DNA from: Leucoraja ocellata
Taxonomy: Eukaryota
Length of the DNA stretch: 64,000 nt
Direction of reading: 5' to 3'
Assembly (NCBI GenBank): GCA_036785375.1
Contig: JAWMAR010000009.1
Span: 8,928,001-8,992,000, forward strand
In this document: positions 1 to 64,000 of the stretch, one piece after another
How positions within the stretch are numbered: position 1 is the stretch's first letter
Layout of the letters: every line of letters starts with the position of its first letter
Program-made: the position numbers and the translations under genes
Notes under the pieces: generated by a model
What the model was told of the DNA's origin: nothing
Database searches by the model: none
The model's input: the letters and a program-made list of their open reading frames with translations, nothing else

Positions 1-1095
1 TCAGGATGTAGATAAATTGAGACAATGGGCTGAGGAAAAGCAGATGCAGTTTAATTCAGATAAGTGTGAGGACTGCATTTTGTAAGACAAACTAGGGTAG
101 GACATGCAGCAACTGATAGAGAGCATTGTAGTAGAACAGAGAGATGTAGGGATCACGTACATTGTTTCATGAAGGTGACAACACAGGCACTCAGGTGGTG
201 AAGAAGGCATTCAGTAATCTTGCCTTCATCAGCCCTTGCTGTCTCCTCCCGTTCCTCAGCCCTCGGGCTGTCTCCTCCCATCCCTCCGCCTCCGCCTCCT
301 CCTTTTTCCTTTCTTCTCCCCACCCCCCATCAGTCTGAAGAAGGGTTTTGGCCCGAAACGTTGCCTATTTCCTTTGCTCCATAGATGCTGCTGCACCCGC
401 TGAGTTTCTCCAGCATTTATGTGTACCTTCAGTTTGGTATTGGGTACAGGAGTTGGGGCATCATGTAACCAATGTACAAGATGTTAGTATAGCTACACTT
501 GAGGGTTGAAGCACACAGTACTCCAACCTTCCAATGTGGCCTTTCCAACATCTTGTACATCAGTAACATAATGTCCCAATGTGCACAGTTCTTGTTGCCC
601 TGCTATATGAAGAAATTCATTAAATTGGAAAGGATGCAAAAATATTTACATGGAGGTTACCAGGTCTGGAGGGTTTGAGTTTAAAGAGGCTGGATATCTT
701 CCTGGAGCGTAGGAGGCTGAGGGGTGACCTTATAAGGGTGTACGGAATTATGAAGGGCATAGATAAAGAGAGTAACATCATTTTATATAGTCAACATTGG
801 GGGGGAGGGGCTCTAAAACATGCTATAGGTTTAAGGTGAAATAGGAAAGGATTAAAAGGGATCTGAAGGGTACCATTTTCCACACAGAATGTGAAGCAAA
901 TATGGAAGCAGCTGCCTGAGAAAATGGGAACAGCAGGTACTGTTCTGACATTTAAAAGATATTTGGACAGGTACATGGATAGAAATGGTTTGGGCCAGGG
1001 ACAAGCAATTGTGATTCTCTTGGTTAGGCAACTTGGTCAGCATGAACAGACGAAGCAGAATGGCCTGTTCCCATGCTGTATAACTCTATGACAGG
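1..1095 (+). mobile_element. Degraded CR1/HER1-type LINE 3' fragments, interrupted by a Penelope-like fragment (~230-430)
   Basis: RT C-terminal remnants (LTFKRYLDRYMDR) and a typical CR1 3' UTR/tail (ctgtataactctatga). Confidence 0.75.
335..362 (+). ncRNA. Minimal hammerhead ribozyme motif in a Penelope-like pLTR
   Basis: CTGAAGA-A-GGGT(TTTG)GCCC-GAAAC-GTT. Confidence 0.55.
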
Positions 1096-1314
1096 CCACA
1101 GCAATGCTCTACTAATTAGATGCCCATTTGCCACAAACCACCCAAGAACTAGGTGCCCTCCCTGGGCTGTTGAAGGCCGAGTCTGCAGTAAATAACCAGC
1201 GACTGGAACGTGACTGAATATGTTTGGAGAGAATTGTTGATCTCATCTGTGGTCCGTGTTCACCCCATGGACGTTCCTTGTGCATCAAGCAAGACTAGAG
1301 CTCGCAGGATATAT

Positions 1315-1572
1315 AGAAACATAGAAATTAGGTGCAGGAGTAGGCCATTCGGCCCTTCGAGCCTGCACCGCCATTCAATATGATCATGGCTGATCATCCA
1401 ACTCAGTATCCCGTACCTGCCTTCTCTCCATACCCCCTGATCCCCTTAGCCACAAGGGCCACATCTAACTCCCTCTTAAATATAGCCAATGAACTGGCCT
1501 CAACTACCCTCTGTGGCAGAGAGTTCCAGAGATTCACCACTCTCTGTGTGAAAAAAGTTCTTCTCATCTCGG
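1315..1572 (-). mobile_element. Young CR1-type LINE 3' end
   Basis: RRTFFTQRVVNLWNSLPQRVVEA...IRGYG, intact 3' UTR and (TTCTATG)-type tail. Confidence 0.9.
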
Positions 1573-2252
1573 TTTTTTTAATGGATACGTAAGATTTAGA
1601 AGACGTCCCTCCCACTAGACGCAGTACTCTACTGGTCCACGGACACTGCCAGATCCGTTTCATATTTTGTCTCTGATCATTATCCTCACCTGGTTATCAG
1701 CCTGTGGAATCCTCCCGTGAAGAACCTGCACTGACTGGCCCACCCCCGGCTTAACCCAGCCCACCCCGGCCTAACCCAGTCCACCCCTTGCCCTCTCTGC
1801 CTCATGTACCCAACAAGATGTTCTGCTGCTGATTGAAAGCTCATCTGGACCATGTGTTTCCTGACAGTGGGTGGGCCGCAGCCCACCATCACATCCACAG
1901 ATCCCTCTCCATCTACTCTGCCTGTGGACTGGGTAACAGAGCGGCAAGCAATACTGGTAGGGATGGAACATTTAGGTTTCTGTCCATCTCCCACCCCCCC
2001 CTCCCTAGTGCTGTCTGTGGTGTAAAAGAAACAAGTAGATAAGTGATTCAGCCAATTGGGCAATCATGTTCTGGGACCCTTGTGAGAGGAGTGAGCCGAA
2101 ATGGGAAAAGATGGAAGATGCCAATGAGTGTGGTTCGCTGAATTGTTATCTGCAAGGAATACGGTAGAAGTCATTAACCAGTAGAAATGTAAGCTCAATG
2201 CTGGAACGCTCAGTAACACACTGGGCCCACATCCGGCTCCAAACCTACTCAC

Positions 2253-2426
2253 CCAGCGTTGCAAGGACGTGACGAAGCTCGGCCCCCATCACCGTGCCGT
2301 CCCCTTCCTTGTCAAAGACTTTCAAACCTTCTATAAAATCTTCCAAAGTGCCCTGGTCCTTGCTTCTGGAGATGTGTTGCAGCATTGGTAGAAAGGTCTC
2401 AAAGTCCAACATCTTCTGGTTCATCT
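2253..2426 (-). CDS. MYL4: MYL4-like exon 4 ([20 protein letters not shown]...[27 protein letters not shown])
   Basis: 174 nt, cacacag/gtgagt boundaries; canonical ELC motifs. Exons 5-6 were not found in the window. Confidence 0.93.
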
Positions 2427-2839
2427 CTGTGTGGGGAGGCAAGCAGAAGTTCAGGCTGACCGCTAGGGCAGCTGTAGATAGAATGGGCTGTGGACGGACC
2501 ATGGAGCGGTGTTGGTCTTGTGTCCATTGGTGAGGCTGTTCCTGCACCTGTGTTCATGTATGTGCCCATTTGTATTTATCATTTAATTTAGTACCTTTAC
2601 CCCTCCACCTTTGTGATCATAGGTGTGTAGATACAGTACATGTGTGTCCATGTGAATGGGTGTTTACTGTTCAAACATGTGTTTATCTTATCCCCCATTC
2701 CGTCTCGTCCCACATCCATTTGAGTTGAACTGGTCGCTATTGCCCACACTTGGTGTCACGGCTGGTTTTATTACTGCCAGCGTTGGACGGTGGGTTGGAG
2801 GGTCATGATGGACGGGTGCTGCACATCCCCGAGACTGAC

Positions 2840-2989
2840 CTTCCGGTTTGGGTTTGTCGAGCAGCTTCATGACCTCGGCATTGGTGGGGTTCTGCCCAAG
2901 GGCTCGCATCACATCACCACACTGGGCGTAGGTGATCTTCATCTCACAGGACGGGGTCCTGTCGAAAAGGGCGAAAGCTTCCTTGAATT
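2840..2989 (-). CDS. MYL4: MYL4-like exon 3 ([40 protein letters not shown]...KPKPE)
   Basis: 150 nt, ctttcag/gtcagt boundaries; EF-hand ELC sequence inside ORF 2688..3050. Confidence 0.93.
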
Positions 2990-3069
2990 CTGAAAGTGGA
3001 GGCAAGAGGAACGGATTGGAACCATAGACGTGAGAAACATCAGACCACAATACAGAGCTAAACCTGAGA

Positions 3070-3490
3070 GCTGGCTACAGGGCCAGGGTACTGGGAATGG
3101 TCCAGCAATTAGTGCAGGTATAGGGATGGTATAAGTATAAGCACAGGTAGTGACAAGGTAACATATAGGGACAGGTAAAGGGGGGTGGTACAGGTATAGG
3201 GACAGATACACATACAAATGTAGGGACAGGGACAGGTAGAGTTTTAGGAACAGGGAAGGTAGAAGTATTGGGGTAGAAATAGGGGCAGGTACATGTATAG
3301 GGACAAAGACACAGAGAGGGACAGATAAAGAGACAGCTGCAGGAACTGGTATAGTGGCAGAAATAGGTACAGGAACAGGTAGAGATAGAGGCTGGTACAG
3401 TTATAGGGGCAGTTTCTGGTATAGAGACAGATATAGGGATTGGGGCAAGTGTAGGGTTAGGGACTTGCCCAGGTATAGGGACAGATACAA
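3070..3490. repeat. Degenerate purine-rich ~6/12-bp minisatellite (gggacaggtata-like) in MYL4 intron 2
   Basis: Recurrent caggta / gggaca / gtatag units. Confidence 0.6.
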
Positions 3491-3943
3491 CTAATCAGTA
3501 TCAATTAATATTGATATACTTCAGAATAAAGCATGCAGGTACGCAGTCACAAGAAAACAAACAGGTGTCTATGCTGTGAATGAACAATAATTAAATAGAC
3601 AAACTCAGCTCTGCCAACACATCAAACTTACGGCAAGTGGAGGAGACAAGATCAGTTTCACTGGGATAGGAATCAGAGAGTGAATAAAGTATGATCCTGG
3701 GTGCTTCAATGCAAGGAATGAGGTCAGTGTTGGATGTCAACAATATCAGGATTGGGGCTCTCCCCGGTGGCTGGGGTCAGTGTCCAGAGCAGGGGTCAGG
3801 GTAAATGTCTGGGGCTAAAGCTGCAGTCCTTGCTCAGGGTGGGGGTGTGGTGGTCGAGGGTGAAGGTCGGGGGAGCAGGTCAGTAACCGGACAGAGGTCG
3901 AGCTCAGCGTTGGGGTTGGAGTCCCTGCCTGACATCAACTCAC

Positions 3944-3971
3944 CTTCAATCTGGTCGTTGCTGAATTCAAT
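3944..3971 (-). CDS. MYL4: MYL4-like exon 2 (IEFSNDQIE)
   Basis: 28-nt exon, tttcag acceptor and gtgagt donor; matches the conserved ELC micro-exon; phase fits exons 1 and 3. Confidence 0.9.
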
Positions 3972-4704
3972 CTGAAACAAACAGAAGGACAGTGTTACAT
4001 TGCGAGGAGCAATTGGTGTTCTAATTTGGTGTTCATTTACACTGCATCTGCTTTCCTATCCACCCCACACTCCTTCATACTTCACACACCAAAACTGTCA
4101 GAGCCTCTGCCTGGAGCCACACCACTCTGAACTTCTCCTTCACTCCCAGCGTTTCCCTAGCTCCAGCTCTTTGCAACAAGCTGCTCATAGTTGACTTTCT
4201 TTGAGCTCTTCACCTGTTCTTACTCAGTCCCTCCTCTGATCTGAAGTGCACCATTTTACTTCTAATGTATAACTGTTACGAGTCATACAGCATGGTGACT
4301 GGATCTTCAGGCCTAATTGTCCATGCTAACCAAGATGACCATCTATCCTTGTTTCATTTGCCCGCTTTTGACCCGTTCATCTCTAAACCTTTCCAATCTA
4401 AGTACCTGTCCAAATGTCCTTTAACGTGTAATATTGTAGGTGTTAGCTGGAGTACTTAAGGTGAACGTCCTGCACTAACGACAGAATGCCCTACGGACAC
4501 TAGAGAAACCCCAACACAGCAAAATCCTCGAAATTCACTGGAAGGGTGTGTGAACCTACATCTGTGTTCTCTCCCAGGGCAATATCCCCTGGGGATTCTC
4601 AGTTGGCTAAGGCGGGCAGCAACGCCCATTGTTTGCACAACACCCGACTCTATGGGAAGAGATTACAGTTGGACAGAGAAAAGAATCAAGGATGGGTTCA
4701 AAGC

Positions 4705-4834
4705 ATTTAAGAAGGAACTGCAGATACTGGAAAATCAAAGGTACACAAAAAAGCTGGAGAAACTCAGCAGGTGCAGCAGCATCTATGGAGCGAAGGAAAT
4801 AGGCAACGTTTCGGGCCAAAACCCTTCTTCAGGC
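4705..4834 (-). mobile_element. Penelope-like pLTR fragment with intact hammerhead core (4805-4832)
   Basis: Reverse complement reads CTGAAGAAGGGTTTTGGCCCGAAACGTT followed by the family 3' tail. Confidence 0.7.
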
Positions 4835-5460
4835 AAACCCTACTTCAAAGCTTCCTGCCGCATCCCTCCTGATCACTGGGAATCCCTGCTCTCTGACTGC
4901 TCAAGCTGTAGAGGAAAGCATTCGCTATGGACTGTGGAGTCTTGCAGTCTACAGTCCCTCACTGGCCTCAGCCGTGACCTCAAAAGAAGTGGAGACCATG
5001 TTACATTTCTCAATAACCCAGATGGCAGATGTTTCTCACCTGCACTGTCCCTGCTCTGGGAGCACGTGATGGGAAACTGTAGCCATTCTTCACTATGTGC
5101 CCAACCTCTACTGATCATTATAATGTATCAAACTATAAACCAATTACAAAGTATCAAACAGAAGATAAATGGTATATAAAATCATAAGGGGCATAGATAA
5201 GGATAATGGCCAGTCTTTTCGCCAGGGTAGGAAGAGTCTAAAACTCGGGAGGTGATGTTTAAGATGAGGGAGGAAAATTTTAAAAGGGGCAATTTGTTCA
5301 CACAAGTTCACACTGATACACAGAGGGATTTTGAGATCCAAGTCTGCAGCTCCCTGAAAGTGGCAACAGAAGTAGATAGAGTGGTAAAAGATGGCAAACG
5401 GCGTGCTTGCCTTTACCGGTCGGGACATTCAGTGCAGGGGTTAGGAAGTAGGGGTCGAGT

Positions 5461-5488
5461 CTGAAGAAGGGTCTCGACCCGAAATGTC
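5461..5488 (+). ncRNA. Minimal hammerhead ribozyme motif in a Penelope-like fragment
   Basis: CTGAAGA-A-GGGT(CTCG)ACCC-GAAAT-GTC. Confidence 0.5.
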
Positions 5489-5954
5489 ACCTATTCCTTC
5501 TCTCCGGAGATGATGCCTGTCCAGCTGAATTATTATAGCTTTTGGTGTAGGGGTTAGGAGGTCATGTTGCAGTTTTATAAAGCACCGGTTAGGATCCGTC
5601 GCAACTCCGACCCCGCTGTCCGCCCGCTGCCTGGTGACCGGACACCGGGTAACAACTGTCGATGCCACAAGAGCGAGGACTCAGTCACCCCGGCTGCCCG
5701 TGGGGCCGCTCGCCCATTGACCGACAGCGGCCGAGGTCAGCGGACACCGGCCCCCGGCAGTCCCTACCTCACTCTCCGTCCCCCTCCGTCGACCAGCGGA
5801 GGCTGTGATGAGATCCGGGTGAGATGCGTTAACACCGTGAAGGGAGAAGACGGAGTGACGCTGTTTTCGCGGGCGGAGAGGTGACACATCAGGGGGGCCA
5901 CACACACAGTGCGGCTCTGGCAGAGACGCAAGCGGGCCCCGCGGCTCGTCCCCA

Positions 5955-6027
5955 CACTGGCCGGGCTCTGGGGGCCACTGGCCGGGCTCTGGGGGCCACT
6001 GGCCGGGCTCTGGGGGCCACTGGCCGG
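5955..6027. repeat. 21-bp tandem repeat, ~3.5 copies (cactggccgggctctgggggc)
   Basis: Perfect units read directly. Confidence 0.95.
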
Positions 6028-6666
6028 TGTGACCTCCAGGAAGGTTCCCCCAAATGTTTACCGGGTGCCCGGTGGCCTTGGACGGTACGTCCTCCGTGAT
6101 CACCCCGTTCCCCCCCTTCTTCCTCCCGCTTCTCCTCGGTCTTACTCCGGTCCTGTCCGACGTCTCCAGCGATGCCCCCACTCCAGCAACCCCCCCCCGG
6201 TATCGCCCCACTACCGGCACGGTGCGAGGAGCGGGTGGCCTGAAGAATAAGCGGCGGGAAGGTCGCGGAAGTTGGTGGTGGTGGGGGAAGGGGGTTGGTA
6301 CTGGGAATGAGGGGGGACACGGTGGGGTGTGAGAGACCGGGGGGGGGGGGGGGGGAGAATGGGGATCGGTGCCCGTTGTCGGCCCCGTGGGCAGCCGGGG
6401 TGCCTGCAGCTTTGTCCTGTGGCTGAGCCGTCGGGGCCGGGAGACGCCCGCTTCCCGCAGCCAGCCGTGCCCGGACAGCGGGGATGGAGCCGGGTTAGAC
6501 CGCAGAGAGAGACAGACTGCGAAGCGGCGGGGAGGGTGGATCACGGACGCCGGCCCGATGGCCGGAGGGGGGGGGTCGGTCCCGCAGTGTCGGCCGCTGC
6601 CGCCGCCCTGGACCGAGACAATAGCGGAGGGAGCGGAGCCCCGGAAAACAGCGGCCCGCGACCGGG

Positions 6667-6693
6667 CACTCACTCACTCACTCACTCACTCAC
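6667..6693. repeat. (CACT)n / (GTGA)n microsatellite forming the MYL4 exon-1 splice donor
   Basis: Read directly. Confidence 0.95.
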
Positions 6694-6798
6694 CCGCACA
6701 CTCTTTGGGTCGAAGGCCGGCTCCTTGGGCGGCTCGGGTTCCGCGGGCGGGGGAGCGGGCTTGGCGGCTTCCTTCTTCACCTCTTTTTTGGGGGCCAT
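6694..6798 (-). CDS. MYL4: Myosin essential light chain (MYL4-like) exon 1, MAPKKEVKKEAAKPAPPPAEPEPPKEPAFDPKSVR
   Basis: ATG in a GCCATGG Kozak context at 6798; MAPKK start plus Pro/Ala-rich extension typical of A1-type ELCs; 105 nt ending in a GTGAGT donor, phase 0. The MYL4 vs MYL3 assignment is inferred from sequence and from linkage to STRADA/DDX42. Confidence 0.88.
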
Positions 6799-6849
6799 GG
6801 CGGAGGGAGCGGAGTCTGCAGCGGCTGCGGCGGGCGGGACGAGCCGGCG

Positions 6850-6865
6850 AGGCTTATATATACGG
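6850..6865 (-). promoter_or_regulatory. TATA box of the MYL4-like gene, inside a GC/CpG-rich region (~5600-7100)
   Basis: TATATATAAG on the minus strand about 55 bp upstream of the ATG, embedded in GC-box-rich sequence. Confidence 0.65.
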
Positions 6866-7227
6866 GAGCGGGGCGGCGGGCGGACGGGCGAGCCGGCGGC
6901 GTCTGACTATAGATGGAAGCGCCGAGCATCCCCCGGGACCACGGCTGAGGGGGCTGACGGGCGGCTTCTCTCCGCTCCGCTCGGCTGCTGCTGACACAGG
7001 GCGAAAACAGAGTTGGCCCGGCCGGGGAGAGCGGGAGTGGAGTGGAGTGGGGCGAGGGGTGGGGTTTGAGGGAGGGGAGGGACGGGCTGGGTGCGTTTTA
7101 TTCAAAAAAGAGGAGGATTTGGACAGAGGGCTCGAAGAATGGACCTGACTTGATTGATGAGTACGGGTGTCAGGGGTTATGGGGACAAGGCAGGAGAATG
7201 GGGTTAGGAGGGAGGGAGAGATAGATC

Positions 7228-7271
7228 CAAAGATACTAGAGGAGCTTCTAGTAGATCCTCTAGTATTTTTG
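7228..7271. mobile_element. 44-bp palindromic hAT-like insertion, 8-bp TSD GATAGATC, inside a CR1 3' UTR
   Basis: Arms caaagatactagagga / tcctctagtatttttg; TSD at 7220-7227 and 7272-7279. Confidence 0.8.
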
Positions 7272-7553
7272 GATAGATCAGCCATGATTGAATGGCGGAG
7301 TAGACTTGATGGACCGAATGGCCGAATTCTGCTCCTATCTCGGTCTGAGCTCAAATCCCCGAGACTGGGCAAGGGACACAGTGCTCGCACCTGCCCCCTG
7401 TCCACCTTGTCCCCATTGACCTTTCCTCCCACTGATGGAAGGTTCACATTTGACCCATAGACCACTGACCGTCGACACCACCGACCCATGTCGCCACTGT
7501 CTTTTTTACCCTATCCCCACTGGCCTCTCTCCCCACTGATAGAAGGTCCTCAT

Positions 7554-7568
7554 CAAAGATCATCTTTG
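7554..7568. mobile_element. 15-bp palindromic insertion CAAAGAT-C-ATCTTTG, 8-bp TSD GTCCTCAT
   Basis: TSD at 7546-7553 and 7569-7576. Confidence 0.75.
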
Positions 7569-7896
7569 GTCCTCATTGTCCCTCGTAGATCACTCGCCAC
7601 TGACCCTACGACCTGGTTCCCATTTAATCCCTGCCACCACAACCCTCCATTCCCCCCGAACTCACACCCGTCTCCATTGACTGCAAAATCTGGTTGTCAA
7701 AAAAGAAGACATAAACAAAGTGCTGGAGTAACTCAGCGGGTCAGGCAGCATATCTAGATAACATGGATCGGCGACGTTTCAGAAAAGGAGTTGGAGGAGG
7801 GGTGAGGCAAGCAGAACATTTCACAGAGGCAGAGGCCGTGGCTGTGGTAGTGAAGGCAGGCGTTCACCCGCCCTCACTAAAGGAGGATGTTGCCAG

Positions 7897-7927
7897 CAAA
7901 GATTATAGAGCTCCTCTAGTATCTTTG
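7897..7927. mobile_element. 31-bp insertion with CAAAGAT...ATCTTTG ends, 8-bp TSD GTTGCCAG
   Basis: TSD at 7889-7896 and 7928-7935. Confidence 0.8.
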
Positions 7928-8589
7928 GTTGCCAGAGTCCCAGCAGGGGGACGGACGTGCAGGTCAGATTGTGCGTGAGCTGAGAATTCAATAAGAAGAG
8001 CTACTGGGAAGCAAAGTGCCGGAGAACCCGACATCTAGACAACATCTGTGGATAGAATAGATAAGAAATGTTGCAGGTCGGGACCCTTGTTCGGAATCAC
8101 CCAAAATGTTAGCTTACACTTACGTAGAACATGGAACAGTACAGCACAGGAACGGGCCCTTCGGCCCACATTGCTTGTGCCGAACACGTTGTCGAGCTAA
8201 ACTAAGCGTTCGCCTGTACACGATCCAAATTCCTCTATTCCTTGCATTTCCACGCAGCTATCTAAAACGCCTCTTAAACCCCACTATCGTTTCTGCCTCC
8301 AGCCCCCACTTCTGGCAACGCGCTCCAGGCATCCAATGGAATAAAAATAGACAAAGTGCTGCAGTAACTCAGCGGGCCAGGCAGCATCTCAGGAGAACAT
8401 GGATGGGTGACGTTTTGGATCGGGACCCTTCTTCAGAACCTTCACCCTTATAGTCAGACTCTTTATCCTTATATTGGATGAATCCCCTGGCCTAGAGGGG
8501 TAACATCCCATGGTGCTGGTGGAAAACAAGCGAGGAAATTGCATAGATTCTTCACCCCGCCATCTCCCCTCAACCCCTGACAAGCTTAT

Positions 8590-8790
8590 TAATCAATGAT
8601 CTATCAATCTCTGCCTTAAAAATATCCATCGACGACCTCAACCGCCTTCTGTGGCAATGAATTCCACAGATTCACCAATCTCTGACTAAATAAATTCCTC
8701 CTCAACTTCTTCCTACAGGAACGTCCTTTAATTCTGAGGCTATGCCCTCTGATCCCATACTCTCCCACTAGTGGACACATCCTCTCCACA
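8590..8790 (-). mobile_element. CR1-type LINE RT C-terminal fragment
   Basis: RGHSLRIKGR...RRNLFSQRLVNLWNSLPQKAVE. Confidence 0.85.
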
Positions 8791-9939
8791 GGAGACAAAT
8801 TGGTACATAACTCAGTGAAATAAAAGACGAACACATTGAATGCCGAGCTTGTGTTTATGTGGAGGACACACCGATACAGAGCAGGGTTGGTCAGCCTGTA
8901 CAAGAGATCTCGTGTGCCGCGGACATGCATTGCTGAGTGACTCCAGCGCTTTGTCTTTTTTCTTGTCAACCTGCAGTTCCTAATTTCTACAGGGAGGATG
9001 CTGTTCATGTTATCGGCAGCCTGTCTTTGGCCAGCTGCCTGCTCAGCATTATGGAGGCTTCTTTCGCAGAGCACAGAGGGAGATGTTCTGCTTTTCAGTA
9101 AGAACTATTTACCATGCACGATGTAATCTAGCAACTGGTTGCCATGGCATTTTCTCACTATCTTATGGGCTACAAGCCAGGAATAGGGTGAGATTCACAA
9201 GCAAATCACAGGACTCTAAGCCTAAGTATAATCGGAATGTTTCAATGGATTGTCGAAGAGCCAACATGAAAACGTACTGTTTAATAAGGACGGGGAAGCT
9301 CACCTTTTCTCAATCTTTCTCCCTTAACTGTTACCTTTGTGTCACATAAACATCCTGCAAGTCTTCATATCTAATGGGAAATGATTCAGCATATGAAGAC
9401 CACATAACAAGGCACTTCAATCTTCAAGAATAGAATAAAGCCGGAAAATAGAGCAAATGACCAACACAGCATCATAAGCACAGATGAGAACCAGAAGATC
9501 ACGGAACAGGCAGCAGGGAGCAAAAGAGGGAACAAGTGAAGTAGAAATAAGAAGAATTGTCAATAAATATAAAATAATCCCCAAATCAGATTGTATCTGC
9601 CTTGCTATTGTCCACATACTGAACTTATCTATATCCCCGTGTAGACTCTTATCATTTTCCCATTCTGTCTTGAGACATCACCAAACCTAAGATTTTAGCA
9701 TATGGTTCTCTCATTCATTCAAATCATTGACACAGATGGTGAATAGTTGGGACCCCCCTGCGATACTCCACTAGTTACAGTCTGCCAACCTGAGAATGAC
9801 CTGTTTATTACCATTCTTTGTTTTCTCTCTGTTAATCAATTCTCTATCCATGACAGTATCTTACCACAATTCCATGTGGCCTGATCTTCTTGGCCATCCT
9901 CGTTTGTGGGATCTCTTCAAAAACACCTTTAAACTGCAT

Positions 9940-10565
9940 CGCCTACAGTCTGTCTGTCCCTTCCTTCTTTGTGTTTTAATAGTATGTGTTAAATGGATGT
10001 TTTTAGTGTTCTTTAGCTTGTTTTGTGGGGGGGGGGGGACTTTTCTAATCTCTTACCTTGACGAAGATGTGATTTTTCCCCCCGTATGTATCTCCATCCA
10101 CACTGCGGCCTAACATCAAGGAGTTGGCGGCCTTTGCTGGAGAACGACTTTTGAGAGCTCCAGCGTGGGTGGCTGTGGACTTACCATCACGGAGCCCGCG
10201 ATTCCTTTGCCAGGGATCGACCTCGTAGCTCAAACCATGGGTGCTGGCAGACTTTAACATCACGGAGCCCGCGGTCTCTGGTCAGGGACCGACTTCGGGA
10301 ACTCCAAGGCATGAGAGTTTCGATCTCCCCGACGGAGCCTCGATTGCCCAGATGGATGGTTCGACTGCCCCGACCGCGGGAAAATAAAGAGGGAGGTTTG
10401 GACTTTTTTGCCTTCCATCACAGTGAGGAATGTGGGGAATCTGCTGTGGTGGATGTTTATGTTAACTTTTATGTAGTTGTGTGGCCTGTTGCTTTTTTTT
10501 CGTATGGCTGTATGGTAATTCGCATATCACTGGTACATGTGTCAATGGAATATCTTTGAAACTTT
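9940..10565 (+). mobile_element. Non-autonomous retroelement-like repeat, copy A (related copies at 45768-46430 and ~38425-38715)
   Basis: Collinear similarity between copies by eye; LINE-type 3' end. Confidence 0.65.
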
Positions 10566-10772
10566 TGCGCTGAAGTACACCAGATCATCTGACTTCCTCC
10601 TCATCTACTCAACCAGATACATCCTCAAAGAATTCCAATAAACGAATAAAATGGAAACTGCATTTGACAAGTCCTTGTCATAGGCCAATCCTACTGTTAT
10701 TTTCTGTCTTAATGCCACATTCTTTTTCATAGATTCAGCAACTTCCCGGCGATCAACAGCAGGCTACTGTTT

Positions 10773-10897
10773 AAAAAAGAACTGCAGATGCTGGAAAAAT
10801 CGAAGGTAGACAAAAATGCTGGAGAAACTCAGCGGGTGAGGCAGCATCTATGGAGCGAAGGAATGGGTGACGTTTTGGGTCAATACCCTTCTTCAGA
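10773..10897 (-). mobile_element. Penelope-like pLTR fragment, hammerhead core mutated (GAAA->AAAA)
   Basis: Same family as 4705-4834. Confidence 0.7.
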
Positions 10898-11728
10898 TGG
10901 GCTAACAGAAGGCTAATAGTTGGTCACTCCCTGCTTTCTCTCTCTTTTTTCCTTCAAATAGCAGATTCACATTTGTTATCCTCCAACCTGTGGGAACCAT
11001 TGCATATTCCACCTGGGTGAGGCTGGGACTTCCTCAGCATGACATTGCCACTCTGCTTATCATGCCCAATCTTATTACTCGCAGTTTCTGGTTTTATCTC
11101 TTGCGGTGTTACTTTGTGCAGTTTTAGAGATTTACTGCTCTGCAGAAATTTGATTTGGGAACACTGGAAGAGATAAACTTCACAATGAATTTGGTCAAAT
11201 CACTAAGATCAGAGAGCTTAGTTCAGCCTTTATAATTTACCGTGTAGCAAAGAGTAAGTGGCTGCGTCATGTTTATTAATAGGTTGTCCTACTTAAAGGA
11301 GAAAGTCTCCAGGAAGGCACATTCCCATACCGTGAATCCCTGCTGGGCTTCATTCTTGTTAATTCAAAAGCCTCCTCTGTGTCAGCCTCATTGTATAGCA
11401 ACCTGCTCAGAGTTAGGTGGCCATTCGCAGTAAGCGGAAGAGTAATGCACACACGCAGTGAGCGTGACCGTCTCAACAGGGTCTGTACACCACAGTGTGA
11501 AGACCTTAATTGTGTTCACATTATTGGGGAATGTGAGGGGAGACAGAGCTGGAATGAGAAACGGAGTAATTATCACTCAGTCTGAGGAGGAATTTGATCC
11601 TGTCTGTCAGCCACATCAGGTGGCTCATCCATAGACAACCCACATTAACCCACTCATTCCTTTCCACTTTATTCATCATACTGGAGAACACCAGCTCCAT
11701 TAGTCCTTCTTTATGTCAACCTGGCTGT

Positions 11729-12377
11729 GATGAAGAGTTTTGGATCCTTCCTACACCATCGGAACCTCACTACCAGCGCACGCTGCCCTCAGGACGGCTA
11801 TGGAGAGGAGATGGTTGCCCACCTCTTTGCAGAGTGTGGATTCGCAAAGAGAGTCTGGAGAGGTCGGCAAGGGGCCCTGTCATGGTTTATTCCGAACAGC
11901 TCCGTCACAGAGGACTCTGTGATTCACGAACTGTTCCCAGGGACGCATTCAGAGACGGACATCGAGTGCTGCTGGAGGGTCATCAACTCGGTGAAAGATG
12001 CTCTTTGGTCTGCCCGAGCGTTGTTCACCACCCAGCAGAGCGAGATGTCCATCAGGGAATGTTGCTGACTGGCCCGAGAGTACTGCTGAGGGACCCATTG
12101 AAGCTCTGTGCAGCCAATGTCAAGGCTCTGTGGGGGAGGACCACAGTATAGGGTCCCTCTGCTGCTGGACATGGGGGTCAGGGTGTGGTGAAGACGCCCC
12201 TCAAAATAAGGGAAGGGATTCCATGTCAGTGGGCCACATGAGTGGCAAGAGGGTGGGGTAAAAAAATTGTGATTTGAGGAAACTGTGTGTATAGCCTCCG
12301 AGAATGTCGGATGGAGTTTTGTAACGATCATGTATATATTTATTTCTTGAATAAAGTATATTTTGAAATAAAAAAAG
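11729..12377 (+). mobile_element. Tx1/L1-clade LINE 3' end (C-terminal zinc knuckle, 3' UTR, A-rich tail)
   Basis: CP...EEMVAHLFAECGFAKRVW motif; AATAAA at ~12350 and A tail. Confidence 0.8.
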
Positions 12378-13957
12378 TGTTGGTAACTGTTGGTAATAAT
12401 ATCCTGTTCGGTGACATCTAATGGATGGTTTCTGACAACCAAATTACAGGTCAGGAGGTTCAAGAACATATGGTGGGAGAAAATAGACATTCAGGTGTGT
12501 TCTCAATATTGTTCCAAATGCTCATGAGATTCCAAGGCTTTCAGTATATCCTTTGTCCACCTGGTCACCCCTCCTGCAGTGACTTCATGTCCTTTTTAAA
12601 GAACATTAATTGTCGGAAGACAATGTCATGTAGTAAGCAGTGGACCTAGAGTCATGGAGTTTTACAGCACAGAAACGGGCCATTCACTTACCCACCCAGG
12701 CTGACTGTGATGGCTAATTCCGCTTATCCCTTTACCCACTGAAAAAGGACACAGAGTATGACTTTCCCCATGGTGAAAAGCAATGGACCCCTTTGTGGTT
12801 ATCATAGTTGCATATCTCTTAAAGATGGTCACAACTACAACATCTCCAAGATCTTCAGATGTTGGAACTGAAACCGTGGATTTGCGATTGTAGAGCAAGT
12901 CGAAACATTCCACAATGACCATGGCCACTATTCACTCTTGCACATATTGTTTTGTGCCAATTTACCAGCTTCACTGCATTGTCTGACCGCTCCACTGGTT
13001 GGAACCACAAATTGGCTGAGAACCGTGCTCATCGAGTAGAGGAAGGCAACGTCAATGGGTTGATGTTGAATTGACATGAGCTGCCCAGGGGACGCCTCTA
13101 AGTCGGCATCATAGCTTGGATTTCCTGTATGCTCCCAGCTGTAACTATGGGAACTCTTGTTGCAGTACTGGTGACACCCCCCAGATACATTGAAGGAATC
13201 TGACTGGGGCCTCTTGCAATGGCTAACATCTAAAAGGGTAAGGCTGCTTTGTGCGGTAATCTTCAGAACTCTGGTTAAGTTGAAGTTGTCAGTTGAGCCA
13301 GGATTCTCCTTGAACGGATTCTGACCCACAAAAGAATGACTACATTGGCCCTACTCCAGCTCTGAAGGACAAGCAATGAATCCAACATCAACTGCCAGTG
13401 ACGGTCTCAGCTGAGCCAAGTGACTCGCTACTGCTCAAATGCTTAAGTAAAAAGCTGGTACAAAAGCTGCATAGATGATGTAGTGCAGAAGGGTTTCACA
13501 TAGTTGTAACCAAATGAAACTTTAATATTGGTTGACTCTGAATAAATAACAATTCAGATACAAAGGGATTTCATGTAAGAAGGTAATAAAACAGTGAATA
13601 TTTCACGCTCTCAGTGTGATAGGAGAGATGAAGCACAGCATCTATCTGTAACGGATTCCAAAACAGTGGCTCTGTTTTCAAGATGGTCAAGAAGAGTGTG
13701 GACGTTATCTCTGCATTCATAGCAGGTTTGAGGACTGCTGCTGAACTCATGCTAACTGGTGAGAAAGGTGCAAGGACAATGCTTTCGTACTCACAAGGGT
13801 AAGAAAGCTACCTCCTTACTCACCAGAGGTGAGACCAGGTAAGGATAATCACTCTGTTCTCACATAAGATGTGAGTGCAATGCTTCAGCGCTCACTGGCT
13901 GCTGGTACAGTAATAGAAGGGTAATGGTTGCGATCTGAAATCTCTAGTATTCAAGTA

Positions 13958-15055
13958 CAATGGCCTCCATAATGTTTGGGACAAAGACCCATCATTTATT
14001 TATTTGCCTCTGTACTCCACAATTTGAGATTTGTAATAGAAAAAAAAAATCACATGCGGTTAAAGTGCACACTGTCAGATTTTATTAAAGAGTGTTTTTA
14101 TACATTTTGGTTTCACCATGTAGAAATTACAGCTGTGTTTCTACATAGTCCCCCCATTTCAGGGCACCATAATGTTTGGGACACATAGCTTCACAGGAGT
14201 TTGTAATTGCTCAGGTGTGTTTAATTGCCTCCTTAATGCAGGTATAAGAGAGCTCTCAGCACCTAGTATTTCCTCCAGTCTTTCCGTCACCTTTGATAAC
14301 TTTTATTGCTGTTTATCAACATGAGGACCAAAGTTGTGCCAATGAAAGTCAAAGAAGCCATTATGAGACTGCGAAACAAGAATAAAACTGTTAGACATCA
14401 GCCAGACGTTAGGCTTACCAAAATCAACTGTTTGGAACATCATTAAGAAGAAAGAGAGCACTGGTGAGCTTACTATTCGCAAAGGGACTGGCAGGCCAAG
14501 GAAAACCTCCACAGCTGATGAAAGAAGAATTCTCTCTATAATAAAGAAAACTCCCCAAACACCTGTCCGACAGATCAGAAACACTCTTCAGGAGTCAGGT
14601 ATGGATTTGTCAATGACCACTATCCGCAGAAGACTTCATGCGCAGAAATACAGAGGCTACTCTGCAAGATGTAAACCACTGGTTAGTCGCAAAAATAGGA
14701 TGGCCAGGTTACAGTTTGCCAAGAAGTACTTAAAAGAGCAACCACAGTTCTGAAAAAAAGGTCTTGTGGACTGATGAGACGAAGATTAACTTATATCTAA
14801 ACATGACTACTTTCATTTACATGACATTGCTGTGTCCCAAACATTATGGTGCCCTGAAATGGGGGGACTATGTATAAACACTGCTGTAATTTCTACATGG
14901 TGAAACCAAAATGTGTAAAAATGGCCTTTATTAAAATCTGACAATGTGCACTTTAACCACATGTGATTTTTTTCTCTTACAAATCTCAAATTGTGGAGCA
15001 CAGAGGCAAATAAATAAACGATGGGTCTTTGTCCCAAACATTATGGAGGGCACTG
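13958..15055 (+). mobile_element. Tc1-family IR-DR DNA transposon, internally deleted
   Basis: ~225-bp terminal inverted repeats (13958-~14185; ~14829-15055) with CCATAATGTTTGGGACA at both ends of each TIR; left TA, right TG; frameshifted transposase from ATG 14321 through TGRPRKTS to VLWTDETKINLY, then a deletion. Confidence 0.93.
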
Positions 15056-15235
15056 TGAATCAATGTACAGGTTGTGGTCCTTCACCCACCTAAGCTGGTT
15101 TGATGTGCACCCCTGCTATTCAGCATCTATTAGTGCCACACTTCGCTGTAAATCAGCAAAACTGCCATTTTACATAAAAAATACAAATAAAGACCAATGG
15201 CATCACCAGGCCCAGCTTGAACAACATGTCCACTT

Positions 15236-15388
15236 TCAGAAGTCCCAGTCCTCCATCTCCAGCTGGTCCAGGCTGGACACAAGTTCAGTCATCCCTCGCA
15301 ACTCATGTGGGTCAGCACCTTCCACCTCTGTCACGGGCGTGACGGGTCGCAGCAGATCGGGAAGCACTTCCACCACTCGCAGCTTCAG
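15236..15388 (-). CDS. STRADA: STRADA last coding exon (LKLRVVEVLPDLLRPVTP...LEMEDWDF*)
   Basis: ttccag acceptor, 153 nt to TGA; LLRPVTP and terminal W-x-F motif match STRAD-alpha. Confidence 0.93.
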   Translation of the reverse strand: MKLRVVEVLPDLLRPVTPVTEVEGADPHELRGMTELVSSLDQLEMEDWDF

Positions 15389-15954
15389 CTGGAAGGACAG
15401 AAGGTGGGTCAGTGATCTGGTACAATTCAAACACATGCACGGAGCTTAATGATTTCACATGCTACATGGCTTAGAACCTGATGAAAACGCCTCCCTACTC
15501 TGGCCCTTTGTACTGAAACCCCTTCTTCATTGACTTTATATAGAGCCTCCAATGGTCTGAAACTCAAAGATTGTTGTGCTTTTGACTATGAGTCATGGTG
15601 TATTTACATATCAATATATCTTCAAATAGCTGGTCAGAAAAAAACCCATCAGGTCACAAAAGATGTCAACCTAGTAACCTATTGAGATGAGAGTATTTTG
15701 TAAATTCTTCTCTACTCTCAGTCACTCCTTATTATTATCTTTGACAATGTCTTCCTCACCTTCTCTTCTCCAGCCTCCTGTCTTATTCCCCAAAAGGATG
15801 CAAAAGGATTCCCCAAAAGGATATCAAAGGACTGGAGTCTTATTATGGCTCAACCCCAAATTAACATCCAATAAATGGAACCGCAGGTCTGTGATTAGAT
15901 TGGGTTTGAATAATGGAAGTTTCTTTTACTAATAACTTGGTACCACGGACATAC

Positions 15955-15997
15955 CTGCTTGACAAATGAATGATTGAGTAATGCAATGGCAGAGGGT
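15955..15997 (-). CDS. STRADA: STRADA exon (RPSAIALLNHSFVKQ)
   Basis: 43 nt, ttatag/gtatgt; kinase subdomain XI. Confidence 0.9.
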
Positions 15998-16313
15998 CTA
16001 TAAAGAACAAAGAAAAGTGTTAGAGGATGGAAACAAATAGTATCACTTACAGCAGTATTACAGTGGAGGAGCTGCACAGTTAATCAGATAAAATGTCCAC
16101 CGTGGTACAGCTGATTAATGTGCCAATGAGTAATCATCACACCAGGTCAAAATGTTAAGATCATCAGAAACTGAAGCAAAAGTATGCCTGCTTTGCCATT
16201 CAGCAAGATCACAGCTGGTTTTTGTTACAGTAGTGCTATCGTGCATTAATCCATGTCTCTTGAATGACAGTCAATTAATCAACAAATAGCAGCTACTTTC
16301 ACCAAGCACGTAC

Positions 16314-16555
16314 CTCTGCTCAGGCTCCCGTTGCAAGCACAACTCCACAAAGTTGTGAAAAAGCCTGGAGAAAGTCCTGTTGTACGGGTGCTGCACTTGT
16401 TCCCCATTCGTTGTTCGCATGTCACAAGCGGCCGAGCTTTCTACAATGCCAGAATCCACTGCTGACTGAGAGTTTGTCATCAGAAGCTCCTCCTCGGGAA
16501 TCGTTGTGGTGTCCAGCAGGCAAGGCACTGTACCATTCAGCTTCTCCAGCAGCAT
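16314..16555 (-). CDS. STRADA: STRADA exon (MLLEKLNGTVPCLLDT...CLQREPEQR)
   Basis: 242 nt, tttcag/gtacgt; STRAD-specific MLLEKLNGTVPCLLD and HPYNRTFS. Confidence 0.95.
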
Positions 16556-16904
16556 CTGAAACACAAGCAAAGGCAATCAGAACATCTCTGGCCATCTAAA
16601 CATCACAAAGAAAGCAAAATGAATTTGGTCATGTTCAGGAAACACTTAAAATAATGCAAGTCATTAAACGTGGCTGGTACTTTGCAGCCAGTGGAGAGAA
16701 GGCCAGCATTACAGAAAATATTGGCCACAGCAACTGGACATTCTACTCACGCCAGTTTTCATCATTCTTACTTCCTCAAGGACCACGTTGTTTCTAGCTC
16801 TCCAATTATTTCTCCTCTTACAATTAATCCCCTGACAATTACATTTCCTTTATTTGTTCTTGTTTACAGAAAGGAGGGTGTAGGAATTTGATCAGTTACA
16901 TCTT

Positions 16905-17465
16905 TACACGTCACACAAACTGGAAGAAAAGCACCTGATATTGCCCTTGGTAGCATACAACCCATTGGTACCAACTATGAATTCTCCATTTTCATGTATT
17001 AACCTCCAGCCCCAGAGGCTATTTCCTCTGCCCCACCATCCTGATGCATACACATTTCTCCCACCACCTGTCACCCTGCTCCTTTCACCTTCTTCATGCA
17101 CATCCCCATCACCGAGCCCCACGTCTCTATTATACCCTTTCCCTTCCCTCCTGTTCCCTTCCGTCCATATAGTTCCCTCTAGTTTTGCATTTCATTCCTC
17201 ATCTTGTTTCGTTATCTCATTTTGTCTTTTTATTTTTACATTTAAGCTTTTGTCACTTACTCCACTCATCTCGCCTGTACCCACCTATCACTGCCAGGTT
17301 TTGTCCCACTCTATCAAAGTTTCTCCCCCTACTCTAATCTGCCTTAATAAGGTCCCGACGATCTTTTATTTTTCTCTACAAATCCTGCCTGACCGGCTGC
17401 ATTCCTCCAGCACTCTTTGTTATTTACTCAAGATTCCAGCATCTGCAGTTCCTTGGGTCAACAGT
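16905..17465 (+). mobile_element. Penelope-like element 3' part (endonuclease C-terminus remnant plus pyrimidine-rich pLTR)
   Basis: HKLEEKHLI..LGSIQP-like remnant followed by the family tail ccagcatctgcagttcc; a similar remnant lies at ~33260-33810. Confidence 0.65.
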
Positions 17466-18222
17466 TCAATCCTGTTTGCTCTACAATAAATGGAAAGTTT
17501 CAAAACCTTCATTGTGTCTAAAGTTACATGAAAGTTCAAGGCGTTTTATCGATTGATCCTGAACTTTATCTGATGTGGTTTTTGCATCCAGGTCAGTCGC
17601 CCAAATCAAGAAGGGTCACTCCACTCATTACAGGGTTCCAGGTCGTACATTATCCCTGACCATTGTACTTCTTATCTTACTGGCAGTCTTTACTGGCAAA
17701 GCATCTCAAGCTTCACCAAGGAAACCCACTATTTCAACCCTCAAGTGGCAGATGAAAGAATTTGGAAATGTAACTACAACATCAGCCACTGTTTGGAAGG
17801 CACTTTTCAAAATAAAAGCTTGTATATTAGTCAGAAAAGATCTACTTCTCTGGAAACCATTCCGTTGCCATATACCAAGACTATTTTCCTACAAATAATC
17901 CATTGATTGATCTTAAAACAAGCTTTTTGTCTCTAATCCATTTTTCTTATATCACTTTCTTCACAATACATTCCACCATCCATGTACTGCCAGCAACATT
18001 TTGTGCCTACCTTTGATATAAACCAGCATCTGCAGTTTTTTCCTGCACGCCATCATCAAACTTCCCCACTGCCCCTCACGACTACCATTGAATTCAGAGA
18101 TCTTATCCCTGGTTTCACTAACATTTGTTGCAGCATGTATTTTATCCCTTCAATTTATTGGTTTGGAACAACTAAATTACCTTAATATTGTTATCTTCTA
18201 ATTGTTAACATGTGGAGCATCA

Positions 18223-18280
18223 CAAGATTACAGATTACAAGATTACAGATTACAAGATTACAGGTTACAAGATTACAGGT
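18223..18280. repeat. 15-bp tandem repeat (acaagattacagatt), ~4 copies
   Basis: Read directly. Confidence 0.9.
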
Positions 18281-18617
18281 AAACAAGTCATTCAACACAC
18301 CAGTTTATTCATCCAGATGAAATAGAAAATTCCCCTTGGTGTAGCTTTTAATTACGGAAATTATTTAGGTTCTTGGGTTTCAACTTTTACTCCACTTGTT
18401 TCAGTTATTCACCTTCATACAAACCTGAGCATCCTAATACAACTTTGCCTTTCACCAGTTTAAATTTATTTCTCCTTGTTCTGATCATCTTCTAGATTCC
18501 TCTCCTCTGTACATTTTATATAATTGTGAAAGACAAAGTGATGTGCTACACTGCCTAATTGGCCACAACACTATTCACAAGCTGCTCTGACTCATACTCT
18601 ACAGATTTTGCTGAATA

Positions 18618-18810
18618 CAGGTGTCCTCTGGGTTTCAGTACGGTCCCATTCCTGTGAACTGCTCATAACCTGGACAGTTCACAAGTAGGAAATGCGGTCA
18701 CAAACTGAGTTCCTACGCGGCAGAAGGTGCCTGCAGTCCTGGCAGTCTCGGAAATGCTCGCATGTATGCACGGTCTGTAAAGTCAGTGTCCTTAACCTGG
18801 GGAGGACCTG
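18618..18810. mobile_element. Tigger/Tc1-mariner-type MITE
   Basis: TA|CAGGTGTCCTCTGGGTT ... AACCTGGGGAGGACCTG|TA imperfect TIRs with TA TSD. Confidence 0.6.
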
Positions 18811-19310
18811 TACATCTTCACCCTTCTGATTGTGTTGATTACTGCTCCACCTGCTGGACATTGAGGAGAGTCTGCTAAAGGCCCAGAGTTGTGTTCTCAT
18901 GCAGTCTCACTATTTATAGTTTCAATTGCAATATAAAACCACTAATTAAAGTTTAGTTCATCATTTAGACCTTTGCATGGAATTGCAACCATTGGCTTTT
19001 TTGTTCTGAATATTGCTTTTTAATCCACTCAACCCATTACGTCCTATCTTATCTAACTGGCAAAGAGCACTCCTCTGTCAGAAAATACCTTGCGTCATTG
19101 TATTCAATTAAAAGGGAAGATTGAATTAAACGGAGTGCACACTGATAGTTTGAATAGTTCTCAATCTGTTAATTTAACGATTCTTCAGCTTTTTCCTCGT
19201 CTACAGAGCCAGATATTCCGGGTTTACAATTATCACGGGACAACCAAAGCCAAGGTGGCAAGACCTGCAGTGCAGTTTGTGTTTTGACAGGTTTTCCACA
19301 GCACCTATAC

Positions 19311-19415
19311 CTGAGTTCCAGGCATATTTTTGAAGGGGACATGTCCATTAGCCAGCTCACATGCTGTTATTCCCAGGCTGTAAATATCAGATTTGGCATC
19401 ATAACCCTGTAGATT
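19311..19415 (-). CDS. STRADA: STRADA exon ([35 protein letters not shown])
   Basis: 105 nt, ctacag/gtatag; subdomain IX. Confidence 0.95.
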
Positions 19416-21381
19416 CTGTAGAAAAACAAAGTAAAAATTGTAAAAGTACTTTAGTTACTATCTGCAAACAACATTAGTAAAGCACTAGAACCCAGTTCCC
19501 AAGTGGTTGACGACCAGTTAACATGTGACCAACCCACTGTAAAACAGCAGTACTGACATGCTATTAAAAACCTTAAATTTAGATTTCTGAATGGCATTTA
19601 CATTAAAGAAACACCAATTTTATATAAGAATGAGGATTTTAGAGATTATCAATTTCTCACCACTTATTCCTCAACCCAAACATGACAATTATTTCCAACA
19701 GTAATCGAGTTGTGCTTTGAAACAAGAGATTAATAAACACTATCTTTCTCGAGTGTTTAAGGATAGTAGTTGCATGGGTACGTTAATACAGACAAGATGA
19801 AACTCTTTATCTTCTCTGACCAGATGGAAAAAAAATAATTTAATTCATTTACAAATCTTTGACATACAAATAACATGAGCAGATCCTGCCTTTGCCGAGT
19901 CCAAAGTTTTGAAATGCCTACCTGATAGCTCTAAGTACGATAAACTGACCATAACAAAACCGGACCAGGAGAAGGCTTTACAGCCCCTCAAGAAAGCTCC
20001 ACCATTGAAAATGATCACGACTGATCCAACTTTCCTCGTCCACTCGCCCATCTACATCCATAACCCATGGTTTCTTTACTGATTAAGTCTATCCATCTCA
20101 GCTTTGAATACATTCACAAATTCAATCTTTACAGTTTTCCACGGCAAGAGATATCAAAGGCACACAAACCTTTCATAGAAGAAATTCTTCATCTCGTTAA
20201 TTTGAATGAGACTCTACCCTATGGTCCTAGACGATCTCACAAAGGGAGACATTCTCCCATCATATACAAATCTTGCATGTTTCGATAGCCTCTCATTCTC
20301 TTGAACCTCATTGAGTGCAGATTCGATCTATTGAACCTTTCCTCTTGAGACAGTCACTCCATAAACAGGATCATTCTTGTGAACCTTGCCTGAACTGCCT
20401 CCAGCGATAATACATATTTAAGTAAGGTGACCAGAACTGTACATAATACACTCCTGCCTTGGACAATAGCAAGACGACTACTCTGCTTCTATATTCCACT
20501 ACCTTCAAATATAAGCCAGCATTACATTTGCTGCCCTGCTTGATCCTGTGTATGCTGGCTTCACATGCGGGGACCAAAAATCTGTTTCTTCCCTCCAAAG
20601 CTTAATATCTCCATTTATTTCCATGATTTGGTTATTTATCTTGATTCATTTCTCCTTCCACCCTTCCGAATCTTTCTTCATTGTAATATATTTTTGCTAG
20701 GAGTCATGAATTTGCTCCTTACATTTCTCCACTGCTTTTCTGTCGTCTTCTCTGCTAATTTATTTGCCTAATCCATTCGGCAACCCCATCCTCCATTGCT
20801 TTGCAATTCCCTTTATTAGGTTTAGAACATAGAACAGTATAGCACAGGAATGGATCCTTCAACTCGCAATGTTTGTGCCAAACATGGTGCCAAGTTAAAC
20901 TGATCTCATCTGCCTGAACATGATTCCCATTCCTCTATTCCTTGCACTTCCATATGCCTGTCTAAAAGCCTCTGAAACGCCACTATCGTATCTGCCTCCA
21001 CCACCATCGATGGCAATGCGTTCCAGATCCCCATTACTCCCTGTGCCCTGCACATCTCCATTACACTTTCTCCCCTCTCACCTTATAGCTATGCCCTCCA
21101 GTGTTGTACATTTCCACCATGGGGAAAAAGGTTCTGCTTATGCCTCTCAACATTTTATACACTTTCCTACACTGAGCAGTAGTGATTCAAGGTGATGGCT
21201 CAGAGCATTTGGGCATTTTGGAATTGTTAACATAATGCTGGCCTTGGCAATAATGCCCATGTCCTTATAGAATTGTGCAGCTCAGAAACTAACCCTTCAG
21301 CACACCTTCTCCATACTAATTGTGATGCCGAACTATACTAATCCAATGCAAACCTGTGCAAATACCTTTTAAACATTCTAA

Positions 21382-21697
21382 AAGCCCTGTCCCACGGTAT
21401 GAGTTCATTCCAAGAGCTCTCCCGAGTTTTTAATAAATCCAACATGTGGTAAGCACAGAGAATGAGCGTAGCGGGTACGTCGGAGCTCGGGGACGTCTCT
21501 TAGTGGCTCGTTGCGCTAACGGCAGGTACTCGGGAAGACTCGCTAACGGCAGGTAAGCACGGGAAGACTCGTGAAGATTTTTCAACATGTTAAAAAATGT
21601 CCACGAGAGCCCTGAGTACCGACGAGTGGCCATTACTGTAAATCTCCGAGTTCGAATCAGGGCAAACTCGGGAGAGCTCTTGGAATGAATTCGTACC
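21382..21697. mobile_element. PIF/Harbinger-like MITE, right end truncated
   Basis: Inverted arms (ggtatgagttcattccaagagctctcccgagttt and its complement at ~21664-21697); homologous to 40524-40822. Confidence 0.7.
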
Positions 21698-22899
21698 TTT
21701 AACTGTTTTTGCTTCTACCATCATCTCTGGGGTTTCATTACATTAATACCAACCCAGTGTAGAAAAAAGTTCCCCTCGGAGAGCCTTAGAATTTATCCTC
21801 CCTCTCTTTAAACCTGTGACCTCTAGCTCTAGACTCTCCCATCCTGGGAAATGATTCCATCTTTGCCTCTATGCCCCTCATAATTTTATAAACATCTATG
21901 TCACCCGTCAGCCACCTACGTTCTAGTAGAAATAAACCTGCCCAAGTTCTACTTACAGCCCTCCATTCCAGACAACCTCACGGTGATTTGCTTCTGCACT
22001 CTCTCTCTCTCTCTACTACATCCTCCCTGTAGTGTGGCGACCAGACTACTCGCAGTACTCCAAATACAGTCACTACTGTTTTGTAAAGCAACAATATCAC
22101 ATACCAACTCTTCTTCTCAATGCCCTGGGCTATGTAGGCAAGAATATCTTATATCTTCTTCATTACCCTATCTACTCATGCCACCACTTTCAGCAAGTTG
22201 TGTACTCTCAGTGTCTCTCAACATTAAGGCCCCTGGCATTTAATGTGGGAAAATGCAAAATATCCCAGTTTGGTAAGTGAAATTAAAACGGCATATTATC
22301 CAAATAGTGAAAGACTTTAGATCTCTGAAGATGATCAGGATGTCCAAGTGAATGATTTACCAAAGGCTAGCTAACAATATTATCAATGATTGCAAAGGAA
22401 ATTCAAATCCAAAGTAGGGTGGTTATGCTTTTGTTATATAGGGCATGCGGAGATCTTATCTGAAGTAAGGATTACTAGACTGGAATGGTAAGTTATCTGA
22501 TGAGGGAGAAGTGGACAAGCTAGGTTTGCATCTACTATAGTTTAGAACAGCGAAGACATATTGAAACATACAAGATCCTGAGGGGTTTTGACAGGTTGGA
22601 TGTGGAGATGATAGTTCTTCAAGTGAGGATCTAAGTCTGTGAGCCGTTAAAAATAAAAATGGATTACACATTTAACATGAAGAGGCCTTTTCTTCCCCCC
22701 TGAAAATTGAGTGACTTTGGAACTCGTTCTCAAAGAGCATGGGAAATTGAATCTTTGAAAGTTTTATAGGCAGTGGTGGGTAGATGTTTACTAAATAAGG
22801 GTTCAAAAATTACTATGGGGTGATGGGAAAGCAGAGTTGAGGTTACAATCAGCAGCCATGACACTATTAAGTGGTAGATTAATTCATTTATCATCGTTG

Positions 22900-23145
22900 A
22901 AAACATTAGTGACGCAGTGGTGCTGGTTTCAGACGGGCATGGTGATTTCATCGTTCCTTACAATGCTATGTACGACAGTGAGCACAACTTCATCTGAAGT
23001 ATGGATGACCGTTGGCTCGCTGGGAGCTCATCCGCCCTTTGACAGGTCTTGTTTTTGGTCTTGCTGGGGATCCACAGTCCCTTCTTCACCTGGCAAACCA
23101 GGTAGAGTAGGTTTACCTCTTCTCCTAATTAGCATGCGTATGTAG
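22900..23145 (-). mobile_element. Probable RTE-clade LINE fragment next to a STRADA donor site
   Basis: Recognised by resemblance only; GC/CpG-richer than its flanks. Confidence 0.35.
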
Positions 23146-23157
23146 GTGCGGGCTTAC

Positions 23158-23329
23158 CTGCTGCAACAACTCAGGGCTCAGCCATGGTAATATTTTAACA
23201 CTGTATTTTGGGAAGTCATGGATCACCCGTAGCCGTTGTCCATGGCTGATCATACTGAAAATACTGCGTAGTCCTGATAAATAAACCTGTCCCTCTGATG
23301 ATATTAGAATGTGACTTGCTTGAACACTC
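23158..23329 (-). CDS. STRADA: STRADA exon ([21 protein letters not shown]...[11 protein letters not shown])
   Basis: 172 nt, tttcag/gtaagc; pseudokinase GLR in place of DFG. Confidence 0.95.
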
Positions 23330-24944
23330 CTGAAAAGAACAAAATAAGTTGATTACTTAACCATGCTGATGATACAGAGACTGGGCAGGCTGGAATGTTT
23401 ACACCAGTGAAGGTTGAGGGGAGATTTAACAGAGGTGTGCAATTTATTAGAGTTAAAAAGCAGGAATTTAACTAAAGGAGGCTAGAAAAAAAGAACCGGA
23501 GACAAGGCAACCAGGTAGGAAGGAACTGCACATGCTGGTTTAATCCAAAGATAGACACAAAAGCTGGAGTAACTCAGTGGGTCAGGCAGCTCTCTGGCTA
23601 AAAGGAATAGGTGGCATTTCAGGTCAAGACACTGCTTCGGACAGAGAGATAGATTCTTGATTAGTACGGGTGTCAGGGGTTATGGGGAGAAGGCAGGAGA
23701 ATGGGGTTAGGAGGGGGAGATAGGTCAGCCATGATTGAATGGTAGAGTGGGCTTAAAGGGGAACAGGAAACAAGAGATAAAGATAAAGTGATATAGAGAG
23801 ATATAGAACAAATGAATGAAAGATATGCAAATAATAACAATGATCAAGGAAAGGTGGAGCCCACAATGGTCCACTGTTGTCTGATCTTTTATCGGTGGGG
23901 GATTCGGTGCACTGCATCTAAGGACAGTGGAAAGTTTAGGGAAGTGTAACTCATTAAGCAGGCTCAATGATGAGACAGCTTGATCCTTTGACTTAGTGAA
24001 TTGAGCCCAATAAACACTTCTTTCCTTGCCAGGTGCCCCTGCTTTGTGCAATGTACATTGGGGATCTCGTTACACGAAGATGCCACGTGCAAACTTATAT
24101 TGTTTCTCTGCGCTTTACAGATCTGCAAATGGTGTATTAGGGAATCCCTGCAGTATTCATTGTCACCACCTACACGCATTTAGTACTTGCACCATGCCAC
24201 AAGTTCAATTTTATCTGTGGTAACGTTTCACCTCCTTAACAAGCAAGTGTCTACTTCTGCCTTTAAAATATTCCACGATTCTTCTTCTACTGCCCCTAGA
24301 GTTCCAAAGATTCACGAAATGAAAAAGCACTACTGTGTATAAAACCCTATTCACAAAGTTTCAAGGGATGCATGATTGGGATTGTAGTCCATATGGAGTA
24401 CACATCGCCTGAAGGAGGAGACTCCTCCTTCAATCACTGCCCTCACTATGTGGCAGCTTAAACATTTACAACCAAATACAGCCAGTCCGAACTCAGCTTT
24501 CTCCGGAGATGGTTACCAGCACAGAGTTTGGTCTTCAGCCAATTACTAATGTCATTCAATGTGAATCAAATATCTGCATCAGGGAGAAAACACTCCAGTG
24601 GCTAGAGACATACTTTCCACAAAGGAAGACGAGTGTGGATTTCAGCGAACAATCATTCGCACCACTGTGTTCAACGAGTGTAACCACCACTCCTTCCCAT
24701 TGCTGAGTTTACTGCCATCAACATCCTGGGGAGTCATGATAGGAGAGGGAAGTCACCATTGATTACAGATTCAACTGGACCAAACACCATGGTGACATAG
24801 TGACAAGGTGGGAATATAATATACTCTCATCCTGCCTTTCTACAAGCATGGATTAGGGGTGCATTGGAATACTCTGGATGAGTGCAATTCCAATAATATT
24901 AAACAATATGCTGAATAAAGCAGCCCACTCAATTGGTACCTCAT

Positions 24945-25257
24945 GCACCACTGCAGCTGCTGAATATCCCGCGGTCTAGGCATAAGCTTAGGGGCGACCG
25001 CGCCTTTGCGGTTGCAGCTCCTAGACTGTGGAACAGCATCCCCTTTCCCATCAGAACTGCCCCCTCCATCGACTCCTTTGTCAAGACTAAAAACGTATCT
25101 ATACTCCCAAGCCTTTCCTAACGTCCACTGAGCGAGGGCTATTTGTATATATGTATGTAGTTTGTTTGTTTATACTATTCTTATATCAAATGTAAAGCAC
25201 TTTGGCCAACGAGAGTTGTTTTTTAAATGTGCTATATAAATAAATGTGACTTGACTA
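24945..25257 (+). mobile_element. L2-clade LINE 3' end
   Basis: RSRHKLRGDRAFAVAAPRLWNSIP, tgtaaagcactttg...gtgctatataaataaa 3' UTR and gactt tail. Confidence 0.85.
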
Positions 25258-26085
25258 TTAGCTTCACCACCAGTATTCTCCCAGGTGCAATGTACGTCTT
25301 CACAAAATGCTAAATTTACAAATTCATCCAAGCTATTCTAACATCTTCTTAACCTACAATGTCTACAGTCCAGGAGAACAAGGACAGAAGGTGAATGGCT
25401 GTATCACCAACTGCATGTTCTCCAAGTCGCATACCATATTGACTTAGAAATATATTGCTGATATATCATAGTTGCTGATAAAAAATCCTGGCACTCTCTA
25501 CACAGCAGTGAGACTAATTCACTACAATGTCATCCTTGCCAGAGGTGTCTGGATATTAATAAAGGTATAAATTATAAAAATAAAATTGACTCCAGAATGC
25601 GACTGACTAACATCAACTGAAAAATGAGAGAAAGGGAAAGAACAATTCCAGTGATCAGTCTTACACCAGAAAATAATCTTAAGAATCTACTGGGTCCTTG
25701 GTAAATGGGACTAGCTTAGATGGAACATTTTGGTCCCCATGGACTAGTTGGGACGAAGGGACTGTTTCCAAACTGAATGATTCTATGACTGGGCTACTGT
25801 CAGGTACTTAGAAAATACATATGAATACACCTATGAAGAAAAAAAAAGTTTTTTTCTATTAACCCAGAAAATGTATGGGTGATTTGATGAAAGTATAAAA
25901 CCAAACACCAAGAAACAAAGAGTTTCACTCTATTTCATTTTTTTGTATTTTTCAATACCAGTTTTACATAGAATTCAAGTCTGGCTGTGCAATAGTATGT
26001 TTAAATGCTGAATCACATAAATACATTTTCAAAAGCAAGGCTCACTCAATTAATTTTGCTTGCAGCCTGAGCCGCTGTACATTAC

Positions 26086-26209
26086 CTGTGCACATATCCC
26101 ATTCTATGAATATAAACCAAGGCCTTTAGCACCCCATGCAGGATGTAGGCAATTGTGGGCTCATTCAGACCATCAGTAAAATGGGTGTTCATCAGATCTT
26201 TAGCAGAAC
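26086..26209 (-). CDS. STRADA: STRADA exon ([41 protein letters not shown])
   Basis: 124 nt, taccag/gtaatg. Confidence 0.95.
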
Positions 26210-26899
26210 CTGGTAAGGAGACCACATAACATAATTAACATCTATTTAAAATGGAACGCATCTGTGAACGACAGGTTTGGAAATCTGTCAGAACTAGACA
26301 GAAACTAGTGTTTATACGGGAACAGGAGCATTATCAAGCAAACTTTGACACAGAATCACCAGAAAATATTAACAAATGCGATGAAAAATTTGAAGAGGAG
26401 GTTTTCATTTCAAACAATGAAGGGAGGAAATTATGGTATCTGAAGATCCAACAGTCAGTGATTGTGACTAAATTTGAGGATGTTCAAGGGGCAAATATTA
26501 TAGGAACACTTAGAGGATATTATACAGGTAGGAGGGTGAAGCCATAGGGATTTAAAAATAAGTATGGAAAAACAAAACCAAGTGTAAGCACAAGTTGTTG
26601 AATGAATGGAACATGCAGCTTGCTGAGTTTGGGATGTACTCGGATTAATGGGAGAGAGAAGATAAGAATATGGTCAGGATGCAAGCCAAAGTCAGGCGAT
26701 ACAGAGGTAGAAACAAGCAGCCTGGTGGCAAACTCATCACAGAGTTACATATGGCCCCAACGTTGCAAGCAGCATGGCAATCAATAACTTTAACATTGCA
26801 CAATCCACAATGAATGGATTGGAAAGAGCTCAGCAACGTGAAAATGTAATACGAGTTTCAAAGCCACAATATTCTCCATGACTGGTGTGCCAAACTTAC

Positions 26900-27008
26900 C
26901 ATAGGCCATGAATGGAGTCACTATCCACACCTCATTGTTGGTGATCAATGTGGCTTTGTATGGTAATATATTGGGGTGGTGAAACAATTTTGATATGTGG
27001 AGCTCACC
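26900..27008 (-). CDS. STRADA: STRADA exon ([37 protein letters not shown])
   Basis: 109 nt, cactag/gtaagt. Confidence 0.95.
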
Positions 27009-27926
27009 CTAGTGTATGAAAACAGTTAGGTTACCAAATAACATGCTTTAGCAGCTAATGAGTTAACAGAGTAAAAGTATCCACTTAGTGGAGTACTTAA
27101 CACATCTTTCTCCACTATTCTGTGCATCTGTTCAATGCGCTATTCTATTCTTTCTTTGACAATTTTGTGTTAAAACATTATTCACAGCCAATTAGAGGTT
27201 TATAATAATATACTGAACAGAAGGCACAATAGACAACCATCATTACTTCTAAAGTTCTAATATCCATATAAGGTGCTTCCAACGCGTTTCATTTCTCACT
27301 ATTAAAAATGTTCTAAATTCAAAACTCTCACCAAATTTGCATCAAACATCACATTTTTATGGGGTTTTTTGGGCATGAATTCATGCAGTTTTGGAGAGCC
27401 TTTGGATCTATTGGTGTGCAAGAAATGAAAGCTTGCTGGTTGCTCTTCTGGGCTTGTGCTTCTCTGCAAAGCCTGGTCTGTAGCATTTCAATGGGACTAT
27501 TAGATGGTTAATATGAATACCCATTTAATCTTTCTAAACTATTGAAGAATATAAAGCCAGCAGGAAAGAGCCCACACAGGGAATATAAAGAACCAAAAGG
27601 GGCCATGAAATGTTATTGGCAAGTTGGATTAAAGAAAATCTCAAAGCTGTTTACATGTACATTAAAAACATGGAGGTAAGTTGAGAGTTGGGAAGGAGTC
27701 CCCAATCAAGGACAAAGGAATCAATTTAGACTTGGAGTCAGAAGATGTAGGAAAGGCACTAAATCAGTACTTTTTATCTGTATTCACCAAGAAGGACAAG
27801 GATATTTTTTTAACTCCATTTTTAACTTCCCCCTCTCACTTTAAACCTATGACGACTAGTTTAGTCTCCACTACCTTAGGGAAGAGAATGTGGCCATTCA
27901 CCTTTCCGTAACTAACAGGACCTTAC

Positions 27927-28048
27927 CTGTAATAAAGCAAGCATCTCGTTGGTGCAGTTGTCCAAGTTCATTCTCCGAACAGCCACCTGATGGCCAGTGC
28001 GTTTACACCTCCCCAGGGTTACAGTCATGATGTCATCAAACCCTTTAC
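27927..28048 (-). CDS. STRADA: STRADA exon ([41 protein letters not shown])
   Basis: 122 nt, gcccag/gtaagg; glycine loop, and VAVRR replacing VAIK. Confidence 0.95.
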
Positions 28049-29488
28049 CTGGGCGAGAAAGACAGCTTTTTTTTTTAAATGCCACAATTAAAGCAGAGTC
28101 GGTGCGGAATCATCTCAATAGTTGCGGTTCACAACTACATCCACCCAATTTAACGACGGGATTCATTCTGTTTGCAAATACTCCGTTGGCAGATGTTTGC
28201 CTCATACTTCTTGCTCTGGTTGACCTTGGGTTAGTTCATCAGTTTCTCAAAAAACCAAAGATCAAATATTCATGGCTCCATCCAGAATTTAATTAATTGC
28301 ACAACATTAGCCCATTCTCCATTGCAGTTATAAGGAAGTTAGAAATAATCAAACTTTGGCTTTACCTGCCTGCATAAGTAGATGGAATCAACTGCATGAA
28401 AATACTTTGAGTAGGATTTGTTTTCTGGTGCGTGGATTAAGAGTTCTCCTTTAAACATGATAAACAAATTACTGGGACGTTCATGCAATAGCTTTTTCTG
28501 GAATTGTGTTATCATAAATGCCTTTCTAAGTCAATTCCCCACATAATGCTTCACTAAGGAAAGTGCTTTAAGGTATTTGCTTTCAAGACCAACAGTGCTT
28601 TAACATAGTGAAAGACATTTTGTACAAAGCTGTTCACTGGCAAGAATACCCGAAAAAGCTCATCTCCTTTTAATTTTGACCTATGCTTTAGTTGTGTTCA
28701 CTTGCAGATGTTGACATGGGGAAAGAAAATGGGAGAAATATCGTCACTTTAAAGCTTTGTTTACATAACAATTCCCTATTTAATAAAATTGGGCAAATTC
28801 ACCACACATTGCACTGTAACACTGAACATCTCTTCAACGTGTTGAAGTGAGAGATTTAATAACAACAAATCTGTTATTTACTTAAACTTTCCCAAAAAAA
28901 TGGAAGCAAAAAAAATCCCCCCCCCAAAAAATATTTCCGAAGCAGCTGGCACTATTTATAACAGAAGGAAGTTAAATTCTGATGGTGAAAGCTCAGTAAA
29001 AATATTTACTGTATCACAATAAAATATAGGGAGAATATTGCTTGATCATCATCAATCTCCGGAATTATAGGATCATGGGGAAAAATTGACCTGACCCAAT
29101 GTGCAAAGATGTCAATGAAGTTGAATGCAATCCTGGTTATTTTTACTCTGACGAAATTCCATTCTATCATTTTGTTGGTGGTTGCAGACTACTCGGCGTT
29201 TAACTGTTCTGGAAGGTCTAAGGACTTATTTCCAATCCAAGGTGAAACCTGTTATCAGAATCTGACTGCATTGCTCTCCTCTGTCTTCTGCCACAAAAGG
29301 ACTTCAGCATCAACAGTATGGAACCATTATTACCTTTCATTATTCCATCAGTCTATCTTTTCACTATTCCTTCAAAATGCCGGATCAACATTTTTAACTC
29401 TCTGCCTGAAAAGATATAATGGAAAAACGTTCTTGCATAAACATGCACACATGTTCACAGACACACACCCACACGCCACACACATTAC

Positions 29489-29591
29489 CTATTGCAGTCA
29501 GCAGTTCATAGGAACCACTGTCTGCTGGGTAGTTGTTCATGGTGTCCCAGTTCTGGGGAGGCGCAATATTTTCCGATGAGCGTTCATCTGT
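29489..29591 (-). CDS. STRADA: STRADA exon (TDERSSENIAPPQNWDTMNNYPADSGSYELLTAIG)
   Basis: 103 nt, ccttag/gtaatg; corresponds to the human TNDASSES...YELLTVIG segment. Confidence 0.9.
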
Positions 29592-32094
29592 CTAAGGGAG
29601 AAAATAAATAGATCATCAGTAATGCCACTGACTGGGGAATTCCAGTAAGGTCAGCTTACAGTAATGTTCAACTCAACAGGCTAGCTCCAATCCTCTTCAA
29701 ATTTTGGATAAAATTTAGTAATCTAAGACAAAGTTGTACTATAACATTAAATGATTCAAAATGTAAACAGGTGCAACTAAGAAAGAACGATGAAAGAGCC
29801 TGTCTGTAGGCAGTGAGTAACAAAGGCAAACATTTAATAGAATGTAGTATTGAGCAAGGTCATGATGGAAGATGATGCACTGAATAAAGGTATTGAAGAA
29901 AGAAGGAACCAAGGGTTTTGGTAAGATCGTTGTTGGTTGATTCTCATGAAAGGACAAGTTTCTTGGATCTAAGGGTCTTCACATTCCTAAAGTTCTCCAG
30001 TTTTCCTTTTAATGGCAATACGTTAATTTATATATTTTTAAAAATTAAGCAGATTTGGTAATTCAATCCTGGCAATAAATACCAGGGCCACCCAGAAGTC
30101 CACGACTGCAAAGCCCTGCACACAATTTCCATTAGATGCATTGCACCCTAGACTTCAGTAGGGCAAGATTTGTGTTGTGCAACTTTTACAGATTATAATC
30201 AAATGCAACAGAACGTGCAGATTAAACAAACATTTTCATTGTATATCAGCACACGTAACAATAATAAATCAACACCAATTTATTTTAAATAACCTTCTTT
30301 GATTTACCATTTTTTTTACCTCACTTGCTATTCTCTTATCCTCATTACTGCTCATATAAACATTCATTATAGCAGTTGTTTAAGAAAGATTCATTATAGC
30401 AGCATGTGAGTGACTTTTAGAAAATCATATTGATGCACTGGGAATGGAGGGATATAGATCATGCACAGACAGAAGGAATTAGTTTCAATTGGCATCATGT
30501 TCGGTACAGATATTCTGTTTTGTTTCCATGCTGTACTGCACTGCTCTATGTTTCACATACAAATTCATCTAATTATGTGGACAGCACTCGCTTTCAAGAC
30601 TAAAGGGTCATTTGGAGAAGAATCAGTGAATTTGATGGCAGGGATAGTTCGTGTCCAAGCTCAGTGATTTCACATTCCCCTTGTAGGCTATCGGTTCAAG
30701 CCACGTGTGAGACTCAAACATATAATGTTAGCATTCTTATGGATATGACCGTGTCTGGATAATGAAGGAACTGGAGCGGAGAGCATGAAAGAGCAACAAA
30801 CATAATTGAATAGCAGAGCACGCATAAGCGGCCAGTGTTTTTACTCTTATGTTCTCCCACAGTGCATCACCTTGCTCCCTACCTTACACATAAGCAGTTC
30901 ACACATCCTTTGAGTTTTACCCCTTGAAATCCCTTAAAGCCCATCTATAATAAACTTATTGATTCTCGCAGGCTAAATATTTTGCTAAAAGCTGAGCTAT
31001 TAGCTAGTTTCTACTCATTATCCATTCTTCATTTTTATTCAAAGAGGGGTGAGGAGGTTAAATTCCTTGCATCAAAGGATCATGCATCATTCTTGTTTGT
31101 CCTGCCATGCAGATGATCTGCTACTGGAAGTGGAACCCACTCACTAGGTGAGCAAACAGACCAGCAAGAATAATGCTTTCCTTTGAGGGAATTTCCTGCT
31201 TTTAAGCCTAGCACTCTGCCACACAATATTTCATCACAGAAAAGTAAAAGATTTCCACTAACTATAAAAAAGCTGAAGAATGGGATTAGGCAAACAGCAT
31301 CCATGCACAGGGGTGCAAAGGAGTCTACAATGGGCTCATTGACCTTAGTCAACGACTCACACTACAGAATAACCAGGCAGAAATTCACAGCAAGGGCGTG
31401 GTAGAGCTTAATATCAAGCAGTACAGCACAAGGCGCAACAATGTCATCAGTGCAAGCAGTGTATAATAAACAAGCCTATCAGAGAGCCATAAAGTGAAAT
31501 AAAAGAAACTTACTCAAGATATCAGTTTGCACTTAGAGCACTTTTTACAAAGTCCTTCCCCCACCACACCCCAAACAAAATTCAAGCAAAAATAGCTATT
31601 TTTTAAAGCAAATACACTTTGGCTCAGATCTCCAGATCAGCCTAATGAAGAGAGTTCCAGCTCGGCACAGAGCCATGAATCTAGTGCTAATAAGGAGTGC
31701 AGCACCTAGGAGGCCATATTTTGAAGGAAACATTGAACATAGCTTCCCACCGCAGTTAGAATTTAAAAAAAAATCACAGGCAATTGCTTTCACCAGCTAA
31801 ACATGTACCACTAGATTCAGGAACAGTTTAATCTCTGCTGTTATTATACAATAAATAGTATTCCTGATACAATACCAAATTTTCCAACTTCTGAATATTT
31901 ACTCTCTCTGTCCATATGGGAGCTGCCATTTTTGCTTGTCATTCAACTGAGATTTTGGCTCTGGTTCCCCCTCCCCTCTCCATTAACACAGCCTGACGAC
32001 TATTTGCAACACATCACATTTCTTTGTCCCCCTCTAAATGCTCCATTAATAACTCATCTTCATAGCAACGCAGGCCTCAACCTATCACAGATGT

Positions 32095-32415
32095 AGGGCG
32101 GCTGCCTCACAGCACCAGAGACCCAGTGCACCAGAGCTCTGTGTGTAGTTTGCACCAAAGATCTTATAGCGGAGCTATAGGATCTTTGGTTTGCACGTTC
32201 ACCCTGTGACTGCATGTGTTTCCTCCGGATGCTTTAGTTTCCACCCACATCCCAAAGAAGTGTGGGTTTGTAGGTTAATTGGCCCCTGTAATTTGACCCT
32301 GGTGTGTTGGGAGGGGATGCAAAAAGTGAGATTATATAGAATTAGTGTGAACAATGATTGGTCAGCATGGTCTTGGTGGGCCGAAGGGCCTGTTTCCATG
32401 CTGTATCTTTCAACC
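32095..32415 (+). mobile_element. V-type/HE1-like SINE with CR1-like tail (other copies ~43690-44125 -, ~54515-54930 +, ~61240-61450 +)
   Basis: gctgcctcacagc head, tttgcacgttc..cccacatcccaaaga..taggttaattggc core, gggccgaagggcctgtttcc tail. Confidence 0.75.
32156..32188. mobile_element. 33-bp palindromic insertion, 8-bp TSD GTTTGCAC, nested in the SINE
   Basis: caaagatcttatagc-gga-gctataggatctttg; TSD at 32148-32155 and 32189-32196. Confidence 0.8.
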
Positions 32416-34655
32416 AATCAATGCCATGTCCCTTTCAACAGTACACCCACCTTCCCTGTTAAAGTCTACTTTTTACCGCCTCTTTCCACAGATGCTGCCT
32501 GACCTGCTGAGAGTTTCCAGCATTTTCAGTTTGCGTTTCTGATCAGAGATGATTTTAAGAATAAAGAAAATGCAGATCATCAACAGCTTTGGCTCGGACA
32601 GTACTGGACAATTCCATGGAAATGCTGATCGCTGGACGGTTGTACTTATCCAGATTTGGGGCCATGCTCTATCCTCTCAGGTTCTAATATGGGTTATTAA
32701 CTCCTGGCTAGGAACACATCTTTAAAGAAAGGTAATCTTTGTATGAAAAAAAATTAAATGAAATCGCAATCTTAATCCAATAAATTGTAAAGCTTTTGTT
32801 GTTTTGTCTGGTTTCTTTTCTATCACATTTAGCCACCTCATCCTGACATGTTGCACTATTCTCAGCTGACAGCATCTTTGTCTTCGGCTTCCAAGCTGGA
32901 GCTCAGAGGTGTAGCAGTGTCACCTGCCAGTTATAATTTTTCTCACTTGGAAATTGTCAAAACTCTTGCAGTTCTGCATCTCAATCAGTAATTCAATGTC
33001 TGGCATATGGTTTCGGTGCAGAACTAGTGATTCTAGATGACACATCCAAAAGATTAAATTACCTCGGTAACAGGGGAGTTTAAAGTTAATGTCAATAAAG
33101 TCAGATGTCTTAAAAACTTACCTGCAAAGGAAATTTTTTGTCTCAAGATTTAAAGTGATATTTACAGTTAACTGCACTCTGAAATGGCTCTGCACTCCAC
33201 TCAGTACAAACGCAATGTAGGACACCGTAATTCAACCAGTAAGGGCAGTTCAGAACACAGTTGTCTGCCACTTTAATTTTCAGTCTCATTTCCACTCTAA
33301 TCTTTTTGTCTAGCCTCCTACACTGTTATAACAAGGCCCAATGCAATCTTATGGAATTGCAACTCAACTTCTGCCAGACATTTTGCAGCTATCTCAACTC
33401 AATATTAAATTCTGTAACTTTAGATAACTTGCTTTTTCTCAGCATCAGAACTGGCTGGTTCTGCCGAGTGTCATCCATTGTTTGTTTTGTCTCCCTGTTT
33501 GCACAGCCTGACCTGCCGATATGACCCATCGCTCTGCACTTTGCAACTTTTACATTGCTTTCTTCCAATTGCCCTCATTAACCCGACTAAGTGACCTCAT
33601 CCATAATCCATCAGATGGCAACCCTAATTTTACCCCATCATGGAATATTTATTTTATCCACCCAACTCTCTAGCAAATTTATACATAATGTGTTTTTTCA
33701 CTTACTAAATTCTGACAAAGGGTCTCCATCTTCAAATGCTAACCACTAACCTGCTGAATGTTTCAGCATTTTGTTTTTATTTCAGATCTTCAACATCTGC
33801 ATTTTTTTGATTTTCTACAAATCCTAGAAATGTGTAAAAAGGTAGCTGCTGCACAAAAGCACAGCCCACAAGAAGGTTCTGAAGCTTAGCATTGTGAAGG
33901 ATTTTGCCATGGGTCATGAGAGGATTCAGATATACAGCAGAATTTGGCAGAGCTCCCTTTCCTTGGGCTTAGGTGCTTAGTTGAGCAACTGCAATCAATT
34001 ATTTCCCAAATTTCAAAGTGTTTTAGGATTAGTATTATGGATTTAGTACAGCAAAATGAACTGCCCCGGAAACAACAATGGAAATTTGTACAGGTACAAT
34101 GGAAAAGGTGTAAATGCAATGACCTATATGGATGATAGCAAGAACCGAGAGATGATAAATCAAAAACTTTAACAAGCTGGTAGTTTTTTTTTCCAGAAAG
34201 GCAACTGGTGCAACACAAATACATAAATCTAAAGCAGTTTAAATGGGTAAATGTGTACAAATCTTGCAAAGAAAGCCAAAACTAGACAATCAACCAGTCA
34301 GCGTCAAATCCAGAGTTGTGAGAAATTGCAACTTCCTCCACACAGACTGCCTGAGGTAGAGGAAACTGGATAAGTACAAGGACATCTGGATAGCGTGGGG
34401 TGAAAAGGAATGCAAGGAGGGAGGGTCATGGGTTGGGCTAAACGCCCCTTTTTTACACAGTGTATAACAAACTTGCCCCATGCAGAAACAAAACCAAAGT
34501 TGCTATGAAATGTGAACACCAAAGTAAAATGCTTTGCAGCAAATGTCTGACATGCAGGAGATCAAACCTTATATTTCCTGTAGTCAGTCACATACCACTG
34601 CACAAAGATTCACATGCAATCAACACAAGACACCCTTTTGGTGGAGAGTACTCAC

Positions 34656-34684
34656 CTTCCTGTGATACTCCGCTCGAGGCCGCT
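34656..34684 (-). CDS. STRADA: STRADA micro-exon (ERPRAEYHRK)
   Basis: 29 nt, strong ttctttgcttcag/gtgagt sites, phase 1 to 0; same length as human EQPPGDTRRK. Confidence 0.75.
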
Positions 34685-35437
34685 CTGAAGCAAAGAAACT
34701 AAGTTGATTTTTAATATTAGGGCAAAACAACTAGTAAACAAGACTGGTAAACCTGACCATAGGTGTCATCAATCCAAGTCACTGCCATATGGTGCGAGAA
34801 TTATAGATCGATGAGAGTTATTAAACTGCCTTTTATCAATAATTATGGTATTTGAAGGATGAGAATTTGGTGTCAGATGATTTAATAAGCAAAGTGTCCT
34901 TCTCACATAGACATTAGTCTCCATGTATAAAAAAACGGCATGACCATTACCACTGAATAAATGTGTAACGATACTATAGAATGCTAAGAGATCAGAGCAT
35001 AGGTTGCAAATGATAGAAAATAGGAAATACAGCATACATTTAAAACATCACAAAGTTTCCCTCCCAAATGTCGAGACACCATTTAGATAAAACTACTAAA
35101 GTGGATTGCCTGCATGATTGCTGCATGCATCCAAAGTAAATCACATCACATGTGGGAAGAGAAAAACTTGCACCATTTTTACGTCGCAACTTGCATCATT
35201 TTTACGTTGCAAGAATTGTTTTATGAGGATTCATGAAAGGGAAACAAGAGCACGAGGGAAAAGCCTAGAGTAGCACGGATAAGATATATAAGAGATCATT
35301 GTTGTAGCCAAGAAAGGGTCGGCTGCAAATGAGTTGAAGGGTATGGATGATAAATGAATTACTCCAGAGACAAAGACACTGAAAACAGCACAAGAAAAAG
35401 GCCAACAATACCCAGCCAACCATACATATTTTCTTAC

Positions 35438-35522
35438 CCACAGGTATCAAATCCTCCAGGTGAAGGCAACAAATGAAATTTGCAGCGAGTTTCCAAAAAC
35501 ACCCAAAATTATGAAATGGGTG
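35438..35522 (-). CDS. STRADA: Candidate STRADA N-terminal exon (HPFHNFGCFWKLAANFICCLHLEDLIPV)
   Basis: Strong gtaaga donor in the phase-1 position required by the next micro-exon; open frame; acceptor (ttgccag) weak and uncertain. Confidence 0.4.
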
Positions 35523-38500
35523 CTGGCAACGGATCTCCTTGAATGTTCTTCATGATTTTTTACGATCAAACTAATGAGTTCATTTCTTGCCTTATACCGT
35601 GCAGTTCAATGTCTACTCAAGCCCTGAAATTACTTAATGACTCTGGACAGGGAGTTCCAAAAGACACACAACAATTCTAACTCATCTCTATCTTTTATCT
35701 TGATTGTAAATCAAAAAACTGCAGTTTGTTGATTTTTGAGCAAACCTATAAGTGTTGAATACAGAAAATGCTGGGAAAACACAATAGGTAAGCAGCAGCT
35801 GTGGACAGAGACAGTCAACGTTTTAGGTCAATAATCCTTCATGAGAACTGCAAATATGAATTCTGGTTGGTGGGAAAGCTTGGAGACTACACACAAAATC
35901 ACTTATGGTTGCCCAATTCACACAGTGCTTTTAAAGTTGTCTACCTGCCATGTAGTGGAAAAAGCAATCAGCTCTAAGAATTCAGCCAGTCAAACAGCAT
36001 TCGTGGAGGGAAACAGAAAGTCAAGATTTCGGGTCAACACCCAGTCCAGAGGAAAGGTCTTGACCTGAAATGGCGTCCATTCGTTTCGCTCCACAGATGC
36101 TGCTTGACCTGCCGTTCCTACAGCAGATGGTATTTCGCTCAGGATTCAGCATTCTTAAGATGCTACATAAACAGTCATTGCACAATAGTACACAGATTTG
36201 GTGTTAATATATCAGCAAGGATGTCATCCAATGGCAAGGGTGCAGAGATTTATGGACCGAGCTGCTGGAGGAGGTAGTTGAGGCAGGTACTATCACAGTG
36301 TTTAAGACACATTTGGATAAGTACATGGATAGGATAGGTTTACAGGGATATGGGCCAAATGCATACAGATTGGACTACTGTAAATGGAGCATGTTGGTCG
36401 GTATGGACAACTGGGCTGAAGGGCCTGTTTCTACGCCATATGACTCCATATCCAACTAACAGAAAATAGCCACCCAGGATAAATTAGTAATTTTCATTGC
36501 ATTAGGTTACTTATGGGGAGCCACAGGTGCTAAAGCCCATGACACAGGATCAACTGTACTGTATACAAATCCACTGATGATATAAAGGCAGGCGAGTTAG
36601 TAAATTGTGAGATGGACACAAAGAGACTGCAGGGTAAAATAAAAGGTATATTAAATGAGTAAGCAGATGAAAAGCACCGTGGGAAATTATCAGGTTTTCC
36701 ATTTTGGAATGGAAAAAAAAGTATATTATTACTTAAATGGAATGAGACCACAAATATTGCAAAGTGATCTGTGAAATCATGTACATGAAACATGAAGTTA
36801 GCATATCGCGGCAAATAATTAGGAAGGCTAGTTGCACGTAGTATAAGAGTAGCAACGTTTTAATGCAACTTTACAGCATGGTGGTGAGACCACACCTGGG
36901 GTGATGTAGGTAGTTTTGCTTTTAATATTTAAAGAAGGATGTACTCAAACGAAAGGCAGCACAGTCATGGTTCACTAGGTCGATGCTCTGGATGAAAAAG
37001 GTCATTTACAAAGGAAGTTCGACCAGGTTGCACTGATATTCAGTGGCGTTTAGAAGAATTACAAGTAATCTGATTGAAACATAAGATTCTAAGTAGGATT
37101 GACGGGATGGATTTAGAGAAGTTGTTTATTTTAATGGGGATATCTGGAACTGGGGGGCAGAGCATAATTTCAGAGTAATACGAGGCAAAGATCTTAGACT
37201 TATACAGAACAGAAAGTGGTCCTTCAACCCACCAGGTCAGCATCTTTCCAACTTTGCCTATTTAAGGGCAAAAGACAAACTCTGGAAGAACTCCAGGTGA
37301 ACCAGCAAGCCTTTTTGGGGTTTTTTTGCTCTAGATGTATTGTGTGTTCGCTTTTGTTTCATTAGTGTCTGACCAAGTAGGTGAAGGAGGAATTTCTTCC
37401 CTCACAAGACCATTACAAAATATGAATGAGGTTGGGCCATCTGGCCTCTCAAATCTCCCCTACCATTCAACATGATCTGCTTTATGCTGGCCTCGGTTCT
37501 TCCTCTGGGAGAGCCACACAGCCCTCAAATCCACAATCTTACAAAAATGCACCTTCACCTTTATTTTAATGATAATGCTTAAATTTTCTGGGGTAGAGAA
37601 TTCCAGAGATTCACCACCCTTCACAAGACAATAATTGTATTATAAATTAATAGATGGTGTTACTTTAGTGCTTGTTGGAAATTTTTGTCAAAACACTATC
37701 GTAATCCCACAAGATGAAATGAAAGTCTGTATCAAAAGCATCATATATTTGGAAAATATTAAACAATTACACTTGAAAACTAATATATGAGCACATTATA
37801 CAGGCCATCCAAGTGTGAGTGTTTGCTTTGAACTTACTTTGTTAGAAAATGACACACAAAGATTCAAAAGGAATAATTTTGAAGAAAAACGTGGGCCAAA
37901 TTATTTCATTCCTTCATGATCTGAAGCAAGTTGTTTTTCCAAATGTCACTCAACACAACTTGATTTGCCAATGGTGGTGTGAAAAAGCAATTTTGGTACT
38001 GAATAAAATGACACGGTGTAGGCCATGAAAACCTTTTATTGAAGCGCCCTGGACAACCTGTGCTACATACATCTGTTATCTGTGACAGACATGGACACGA
38101 TTGTGCATTTTCCTGTTGACTTTTTAAACTGTGTCACTATCTGATGTGCCATTACATAATCTTGAACCATAAGAATACACTCGAGTCATGCTACTCAGGA
38201 ATATGGAACCATCAATATAATGCAATTGCACATGATTATCAATTCAAAAATTACTACCACATGTACCATAATAACCGGTAATGCAGTTGGAGGAAATTAC
38301 TTCATCCCTCAGATACTGGTTATCCTATCTGATCTACGTTGGACTATTGCAACGTTTAAGATGCAGTTAGACAGTTACATGGATAGGACAGGTTTGAAGG
38401 GATATGGACCAAACACAGGCAGGTTGGAGCTTCAACCGACCCGATCGCGGGAGCTTCAATCACCCTGACGTGGGAGCTTCGATCGCCGGCTGCGGGAGCT

Positions 38501-39016
38501 TCAATCACCCCGACCGTGGGAGAACAGGAGGAAAGAAGATAAAACTTTATTGCCTTCCATCACAGTGGTGAATGGGGGGGGGGGGGGGGGCGTTTATGTC
38601 ACATTTTTATGTAGTTGTGTGTCTTGTTGCTTTTTTTGGTATGACTGTATGGCAAACCAAATTCCGCGTGTGTTGCAAAACATACTTGGCTAATAAATTA
38701 CGATTATGATTATGAAGAACAATCATTACAACATGTTGGCCTTAATTTCTCAGTGATGTTTCCATGGTCAATTCTATGTTCATTACTCCAGTATTGGGCA
38801 TAAAAATAATCCACACATCTTTTACACTAAATTAAAAAGAAAGTGTATTCTGAATCACTTCAATATTAAAATGTTTTTATACATTGTGCATGTGTACACT
38901 ACTACATATAGGAAATGTGATTTTTGCACATTTATTTTGTGTGCATATTGTAATTGGTAACTTTAATTTTAACCCCCAATAACATAATTCATGGGGTAAT
39001 TCAACTTTAAAGTTTA

Positions 39017-39334
39017 CTAGACCAAGTGCAGACCCGTTGGGTCTGTTTCCCCAACGCACGTTTGCGGGGGGGGGGGGGGGGGGGGGGGGGGGGAGTGAGG
39101 TGCGGCGTCACACTAACCACCTGGGTCTATTGGGTCTGTTCCTCCAAAGCACGGTTGCGCGGTGGGAATCTGGCTGGGGCTGGTGCATAGGCATATGTAA
39201 ATGGATCCATCCCGATTGGACATGTGTGAGCATTGGGCATTGTGACATCACACGATGGAAACAAATCAAAAGGCAGACAGGCAGCCGGACGGACGCCGGA
39301 CGGCGGAAGCCACAGACTTCTATATATAGATAGA
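39017..39334 (-). mobile_element. Non-autonomous Helitron
   Basis: Minus strand: A|TCTATCTATATATAG 5' end, subterminal hairpin AGACCC-AAC-GGGTCT, 3' CTAG|T; no TSD. Confidence 0.8.
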
Positions 39335-40523
39335 TTTAATTTACAAGGAGTGAAATAAAACCCAACTACATGAAAAATGAGAACACCATGATTGCCAGCA
39401 TGATAACCTGAGTGACGATGGATATTGCAGTCAGTTCAATAGTAAAATGAACAATAAAAATTTGAAGCCAAATATGGAAAATGCTGGAAGCTTTCAGAAG
39501 TTCAGAGAACTTGCATCCAAAATTTTCGCTTTCAGATCTGATCATCTGGCTAAGAAATTACTGCATTTTCTAGAATTCATCACGACAAACAACTAACGCA
39601 ATACTCAACCATTCCACAACCATCGCCGAGGGTTCATTTAGATAAGTACTGGGAAGCATCAGCTTCACTGATTGGTATGAGAGCTTTATATAGACACAAA
39701 GAATTGTGTCTTACAGGAGAACCAGGGAAACATATTGCAAATATTGAACAGTAAAGAAAATTAAAAACTGCTTAAATCATATGAGTCAAATCAAGAAAGT
39801 CAATTTTCTTTTGCCAAGTGGGTTGTGGAAGTAGGGATATCATGCAAAGAATCTCACACAGGTTATTATACAAGTATATAATATTGAGCTAGAGCACTGA
39901 CAGGCTGAAGGTTACAACATTAAAAGTGAAAAGGCACCAGACACAAATGGACTTCAGCATAAATAAGTTTATTTTGCAACAGTGTCCAATGAAAAAGCAA
40001 ATGCTAACTATAATCTTAGACTATGTAACATCTGAACCAACTGTCTGAACAGAATCCGATGATATATGGTATCCACATTGATTCCACGTTAAAAATAAAT
40101 AAAATTAAATTGCATTTGGAGCTCTTTTGGAAAGTTTCAATCTAGACATGTTTAGGTTTGAATATAACCGCAAATATTTTATTTTGATGTCTCGACCTTC
40201 CATGAAATACAAACATCGTGGATCTTTGTAACTCATCTGCTTCGGATGATGGTATTTATGTTGCATTAGCTCATTGATTAATTTAATTATGTGCATTTGA
40301 TCAGATGTTTCAGGTGTTTCTATGAAACAAACTAGAAGTGTATAAAAAGGGAAATCAACAAATTGCATTCCGAACATAATTGCATTCAGAACATCAAAGA
40401 TATTAAGAAAGAAAGTTACCATGTATACTGTGTTCTCTATGAGCTTCATTGCACCCTATAACAATAAACTAATCTGAATCTGACGTGACCCAGACAGAGA
40501 GAAAGAGTCAAATTGATCTCTAA

Positions 40524-40822
40524 AGCCCCTGTCCCACTGTACGAGGTAATTCAAGAGGTCTCCCGAGTTTAAAAAAAAACTTGTGGTAAGTACGTAGAAT
40601 GTACTTACCGGGTACGTCGGAGCTTGGAACGTCTCTTAGCAGCTCGCAACACTAAAGGCAGGTGTTCTGGAAACGCGGTAAACTCGTGAAGTTTTTTCAA
40701 CAGTGTGAAAAATGTCCACGAGAGCCCCGAGTACCTACGAACGGCCATTACCGTAATTCTCCGAGTTCGAATCAGGGGAAACGCAGGAGAATTTAATTAC
40801 CTCGTACAGTGGGACAGGGGCA
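40524..40822. mobile_element. PIF/Harbinger-like MITE, complete
   Basis: 27-bp TIR gcccctgtcccactgtacgaggtaatt; TAA/TTA flanks. Confidence 0.8.
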
Positions 40823-42377
40823 TTAGATGAGATTCAACAAACCCATACACCAACCTCTATGTCTATGTCAGTGTCAGACAAAACTATGTCAGTTTTCTGA
40901 AATGTAAATTCATGCCTGCCAACATTGGCACAATAACTTACCACCAAATAGTCCCACGTCCTGCAGGCTCTCGACACCCAGCTTTTCAGACACCCACCGC
41001 TAGGGCAGCAATTCCAAAAAAAGACATGGCAACAAAAAGAGAACCACCATTAATAGCTTTACTATACACTTCTGTGATATTTTACATAGCTTTCATTGTG
41101 CTAAAAATAAACAAATTGCAACATCAGAACCAGATGAACATCATGTAATGCTGAAGAACCCCTGGGGTAGATGAAAAACACCATTGTGAACCACACACTA
41201 CCACCATGGAGATGTCAAAACCTGCCTCCAGTGAGTGTCACAGAGATGGTGAAGATGAATACCACCCTGTCCACCAGAAATGGCAGAAGGTAATGACTTA
41301 ACAAATTCCACAACTCGGATCATACAAGGCCACAATGGAGGAGGGTACCTCAAACTAGAGGAATAGATACAGGTGTTTTTCTTTTCTGTTTTTGATTATT
41401 AGAAGAATCCTTGTGAATTATAGTTTGTGGCCATCTGTTCTCTTTGTGCAGAACCAGACAAAACACATTTGGTTGTTAGGCAGTAGGCATTCAATAGAGA
41501 AATTATATCTCTCTCTCTCCATCTCCTTTGTTAATTATAATCACTGACTATTCTGGAGTATTTTAGATAGAATGTTGGTGGTATCTAGATTTGTCAGCTT
41601 GCAATCACCTTCAATCTTTACAATGGCTTTTGTTTACAAAAAAAGTTTGTTGCTTTCATTTGACCCGATTCCTAACCATTTCTGGATCCTTTGAGAAGAT
41701 ATCCGTAACTGTTGCATATATTTCAGCCATTTTTTCTTCCAGTGAAAAACTGATTTACAGCAGGATCTTGATGAGAAAGATTTTGCCCAGCATTATGAAC
41801 CCCAAATATAGATCTAACATGAAATAAGTGTGGCTAAGGGGAGAATCTTATAGATGTTTATAAAAATATGAGGGACATAATTTTGAGGGACATAACCTGA
41901 CTCTTGGGCCCCACCTAACGCACTGGCCCTCCTCACAGAATGGCCGACTCCATTTTCCAACTCTCGGATCCGACTGGATGAAGCCAGGAACTTAGGAAAT
42001 GTGGGAGATGTGCTGGTTTTCAGTCGAGATTGAAACAACATGGTTTCAAGGTGAAATGGGAGAAATTTAAAGGAGATCTGAAGGGTAAACTTTTCACACT
42101 GAGAGTGGTAGTGATCTGGAACAAGACGCCAGAATATCGTAAGGGCAAATACAATGACAATGTTCCAAGTAATTTGGACAACTACTTGGATAGAAAAGGC
42201 ATAAAGGGACGCTGGCCTAATGTAAGCAAATGGAATTAGTGTAGATAGGCATCACAGTCTGCATGGATAATGTTGGCTGAAACCACCCATTTCTGTGCCG
42301 TTTGATTCCATGGTAGGAAACTATGAGGTATTGAAACAAATAAGGAACAACATGAACTAAAATGAAACTTGACTTAC

Positions 42378-42389
42378 CAAAAATGACAT
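42378..42389 (-). CDS. STRADA: STRADA first coding segment (MSFL); exon probably begins at 42433
   Basis: ATG TCA TTT TTG followed by a gtaagt donor; identical to the STRAD-alpha N-terminus MSFL. Confidence 0.85.
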
Positions 42390-43800
42390 GGGAAAGCTGG
42401 ATTGTCACTAAACAGGCACTTCCATTAGGAGATCTAGTTTAAAACAGAAAATTGTTATAAGAACATCGGGAAGAAAAGACAGTTATGCCATGTGTGAATA
42501 TGTGAGACAAGAGTGCTGGAGTAGCTCAGAGGCAAGGCAGCATCTCTGGAGAACATGGATAGATGACGTGTCTGGTCGGGAGTATTGAGAAACATAGTGA
42601 CTTTGTTTTTTAAAGTCCAAACATCCCTGATGGAGGCACCACAGGTGGGTAGGGTGGTGAAGGTGGCTCTACTTCCTTCTTTAGTTTACTTCCTTCATTA
42701 CTCAGGGTGTAGAACAGAAGTGCATGGAGATTATAAAATATTGATTAGGCTATAATAACTGGGGTGCTCTGCATAGTTCTGGTTAACGCACTATTGGAAA
42801 GGCTTGATTGCACTGAAGAAAGTGCAAAGGAGATTCAAAAGGATGTTCCCTGTGATGGTGCTTTTCAGGTATGAGGAGGACACATTGAGGGGTAGATTTC
42901 CTTGGACTACAGGAAATCGAGGAGGGACCTGATAAAGTTGTACAGAATGATGAGAGGCATACATAGGATAATGGTAAACTTTCCCCCGTGGTCAAGCTGT
43001 CTAAAACTAGAAGACATAGCTTTAGGATAATGGATAAGAGATTTTGAGGTGATCTGGAAAATACTTTTTTTTCCAACTGAGTGGGTGGTTGGAATCTGGA
43101 ACCCACTGTCTGAGGGGTGGTGGAGGCAGATATTTAAGAAATATTCAGGTGACTATTTATTTTTTTCTACCTTGACTCCATCTTTTCTCTCCTGCTCTGG
43201 TCCCTTCCCACCTAAACCTTCGCTACTTTGAATTTCCAATTCCTGGTCCTAACTACTGTCTTCACCATGAACATACAACCCTTCTACATCACCATCTCAT
43301 GTCAGAAATGTATAAGGGCTCTCTACTAATTGTCCAAGGGTGACCATGAGCTTTGCATTGCCTACGACTTCATCTCTGATATTGTTCTGTGGCACTGTTC
43401 GTAGAGACGCTGCATCATAGACATGGGTTTAATGTTGACCCTGGGTGTTCTGTGTGGAATTCTCCTCCAGGTTCTCAGTTTCCTCCCAAATCCCCAAGAT
43501 GTACGGCTGGTAGGTTATGCATAGTCGAGTATTTGCTCCAATCAGCATCAAATGGTTGAGAGCTTCAAGCTCCATGGCGTGACTCCATCTACAATTCATG
43601 CTGCCATCATAATCAAAGAATTATCGCAGTCATCGGCCCTTCTATTCCTAGGTATCATTTAGACTTTGCTTTATTTTAGAGATACAGCGTGTAAATAGCC
43701 ACTTCGGCCCACCGAGACCGCGTTGATAAGCGATCACTCCATACGCTAGCACTATCCTACACATTAGGGACAATTTACAGAAGCCAATTAACCTACAAAC

Positions 43801-43951
43801 CTGGAAAGACACAAAATGCTTCTGAAGAAGAGTCTCGACCCAAAACGTCACCCATTCCTCCCCCCCAGAGATGCTGCCTGTCCCGCTGAGTTACTCCAGC
43901 ACTTTGTGCCTATCTTAGATTTAAACCAGCATCTGCAGTTCTTTCCTACAC
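43801..43951 (+). mobile_element. Penelope-like insertion nested in a SINE, 11-bp TSD AACCTACAAAC
   Basis: Short inverted pLTR piece plus direct pLTR with a mutated hammerhead core; TSD at 43790-43800 and 43952-43962. Confidence 0.75.
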
Positions 43952-45767
43952 AACCTACAAACTTGTATGTCTTTGGAATATGAGTGGAAACCAGAGCACA
44001 CGGAGAAAACCCATGCAGTCACAGGGAGAACATACAAACTCCGTAAAGACAGCACCCGTAGTTGGGATCGAACCCGGGTATCTGGCACTGTAAGGCAGCA
44101 ACTCTACTGCTGCGTCACTGTGCCGATTTTCTATTTGGTGGTGTTTCTAATTGATCCAAGGTGATATTTAGGTAGCTGGGCTACAGTTCCCAGGACACAT
44201 TCTATGCATTTCATATGAATGCATTGTGAGTGCTGCACAAGTCCTCCATCACCTTAATATGCTATTGACCATTGGTGGCAGTGTGCCTGCTATTTTTTCT
44301 TCCAGACTTTATTTATAAAATGCATATGCAATCCATCCAGGATGGAAGCTTTATCACATTTGGTCTGTTTATTTATGAATTCACTTGTTTTCTCCTCCTC
44401 CCTCATCTCATCATCCCACCTTCTATTTCACGTAGATACTAAAGCAAAATTCAGGCATTATGGGGGGTGGGGGGGAAAGAAGAGAGAGAAAGGGTTTGTG
44501 TTCCTAGAAAATGCTCCACATTGCAATTTTCCTTATCATGAAGCCAAGTATCTGTGCATATGTCAAGAAGGGAGTTGGAAAAAGAGTGATTTATTTACTT
44601 TTTTCACATGAAATCCATGAGATAAAGTTTCATTTCTTATCAAAAACCTTTGGCAATGGGTAAATATCAGTAATCCAAACATAACATGGGATTACCTGCA
44701 ATGATTTGACATTTCTGCCATCTCTAACGATACTAAACTGACAATCCCTGAATATACCTGCTTCCATTCCAGTATGAGGAAGGGTTCTGAGCAGAAAGAC
44801 ACCTATCCATGTACCTGTATTCCAGAGATGCCGCCTGACCCACTGAGTTACTGCAGCACTCTGCATCTTTTATTTGTAAACCAGAAACTACAGTTCCTTA
44901 TGTCTCCATTCTTATCTGTTTTTGCGGGGTGTAGGGTTTAAAGTAATATTTTTTTACCTTTATAATTTAACTTCTAAATTCCACTTACGGTTGTTTTTTT
45001 TTACTTCTTTACCAATCCCTTTGTATCTTCTCTCACCTTAGACGCCTCAGCTGATTTGGACCTAGACGGCAATTGTTCTCTTTATCTTTACTCAGCCACG
45101 GACTCTCACAAATGTCCAGTTTGTTTTTCCTTGCAGCAGAACATTTCCTGCATTCCATTTCAAATGTTCACCGACTTTTAGCTATTTTATCCTCCAAATT
45201 TAAGTCTCAGCCCCTCAAAAACCAGTTTTACTCCAATCTATAAATCTGTTTTTTTGTCATGTTTATACCTATCTTCACCCTAAAGCACAATATATTATGA
45301 TTTCTATTGGCTCTATGTTGTCTCATCTTCACTTCTATCAGCCTTGATTAATTCTTTATTAATCAAAGCTTCTGGCAGATGTTGAGGTGTGAATCACTTC
45401 TGTTGAAGTGAGGGGAAATCAGATCACCCTAAAAGAGTAAAAGATGTAGTGGTACCCAGGAACAACCCTGCAGCACACAGTAACATTACATATTGCCAGT
45501 ATCAGGCATACATCCACAGATTTTCCAAAAAAAATATCAGAGGCAGCAATGCTCAGGAGAATGGGTGGTGGGGTGACACCCAGACGCACACCAGCTCAAA
45601 TAGTACGGCCCTAAGAACAAAGATATATAATTTGGCCTGTTTTACACTCCACACGAAGAGACGACGTTTGAAACATGGAACATCAGGATTATCATGGACA
45701 ACCCTAGTCAGAATTGACCCGATTGCCATTCTGCTTAAATTGCAGATAAAATTACAATGCGATACAC

Positions 45768-46430
45768 CACCGGGTGGCGCCAGCAATGGCTTCTTCGCCA
45801 ACAGTCTGTCCTTTCCTTCTTTGTGTTTCAATTGTATGTGTTAAATGTGTTTTTAGTGTTCTTTAGCTGTAGGTGGTTGGGGAAATGCTTTCTAATCTCT
45901 TACCTCGAGGGGAATGCAATCCGTATCGTATCTCTGTCTGCACCTTGGCCTAACATTAAGGAGTTGGCGGCCTTTGCTGGAGATCGATTTTGAGAACTCC
46001 ACCGCAGTCACCTGCGGACTTGCCATCGAGAAGCCCACGATTCCTTTGCCAGTGGTCAACCTTGGACCTCCAACCGTGGGTGCTTGCGGACTTAACATCA
46101 CGGAGTCCACGGTCTCTGGTCAGAGACCGACTTCGATAACTCCAAAGGCGGTCAAACCTCCGTGGGAGATTTGACCGCCCCGACACGGGGACTTCGACCG
46201 CTTCGATGGATGGTTCAACTGCCGCGACCGTGGGAGAATAAAGAGGAAGAAGATTGGACATTTTTGCCTTCCATCAGTGAGGCATGTGGGGAATCCGCTG
46301 TGGTGAATGTTTATGTTAACCTTTATGTAGTTGTGTGTCTTGTTGCTTTTTTTTCGTAAGGCTGTATGGTAATTTGCATATCACTGCACCTTTATTGGTA
46401 CACGTGACAATAAAAGACCTTTGAAACACT
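45768..46430 (+). mobile_element. Non-autonomous retroelement-like repeat, copy B
   Basis: Collinear with 9940-10565; ends ggtacacgtgacaataaaagacctttgaaac. Confidence 0.65.
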
Positions 46431-47899
46431 TGACCTGCTTCTGGAATCAGAATCCAAAAGAGAAAGTCTGCTTTGCTGGCATGAATAGGTTACTCAGGTG
46501 TATTTTCATCCTGAGATGCTGTCTCACTCGTTGAGTTACTCTCGCAGTTTATGTCTATCTTTGGTATAAACCAGCATATGTAGTTCTTTATTTCTCCAAA
46601 ATGGCACAACTGTTTGAGAGGTAATGACTACAGGAGACTCCTGAACAACTTGGAGGTCATCCACCTCTTAATATACCTGGTGTGCCAACATGGTACAATC
46701 TATGACATTTTCCACATCCCCAATTCTCAATGCAGTCAGAAAAGATTTGTAGCTGGGCACATTTCCTGTAGGCAGTCACCACGAAAATGGAAATTCCCTG
46801 ATCTCCCAAATCCAGCAGGAGGAGCACACCACTGCCCTAGCTTCTATATCCTTTTTTCCCAGTCCCTTCTACTGAAAATAAAACCCTAACTAATCACTTC
46901 TCAGTCCCTCACCAGACCCAGGCAGCACTGATTCATATTAAGTCACCTCCTATGTTTGACTGCCTCCAGCTTCCTTGTTTTATACCGAGCACTGTGTGCA
47001 AAGCTCTGCAGACAAAAACTCATTTTTAAAAGGATTTCATAATCTAAATATCTAACCATCATTTTAGACCCATTTCTTAGCTGTAACTGCCCTTCCTTTA
47101 TTCTTGTTAATGCTCGTTTCAAGTTCAGTTTATATTTCAGCTTACATTTCTTTTCCTTTTCCCCTTACTTGCTTAAAATCAGTGCCCCTTCTTCGAGTTC
47201 AGGAAGGGCCCATCTCCAGTATCAGAAATAGTGCATTAATGCATTAACTCTTTCCCACAGCAGCTCATGAATTCTCCTGATCCAAGTACTTATTTGCCAA
47301 TTTGTACATGCTCTTGGTTCGCTTTTAACTTGGATCCTATTACATGATACTTTTTCAAAAATAACTTATTTCTCTTCCTACCAATGCTGTTTGTTTCAGA
47401 TTGGTCACAACAGCACATTTTCCCTCCATTTAGGAGCTCTTTTCCAGCAGCCATGAGGGTAACACAACCCTTAGAATTTGTGTTCTTGGTTATAGACCAT
47501 TATTTTTTTCCCCCAAAAGCAACCTGATTGTAGTCCCCTACATTCTATATTTCTATCTATTCCATCCTTGTTCAGATAGCCTTCTTGGCCAGGTACATGG
47601 GATAACATCTAGTTTTTAAAATAGTGCAATAGGAATTCTTACATTCATCAATATAATGTATGGATTGCAAATGTATTAATCTATTGTATGATCACACATC
47701 AATAACCTGTGAACAAAGATACAGTCAAGGTTTCCCTCAGACCACAAAGCTGTAGATCTCAACTTTGTTTAGTTTAGTTTAGAGATATAGCACGAGTCTG
47801 CACCCACCAGCAATCCCCGCATATTAACACTACCCTACACACACCAGGGACAATTTTACATTTACACCAAGCCAATTGACCTGCAAACCTGTACATATA

Positions 47900-49150
47900 C
47901 TGTACATTAGGTCCATATACCTACTACCCTTTGTGCCAAAAAGGTTGCCCCTCAGGATACTATTAAATATTTCCCCCCCTCACCTAAACCCATGTCCTCT
48001 GGATCTTGATGTGCCTACTTTGCTTAAAAGACTCGGTGCATTTACCTTATCTATTCCTCTCATGATCTTATACACTTCTATAAGAATTGCCGAATTAAAC
48101 TCCATTAGCCATTCCATGGTGCACATACCCAGCTGATCAAAATCCTACTGTACCTCGTGGTAGCCATCTTCACGGCACAATATCGCCTATTTCAGTGTCT
48201 TCTGCAAATTTACTGATCATGCTGTGCACATTCTCATCCAAAGAATTGATATAGATGGCATATTGCAATGCGCCAAGCATCAATCTCCAAAGCACCCTCC
48301 TAGTCACAAGCCTACAGTACAAAAAACAACCTTCCACCAAACTCTGCTTCCTTCTATGAAGATAATCCAGTTAGTTAGCTCTCCATGGATCCCATGCAAT
48401 TAAACCTTCGAGAGCACCCTACGATGCAGAACATTATCAAAGGCCTTGGTAGAATCCATATGGATTATGTCTATGCCATACGCTCACCAAACCCTGGTTA
48501 CTTCTTCTAAAAACTCAATAAAATTCATGAGACACAACTCCCCCATACAAAAACATATTGATAAACCCTAATCAACCCCTTTTTGCAAATCCATGTGTAT
48601 GCATATTCCTCACAATCTTCTTCAGAAACTTTCCTACCACATTTCTTAAGGCTTACTGGTCTATAGTTCCCAGGTTTTTCTTAGCAGCTGGTCATCAACC
48701 GAGGCCCAAAATTTGCCACACTCCAGTCTTCTAGCACTTCGCCCCTGTCCAACAATCATTCATTATCTAAGCCAGGATTCCTGCAATTTCTTCTGCATCC
48801 CACACGGCCGCAAAAATTGGCGTCCTGATGTTATGAAAGACCTGGGAGATTTATCTACCATCATGGTCCTGTATAGTTCTGACCACAATATAGAAAGGAC
48901 ACGATTGTACTGAAAGTGCAGAGGATATTCTGCAAGGTGCTCTCTAGGGTAAAAAATTTCAGTTGTGAGGCAAATTTGAATTTGTTTACTTTGGAGCCGA
49001 GGAAGCTGCGAAGGAACCTAATTGTGAAACACAAATTATGAGCAGCGTAGATTAGACAGGTAGCAAACAAGTTCTCCCCTTTGCAAAGGCATAGAAAACC
49101 AGAGGTTTATACATGTTGTCAAACCAGAGTTGATATAGAGGAGCATGAGG
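47900..49150. mobile_element. Degraded CR1-type LINE RT fragments in both orientations
   Basis: atcaaaggccttg (DF.KAFD on the minus strand) and other RT remnants. Confidence 0.65.
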
Positions 49151-49560
49151 AGATTATGGTGTTGGAGAGATACAAGAATTTCTTTCATCTAAAGGATGTT
49201 TGGATCTTGAAAGTATTGCTTTAGAGTAAGGGACAAGGCCTGGATCTCACACTTCCTCTCGCAATATTGCACCCGAGTCAATCATCCAGGATGGGGTTAG
49301 CTCTCAAACCTCCGCCTCTGGTAATGGACAGCGGCACCGATTAAATGCGTACAAAGTGCCGTCTCTCTAGTAACCACCCGCAGGTCCGCGCCCCCAAAGG
49401 CCAAGCTGCCCGAACGCTGCGGCTGCTGCTCGACCCACCTGCCGCGACCTGCGGCCGCTCTCCAGCGACTGGGAGTGCGAGCAACCACGAGCTCTGGCTG
49501 CCTTTCCGCGACGGGCTGGCAACGATGACCGTGCAAAGCCTCAGCCCCTCACTCACTCAC

Positions 49561-49700
49561 CTCACTGCACCTCGGCCAGCGCTCTCCTCTGGGCGGGTAC
49601 ATCCGCCAGATGTCCCGCCTCCACCAGTCACCGCCATTGGTGCAGCTCCAGAGCGTGACGTCGGCGGCCAGGGAGCGGCCACCCATTCCGGCCTGTGATT
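49561..49700 (-). other. STRADA: Putative non-coding exon 1 of STRADA (5' end approximate)
   Basis: CpG-rich segment ending in a GAG|gtgagtgagt donor at 49561/49560; YY1-like CAATGGCGG nearby. Confidence 0.6.
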
Positions 49701-50019
49701 GGAGCACCCAGCCATCAATCATCCTCCACCTGCTCCTCCCCCAGCGCTCGGTCGCCAGGACGTTGCTAAATACAATCCCGGTCTCCATTACTTTTCGATT
49801 TAAAAAAAATAACGAGCGATTGTCTGCACGTAGCAGAACTCCAGCTGTTATTATCCAGGCGCTTGGTGATCGACATTTTTGTGTGTGTGTGTGGGGGGGG
49901 TCGTCGTCGTTGCACTTTGACCCAGTGACATCACGTAGTTTAATCGCGACGTTGTCTGAGTTTTTAAGTTTGTTGGCGCGGGTGAAACTGGGCAGGAGTT
50001 AGAACCGGGCCGACGGAGC

Positions 50020-50280
50020 CAAGTCGGGGTTTAGGCGGCGACTCCGTGTGTGGATCCGGAGCCAGGCGGGTCGGGGGGCCGGCGGTGGGCAGTGCGCAGG
50101 CGCGGCGGTGGGCAGACGGCGGCCGTTTCGCTGCTCGGTGTGAGGGAAGGAGGAGGCGGAGCGGCCCCGACCCTCACACACACACCCACACACAACCCAC
50201 CGAGCCATAGACGCACCAACGGAACCGGCGGCGTCGCCATCGCCACTCCCCAACCCCACGCTCACGCCACGATCTGCTGG
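50020..50280 (+). other. DDX42: Putative non-coding exon 1 of DDX42 (5' end approximate)
   Basis: GC-rich segment ending in a TGG|gtaagg donor; the next exon has an acceptor 7 nt before the ATG. Confidence 0.6.
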
Positions 50281-50420
50281 GTAAGGTGTTAAACTCCGGC
50301 GATGTGCTTTTCCAGTGGTCAGGCTTCTCGGGCCTACTTCTGTTCAAGGCCTAGAGTGGCGCTTGGTCAGCCCACCCCAACCTCAGGCGCCCCACAATAC
50401 CTCCCATCTCCACCATCAGT

Positions 50421-50448
50421 CTGAAGAAGGGTCTAGACCCGAAACGTC
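50421..50448 (+). ncRNA. Minimal hammerhead ribozyme motif (best-preserved copy) in a Penelope-like pLTR (~50390-50550), DDX42 intron 1
   Basis: CTGAAGA-A-GGGT(CTAG)ACCC-GAAAC-GTC. Confidence 0.6.
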
Positions 50449-51559
50449 ACCTATTCCTTCTCTCCAGACATGCTGCCTGCCCCGCTGAGTTACCCCAACA
50501 TTTTGTGTCATCTTTGGGTTTAAACAGGCATCTACAGTTCCTTCCTACACATCCACAGCCCGGCAGCGGTTCCACTCCCACTTCACTCCTGGCAGTGAAC
50601 ATAAGGTAGGCAAGGGCAGGGAAGGAACGTGGTACCATAGAAGTATACTGCAGGGTTAGAAGAAGGGTTTCGACCTGAAACATCACCCATTCCTTCTCTC
50701 CCGAGATGCTGCATATCCCGCTGAGTTACTCCAACATTTTGTGTCTATCTTCGATGTAAACCAGCATCTGCAGTTCCTTCCTACGCATGATATTGTCGGT
50801 TCCACAACAAATATAAAAACATATTGGCACGAAAGAGAAATCATATGGTCCGTGTGCCAGTACTACTTCCTTATTTCACAGCAAACACATTTCTAAAACT
50901 TCCAACCAAAAATGTAGGTGGAGAAATGCCACTAAAAGGAAAATACTATCCAGCACGATCACATGTAAACATGATCCTCTTGCAACCTACCCCCCCCCCC
51001 CCCCTTCCCGGGGGCATTGGACTTTGTCTACTAGGCTACAATGCAGAGAACTATTTTCTGTATGTGCCTTCCTTTTGTTGTATCTATTATACTTGAGGTT
51101 GAACTGACTATATGGTATATCTTATCTGTTTGGATAGCATGCAAAACAAAGCAGTTTGCAGTACCTCTGTACATGTGATGATAATAATAAACCTAAACTC
51201 AATGTTGTTGCTTTGTAAAAATCTTAATGTTTCAATGCTCTGCTCCACTGAGTACTATTATGTAATATACTATAGTATGTATATATATGTTTATATATAG
51301 TATAGTGAGTAACATACATTATGTCTTGTGAATCCATCCTAGTATGTCGTACCTATATAATTAGCTGCCTACCAGCAGTTCTGATCAATCTACATTATCA
51401 CACTAATAATTTTTTGTTAATTGTCATAACTGATGATGTAGAATAGTATTTTTCTTAACATTTGCATTCTGGTGAGCAGCTGCTATGTAATCTCTTGCCT
51501 TTTTAATGTACAGGGTATATTTCCTTTTTCTCATTTCAAACGTATTTATCCAGGGCTTT

Positions 51560-51805
51560 GAGGAAAAGCATTTTCATGCAGAGAGTTGTGAATCTGTGGA
51601 ATTATCTGCCTCAGAAGGCAGTGGAGGCCAATTCACTGGATGCATTCAAAAGAGAGTTAGATAGAGCTCCTAGGGCTAGTGGAATCAAGTAGTATGGGGC
51701 AAAGGCAGGAACGGGGTACTGATTGTGGATGATCAGCCATGATCCATTTGAATGGCGGTACTGGCTCGAAGCACTGAATGGCCTCCTGCATCTATTGTCT
51801 ATGTA
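51560..51805 (+). mobile_element. CR1-type LINE 3' end
   Basis: QRVVNLWNYLPQKAVEA remnant and 3' UTR. Confidence 0.85.
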
Positions 51806-51811
51806 TAATAA

Positions 51812-52107
51812 TATATTTTATTGGCATTGCACAGAGGTACAACGAGATTTGGTATGCAGTTTCCATCCAATGTAATAACTTAATTAGCTTAAAATATAGA
51901 CACCCAGAGAAACATGATTTAAAAAAAAAAAAAAAATTAAAACACTATAAAGCGCAAATAAACATGATCCTCTGTGCAGGCTCGATGTGCGACGTGACTA
52001 TCCGAGGGAGACAGTTCATGCAAGGGCCGGTTCAGAGCAGCTATAGCTCTGGGGATGAAGCTGTTCCTAAGTCTGGAGGTGCGGGCGTAGAAGGCCTTGT
52101 AACGTAT
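51812..52107 (-). mobile_element. Rex1/Babar-like LINE 3' end
   Basis: Minus strand RYKAFYARTSRLRNSFIPRAIAALN and terminal AATAAA. Confidence 0.7.
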
Positions 52108-52235
52108 CTATGTATTCTGAAATTGTGAGAGATGGACTAAAGGGCCCTTTTCTATATGTCATGTAAGATGAATCTATGATTTCAAAGTTTTATGAAGTTT
52201 CAGTAATTCTCATTTTGTGTTTATGCAGCTAAACA

Positions 52236-52453
52236 ATGAATTGGAACAAAGGAGGTGGTGGTGCAAAGAGGGGTTTTGGTTTTGGTGGCTTTGCTATTGC
52301 TACGGGGAAGAAGGAAGAACCAAAACTACCAAAGACATCACACTCTGTATTCGGTTCACTGGGGCCAGGAGGTTATGGAAAAACCCAACCAGCTCAGACA
52401 CCTTGCTTCTATAAAGTAGGATCTAAGCGGCCAAACTTCGATGAAGAAAATGC
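52236..52453 (+). CDS. DDX42: DDX42 coding exon 1 (MNWNKGGGGAKRGFGFGGF...KRPNFDEENA)
   Basis: Diagnostic DDX42 N-terminus; acceptor at 52228/52229, GC|gtgagt donor. Confidence 0.95.
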
Positions 52454-53180
52454 GTGAGTATTTTAAGGAGCTGTTTGCTGATTGTGATCACAATTCAAAT
52501 GGGAATATGTGAATGAAATAACTTAATTACTTCCAAGAGCAAGGATTGTGACTAGGAAGGAACTGCTGATGCTGGTTTAAACCGGATAGTCACAAAATGC
52601 TGCGTAACTCAGCGGGATAGACAGCATTTCTGGAAAGAAGGAATGGGTGACGTTTCGGATCAAGACCATCCTTGTGACTGACTAGTTTGAAATTCACGGC
52701 TGAAAATTATTTTCATTTCGTTCTTTAAAATGTTTAGTTCTGCATTGTGTATCGTGTGTGGTCTTTTCCCCTTATCATTTCCTGGATACAATAGATAATG
52801 CCTGTACGTGAAGGTAATCAATGCAAGCTGGGCACCTATATCATAGTAATATATGTTTTTAGTATATTAATCATTCAATATCTTCAATGAGAATTTCAGA
52901 GGGAAAAGATAAACCATTTCCAGAGATATTTTGCTAAATTGCGAGCTGAAAATTGGAAGATACTTTTAATGTGGAGAAATGCAAAGATAATTAGTGGGAA
53001 TATATAGGGAATAGTGTGTAATATGGGGTGTAATAGAGGAGAGTGAGGTGAGTCACAGGCTGAAACCATCCAAATAATGAATCCACACTTCTACTTTAAG
53101 CTTGCATCTAGTTCTCATCAACTTATTTTTAATTACTGCTAGTATTAAGAAATCTTTACTCTGTTGCTTGGATCGTCTAG

Positions 53181-53343
53181 GTATTTTGAAGATGATGATG
53201 ATGAAGAAGACAGTTCAGCCAATGTTGACTTGCCCTACATACCTGCAGAAAACTCTCCAACCAGACAACAGTTCGCCAGTAAAGCTGAGGACCTTGAAGA
53301 CAGTGAAGAGGACCCTTTGGATGCGTATATGGCTGAAGTGGAG
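53181..53343 (+). CDS. DDX42: DDX42 exon (YFEDDDDEEDSSANVDLPYIPAENSPTRQQF...EEDPLDAYMAEVE)
   Basis: 163 nt, tctag/gtgatt; phase-consistent; conserved DPLDAYMAEV. Confidence 0.95.
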
Positions 53344-53867
53344 GTGATTTAAAATTGCTAATTTTTGCTTTAATTTGGTCGTGGTCATTGATATTTGCAA
53401 CATATACTTTTGCACGTCCAGAAATTCCATTATGTCCATTGACTGTGTAGCAGAAACATAGGCTGCTGGCAAGTGAGACATTCCTACTGCATTTCAAAAT
53501 GTATAGTTAGCTGCGGTCACAGACTAAAATTTACGCCAATGTAATGTAATCCCATTTCTCAATGGCCTCAAATGAGAGAATTAATTTACACAATTATTTA
53601 TTATTCAGCTGCTGGCTGCCTATAACTGTATTACTTCAAGTAATGGAAGTAGACTGAACATGAGTTTATTGTATCGACTTTTGAAGTGACTTGAAAAAAA
53701 AATCTTTGCTTCGGTTGGACAGAGATGTGTCCAACTGATTTTACAAACTCTAATCAAGATAAAAATGTCAATTTAACTGAGCCGGCAGTTTCATATAGGG
53801 TCATTTTACTTTATGTCTATGTACACTAGTTACTGGGTCTTGACTTCCCATGCTTACTTCATGTAAA

Positions 53868-53959
53868 AACCTCATCTGAGACGGAATCACACTGATTCTA
53901 GACCAGAGGCATCAACCCAATTAGCTATCATGCGATGTGAACCCGTCTCAGATGAGGTT
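53868..53959. repeat. 24-bp inverted repeat (hairpin) in a DDX42 intron
   Basis: aacctcatctgagacggaatcaca vs tgtgaacccgtctcagatgaggtt, 22/24 pairs. Confidence 0.85.
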
Positions 53960-54670
53960 CACCTTGTGTGTACCCTGTTTCTATTGGTTTTAAGGGTACA
54001 TTCCACTTTTCATTTACTGTTAGTTGAGCTATCCAACATATAGGCAACTAAATCTCAGTTAATTGAGCACTTTTGGGACTTTGGTGCAGAACTCACGGTT
54101 GTTCTAGAGTGTGTGATGTTATTCTATTAATCTTCCTAGAAGAATGTATTTTATTTTTTTTACAATGTTACATCATGGAATGATATTTTTCCAGTGACCC
54201 TGGTAAATATGAAGCAAGCGAGGAGAAATGGTACCAGGTGAGTTTAAAGGGAGCAGGAGAACCAGGGGCATGGGCAAATGCAAGGGGAATATTGGAACCA
54301 AGGTACCAGATGAAAAGAATGGGAGAACAACATCAATTGGTGAGCCATGCTCTGTACCATTGGAATTTCGAAGATCTTGATAGTGCATTATTATTTACTG
54401 CACTTGCAAATTTTAAATGTTAAATCTCCCAGTTCCTGTATATTGCAATAATAGATATTGTAGAACTTGCAGTGTGGCAAATATGTCGAAACCAGAACTG
54501 AACATCTGATTATGGGTGGCGCAGCTAGAAGAGCTGCTTTCTAACTGCTCATGTGAGCCAGGTTCACTTCTGACCTTGCAGACTTCACACAGACAGCAGC
54601 CAAGTTCTTCCTGTGGCCACATATGTGATTCCAGTTATTCTGTTTTCTCCCACGTTATGGTTAGTGGGTT

Positions 54671-54770
54671 TCTCTCCTCCTCTCCAGAGATGATGCCTGA
54701 TCCGCTGAGTTACTCCAGCATTTTGTGTCTACCTTTGATTTAAACCAGCATCTGCAGTTCTTTCCTTCAC
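54671..54770 (+). mobile_element. Penelope-like 3' fragment nested in a SINE, 14-bp TSD ATGGTTAGTGGGTT
   Basis: TSD at 54657-54670 and 54771-54784. Confidence 0.75.
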
Positions 54771-55252
54771 ATGGTTAGTGGGTTAATTGGCTGCAGTTAA
54801 TTTCCCCTAGTTTATAGATGAATGGTGGAATGTAGAGATCAGTTTTTTAAATGGGCGCTTGATGGTTAGCTTGGTCTTGGTGGGCAGAGGAGACTGTTTC
54901 CATGCTGTGTGAGACTATGACACTATGACTGCCATTTCTGACCATCACCAACGTCTCTACTCCAAAGTTATATGTACAAAATAAGCCCTTCAGCCCAACT
55001 CATCAATGATAACCAATATTTCTTCCAAAACCATTTCTGTTTGCCTGCATTTGATCATTTCCTTCTAAACCTTCCCTTGCTAAGAACGAGTCCAAATATA
55101 TTTAATTGGTGCAATAGTACTTGCTTCTTCTATGTCCTCTAGCAGCTTAAACTGAATCGCATTCATTGATGTAACTGACACGATGCACCAAGTAATTTGA
55201 CAGCCAGAAATTGAACAGTGTAATGATACCTTGTTTTTTTTTTTCTCGCTAG

Positions 55253-55314
55253 GATCAAGCAGCAAAAGATATTAAAAGACTCGATGAAAAGGAGTGCGAG
55301 AAGAAAAATGCCAA
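55253..55314 (+). CDS. DDX42: DDX42 exon (DQAAKDIKRLDEKECEKKNAK)
   Basis: 62 nt, polypyrimidine-ctag/gtaaga. Confidence 0.92.
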
Positions 55315-56311
55315 GTAAGAACCATTTTTATTCTAAGTCTTAATTTTGCACAAGCTCATTTGTAATTACATTGTTGAGGTAATTGAGTTTACAATTCACT
55401 AATCAGCCCTAATTAACTTACCTCGACTACCTTACATTTTATCTATAAAGAAAAAGTGAAACAAGACAAAGTTGACAACTCTTGACAAGCCCAATTTGTG
55501 ACTGATCATAGAAAATGGCCAAACAATTAAAAGTATTGCTAAAATTCTTCTGTGATTAAGATTTGGCTATCTTGGGCTGAAGTCGTAAAGCAAAGACATG
55601 TTGAAAAGATGTTTTGCAGTCCAAGATGAATACTTCAGTATATCATAATCTATAAATCATATCTACCATACATACCCTCAACGTTCCTTTAGTATTAATG
55701 GTAGATTTAATCATGCAGCAAGGGTAGCTGGGAATACTTTCTATTTTAAAAAAATGACAGTAAGTTTTGAAATGCAAATTAAGAATCGACTTGGTTGAAA
55801 ACATAAGCTTAGAATTTGATCACATGAAATAAGTAATATTACAGTTGCCAAGATTTGCAGCTGACCGATAACAATTTGTTTGAGGAACACTTTTTGGATT
55901 TCTTTCAATTTAAGCATTATTATGAAATTAATATTATTTCTTGCATCTGCATTTAACCGTAGTAGATGTAATTTAAGAATATTATGTGTTACCTATATGG
56001 AATGTCATTGTATTAAACAAAAGAAATGAAGCGCTGGAATTATTTTGTAGAATACATTTTATATATAATGAAAATTGGTTTATTTCTAAAGATGCTGCAT
56101 GGAAAAGTCTATGTTATTGGAAAAATTGTGAACACAAAAGTCAGTTTTATATTTTGTCTCTGATTTTAAAACAGGAACAAAGTTTATAAAAGATTATCAA
56201 GAAAATAGGAACTTCTAGGTGTATTCACTGTGATCATTTCATGCTTTGCTGCATTCACGCTGGGTCTGTTGAACACTTGTAGGGAGTTGGTTTTTCCCTT
56301 TGTTTTTGCAG

Positions 56312-56348
56312 GGGTATAAGGGATGACATTGAAGAGGAAGATGACCAT
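56312..56348 (+). CDS. DDX42: DDX42 exon (GIRDDIEEEDDH)
   Basis: 37 nt, ttgcag/gtgagt. Confidence 0.92.
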
Positions 56349-57456
56349 GTGAGTTCTTGTACTGTCTTTATACCAAAAATAATAATTAATTGTTGTGTAT
56401 CCACTGTAGCCTTTAGTTTGTCTCAATTCTTAGTATGCAGCCACAATCTGATGAAGATGCCTACCTTATTCTATTTAGTAACATTGGGATTCTTCCATTG
56501 TTTGCATCTGCATACTGGAACTGGATTCTACTATCCAGCTTTTGTTGGGTCTCTTTTTTTAACGGATAAACTCCCTTACAGCTAGACATCTAGGGGGGTG
56601 GGTGTAGGGGTTAGGGGGGAGGGTTAGGGGGTAGGGGGGGGGGGGGGGGTTAGGATGTTGAAGGACAGACTAGAGTTCAATTTCTAACTGTGCCCAAAAT
56701 TGACAAAACAACCAAATTAGCCCTTCTTCATAAGTTTGTTCTAATCCTATACTTTTACAGTTATCAGTGCACCACTTTCCTGTGAGATGTTTTGACCATG
56801 CTACTACTCATCATTGAAATGAATTCTTTGCTTTGTGAAAATGATTAATATATTAATTAGTAGCCATATCAATGACTTGGTGCTAACTCTAGGCTGCAGT
56901 GGAAGGAAAAATTCTGTATAATTAAAATGACTGAAAATGTTTTATTTCTTTTAATTGGGAAGTGTAATAGGTTTTCACAATTTTTTTTATCAGCACCTAA
57001 ATGCTATTCCTTATCTTTTGGGGGGGCTCTATTAATGCAACTTGTTTGCAATTTCTCCCACTGCCGTTCTTATGTTGATGAGTAAATTGTATATCTCTCA
57101 ATATTGATAGCAGTTTCGGATGTGGCTTTCATAATTTATGAAATCACAGATGTAATTAAAGATGTGATTGACTCACTGCATACATTTAAGACAGTAGTTT
57201 TATAGCGGGTCCTTGTAATGCTTTTTAATGAACTTTCAAATGCAAATGGTAGAAATTCTTCCTGATCTGGTAGTCTTGTATCTCTCCTCGGAAGAATGCA
57301 TTAGTGCTTCCTTTACCCTGCCATATATTTTCAAATGCCATGCTTTAAGTAGAAAAATAAGAAGGAAAAGTGAACATGGAATATAAATTAAAAAATGAAG
57401 CCTGCAAATTGGGAGTGGTGGGTGAAAGATGGAGGTGTGTGTGTGTCTGTCTGTGT

Positions 57457-57482
57457 CAGAGAGAGAGAGAGAGAGAGAGAGA
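57457..57482. repeat. (GA)n microsatellite
   Basis: Read directly. Confidence 0.95.
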
Positions 57483-58465
57483 AAATCCAAGAGTGGGAGG
57501 CAAGTGAAACCAAAATAATGAGCACGGGGAGCTGAATGAAAGAATGACCTAAAAGCAAGTGTGAAAATAATATTTGAATCATTGCTAAAGAAGAAGCAAC
57601 TGAGATGAGACAAACAAAAGAGATGGGGATGGTTCAGACTGAATTCCTGAGATATAAGTGATATAATTATGAAAATAATCTAAAATCAATATTTGTTATT
57701 ATAAACTGAGAAAAAGTTATCACATTGCATTGCTGCCATTATTAAATGAGTCCAAAGCGCTTGATGTCAGTTGACTGCAGTGCCACTGGAGTAAGGCCAA
57801 ACTCTGCTCAGATTCAAGCTCATTATTGTAAAACTTGCTGATATTTGCAGTAACTGATTTACAGATATATTTGATTTGGTGGTTCTCAGATATTTGCTCT
57901 CCTAAAACAGTCAATGGTTTTGTCACCAGAACAGCTGATCTTCCATACCCGGACACGCAATCTTTATTCTACATTGCCACATGCATGCACTGATTTTCTG
58001 GTTCATAAGAAGCAGTAAAACCCAGGAAAATTTGTATTTGAAGGGAGTATAGGTAAGATGAATTTGTGGATGAAAATGAATTAGCAGAGAAAAGACAGAG
58101 AACACCAAATACACATTTTTAAAAAAAAAAAGAAGAAAAATGTCCAGGGTGCACGTGATACTCGGGGAATTGCAAGCTTTAATAGGGTGATTTCCCCTCT
58201 CTGTATGTGAAATGCATTTAGGAAATAGAAGTTAATGGCCACTGTGACACTTCAGATTAATGTCCATGCGAGTCCCTTTCAAATTATTTTTATGTAGCTC
58301 CTACTATTGTGTATTAGCTATTCTGTCATTGATCCATTTAGTGAATACTGTTTGAACACCATTGTATTTTCAAGGAAATTGATGTAGGTTTATGGAAAGC
58401 TCAGTGTAATGAGCTTTCTCAGCGTTCTCTCTCCAGTTTGACTTGTGGATTACATTTTTGTGCAG

Positions 58466-58612
58466 GAAGCCTATTTTCGCTACATGGCTGAAAATCCTAA
58501 TGCTGGTGTGGTTCAGGAGGAGGAGGATGATATTGACTATGATAGTGACGGCAATCCCATACCTCCACAGAAGAAAGCGATTGATCCATTACCTTCCATT
58601 GACCATACTGAG
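58466..58612 (+). CDS. DDX42: DDX42 exon (EAYFRYMAENPNAG...IDPLPSIDHTE)
   Basis: 147 nt, gtgcag/gtaagt. Confidence 0.95.
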
Positions 58613-59436
58613 GTAAGTAAAAACCTGAAGAGATTCCAAGTCGTGTAGCATTTGGTCATCAGGGTGAATTGAATGTGAGCCTTCTGAATACAAATAGCTG
58701 CTGTTGGAGCCCTCTACCCTATGTAATGGTTTAATTTTTTTATTATAGTTTTGAACATATCCTAATGGTTTTTTTACAATATCATACTAGGAAATATATT
58801 TTTGTTGGGTATTTTCAAAGTGTGCACACAGCTCTCTAGAAAATTGTCCCTGCAAATGTTTGAGAATTTCTCCAACTTTTCTGAATTCTTTGCCTTTACA
58901 GTAAATTTGAGCTGTTGGTGAAGAGTTGATTTATTTCTTTAAAATAATATTCTTTATCACTTTGAACTCTCTTGCCCAAACCCTATCCCAACCCAACTTT
59001 GGATTAAATAGCAAGCTGAATGATGAGCAGTTCAGTGATAGAGAGTTGAAAACTGATAGAAAGCGCAAAAAAACAAAAGCATCAAGAGAGAACTTCCTTA
59101 AGGTGGAAGCACTTTATATCAATTCAATTCATCCAGACTGCCAGTGCCAGTGCTGTAATTACTTCATTGTTATTTTTAAATATATTTGGATTTTGGAGAG
59201 TTTGCCTTATTCAATGTAATGGTGCCAAATCTTCAAAGTATGATAAATCTTTTTCATTCATAATGTTTCTAAATTGAGTTATTTTAGAAAATTGTGGCAT
59301 GTTGCTATATAACTACAACGTCAAGGGAATGGAAGAAAGATAAATAATTTACAAAGATAAATATTTCTTAGATTCTGATCCTTTGCCATTCTTTAAATTG
59401 AGCTAATTGAGACCGATAACTTGTGGTTCCTCTTAG

Positions 59437-59541
59437 ATCGAGTACCAGCCATTTGAAAAGAATTTCTACATTGAACACGATGAGTTAGCAAAGCTATCGC
59501 TCGAACCTCTAGATGAACTCCGGCAGAAGCTGAATTTGAAA
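59437..59541 (+). CDS. DDX42: DDX42 exon (IEYQPFEKNFYIEH...LRQKLNLK)
   Basis: 105 nt, tcttag/gtaagt; FEKNFY motif. Confidence 0.95.
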
Positions 59542-62282
59542 GTAAGTCTGACCTTTCCTCTACCAACATTCTATGTCGATGGGAGTTATGGGATTCAGTA
59601 GGAAGAAGTATTAAATGAAATTTTCTGTTGCATTTCCAAAGTGAGTATTGGCTTAATCCTGCGGTTGAAGTTGATTTAGTGTTGCTGATCAAATTGCTGA
59701 ATGTTTGCTCTGATCTATTTACCTTAGCTGTATGATCATATTTTATAAAAGATGTATTTCTATTTCACACTTGACAAAATTAAAGATTTTATCAATGAGA
59801 TTCTTATCCTGTGTTTTGATCATAAATTTGTCAATTGCCAAGTAGATTAAAACTTCCCAAGATCATAATGTGCAGTGAAGAATAATGCATGCTGCAATTT
59901 CTTGGAATATTTTGTTGCAACTGTAATTTCATCTCCTTCAATGGAATTCATTCCACTCTAAATTTAATAAAACCCTACCTTAGTTTATTTGATGCCTTTC
60001 CTGTGGCTATCACATGGACAATGTTAATGCTAATGCCTGTCATGCATTTTGAGGTCAGTATTTTGAGATGTGACTTGATGATGTGAATTTTTGAGCATCA
60101 GTAATATTACGAAACTGAGCTTATATTGATGCAAAAAATTGCACTTTGTAGAAATTAAGGGTTCAAATAAAAACGAATTTAGTTTTGTAACATGAAGTTG
60201 GGAGATAAAATGGCTGTTTCCTTCATCAATCATATAGTGAAATTCAACTAAAGTAGCTGAAAATTTAAATTCAAACAATTAAACATCTGGAATTGGAAGT
60301 ACAGCTCATATCTGTAATGATGACTGAACTATCATGTTATTGTTAAAAAGCTATCATTTTGTTTGTTGGTGACATTCAGGGAAGAACATTTGACATCCTT
60401 TCTTTGTGTGACTTATGTGAATCCTGCCCATCAATATAGTTGACTTAAATGTATATTGTATAGTCGGGGCCAACTGAGGATGGATAATAAATCGCACCCT
60501 TATCAGTGACATTCAAATCCTGAGGATTAACACAAGGCCATTTACCGAGTTACGGCATTGCCCAGGTGGTCATTCTTCATCTTTTAGTCTCAATGGTCAG
60601 AGTTCACATGATGAAATAATACAAATTTCCACAAATCCGACAATAAGTAAAAATTGTGCTTCTATATAACTCCATACACAATGAGATGTCGTGAGGTAAT
60701 TAACACCACTATTATTGTACAAATATTGGGTGCTGTGTCACAGCTTAAAACAGGCTTTCATTGTTCTAAAGATAAATTAACCCAATCTCCCTCTGCTGAC
60801 TTTTGCTGGCATTTTCTATTTAAAAAAAGGCTGCCATAATTACTTTAAATAATAACAAAATTAAAAGCAGGAAAATGAATCAAATACTTTTTCTTGGTCT
60901 CTAAGGTTGGAACATGCATTCAAATATTGGGAGGTCAGATCCTGTGCTGGGTCTATTGTGCACGGAGTCGGAGAAGCTGACTTCCCAGAGTAATTCAGTA
61001 GAGGTCCACAGTGTCCTTCATTGTCTGGCTCTGCTTTTGAAATCCATGTGGAGCCCTGTGATGGATTGGCATGACAGATGTACCAGCATTTGTCACTCGG
61101 CAACACCTGGACCTGCAGTGGTCCATGTAAGGCAGCGAACAGCTGCACGTCTGTCACAGATGACATGAATCGGCTCACTGACGGGAAACAAAAGAGCAAG
61201 ATTTGGAGCGCAATATGGAACTCTGCATGCAGGTTGCATGGTGGCACAGCAGTTGGTGGTGCTGTTTCACAGGTCAGGGGAGCTGGATTGAATTGCAACC
61301 TGAAGTCCTGTCAGTGCAAAGTTTACACATTCTCCCAGACTGAGTGGGTTTCATTTCTGTGGACTGGTTTCATCCCAGTCCTAAAGACACGTTAGCACAT
61401 TAAATAACAACCATAAATTACCTCTAAGTGTAGGTTAATGACAAAAAGAATCGAAGGTTATGTGTATGAAAGAATAAATTAATCTAATACGGGGAAGTAT
61501 GAGGAGGGAAATGAAACTATTGGGATTGCTCCCTTGGGATAACCAAATTCGCTGAACAGTTTTTTTTTGTTTTTTTTGTTTGTTTCAAGCACACTTAGCA
61601 TTTACTGGGGAAGTTTAACAATACTCTATGTTCATATATCCCTTTGGCATGGAAAGAGTACTTCATCCCATTGTCGCTATGCTGGCTTACTGAGCTATTA
61701 CCTGTCCCATTAATTTAATTTGACATGAACTTTCATGTGTTGGGGATATGGAAGGAAGCTAGGGCATTCCTGGGTGAAACCCACACTATCACTGGAAGAA
61801 TGTGTATGTTCCACACTCATGGTACCGGAGGTCAGGTATTGAACCTGCTGGAGCTGCGGTACTTGACATCACTGCACTGAGCTAATACCGAATTAGTGCA
61901 AGTAGTTTTGGTTATAACCTAATATATTGTAAAGTCCCTTGAAGCATATTTGGGGAAATTGAAAGTGGCCACTGACTGTGTTCCTAATGCTTAGATACTG
62001 CAGTGTGCTTATAAATCAGGTTTAAATCTTAAACTTGATATCTGTCATTAATAATGATACCTCTGTGTTTGCAAGAATACCTTTTTTCTGCTTAATTTGT
62101 TACATTGTACCATATTTCTTGCTGAGGTTGTGGAGTACGTTTTGGAAACGACCTTTTGGAAATTATAATGTATAATTGTGAAAATGTAACTGAGGAAAAA
62201 CGTGAGAATTTTTAATCCTGGAATATTGTAACTGAATTTAGTTTTAAGAGTATTTAACAGAATTGGCCCTGTTCCTCTGCAG

Positions 62283-62402
62283 GTCTCTGGCGCTGATCCT
62301 CCCAAACCTGGCAGCAGCTTCGGTCATTTTGGCTTTGATGAGCAGCTGATGCACCAGATTCGAAAGTCAGAATACACGCAGCCTACACCTATACAATGTC
62401 AG
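62283..62402 (+). CDS. DDX42: DDX42 exon (VSGADPPKPGSSFGHFGFDEQ...YTQPTPIQCQ), Q motif
   Basis: 120 nt, ctgcag/gtaaga. Confidence 0.95.
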
Positions 62403-62659
62403 GTAAGAGACTGGCTCTCACTTGCGTCGTCATCTTCCTTCGCTGTTCTACTGCCCATAGAATGTTTTTATTTTACATTTTGGTAACAGAAACACCCACA
62501 ATCTGCCTTGCCATATGTACTTTCATCATTGTACAGCAATGCTTATAATTAGAATAATTGAATATAACAATTTGGCTTCTAAATATAATACACTACATTA
62601 TGAATTCAATCCTTCCTGTCCCCCTCCCAGGGAGAAAATAATGTTCTAATGTTTATTAA

Positions 62660-62860
<201 letters not shown>

Positions 62861-63782
62861 TAATGATAGAGATCATGGAAGCAGCTCAAATCTATGCACC
62901 ACTGGCAGCAAGTGAAGCATTGATGAGAAACATAGTAAATGTCTGAATGGTGGAATCTGTATCATCTAAGCCTTTGAAAATAATATTTCTGTCGACTTTA
63001 AAGTTGTGTCTTTGATTCTTCATTTTTTTAAATCCTCATTTATGAATAATTAGCAGAATTGTTGAAAAGGAAACGTGGCACGTGGTTAAAAGTACAATGT
63101 TCATAATTTGAAGTAAATCAGGAAGCAGTCGTTAACATCTGTCTAATGAAAGGCTCTGACTTTTTACCACGCCAGATGTTGGCTGATGAAATTGTTTCGC
63201 GAATTTTCTTTCTTTTTTTTTTGTATCTACCTAATTTGTATACACCTTCTTTACTTGTAGACATGCCATTCTGAACTTTAAGAGGTTGCACACTTGTTTT
63301 ATTTGTGTAGAAATGGCCTCGCATTCAGTTGAACATGTCATGTGTTTATCTTTCACGTGAGTGATGGCCCCAATTCCACAATCTACCCTCTTGCTGTATC
63401 CTTGTATGTTCATTTCACCGCTACAGAGCTACAAACTATGTCAATGTGCTCAAATCAAAATACTGTACATGCTAGAAATATAAAATAAAACAAAATGCTG
63501 AAAGCAGCATGTTTGGATAGAGAATCTGTGGTTATTGTGAACTCTTGTTCCTTTTTACTAATGATAACTAATCCAATATGCAAGGTATTAGTTTAATGAG
63601 CTTCCATGACGGTTGTCTTGTTTCTTGGATTGATGACATTGAAAGTTCATTCCTAGTCACAAAATTCCGTTGCAGTATTTCACATCTAGGTCTTTCTGGG
63701 TTATGTGGGTTTGAATTATTAATTATTGGGCATTAAGGTTTTTCCTAAATTCATGTATACAACGGGATAAGTAATACCCTGA

Positions 63783-63905
63783 AGTAAAGGAATGGGGATA
63801 TGTCACCCATTATTTCTCTCCAGAGATGCTGCCTGTCCTGTTGAGTTACTCCAGCTTTTTGTCCATCTTCAGTTTAAACCAGAATCTGCAGTTCCTTCCA
63901 ATACA
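63783..63905 (+). mobile_element. Penelope-like insertion, 14-bp TSD AAGTAATACCCTGA
   Basis: TSD at 63769-63782 and 63906-63919; short inverted piece plus direct pLTR tail. Confidence 0.75.
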
Positions 63906-64000
63906 AAGTAATACCCTGATTCTCTTAACATGTTGCACTTGTTGATGCTGTTAACTTGGCATCTAGCAGGTCACTATGAACACAGATCTTTAGAGCACAT

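Follow-up and report, generated by a model that had tools for sequence, protein, structure and literature searches.

The question raised by this stretch of Leucoraja ocellata DNA, a window of 64,000 nucleotides, is what its most conspicuous short repeat represents, and why that repeat begins with what looks like a hammerhead ribozyme. The initial annotation had described a ~130-bp unit occurring more than 15 times, and this was borne out: the repeat is ~135 bases long and is present in 26 copies, which cover 2,599 of the 64,000 bases, or ~4% of the window. The nhmmer profile, built from 13 of the window copies, which match by construction, gave 27 matches at E<1, 26 at E<0.1 (the set used here) and 24 at E<1e-4. 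The reversed window, used as a control, gave one weak match (E 0.68), and a match at 15120 (E 0.65) was left out of every count. Two young subfamilies, A and B, are 73-85% alike. The copy at 4703..4832 is 95% identical to the 335 copy, both belonging to subfamily A, and the copy at 17340..17458, with 63-75% identity to the others, belongs to an older subfamily. In a relative, ~0.2% of the RNA reads come from the family (30,255 of 12,895,792 records, run X23). The copies and associated features are as follows.

235..430, + strand: young subfamily A copy; its complete core (335-362) is preceded by a ~100-nt pyrimidine tract and TCAGT, and its 3' end is short
4703..4832, - strand: young subfamily A copy in sense orientation within a myosin light chain intron; it begins at C3, its core (4805-4832) is complete, and it has a long 3' end and a flanking repeat of 8 bp
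5458..5551, + strand: copy, subfamily B; complete core (5461-5488), U15.2, short 3' end, 11-bp target duplication
7680..7782, - strand: copy starting at C11.1/G12, core without its 5' half
8010..8093, - strand: decayed copy starting at the base before C3
8345..8437, - strand: copy that begins one base before C3 and has lost G12; its 3' end is short
8931..8983, + strand: 3'-only fragment (nhmmer E 8.2e-5)
10768..10897, - strand: copy with G12 lost; long 3' end
16926..16976, + strand: what is left of the C-terminal E...N motif of a GIY-YIG endonuclease, spaced as in Neptune and carrying one frameshift; a stop lies at 17001-17003
17004..17339, + strand: pyrimidine-rich tract between ORF remnant and hammerhead, probably 3' UTR or pLTR body
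17340..17458, + strand: old decayed hammerhead with the common 3' part, ending the longest copy (nhmmer E 3.5e-10)
17993..18048, + strand: 3'-only fragment from the profile search
23512..23642, - strand: decayed copy; long 3' end
32481..32526, + strand: fragment without core, from the profile search
33746..33801, + strand: weak old fragment (E 0.037)
35708..35848, - strand: old-subfamily copy; decayed core, predicted 6-bp helix I
35970..36042, - strand: inverted 5'-truncated partner starting at stem II, head-to-head with 36044..36142
36044..36142, + strand: old-subfamily copy, direct member of the head-to-head pair
42504..42579, - strand: decayed copy; short 3' end
43821..43953, + strand: copy that has lost G12, flanked by an 11-bp target duplication; the filler on its 5' side looks like an inverted piece of the element
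44769..44899, + strand: decayed copy from the profile search
46504..46590, + strand: fragment without core, from the profile search
50403..50552, + strand: subfamily B copy with a long 3' end, in sense orientation within intron 1 of a DDX42-like gene; its core (50421-50448) is complete, and the cut is predicted to follow 50448
50416..50420, + strand: TCAGT directly 5' of the core, initiator-like, also readable as a 3' splice site; 5'-junction hot spot
50659..50787, + strand: copy without the first core bases; long 3' end
52549..52681, - strand: decayed copy starting at TCAGT
54675..54772, + strand: copy without core; 14-bp target duplication
63460..63521, - strand: weak old fragment (E 0.098)
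63797..63906, + strand: copy whose start lies close to the cut site, with a 13-bp target duplication and a piece of inverted filler

A general descriptor of minimal hammerheads matched the whole window exactly four times, at 335(+), 4832(-), 5461(+) and 50421(+), which are the very cores that the initial annotation had called intact; all seven decayed cores that it had named are present as well. In 300 dinucleotide shuffles, the descriptor found a mean of 0.01 matches when helix I was required to have at least 2 bp, and 0.12 without that condition. The CUGANGA, GAAA and UH core around helix II is complete in 4 of the 26 copies, and complete cores sit in sense orientation in host-gene introns, such as those of the myosin light chain and DDX42-like genes. 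Minimal hammerheads have been described in the pLTRs of metazoan Penelope-like elements (PLEs), including fish Xena, Poseidon and Neptune (Cervera and De la Pena 2014, PMC4209133). The complete cores have all four hallmarks given there, and the assignment to this minimal type I class holds: the core has no helix III loop, an extra base follows A9 and precedes 10.1 and the G10.1-C11.1 pair is present (both in 4 of 4 descriptor matches), and positions 15.2-16.2 are palindromic. Some details of the first description need narrowing. The palindrome reads ACGU in three of the four complete cores, but AUGU, with a U-G pair, at 5461. Helix I has 2 bp in all four young complete copies, but a 6-bp helix is predicted for the older 35843(-) copy; helix II has 4 bp, compared with 7-8 bp in Schistosoma (PMC4209133). 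As for the proposed loss of GAAA through CpG decay, CAAAA does lose G12, but the change from CGAAA to TGAAA alters C11.1 and keeps GAAA. G12 decays like a loop CpG: across four runs, G12>A is found in 14-23% and C>T at the loop CpG in 16-22% among the best-supported variants.

The checks that had been proposed for the ribozyme itself gave less. Stem II is 88% paired in 15 copies, with one-sided G-U changes and a lone two-sided cell in a divergent copy, and no credible compensatory change was found. Rfam covariance models returned no hammerhead family for the window, only seven unrelated weak matches at E<=5. No RNA ends at the GUC/GUU cut site were found among the best-supported ends in three fragmented RNA libraries of the relative, which is weak evidence. 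When two copies were folded together, the stem II strands, not the palindrome, were predicted to pair between molecules. We also considered an evolved 'off-switch' hairpin between the core and the pyrimidine tract after the cut; it is predicted but not specific, as shuffled tails disrupt stem II about equally (median P 0.02-0.09; 21-222 of 300 fold as stably).

The link to Penelope, which the initial annotation had inferred, now has motif-level evidence and evidence from insertion signatures. At 16926-17458, the C-terminal motif of a GIY-YIG endonuclease (EN), a stop, a pyrimidine-rich UTR, a decayed hammerhead and the common 3' end follow one another on one strand, with the hammerhead in the pLTR and in sense to the ORF remnant. 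The motif pattern, taken from Fig. S2 of Craig et al. 2021 (PMC8557442) and picked after the peptide had been inspected, matches at 8 of 8 positions, occurs once in the window and was absent from 150 shuffles. In Neptune-clade EN+ PLEs, too, the motif E-x2-hydrophobic-I-x2-L-x-S/T-x2-P-x-G-x-N closes the protein at its C-terminus, and a stop and a hammerhead-bearing terminal repeat come after it; the spacing of the remnant resembles Neptune and differs from Poseidon in that alignment, although the skate sequence keeps only the last 17 residues of the motif and the likeness lies in EN spacing alone. Naiad ENs also have this motif, but these ENs are N-terminal and come without hammerheads (PMC8557442). 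Searches with the remnant gave no match in the protein word index, Pfam, PHROGs, 1.84 billion representatives or the ESM Atlas, weak negatives for a decayed peptide of 17-30 residues; the endonuclease link thus rests on one 17-residue motif. Between the tract upstream of this old hammerhead and the corresponding tracts of the young copies there is no significant alignment (623 and 434 of 1,000 shuffles scored equally), and no reverse transcriptase (RT) motif run, full GIY-YIG domain or full-length element was seen within the window. Two other candidates were rejected. L001, the sole match in six pattern scans of viral, metagenome and prokaryote sequences, lies in a GC-rich coding context without a core and is attributed to chance. 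The idea that the element's ORF begins within the open frame of the repeat found no support, its one match being a gene model of the host that contains a copy.

The insertion signatures are those of copies with variable, truncated 5' ends and common 3' ends. Counting C3 as +1, 19 of 26 copies end at +118 to +132 and the other 7 at +81 to +100, two classes ~35 nt apart that match the optional 30-40 bp 'tail' of Penelope. Exact target duplications of 8-14 bp flank 5 of 15 copies examined; in Adineta PLEs they measure 8-10 bp. There is one head-to-head pair with an inverted 5'-truncated partner (35970-36142), inverted 5' fillers are found at the copies at 43822 and 63782, and opposite-strand joints at 50415-50423 occur in RNA and in contigs among the best-supported joints. 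Most motifs in PLEs are likewise single and dispersed, in truncated elements, with some opposite-strand pairs (PMC4209133). A parallel is the Poseidon element PAc of Anolis carolinensis (Frangieh et al. 2024, PMC11167929), which also ends ~85-100 nt 3' of the cut site, has two ends defining the tail and shows no RNA-seq ends at the cut site. It differs in that the skate EN remnant is Neptune-spaced and in that protein-assisted activity was shown for PAc, while that of the skate motif is putative. Taken together, we read the repeat as a carrier of a minimal type I hammerhead motif and as likely the pLTR end of an EN-bearing, probably Neptune-type PLE, inserted many times as short, now decaying pieces (probability about 0.8).

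The 5' ends, though variable, have a hot spot, with 12 of 26 copies starting at -7 to +3. The binomial P against a uniform null is ~1e-6, computed for 12 of 25 and for an interval chosen post hoc; the 63782 copy was excluded from the count because its apparent start consists of target duplication and filler. Junctions in reads and contigs, thousands in number, likewise fall at most a few bases from TCAGT, the motif directly upstream of the core. Among the best-supported loose ends of the X15 contigs, those with unlike flanks number 772 before 50417, 1,237 before 50418 and 1,242 before 50419, as against 1,659 before 50416, part of which run on into family sequence. The start of five window copies, at 0 or +1, falls a little 3' of this read-based peak. 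Since the 5' ends cluster at TCAGT, the short units are likely run-off copies from an internal RT start to the RNA 5' end. No pile-up of RNA ends at TCAGT or elsewhere appears among the best-supported RNA ends. An 88% strand bias in the single-cell run X21 was rejected as a sign of element transcription: it is antisense to the hammerhead and comes with T-rich loose ends, which fits internal oligo-dT priming. The bulk RNA runs look unstranded (exon control ~12:8); the RNA libraries covered are of the oligo-dT and single-cell kinds. The hot spot could instead be an RNA-processing or RT-stop site, for example a 3' splice site bordering helix I on its 5' side, or a stop caused by structure and followed by microhomology joining, which we consider unlikely and which would leave the identity of the family unchanged. 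The sequence upstream of the core does read as a polypyrimidine tract followed by CAG, the intron of D. virilis Penelope extends to the 5' end of helix I, the first base of four window copies is the one right after AG, and a Leucoraja erinacea gene model has an in-frame copy starting near that point. No common upstream exon is seen, however: the flanks at 50418 and 50419 agree only at 0.31-0.46, position 50420 is absent among the best-supported loose ends of all runs, and many junctions retain 1-3 bases of the would-be intron end.

Two further readings bear on what the unit does. The initial annotation had called the family largely non-autonomous and retrozyme-like. A rival reading makes it an independent, non-autonomous SINE-like or retrozyme lineage, its 135-nt unit having its own master copies or tandem arrays, with monomers or circular RNAs processed by the hammerhead and copied in trans by a Penelope RT. 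The sharp 5' boundary, the several subfamilies and the excess of copies over ORF-bearing ones would suit such a lineage, as would the derivation of animal retrozymes from pLTRs (preprint 10.64898/2026.07.22.740005). Animal non-LTR retrozymes are, like the skate repeat, small, non-coding and pLTR-related with a type I hammerhead (PMC7229834 and the same preprint), but theirs is canonical and the skate one minimal. Head-to-tail joints from 50552 to 50419 (134 nt) occur in at least 14 of 86,610 X15 contigs, and among the best-supported joints 220 (X23) and 278 (X24) reads belong to a 66-nt partial tandem that begins at G12, but this tandem is without the CUGA half, and partial tandems are also normal in PLEs. 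Retrozymes by definition consist of tandem units with a hammerhead in each, and the window contains no array (0 of 15 TRF rows), so the retrozyme-like label is unsupported; neither stem II compensation nor RNA ends at the cut site come to its aid. Moreover, the unit boundaries lie upstream of the core and ~100 nt downstream of it, whereas those of monomers made by cleavage would lie at the cut site. We judge this lineage very unlikely. That the motif is a fossil or an accident of sequence, with no family member still cleaving, is only somewhat unlikely. Helix I has 2 bp in the young copies as against the usual 4-5 bp (PMC4209133). For 8 of 9 copies folded in context, the predicted probability of stem II is P<=0.01, and the stem shows no compensation, only one of nine Xenopus dimers was cleaved (preprint 10.64898/2026.07.22.740005), and PAc insertion in vitro did not need cleavage (PMC11167929). 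Yet a 2-bp helix I is also found in D. virilis Penelope (PMC4209133); both young subfamilies, for all their divergence, retain the full core with the extra base, G10.1-C11.1 and the palindrome, and the differences between them keep pairs as U-G wobbles; and the descriptor shuffles make an accident very unlikely.

The class itself, hammerheads in Penelope termini, has been known since 2014; what this skate adds is scale, a very high density and a clean boundary. Four complete motifs in 64 kb far exceed the density implied by ~4,000 motifs in the coelacanth genome and ~9,000 in that of Xenopus (PMC4209133), and two supplement files of that paper contain no shark or skate terms. For PAc, the sections of PMC11167929 consulted describe no clustering of 5' ends at an initiator. 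Our literature search found no paper on the skate family or on such a hot spot; Repbase or Dfam entries, outside that search, may exist.

The order of parts in the element is an EN-like motif, a stop, the pyrimidine tract, TCAGT, the hammerhead core and ~100 further bases. By analogy with PAc (PMC11167929), the RT-endonuclease would nick the target and start reverse transcription inside uncleaved RNA, ~60-100 nt 3' of the hammerhead cut site. Most cDNAs would then end at or before the RNA 5' end, probably the TCAGT start site, giving inserts of 85-135 nt, and only read-through RNA would yield longer ones that extend through the UTR to the end of the ORF. The hammerhead may be functional only for the master element, as a dimer through the ACGU palindrome or with the element's protein, and the scattered monomers would be passengers of host transcripts, probably non-cutting. 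It is tempting to go one step further and regard the short units as run-off copies that are complete for the Penelope mRNA's first ~135 nt, from the TCAGT initiator to the internal RT start, a reading that we hold tentatively, as possible rather than probable. If so, internal initiation alone would turn the element into a SINE factory, with on the order of a million records of its start site and its RT start sites in the genome. Some 10^5 complete minimal hammerheads, a number extrapolated from this one window and from a genome size of 2-2.5 Gb, might then pair in trans through ACGU in host pre-mRNA, or might instead be activated by the element's protein. The pile-up of 5' junctions at TCAGT fits the 2024 finding that the Penelope RT starts inside its RNA (PMC11167929). 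With the skate case, data that already exist can be used to test what leads to the many solo termini of Penelope elements, and whether their copying needs the hammerhead, as the copies here would derive from uncleaved RNA.

The dispersed repeat proposed in the initial annotation is real. A profile made from 13 copies of the repeat matched the window 27 times at E<1, 26 times at E<0.1 and 24 times at E<1e-4, against a single weak match in the reversed window used as a control. The 26 copies amount to 2,599 bases, or 4.1% of the window, and identity between copy pairs ranges from 60 to 95%, indicating several subfamilies of different age. A general minimal-hammerhead descriptor recovered exactly the four cores that had been called intact, at 335(+), 4832(-), 5461(+) and 50421(+), with a mean of 0.01 matches in 300 shuffles (one match in each of three). 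In all four, a single additional base follows A9, helix II spans 4 bp and helix I 2 bp, and loop 3 is absent; Rfam matched no hammerhead family in the window. The motif resembles the hammerheads of Penelope-like elements (PLEs) in four features that recur outside, or are typical of, the descriptor of Cervera and De la Pena, as excerpted (PMC4209133); the same excerpt provides a precedent for the short helix, namely the 2-bp helix I of the D. virilis hammerhead. Folding predicts a 6-bp helix I for the older copy 35843(-). As for stem II, pairing is 88% across 15 copies, the changes are one-sided and no credible compensatory pair is present among these copies. When the copies are folded in context, eight of nine have a stem II with a predicted probability of P<=0.01. 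A specific structural switch acting on this stem was rejected, as shuffled tails give the same effect.

The longest copy of the repeat (16926-17458) begins with a pattern resembling the GIY-YIG endonuclease (EN), followed by a stop, a tract of 340 bases rich in pyrimidines and, last, a decayed hammerhead together with the common 3' part. Read across one frameshift, the pattern is E-x2-L-I-x2-L-x-S-x2-P-x-G-x-N, which in sequence and spacing corresponds to the last helix and loop of the GIY-YIG domains of Neptune and Naiad and not to those of Poseidon (PMC8557442, Fig. S2, in the part available). The full eight-position motif, picked after the peptide had been seen, has a single match in the window and none in 150 shuffles; matches at seven of the eight positions average 0.15 per shuffle. 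Searches with the EN remnant against a protein word index, Pfam, PHROGs, 1.84 billion representatives and the ESM Atlas were all negative, and the upstream tract of this copy has no significant alignment with those of young copies. Given the post hoc motif, the negative searches and the non-aligning tract, we consider the Penelope link good, resting on the motif and not on reverse transcriptase (RT). The proposed Penelope association is supported by the EN motif, the order of parts and the end signatures. Judged from sequence, the repeat works like the pLTR terminus of an EN+ PLE and very probably is one; we put identity as a Penelope terminus, with passive decay of the copies, at 0.8.

The ends of the copies bear on how they were made. 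The 3' ends fall into two classes, at +118 to +132 in 19 of 26 copies and at +81 to +100 in the other seven (C3, the first core base, being +1), these being ends of local alignments, uncertain by several bases, also in old copies. The two classes match the optional 30-40 bp 'tail' described for PLEs (10.1101/2021.04.23.441226, in part); according to Frangieh et al., this tail corresponds to RT having two sites inside the RNA at which it starts (PMC11167929, as excerpted). Exact flanking repeats of 8-14 bp touch the 3' end in 5 of 15 copies examined; on the 5' side of such copies there is usually a short filler, and the fillers at 43822 and 63782 resemble an inverted piece of the element. A head-to-head copy pair lies at 35970-36142, and both reads and contigs contain joints between opposite strands close to the 5' edge of the unit. 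The copies at 235, 5458, 23642 and 54675 appear inserted into other repeats, which we take to be LINE-like fragments.

Records were compared with 50230-50620 at 80% likeness. Matches numbered 30,255 and 30,114 in two runs of bulk RNA from a relative (of 12,895,792 records each), 32,440 of 17,596,208 in a single-cell run, and 86,610 contigs in run X15. In the window, with the copy at 63782 dropped, 12 of 26 copies start between -7 and +3, three start further upstream, ten further downstream and one is ambiguous; the clustering has a P of about 1e-6 under a uniform null, the interval being chosen afterwards. Among the matches listed, X15 has loose ends with unlike flanks before 50417 (772), 50418 (1,237) and 50419 (1,242), as well as 1,659 before 50416 that in part extend into family sequence rich in pyrimidines; loose ends lie at the same positions in the bulk RNA runs, with 2,119-3,023 reads each among the matches listed. 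The motif at this hot spot is TCAGT, which resembles the initiator consensus. Some 30 bases ahead of its A, the upstream consensus of the loose ends shows a weak TATA-like run. For an Adineta pLTR, a TATA box and an Inr-like TCACT are reported (PMC3846280, in part). A transcription start site accounts for the hot spot at roughly even odds. The same bases can also be read as a 3' splice site, and the D. virilis intron ends at the equivalent position relative to helix I (excerpts of PMC4209133 and PMC2377424), but the common upstream exon that splicing would leave is not seen in read or contig flanks among the matches listed. The low-agreement consensus 5' of the 50419 junctions ends in G in the three of three runs listing 50419, and the base preceding the copy at 5458 is also G; a cap-derived untemplated G is a possible, very weak explanation.

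As the initial annotation proposed, RNA ends were sought at the GUC/GUU cut site. Molecule ends pile up nowhere in 50230-50620, cut site included, a weak negative since the libraries were fragmented oligo-dT; likewise, the Poseidon PLE of Anolis carolinensis (PAc) has no RNA ends at its cut site in the available text of PMC11167929. Among the matches listed in four runs, the essential G12 is A in 14-23%, C11.1 is T in 11-18% and G16.2 is A in 11-18%, close to the 16-22% of T at the loop CpG. In inserted copies, the core therefore decays at much the same rate as the loop.

Two of the complete cores lie in host genes. The window contains myosin essential light chain (-), STRAD alpha (-) and DDX42 (+), and RNA depth falls at 50286 from about 20 to 1-3, which marks an exon end; the cores at 4832 and 50421 are therefore sense within introns. 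The region ~49900-50280, between the apparently head-to-head STRAD-alpha-like (-) and DDX42-like (+) genes, is GC-rich. One reading frame is open across the entire copy at 50421-50552, probably by chance, and in a protein search with the translated copy, no long protein that carried this frame also had RT or EN. The only match of this search was a Leucoraja erinacea gene model that itself contains a copy, so the family is present in skates. That model, fermitin homolog 1, holds an in-frame translated copy (P0001 residues ~188-228), which reflects either exonisation or a gene-model artefact.

Other elements of the window are as follows.

9952-10562 and 45804-46427: second dispersed repeat, about 620 bp, two copies
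11649-12068: fragment resembling zf-RVT (PF13966; E 1.4e-4, which does not reach the cut-off)
14367-14753: Tc1/mariner transposase fragment (PF01498, E 2.7e-20)

The Tc1/mariner fragment is bracketed by similar segments of ~228 bp (13957-14185 and 14831-15056), probably its terminal inverted repeats. The zf-RVT-like fragment is taken as a remnant of a different non-LTR element. At 453-579, a long imperfect hairpin has weak Rfam miRNA-like scores; two LINE-like fragments appear to join there in opposite orientation.

The repeat had also been likened to retrozymes, which a 2026 preprint, as excerpted, finds in one chondrichthyan (10.64898/2026.07.22.740005). Unlike non-LTR retrozymes, for which tandem arrangement is a criterion (PMC7229834, in part), the repeat forms no array detected by TRF in the window, and the likeness does not hold there. 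In at least 14 contigs, complete 134-nt units are joined head to tail. A 66-nt partial tandem from G12 (50441-50506) is a minisatellite derived from the element; it is devoid of the CUGA half and abundant in RNA reads, where the matches listed for the bulk runs include 1,527 and 1,836 loose ends and 220 and 278 joints. The copy at 7680-7782 likewise starts at C11.1/G12 and lacks the 5' half of the core.

We found no literature on the skate family or its 5' hot spot, and repeat libraries may cover both. The repeat is a new family member within an already known class, the PLE-terminus hammerheads. In PAc, RT initiates internally on uncleaved RNA and the hammerhead is protein-assisted (PMC11167929, in part). 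We propose that the element's protein binds the RNA 3' of the hammerhead, primes on nicked target DNA and copies in the direction of the RNA's 5' terminus. If the RNA had its start at TCAGT, copying would run off the template within about 135 nt, yielding the common short insert, and on read-through RNA it would go on into the UTR and the ORF end. Any role of the ribozyme would be confined to the master lineage.

Follow-up and report, generated by a model that had tools for sequence, protein, structure and literature searches.

Short insertions with inverted CA...TG ends in a skate genome as probable excision scars of a P-superfamily DNA transposon

The transposase of the Drosophila P element cuts one DNA strand at the end of the element and the other 17 bp inside it, and creates an 8-bp duplication upon insertion (PMC7776569). 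Because the second strand is cut inside the element, the donor site keeps 17-nt tails of each end (PMC7776569), and in flies these 3' tails are retained between the 8-bp duplications (PMC2895639). The fly junctions listed in Table 1 of the latter report include one of 16+12+16 = 44 bp with filler and one of 8+1+7 = 16 bp, as well as recurrent joins of 30 bp (14 isolates) and 32 bp (5 isolates) at 2-nt homologies; templated fillers are described there for polymerase theta repair (PMC2895639). P elements prefer promoters and hop locally (PMC7776569; PMC3878927), and the P transposase binds internal sites of the element (PMC7776569).

P-like elements have also moved in vertebrates. Zebrafish Pdre2 belongs to a P-like family with 8-bp duplications of the target site (TSDs), and its termini begin with CA like those of the fly element (PMC2895639; PMC10983969). 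It differs from the skate sequences described below by its 13-bp terminal repeats of another sequence, and natural scars consisting of element ends only are not described in the part of the Pdre2 report consulted (PMC10983969). In fly cell assays zebrafish THAP9 caused larger flanking deletions than the fly enzyme (PMC10983969), which counts against the reading as P scars that we propose here. The hAT transposons (hobo, Hermes, Tol2) and their MITEs likewise have 8-bp TSDs, with the target NTNNNNAN or GTNCGNAC (PMC3878927; PMC3276498). As hobo (GTNCGNAC) and P (GTCCGGAC) share the GT....AC pattern and the 8-bp TSD (PMC3276498, Table 4), neither the target motif nor the length of the TSD can tell P and hAT apart. 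The two superfamilies differ in excision: hAT hairpins are formed on the flanking DNA and the footprint is random (PMC3878927), so that hAT excision is an unlikely source of both element ends between intact TSDs and should not leave 15-20 nt of each end there.

The window analysed here, a stretch of 64,000 nucleotides from Leucoraja ocellata, contains four short inserts with CA...TG inverted termini of the CAAAGAT type, each flanked by a perfect 8-bp TSD. These are a 44-bp insert at 7228-7271 (TSD GATAGATC at 7220-7227 and 7272-7279; site span 7220-7279), a 15-bp insert at 7554-7568 (TSD GTCCTCAT; site span 7546-7576), a 31-bp insert at 7897-7927 (TSD GTTGCCAG; site span 7889-7935) and a 33-bp insert at 32156-32188 (TSD GTTTGCAC; site span 32148-32196), none of which is assigned to a strand. 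Direct inspection of the window bore out the positions and duplications that a previous sequence-only reading had given for them. The four copies comprise four lengths and three end types, and all four fold into hairpins with z-scores of -3.3 to -7.2. A strict search pattern overlooks the 44-mer because its right end carries one substitution; a scan free of any end sequence, which only demanded perfect 8-bp repeats around an insert of 14-100 bp with inverted ends matching at 6 or more of 7 positions, recovered exactly these four inserts. The comparison with shuffled sequence, which the sequence-only reading had suggested, came out in favour of the inserts, since 100 dinucleotide shuffles yielded a mean of 0.16 such structures (maximum 1, none starting with CAAAG) against the four observed. 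In viral DNA the two 7-mer ends were matched 120 times by chance, in no case with a TSD at one mismatch or less. No further degenerate copies were found in the window at one mismatch per end. A loose 34-bp candidate at 19686-19719, with two mismatches per end, was taken as chance, and so was a 93-bp CA..TG match with an 8-bp repeat at 3203-3295 in low-complexity sequence; a low-complexity tandem-like repeat occupies about 2940-3500, within an intron of the myosin light chain gene described below.

Three of the four TSDs begin with GT and carry an A at position 7, in line with a GT-N4-AC preference, and three of four match the hAT target NTNNNNAN. The same preference is seen in the reads discussed below, where GT-N4-AC is the consensus of the eight bases preceding other copies of the 31-mer in each of the four runs (17-23 contigs per run; with orthologous loci in common, the runs are not independent). 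The target bias noted from the sequence is well founded.

The architecture of the inserts differs from copy to copy. The 44-mer can be read as an 18-nt arm, a 10-nt filler (7246-7255) and a 16-nt arm, or as 16+12+16. Two 7-mers found nearby, one in the arm and the other at the end of the TSD, together account for nine of the ten filler bases, and only a fraction of 0.0015 of 20,000 random fillers is covered this well; the filler is locally templated. The 15-mer consists of 8+7 nt or 7+1+7 nt, while in the 31-mer two different arms are joined at a central AGCT. The 33-mer, which lies within a SINE-like repeat, has a related end type and again a central AGCT. This tetranucleotide is central in the 31-, 33-, 34- and 36-bp forms (the 34- and 36-bp forms come from the reads) and stands at the end of the left arm in the 44-mer. 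The arms are 20 nt or less in all four copies, and the 64-kb window contains neither a longer element that combines these ends with a TSD nor a copy of intermediate length. The left TSD and the start of the 15-mer together spell ATCAAAG at 7552-7558, which we take to be a TCF/LEF-type site; the 15-mer is kept in four organisms, yet its flanks are kept as well.

For three of the four inserts the window holds a paralogue of the flanks in which the target is present once and the insert is lacking, and these sites are therefore insertions with duplication. The 44-mer interrupts the tail of a very high-copy retroelement, which we assume to be a CR1 element, and the uninterrupted form of this repeat that had been reported from the sequence is indeed present at 23671-23754 (plus strand). 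A local duplicate of the flanks of the 15-mer lies at 7404-7470 (plus strand), and a SINE-like paralogue corresponding to the site of the 33-mer at 43981-44050 (minus strand). No empty-site paralogue of the 31-mer at 7897 was found in the window. Together with the perfect TSDs of all four inserts, these empty sites uphold the view that the inserts are transposon-derived insertions.

Independent short reads were used to follow the inserts in other organisms. The stretch is present, whole or in part, in 20 of the 24 listed runs, which belong to four organisms (A-D), and eight runs were compared in detail. The 15-mer is bridged without loss by one contig per run in four out of four runs, one from each organism; over a length of about 410-430 bases these contigs show 0, 6, 10 and 20 differences from the window, and the sums of their gaps rule out a loss of the insert. 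The 31-mer is bridged by a contig in organism D (X18, X19), both of its junctions are found in organism C (X16), and its left junction in A and B. The 15- and 31-mers are therefore not products of assembly collapse and are older than the split of the four organisms; both are old and common to several organisms. The runs covering 7554 or 7897 showed no empty orthologous site; a gap in coverage was not counted as a missing insert. The 44-mer has no bridging contigs, since it is flanked by a repeat of very high copy number.

When the region 7790-8060 was compared with the reads, 83, 76, 89 and 84 records per run were obtained, most of which match the insert only. The summed read depth is 11,000-36,000 on the 31-mer and 7-21 on its flanks, but no copy number can be taken from it, as one copy is counted several times by overlapping contigs. 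The flanks of the other copies are unrelated to each other (consensus agreement 0.41-0.57). These numbers point to a presence of the 31-mer type at many loci, probably hundreds, some of which may have been copied inside larger repeats. A variant with 3 additional nucleotides (34 bp) was found in 7, 9, 9 and 10 contigs per run and one with 5 additional nucleotides (36 bp) in 1, 2, 1 and 1 contigs. Among the 32 of 337 pieces that were listed, at least six lack 5 nt and at least one lacks 3 nt; they are probably 26- and 28-bp forms, the position of the gap not being given. At another locus, represented by one contig, a 25-nt repetitive filler is found. This comparison catches relatives of the 31-mer only and says nothing on long elements.

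A relative of the 33-mer was found in DNA unrelated to the window. A metagenome contig (L003, 39% G+C) carries a 33-mer that is identical to the copy at 32156 at 31 of 33 positions. At this place (2954-3005 of the contig) a 7/8 repeat displaced by 3 nt is seen rather than a clean TSD. Besides the 33-mer the contig, which consists of AT-rich DNA, has nothing in common with the window; our impression is that of non-coding animal DNA. The shared sequence is a hint that the same family may occur in a distant animal.

The parent element was searched for in several collections. Among the 214 open reading frames of at least 70 amino acids in the window, Pfam gave no match to P or hAT transposase families, but a fragment of a Tc1-type transposase, an EF-hand and otherwise weak matches only; no Rfam family matched the window. 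When the ends were paired under relaxed criteria, at distances of up to 12 kb, 11 pairs resulted, among them the 15-, 31- and 33-bp inserts. The other eight match the ends at only 8-10 of 17 positions and were taken as chance. Scans of viral collections gave 0, 2 and 0 matches, and the two matches, which have no second end in the 60 bases inspected, were likewise ascribed to chance. A search of one viral record for the P transposase family found no match, although this record is uninformative on the family. Two scans of prokaryote genomes gave no match, and the metagenome scan found one short copy, that of L003, and no parent. The terminal motif of P elements is in its fuller form CANRG; a literature search for it found nothing. 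Nor did the literature searched describe these end sequences, P elements in skates, sharks or cartilaginous fish, or natural P scars; subscription journals and repeat databases lay outside the search, and earlier cataloguing is possible.

Other transposons also lie in the window. A Tc1/mariner element of about 1.1 kb is located at 13957-15056. Its long inverted repeats extend over more than 200 nt, divided into two segments, and are 93-94% complementary; a transposase HTH fragment (PF01498, E 2.7e-20) lies at 14367-14750. An ordinary MITE with a length of about 310 bp is present twice, at about 21384-21697 and 40519-40827; its inverted repeats of 34-36 nt are unrelated to the CAAAGAT ends.

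Three of the inserts are found upstream of a gene on the minus strand which encodes an essential myosin light chain of the MYL3/MYL4 type. Its best PDB match is MYL3; it may be MYL4, the name used in the sequence-only reading. A CpG island (5501-7000, minus strand) covers its start, with a TATA-like box at about 6855 and the ATG at 6798. The distances from this ATG to the three inserts upstream are about 0.43, 0.76 and 1.10 kb. That three of four uniformly placed points fall within 700 bp has a probability of 0.0014, and the clustering described before is accordingly non-random. The proposed targeting of promoters is borne out only in part. Three of the four copies are within 1.1 kb of one promoter, whereas a second CpG island at 49.0-50.5 kb (49000-50500), probably the STRADA promoter, is without insert, and the fourth copy lies in CpG-poor DNA. 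This 33-mer is located between a STRADA exon (26793-27008, minus strand; PDB match E 1.5e-14) and the second CpG island, and probably within a STRADA intron.

The inserts are real transposon remnants which work like the excision footprints of Drosophila P. That they are excision scars of a P-superfamily DNA transposon and not mobile units themselves is, in our opinion, the probable explanation, and membership of the missing parent and its transposase in the P superfamily is likely. According to this explanation, a longer element with these ends would have inserted at a site of the GT-N4-AC type and created the 8-bp duplication. Its transposase would then have excised it by a long staggered cut, by which the outer 17-20 nt of each terminal repeat would be left on the chromosome as single-stranded tails. 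The host may have joined these tails at short homologies, namely at the central AGCT or GC in the 31- and 33-mers and near the tips in the 15-mer, while the tails of the 44-mer would have been joined with the locally templated filler. The resulting scars would have become fixed, and would be immobile and functionless. Three scars within 700 bp would reflect repeated landing beside a CpG-island promoter, as known for P elements.

The similarity to the donor-site junctions of Drosophila melanogaster P extends to the 8-bp duplications around short remnants of both termini, the CA...TG ends, lengths of about 15-44 bp, joins at short homologies, templated fillers, the GT-N4-AC target and perhaps the promoter bias; the insert set of the window matches the fly junction classes. 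On the other hand, the terminal sequence in the skate is a different one, and the skate inserts are natural, fixed and common to species, while those of the fly are laboratory-induced. Furthermore, the arms in the skate may reach 18-20 nt, and the parent and its enzyme are putative.

The lengths of the arms bear on the cut. With up to 17 nt per end the 15-, 31-, 34- and 44-bp forms can be explained, while those of 33 and 36 bp require either 18-20 nt or a filler that recurs. The recurrent 36-mer is longer than 17+17, and on the assumption of similar parental ends, which the L003 copy suggests, the right arm of the 33-mer would measure 15 nt and the left one at least 18 nt. A strict 17-nt cut of the fly type therefore fails without recurrent filler, provided that the repeats are symmetrical, because in both the 36-bp form and the 33-mer one end must have contributed more than 17 nt. 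The simplest rule would be tails of 18-20 nt that end with GAGC and anneal on GC, which would give 18+18-2 = 34, 20+18-2 = 36, 15+18-2 = 31 and 20+15-2 = 33 bp and would predict a form of 38 bp. Arms of 18-20 nt are a hint at a cut longer than the 17 nt of the fly; brief gap-repair synthesis before joining, or asymmetric ends combined with a 17-nt cut, would also do.

Several other origins have to be weighed against excision scars. An artefact of the assembly, in which longer palindromic MITEs were collapsed, or mere chance is hardly credible to us. Hairpins such as these can trouble an assembly, and the bridging by reads covers the 15- and 31-mers and not the 44- and 33-mers, but independent short-read contigs span the 15-mer in all four organisms and the 31-mer in organism D, so that the collapse considered in the sequence-only reading is refuted for the sites at 7554 and 7897, and chance is opposed by the 0.16 structures in shuffled sequence against four observed. 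We also regard it as unlikely that the inserts are extreme internal deletions of a longer element with 8-bp TSDs, of hAT or P type, caused by aborted gap repair or by central palindrome collapse, in which case the length of the arms would not be set by a transposase cut. The collapse of long palindromes from the centre, which had been considered from the sequence, is possible. Arms of 18-20 nt exceed the 17 nt of the fly, any deletion should produce joins at short homologies, and the target motif suits hAT too, all of which is compatible with such deletions; random loss, however, predicts neither the templated filler nor the close match to the fly junction classes, and the arms are no longer than 20 nt in four out of four copies, with no intermediate length in 64 kb.

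That units of 15-44 bp were themselves moved by a hAT-type transposase as a micro-MITE family, one of the two possibilities named in the sequence-only reading, appears highly improbable. The perfect TSDs, the recurrence of the 31-mer type at many loci, with its excess of summed depth over the flanks, and the near-identical 33-mer in the L003 DNA would all agree with mobile units. But MITEs are uniform in length and sequence, and here four copies have four lengths and three end types, to which the 34-, 36- and probable 26- and 28-bp forms elsewhere are added, a poor fit to any family moving as a unit. Enzymes of the hAT type need subterminal sites, and 15-44 bp are too short for the pairing of ends. 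The internal binding sites of the P transposase would be too large for such units as well (PMC7776569), and identical junctions arise in flies by independent repair, in 14 isolates in one case (PMC2895639). The assignment to hAT itself finds no support, as the 8-bp TSD and GT....AC are equally true of P, and instead of a hAT-type footprint lacking long end remnants, 7-20 nt of each end are found between two intact TSDs.

As excision scars, the inserts would be a variant of the known repair of P donor sites. The repair mechanism is already known and no function is implied for the inserts. The long staggered cut of P has been characterised in Drosophila, and the literature searched contains no natural vertebrate case. 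Inserts of 15-44 bp fall under the usual repeat filters; a repeat survey counted only insertions of more than 80 nt, and P is not named in the part of this survey at hand (PMC4350176). A wider claim, namely that skates carry hundreds of fixed P-type scars, that the cut made by the enzymes of these transposons falls on a shared GAGC motif 18-20 nt within the ends instead of at the fixed 17 nt of the fly, and that the 33-mer in animal-like DNA results from horizontal spread, is tentative, and we would sooner expect it to fail than to hold. If it is true, the AGCT-centred lengths of 31, 33, 34, 36 and the predicted 38 bp would show where an unstudied vertebrate transposase cuts, the near-identical 33-mer would mark the horizontal spread of the family, and the scars would map promoters that were open in the ancestral germline. 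If the inserts are P scars, the skate genome would be a natural record of the chemistry of the P cut and of end-joining in the germline.
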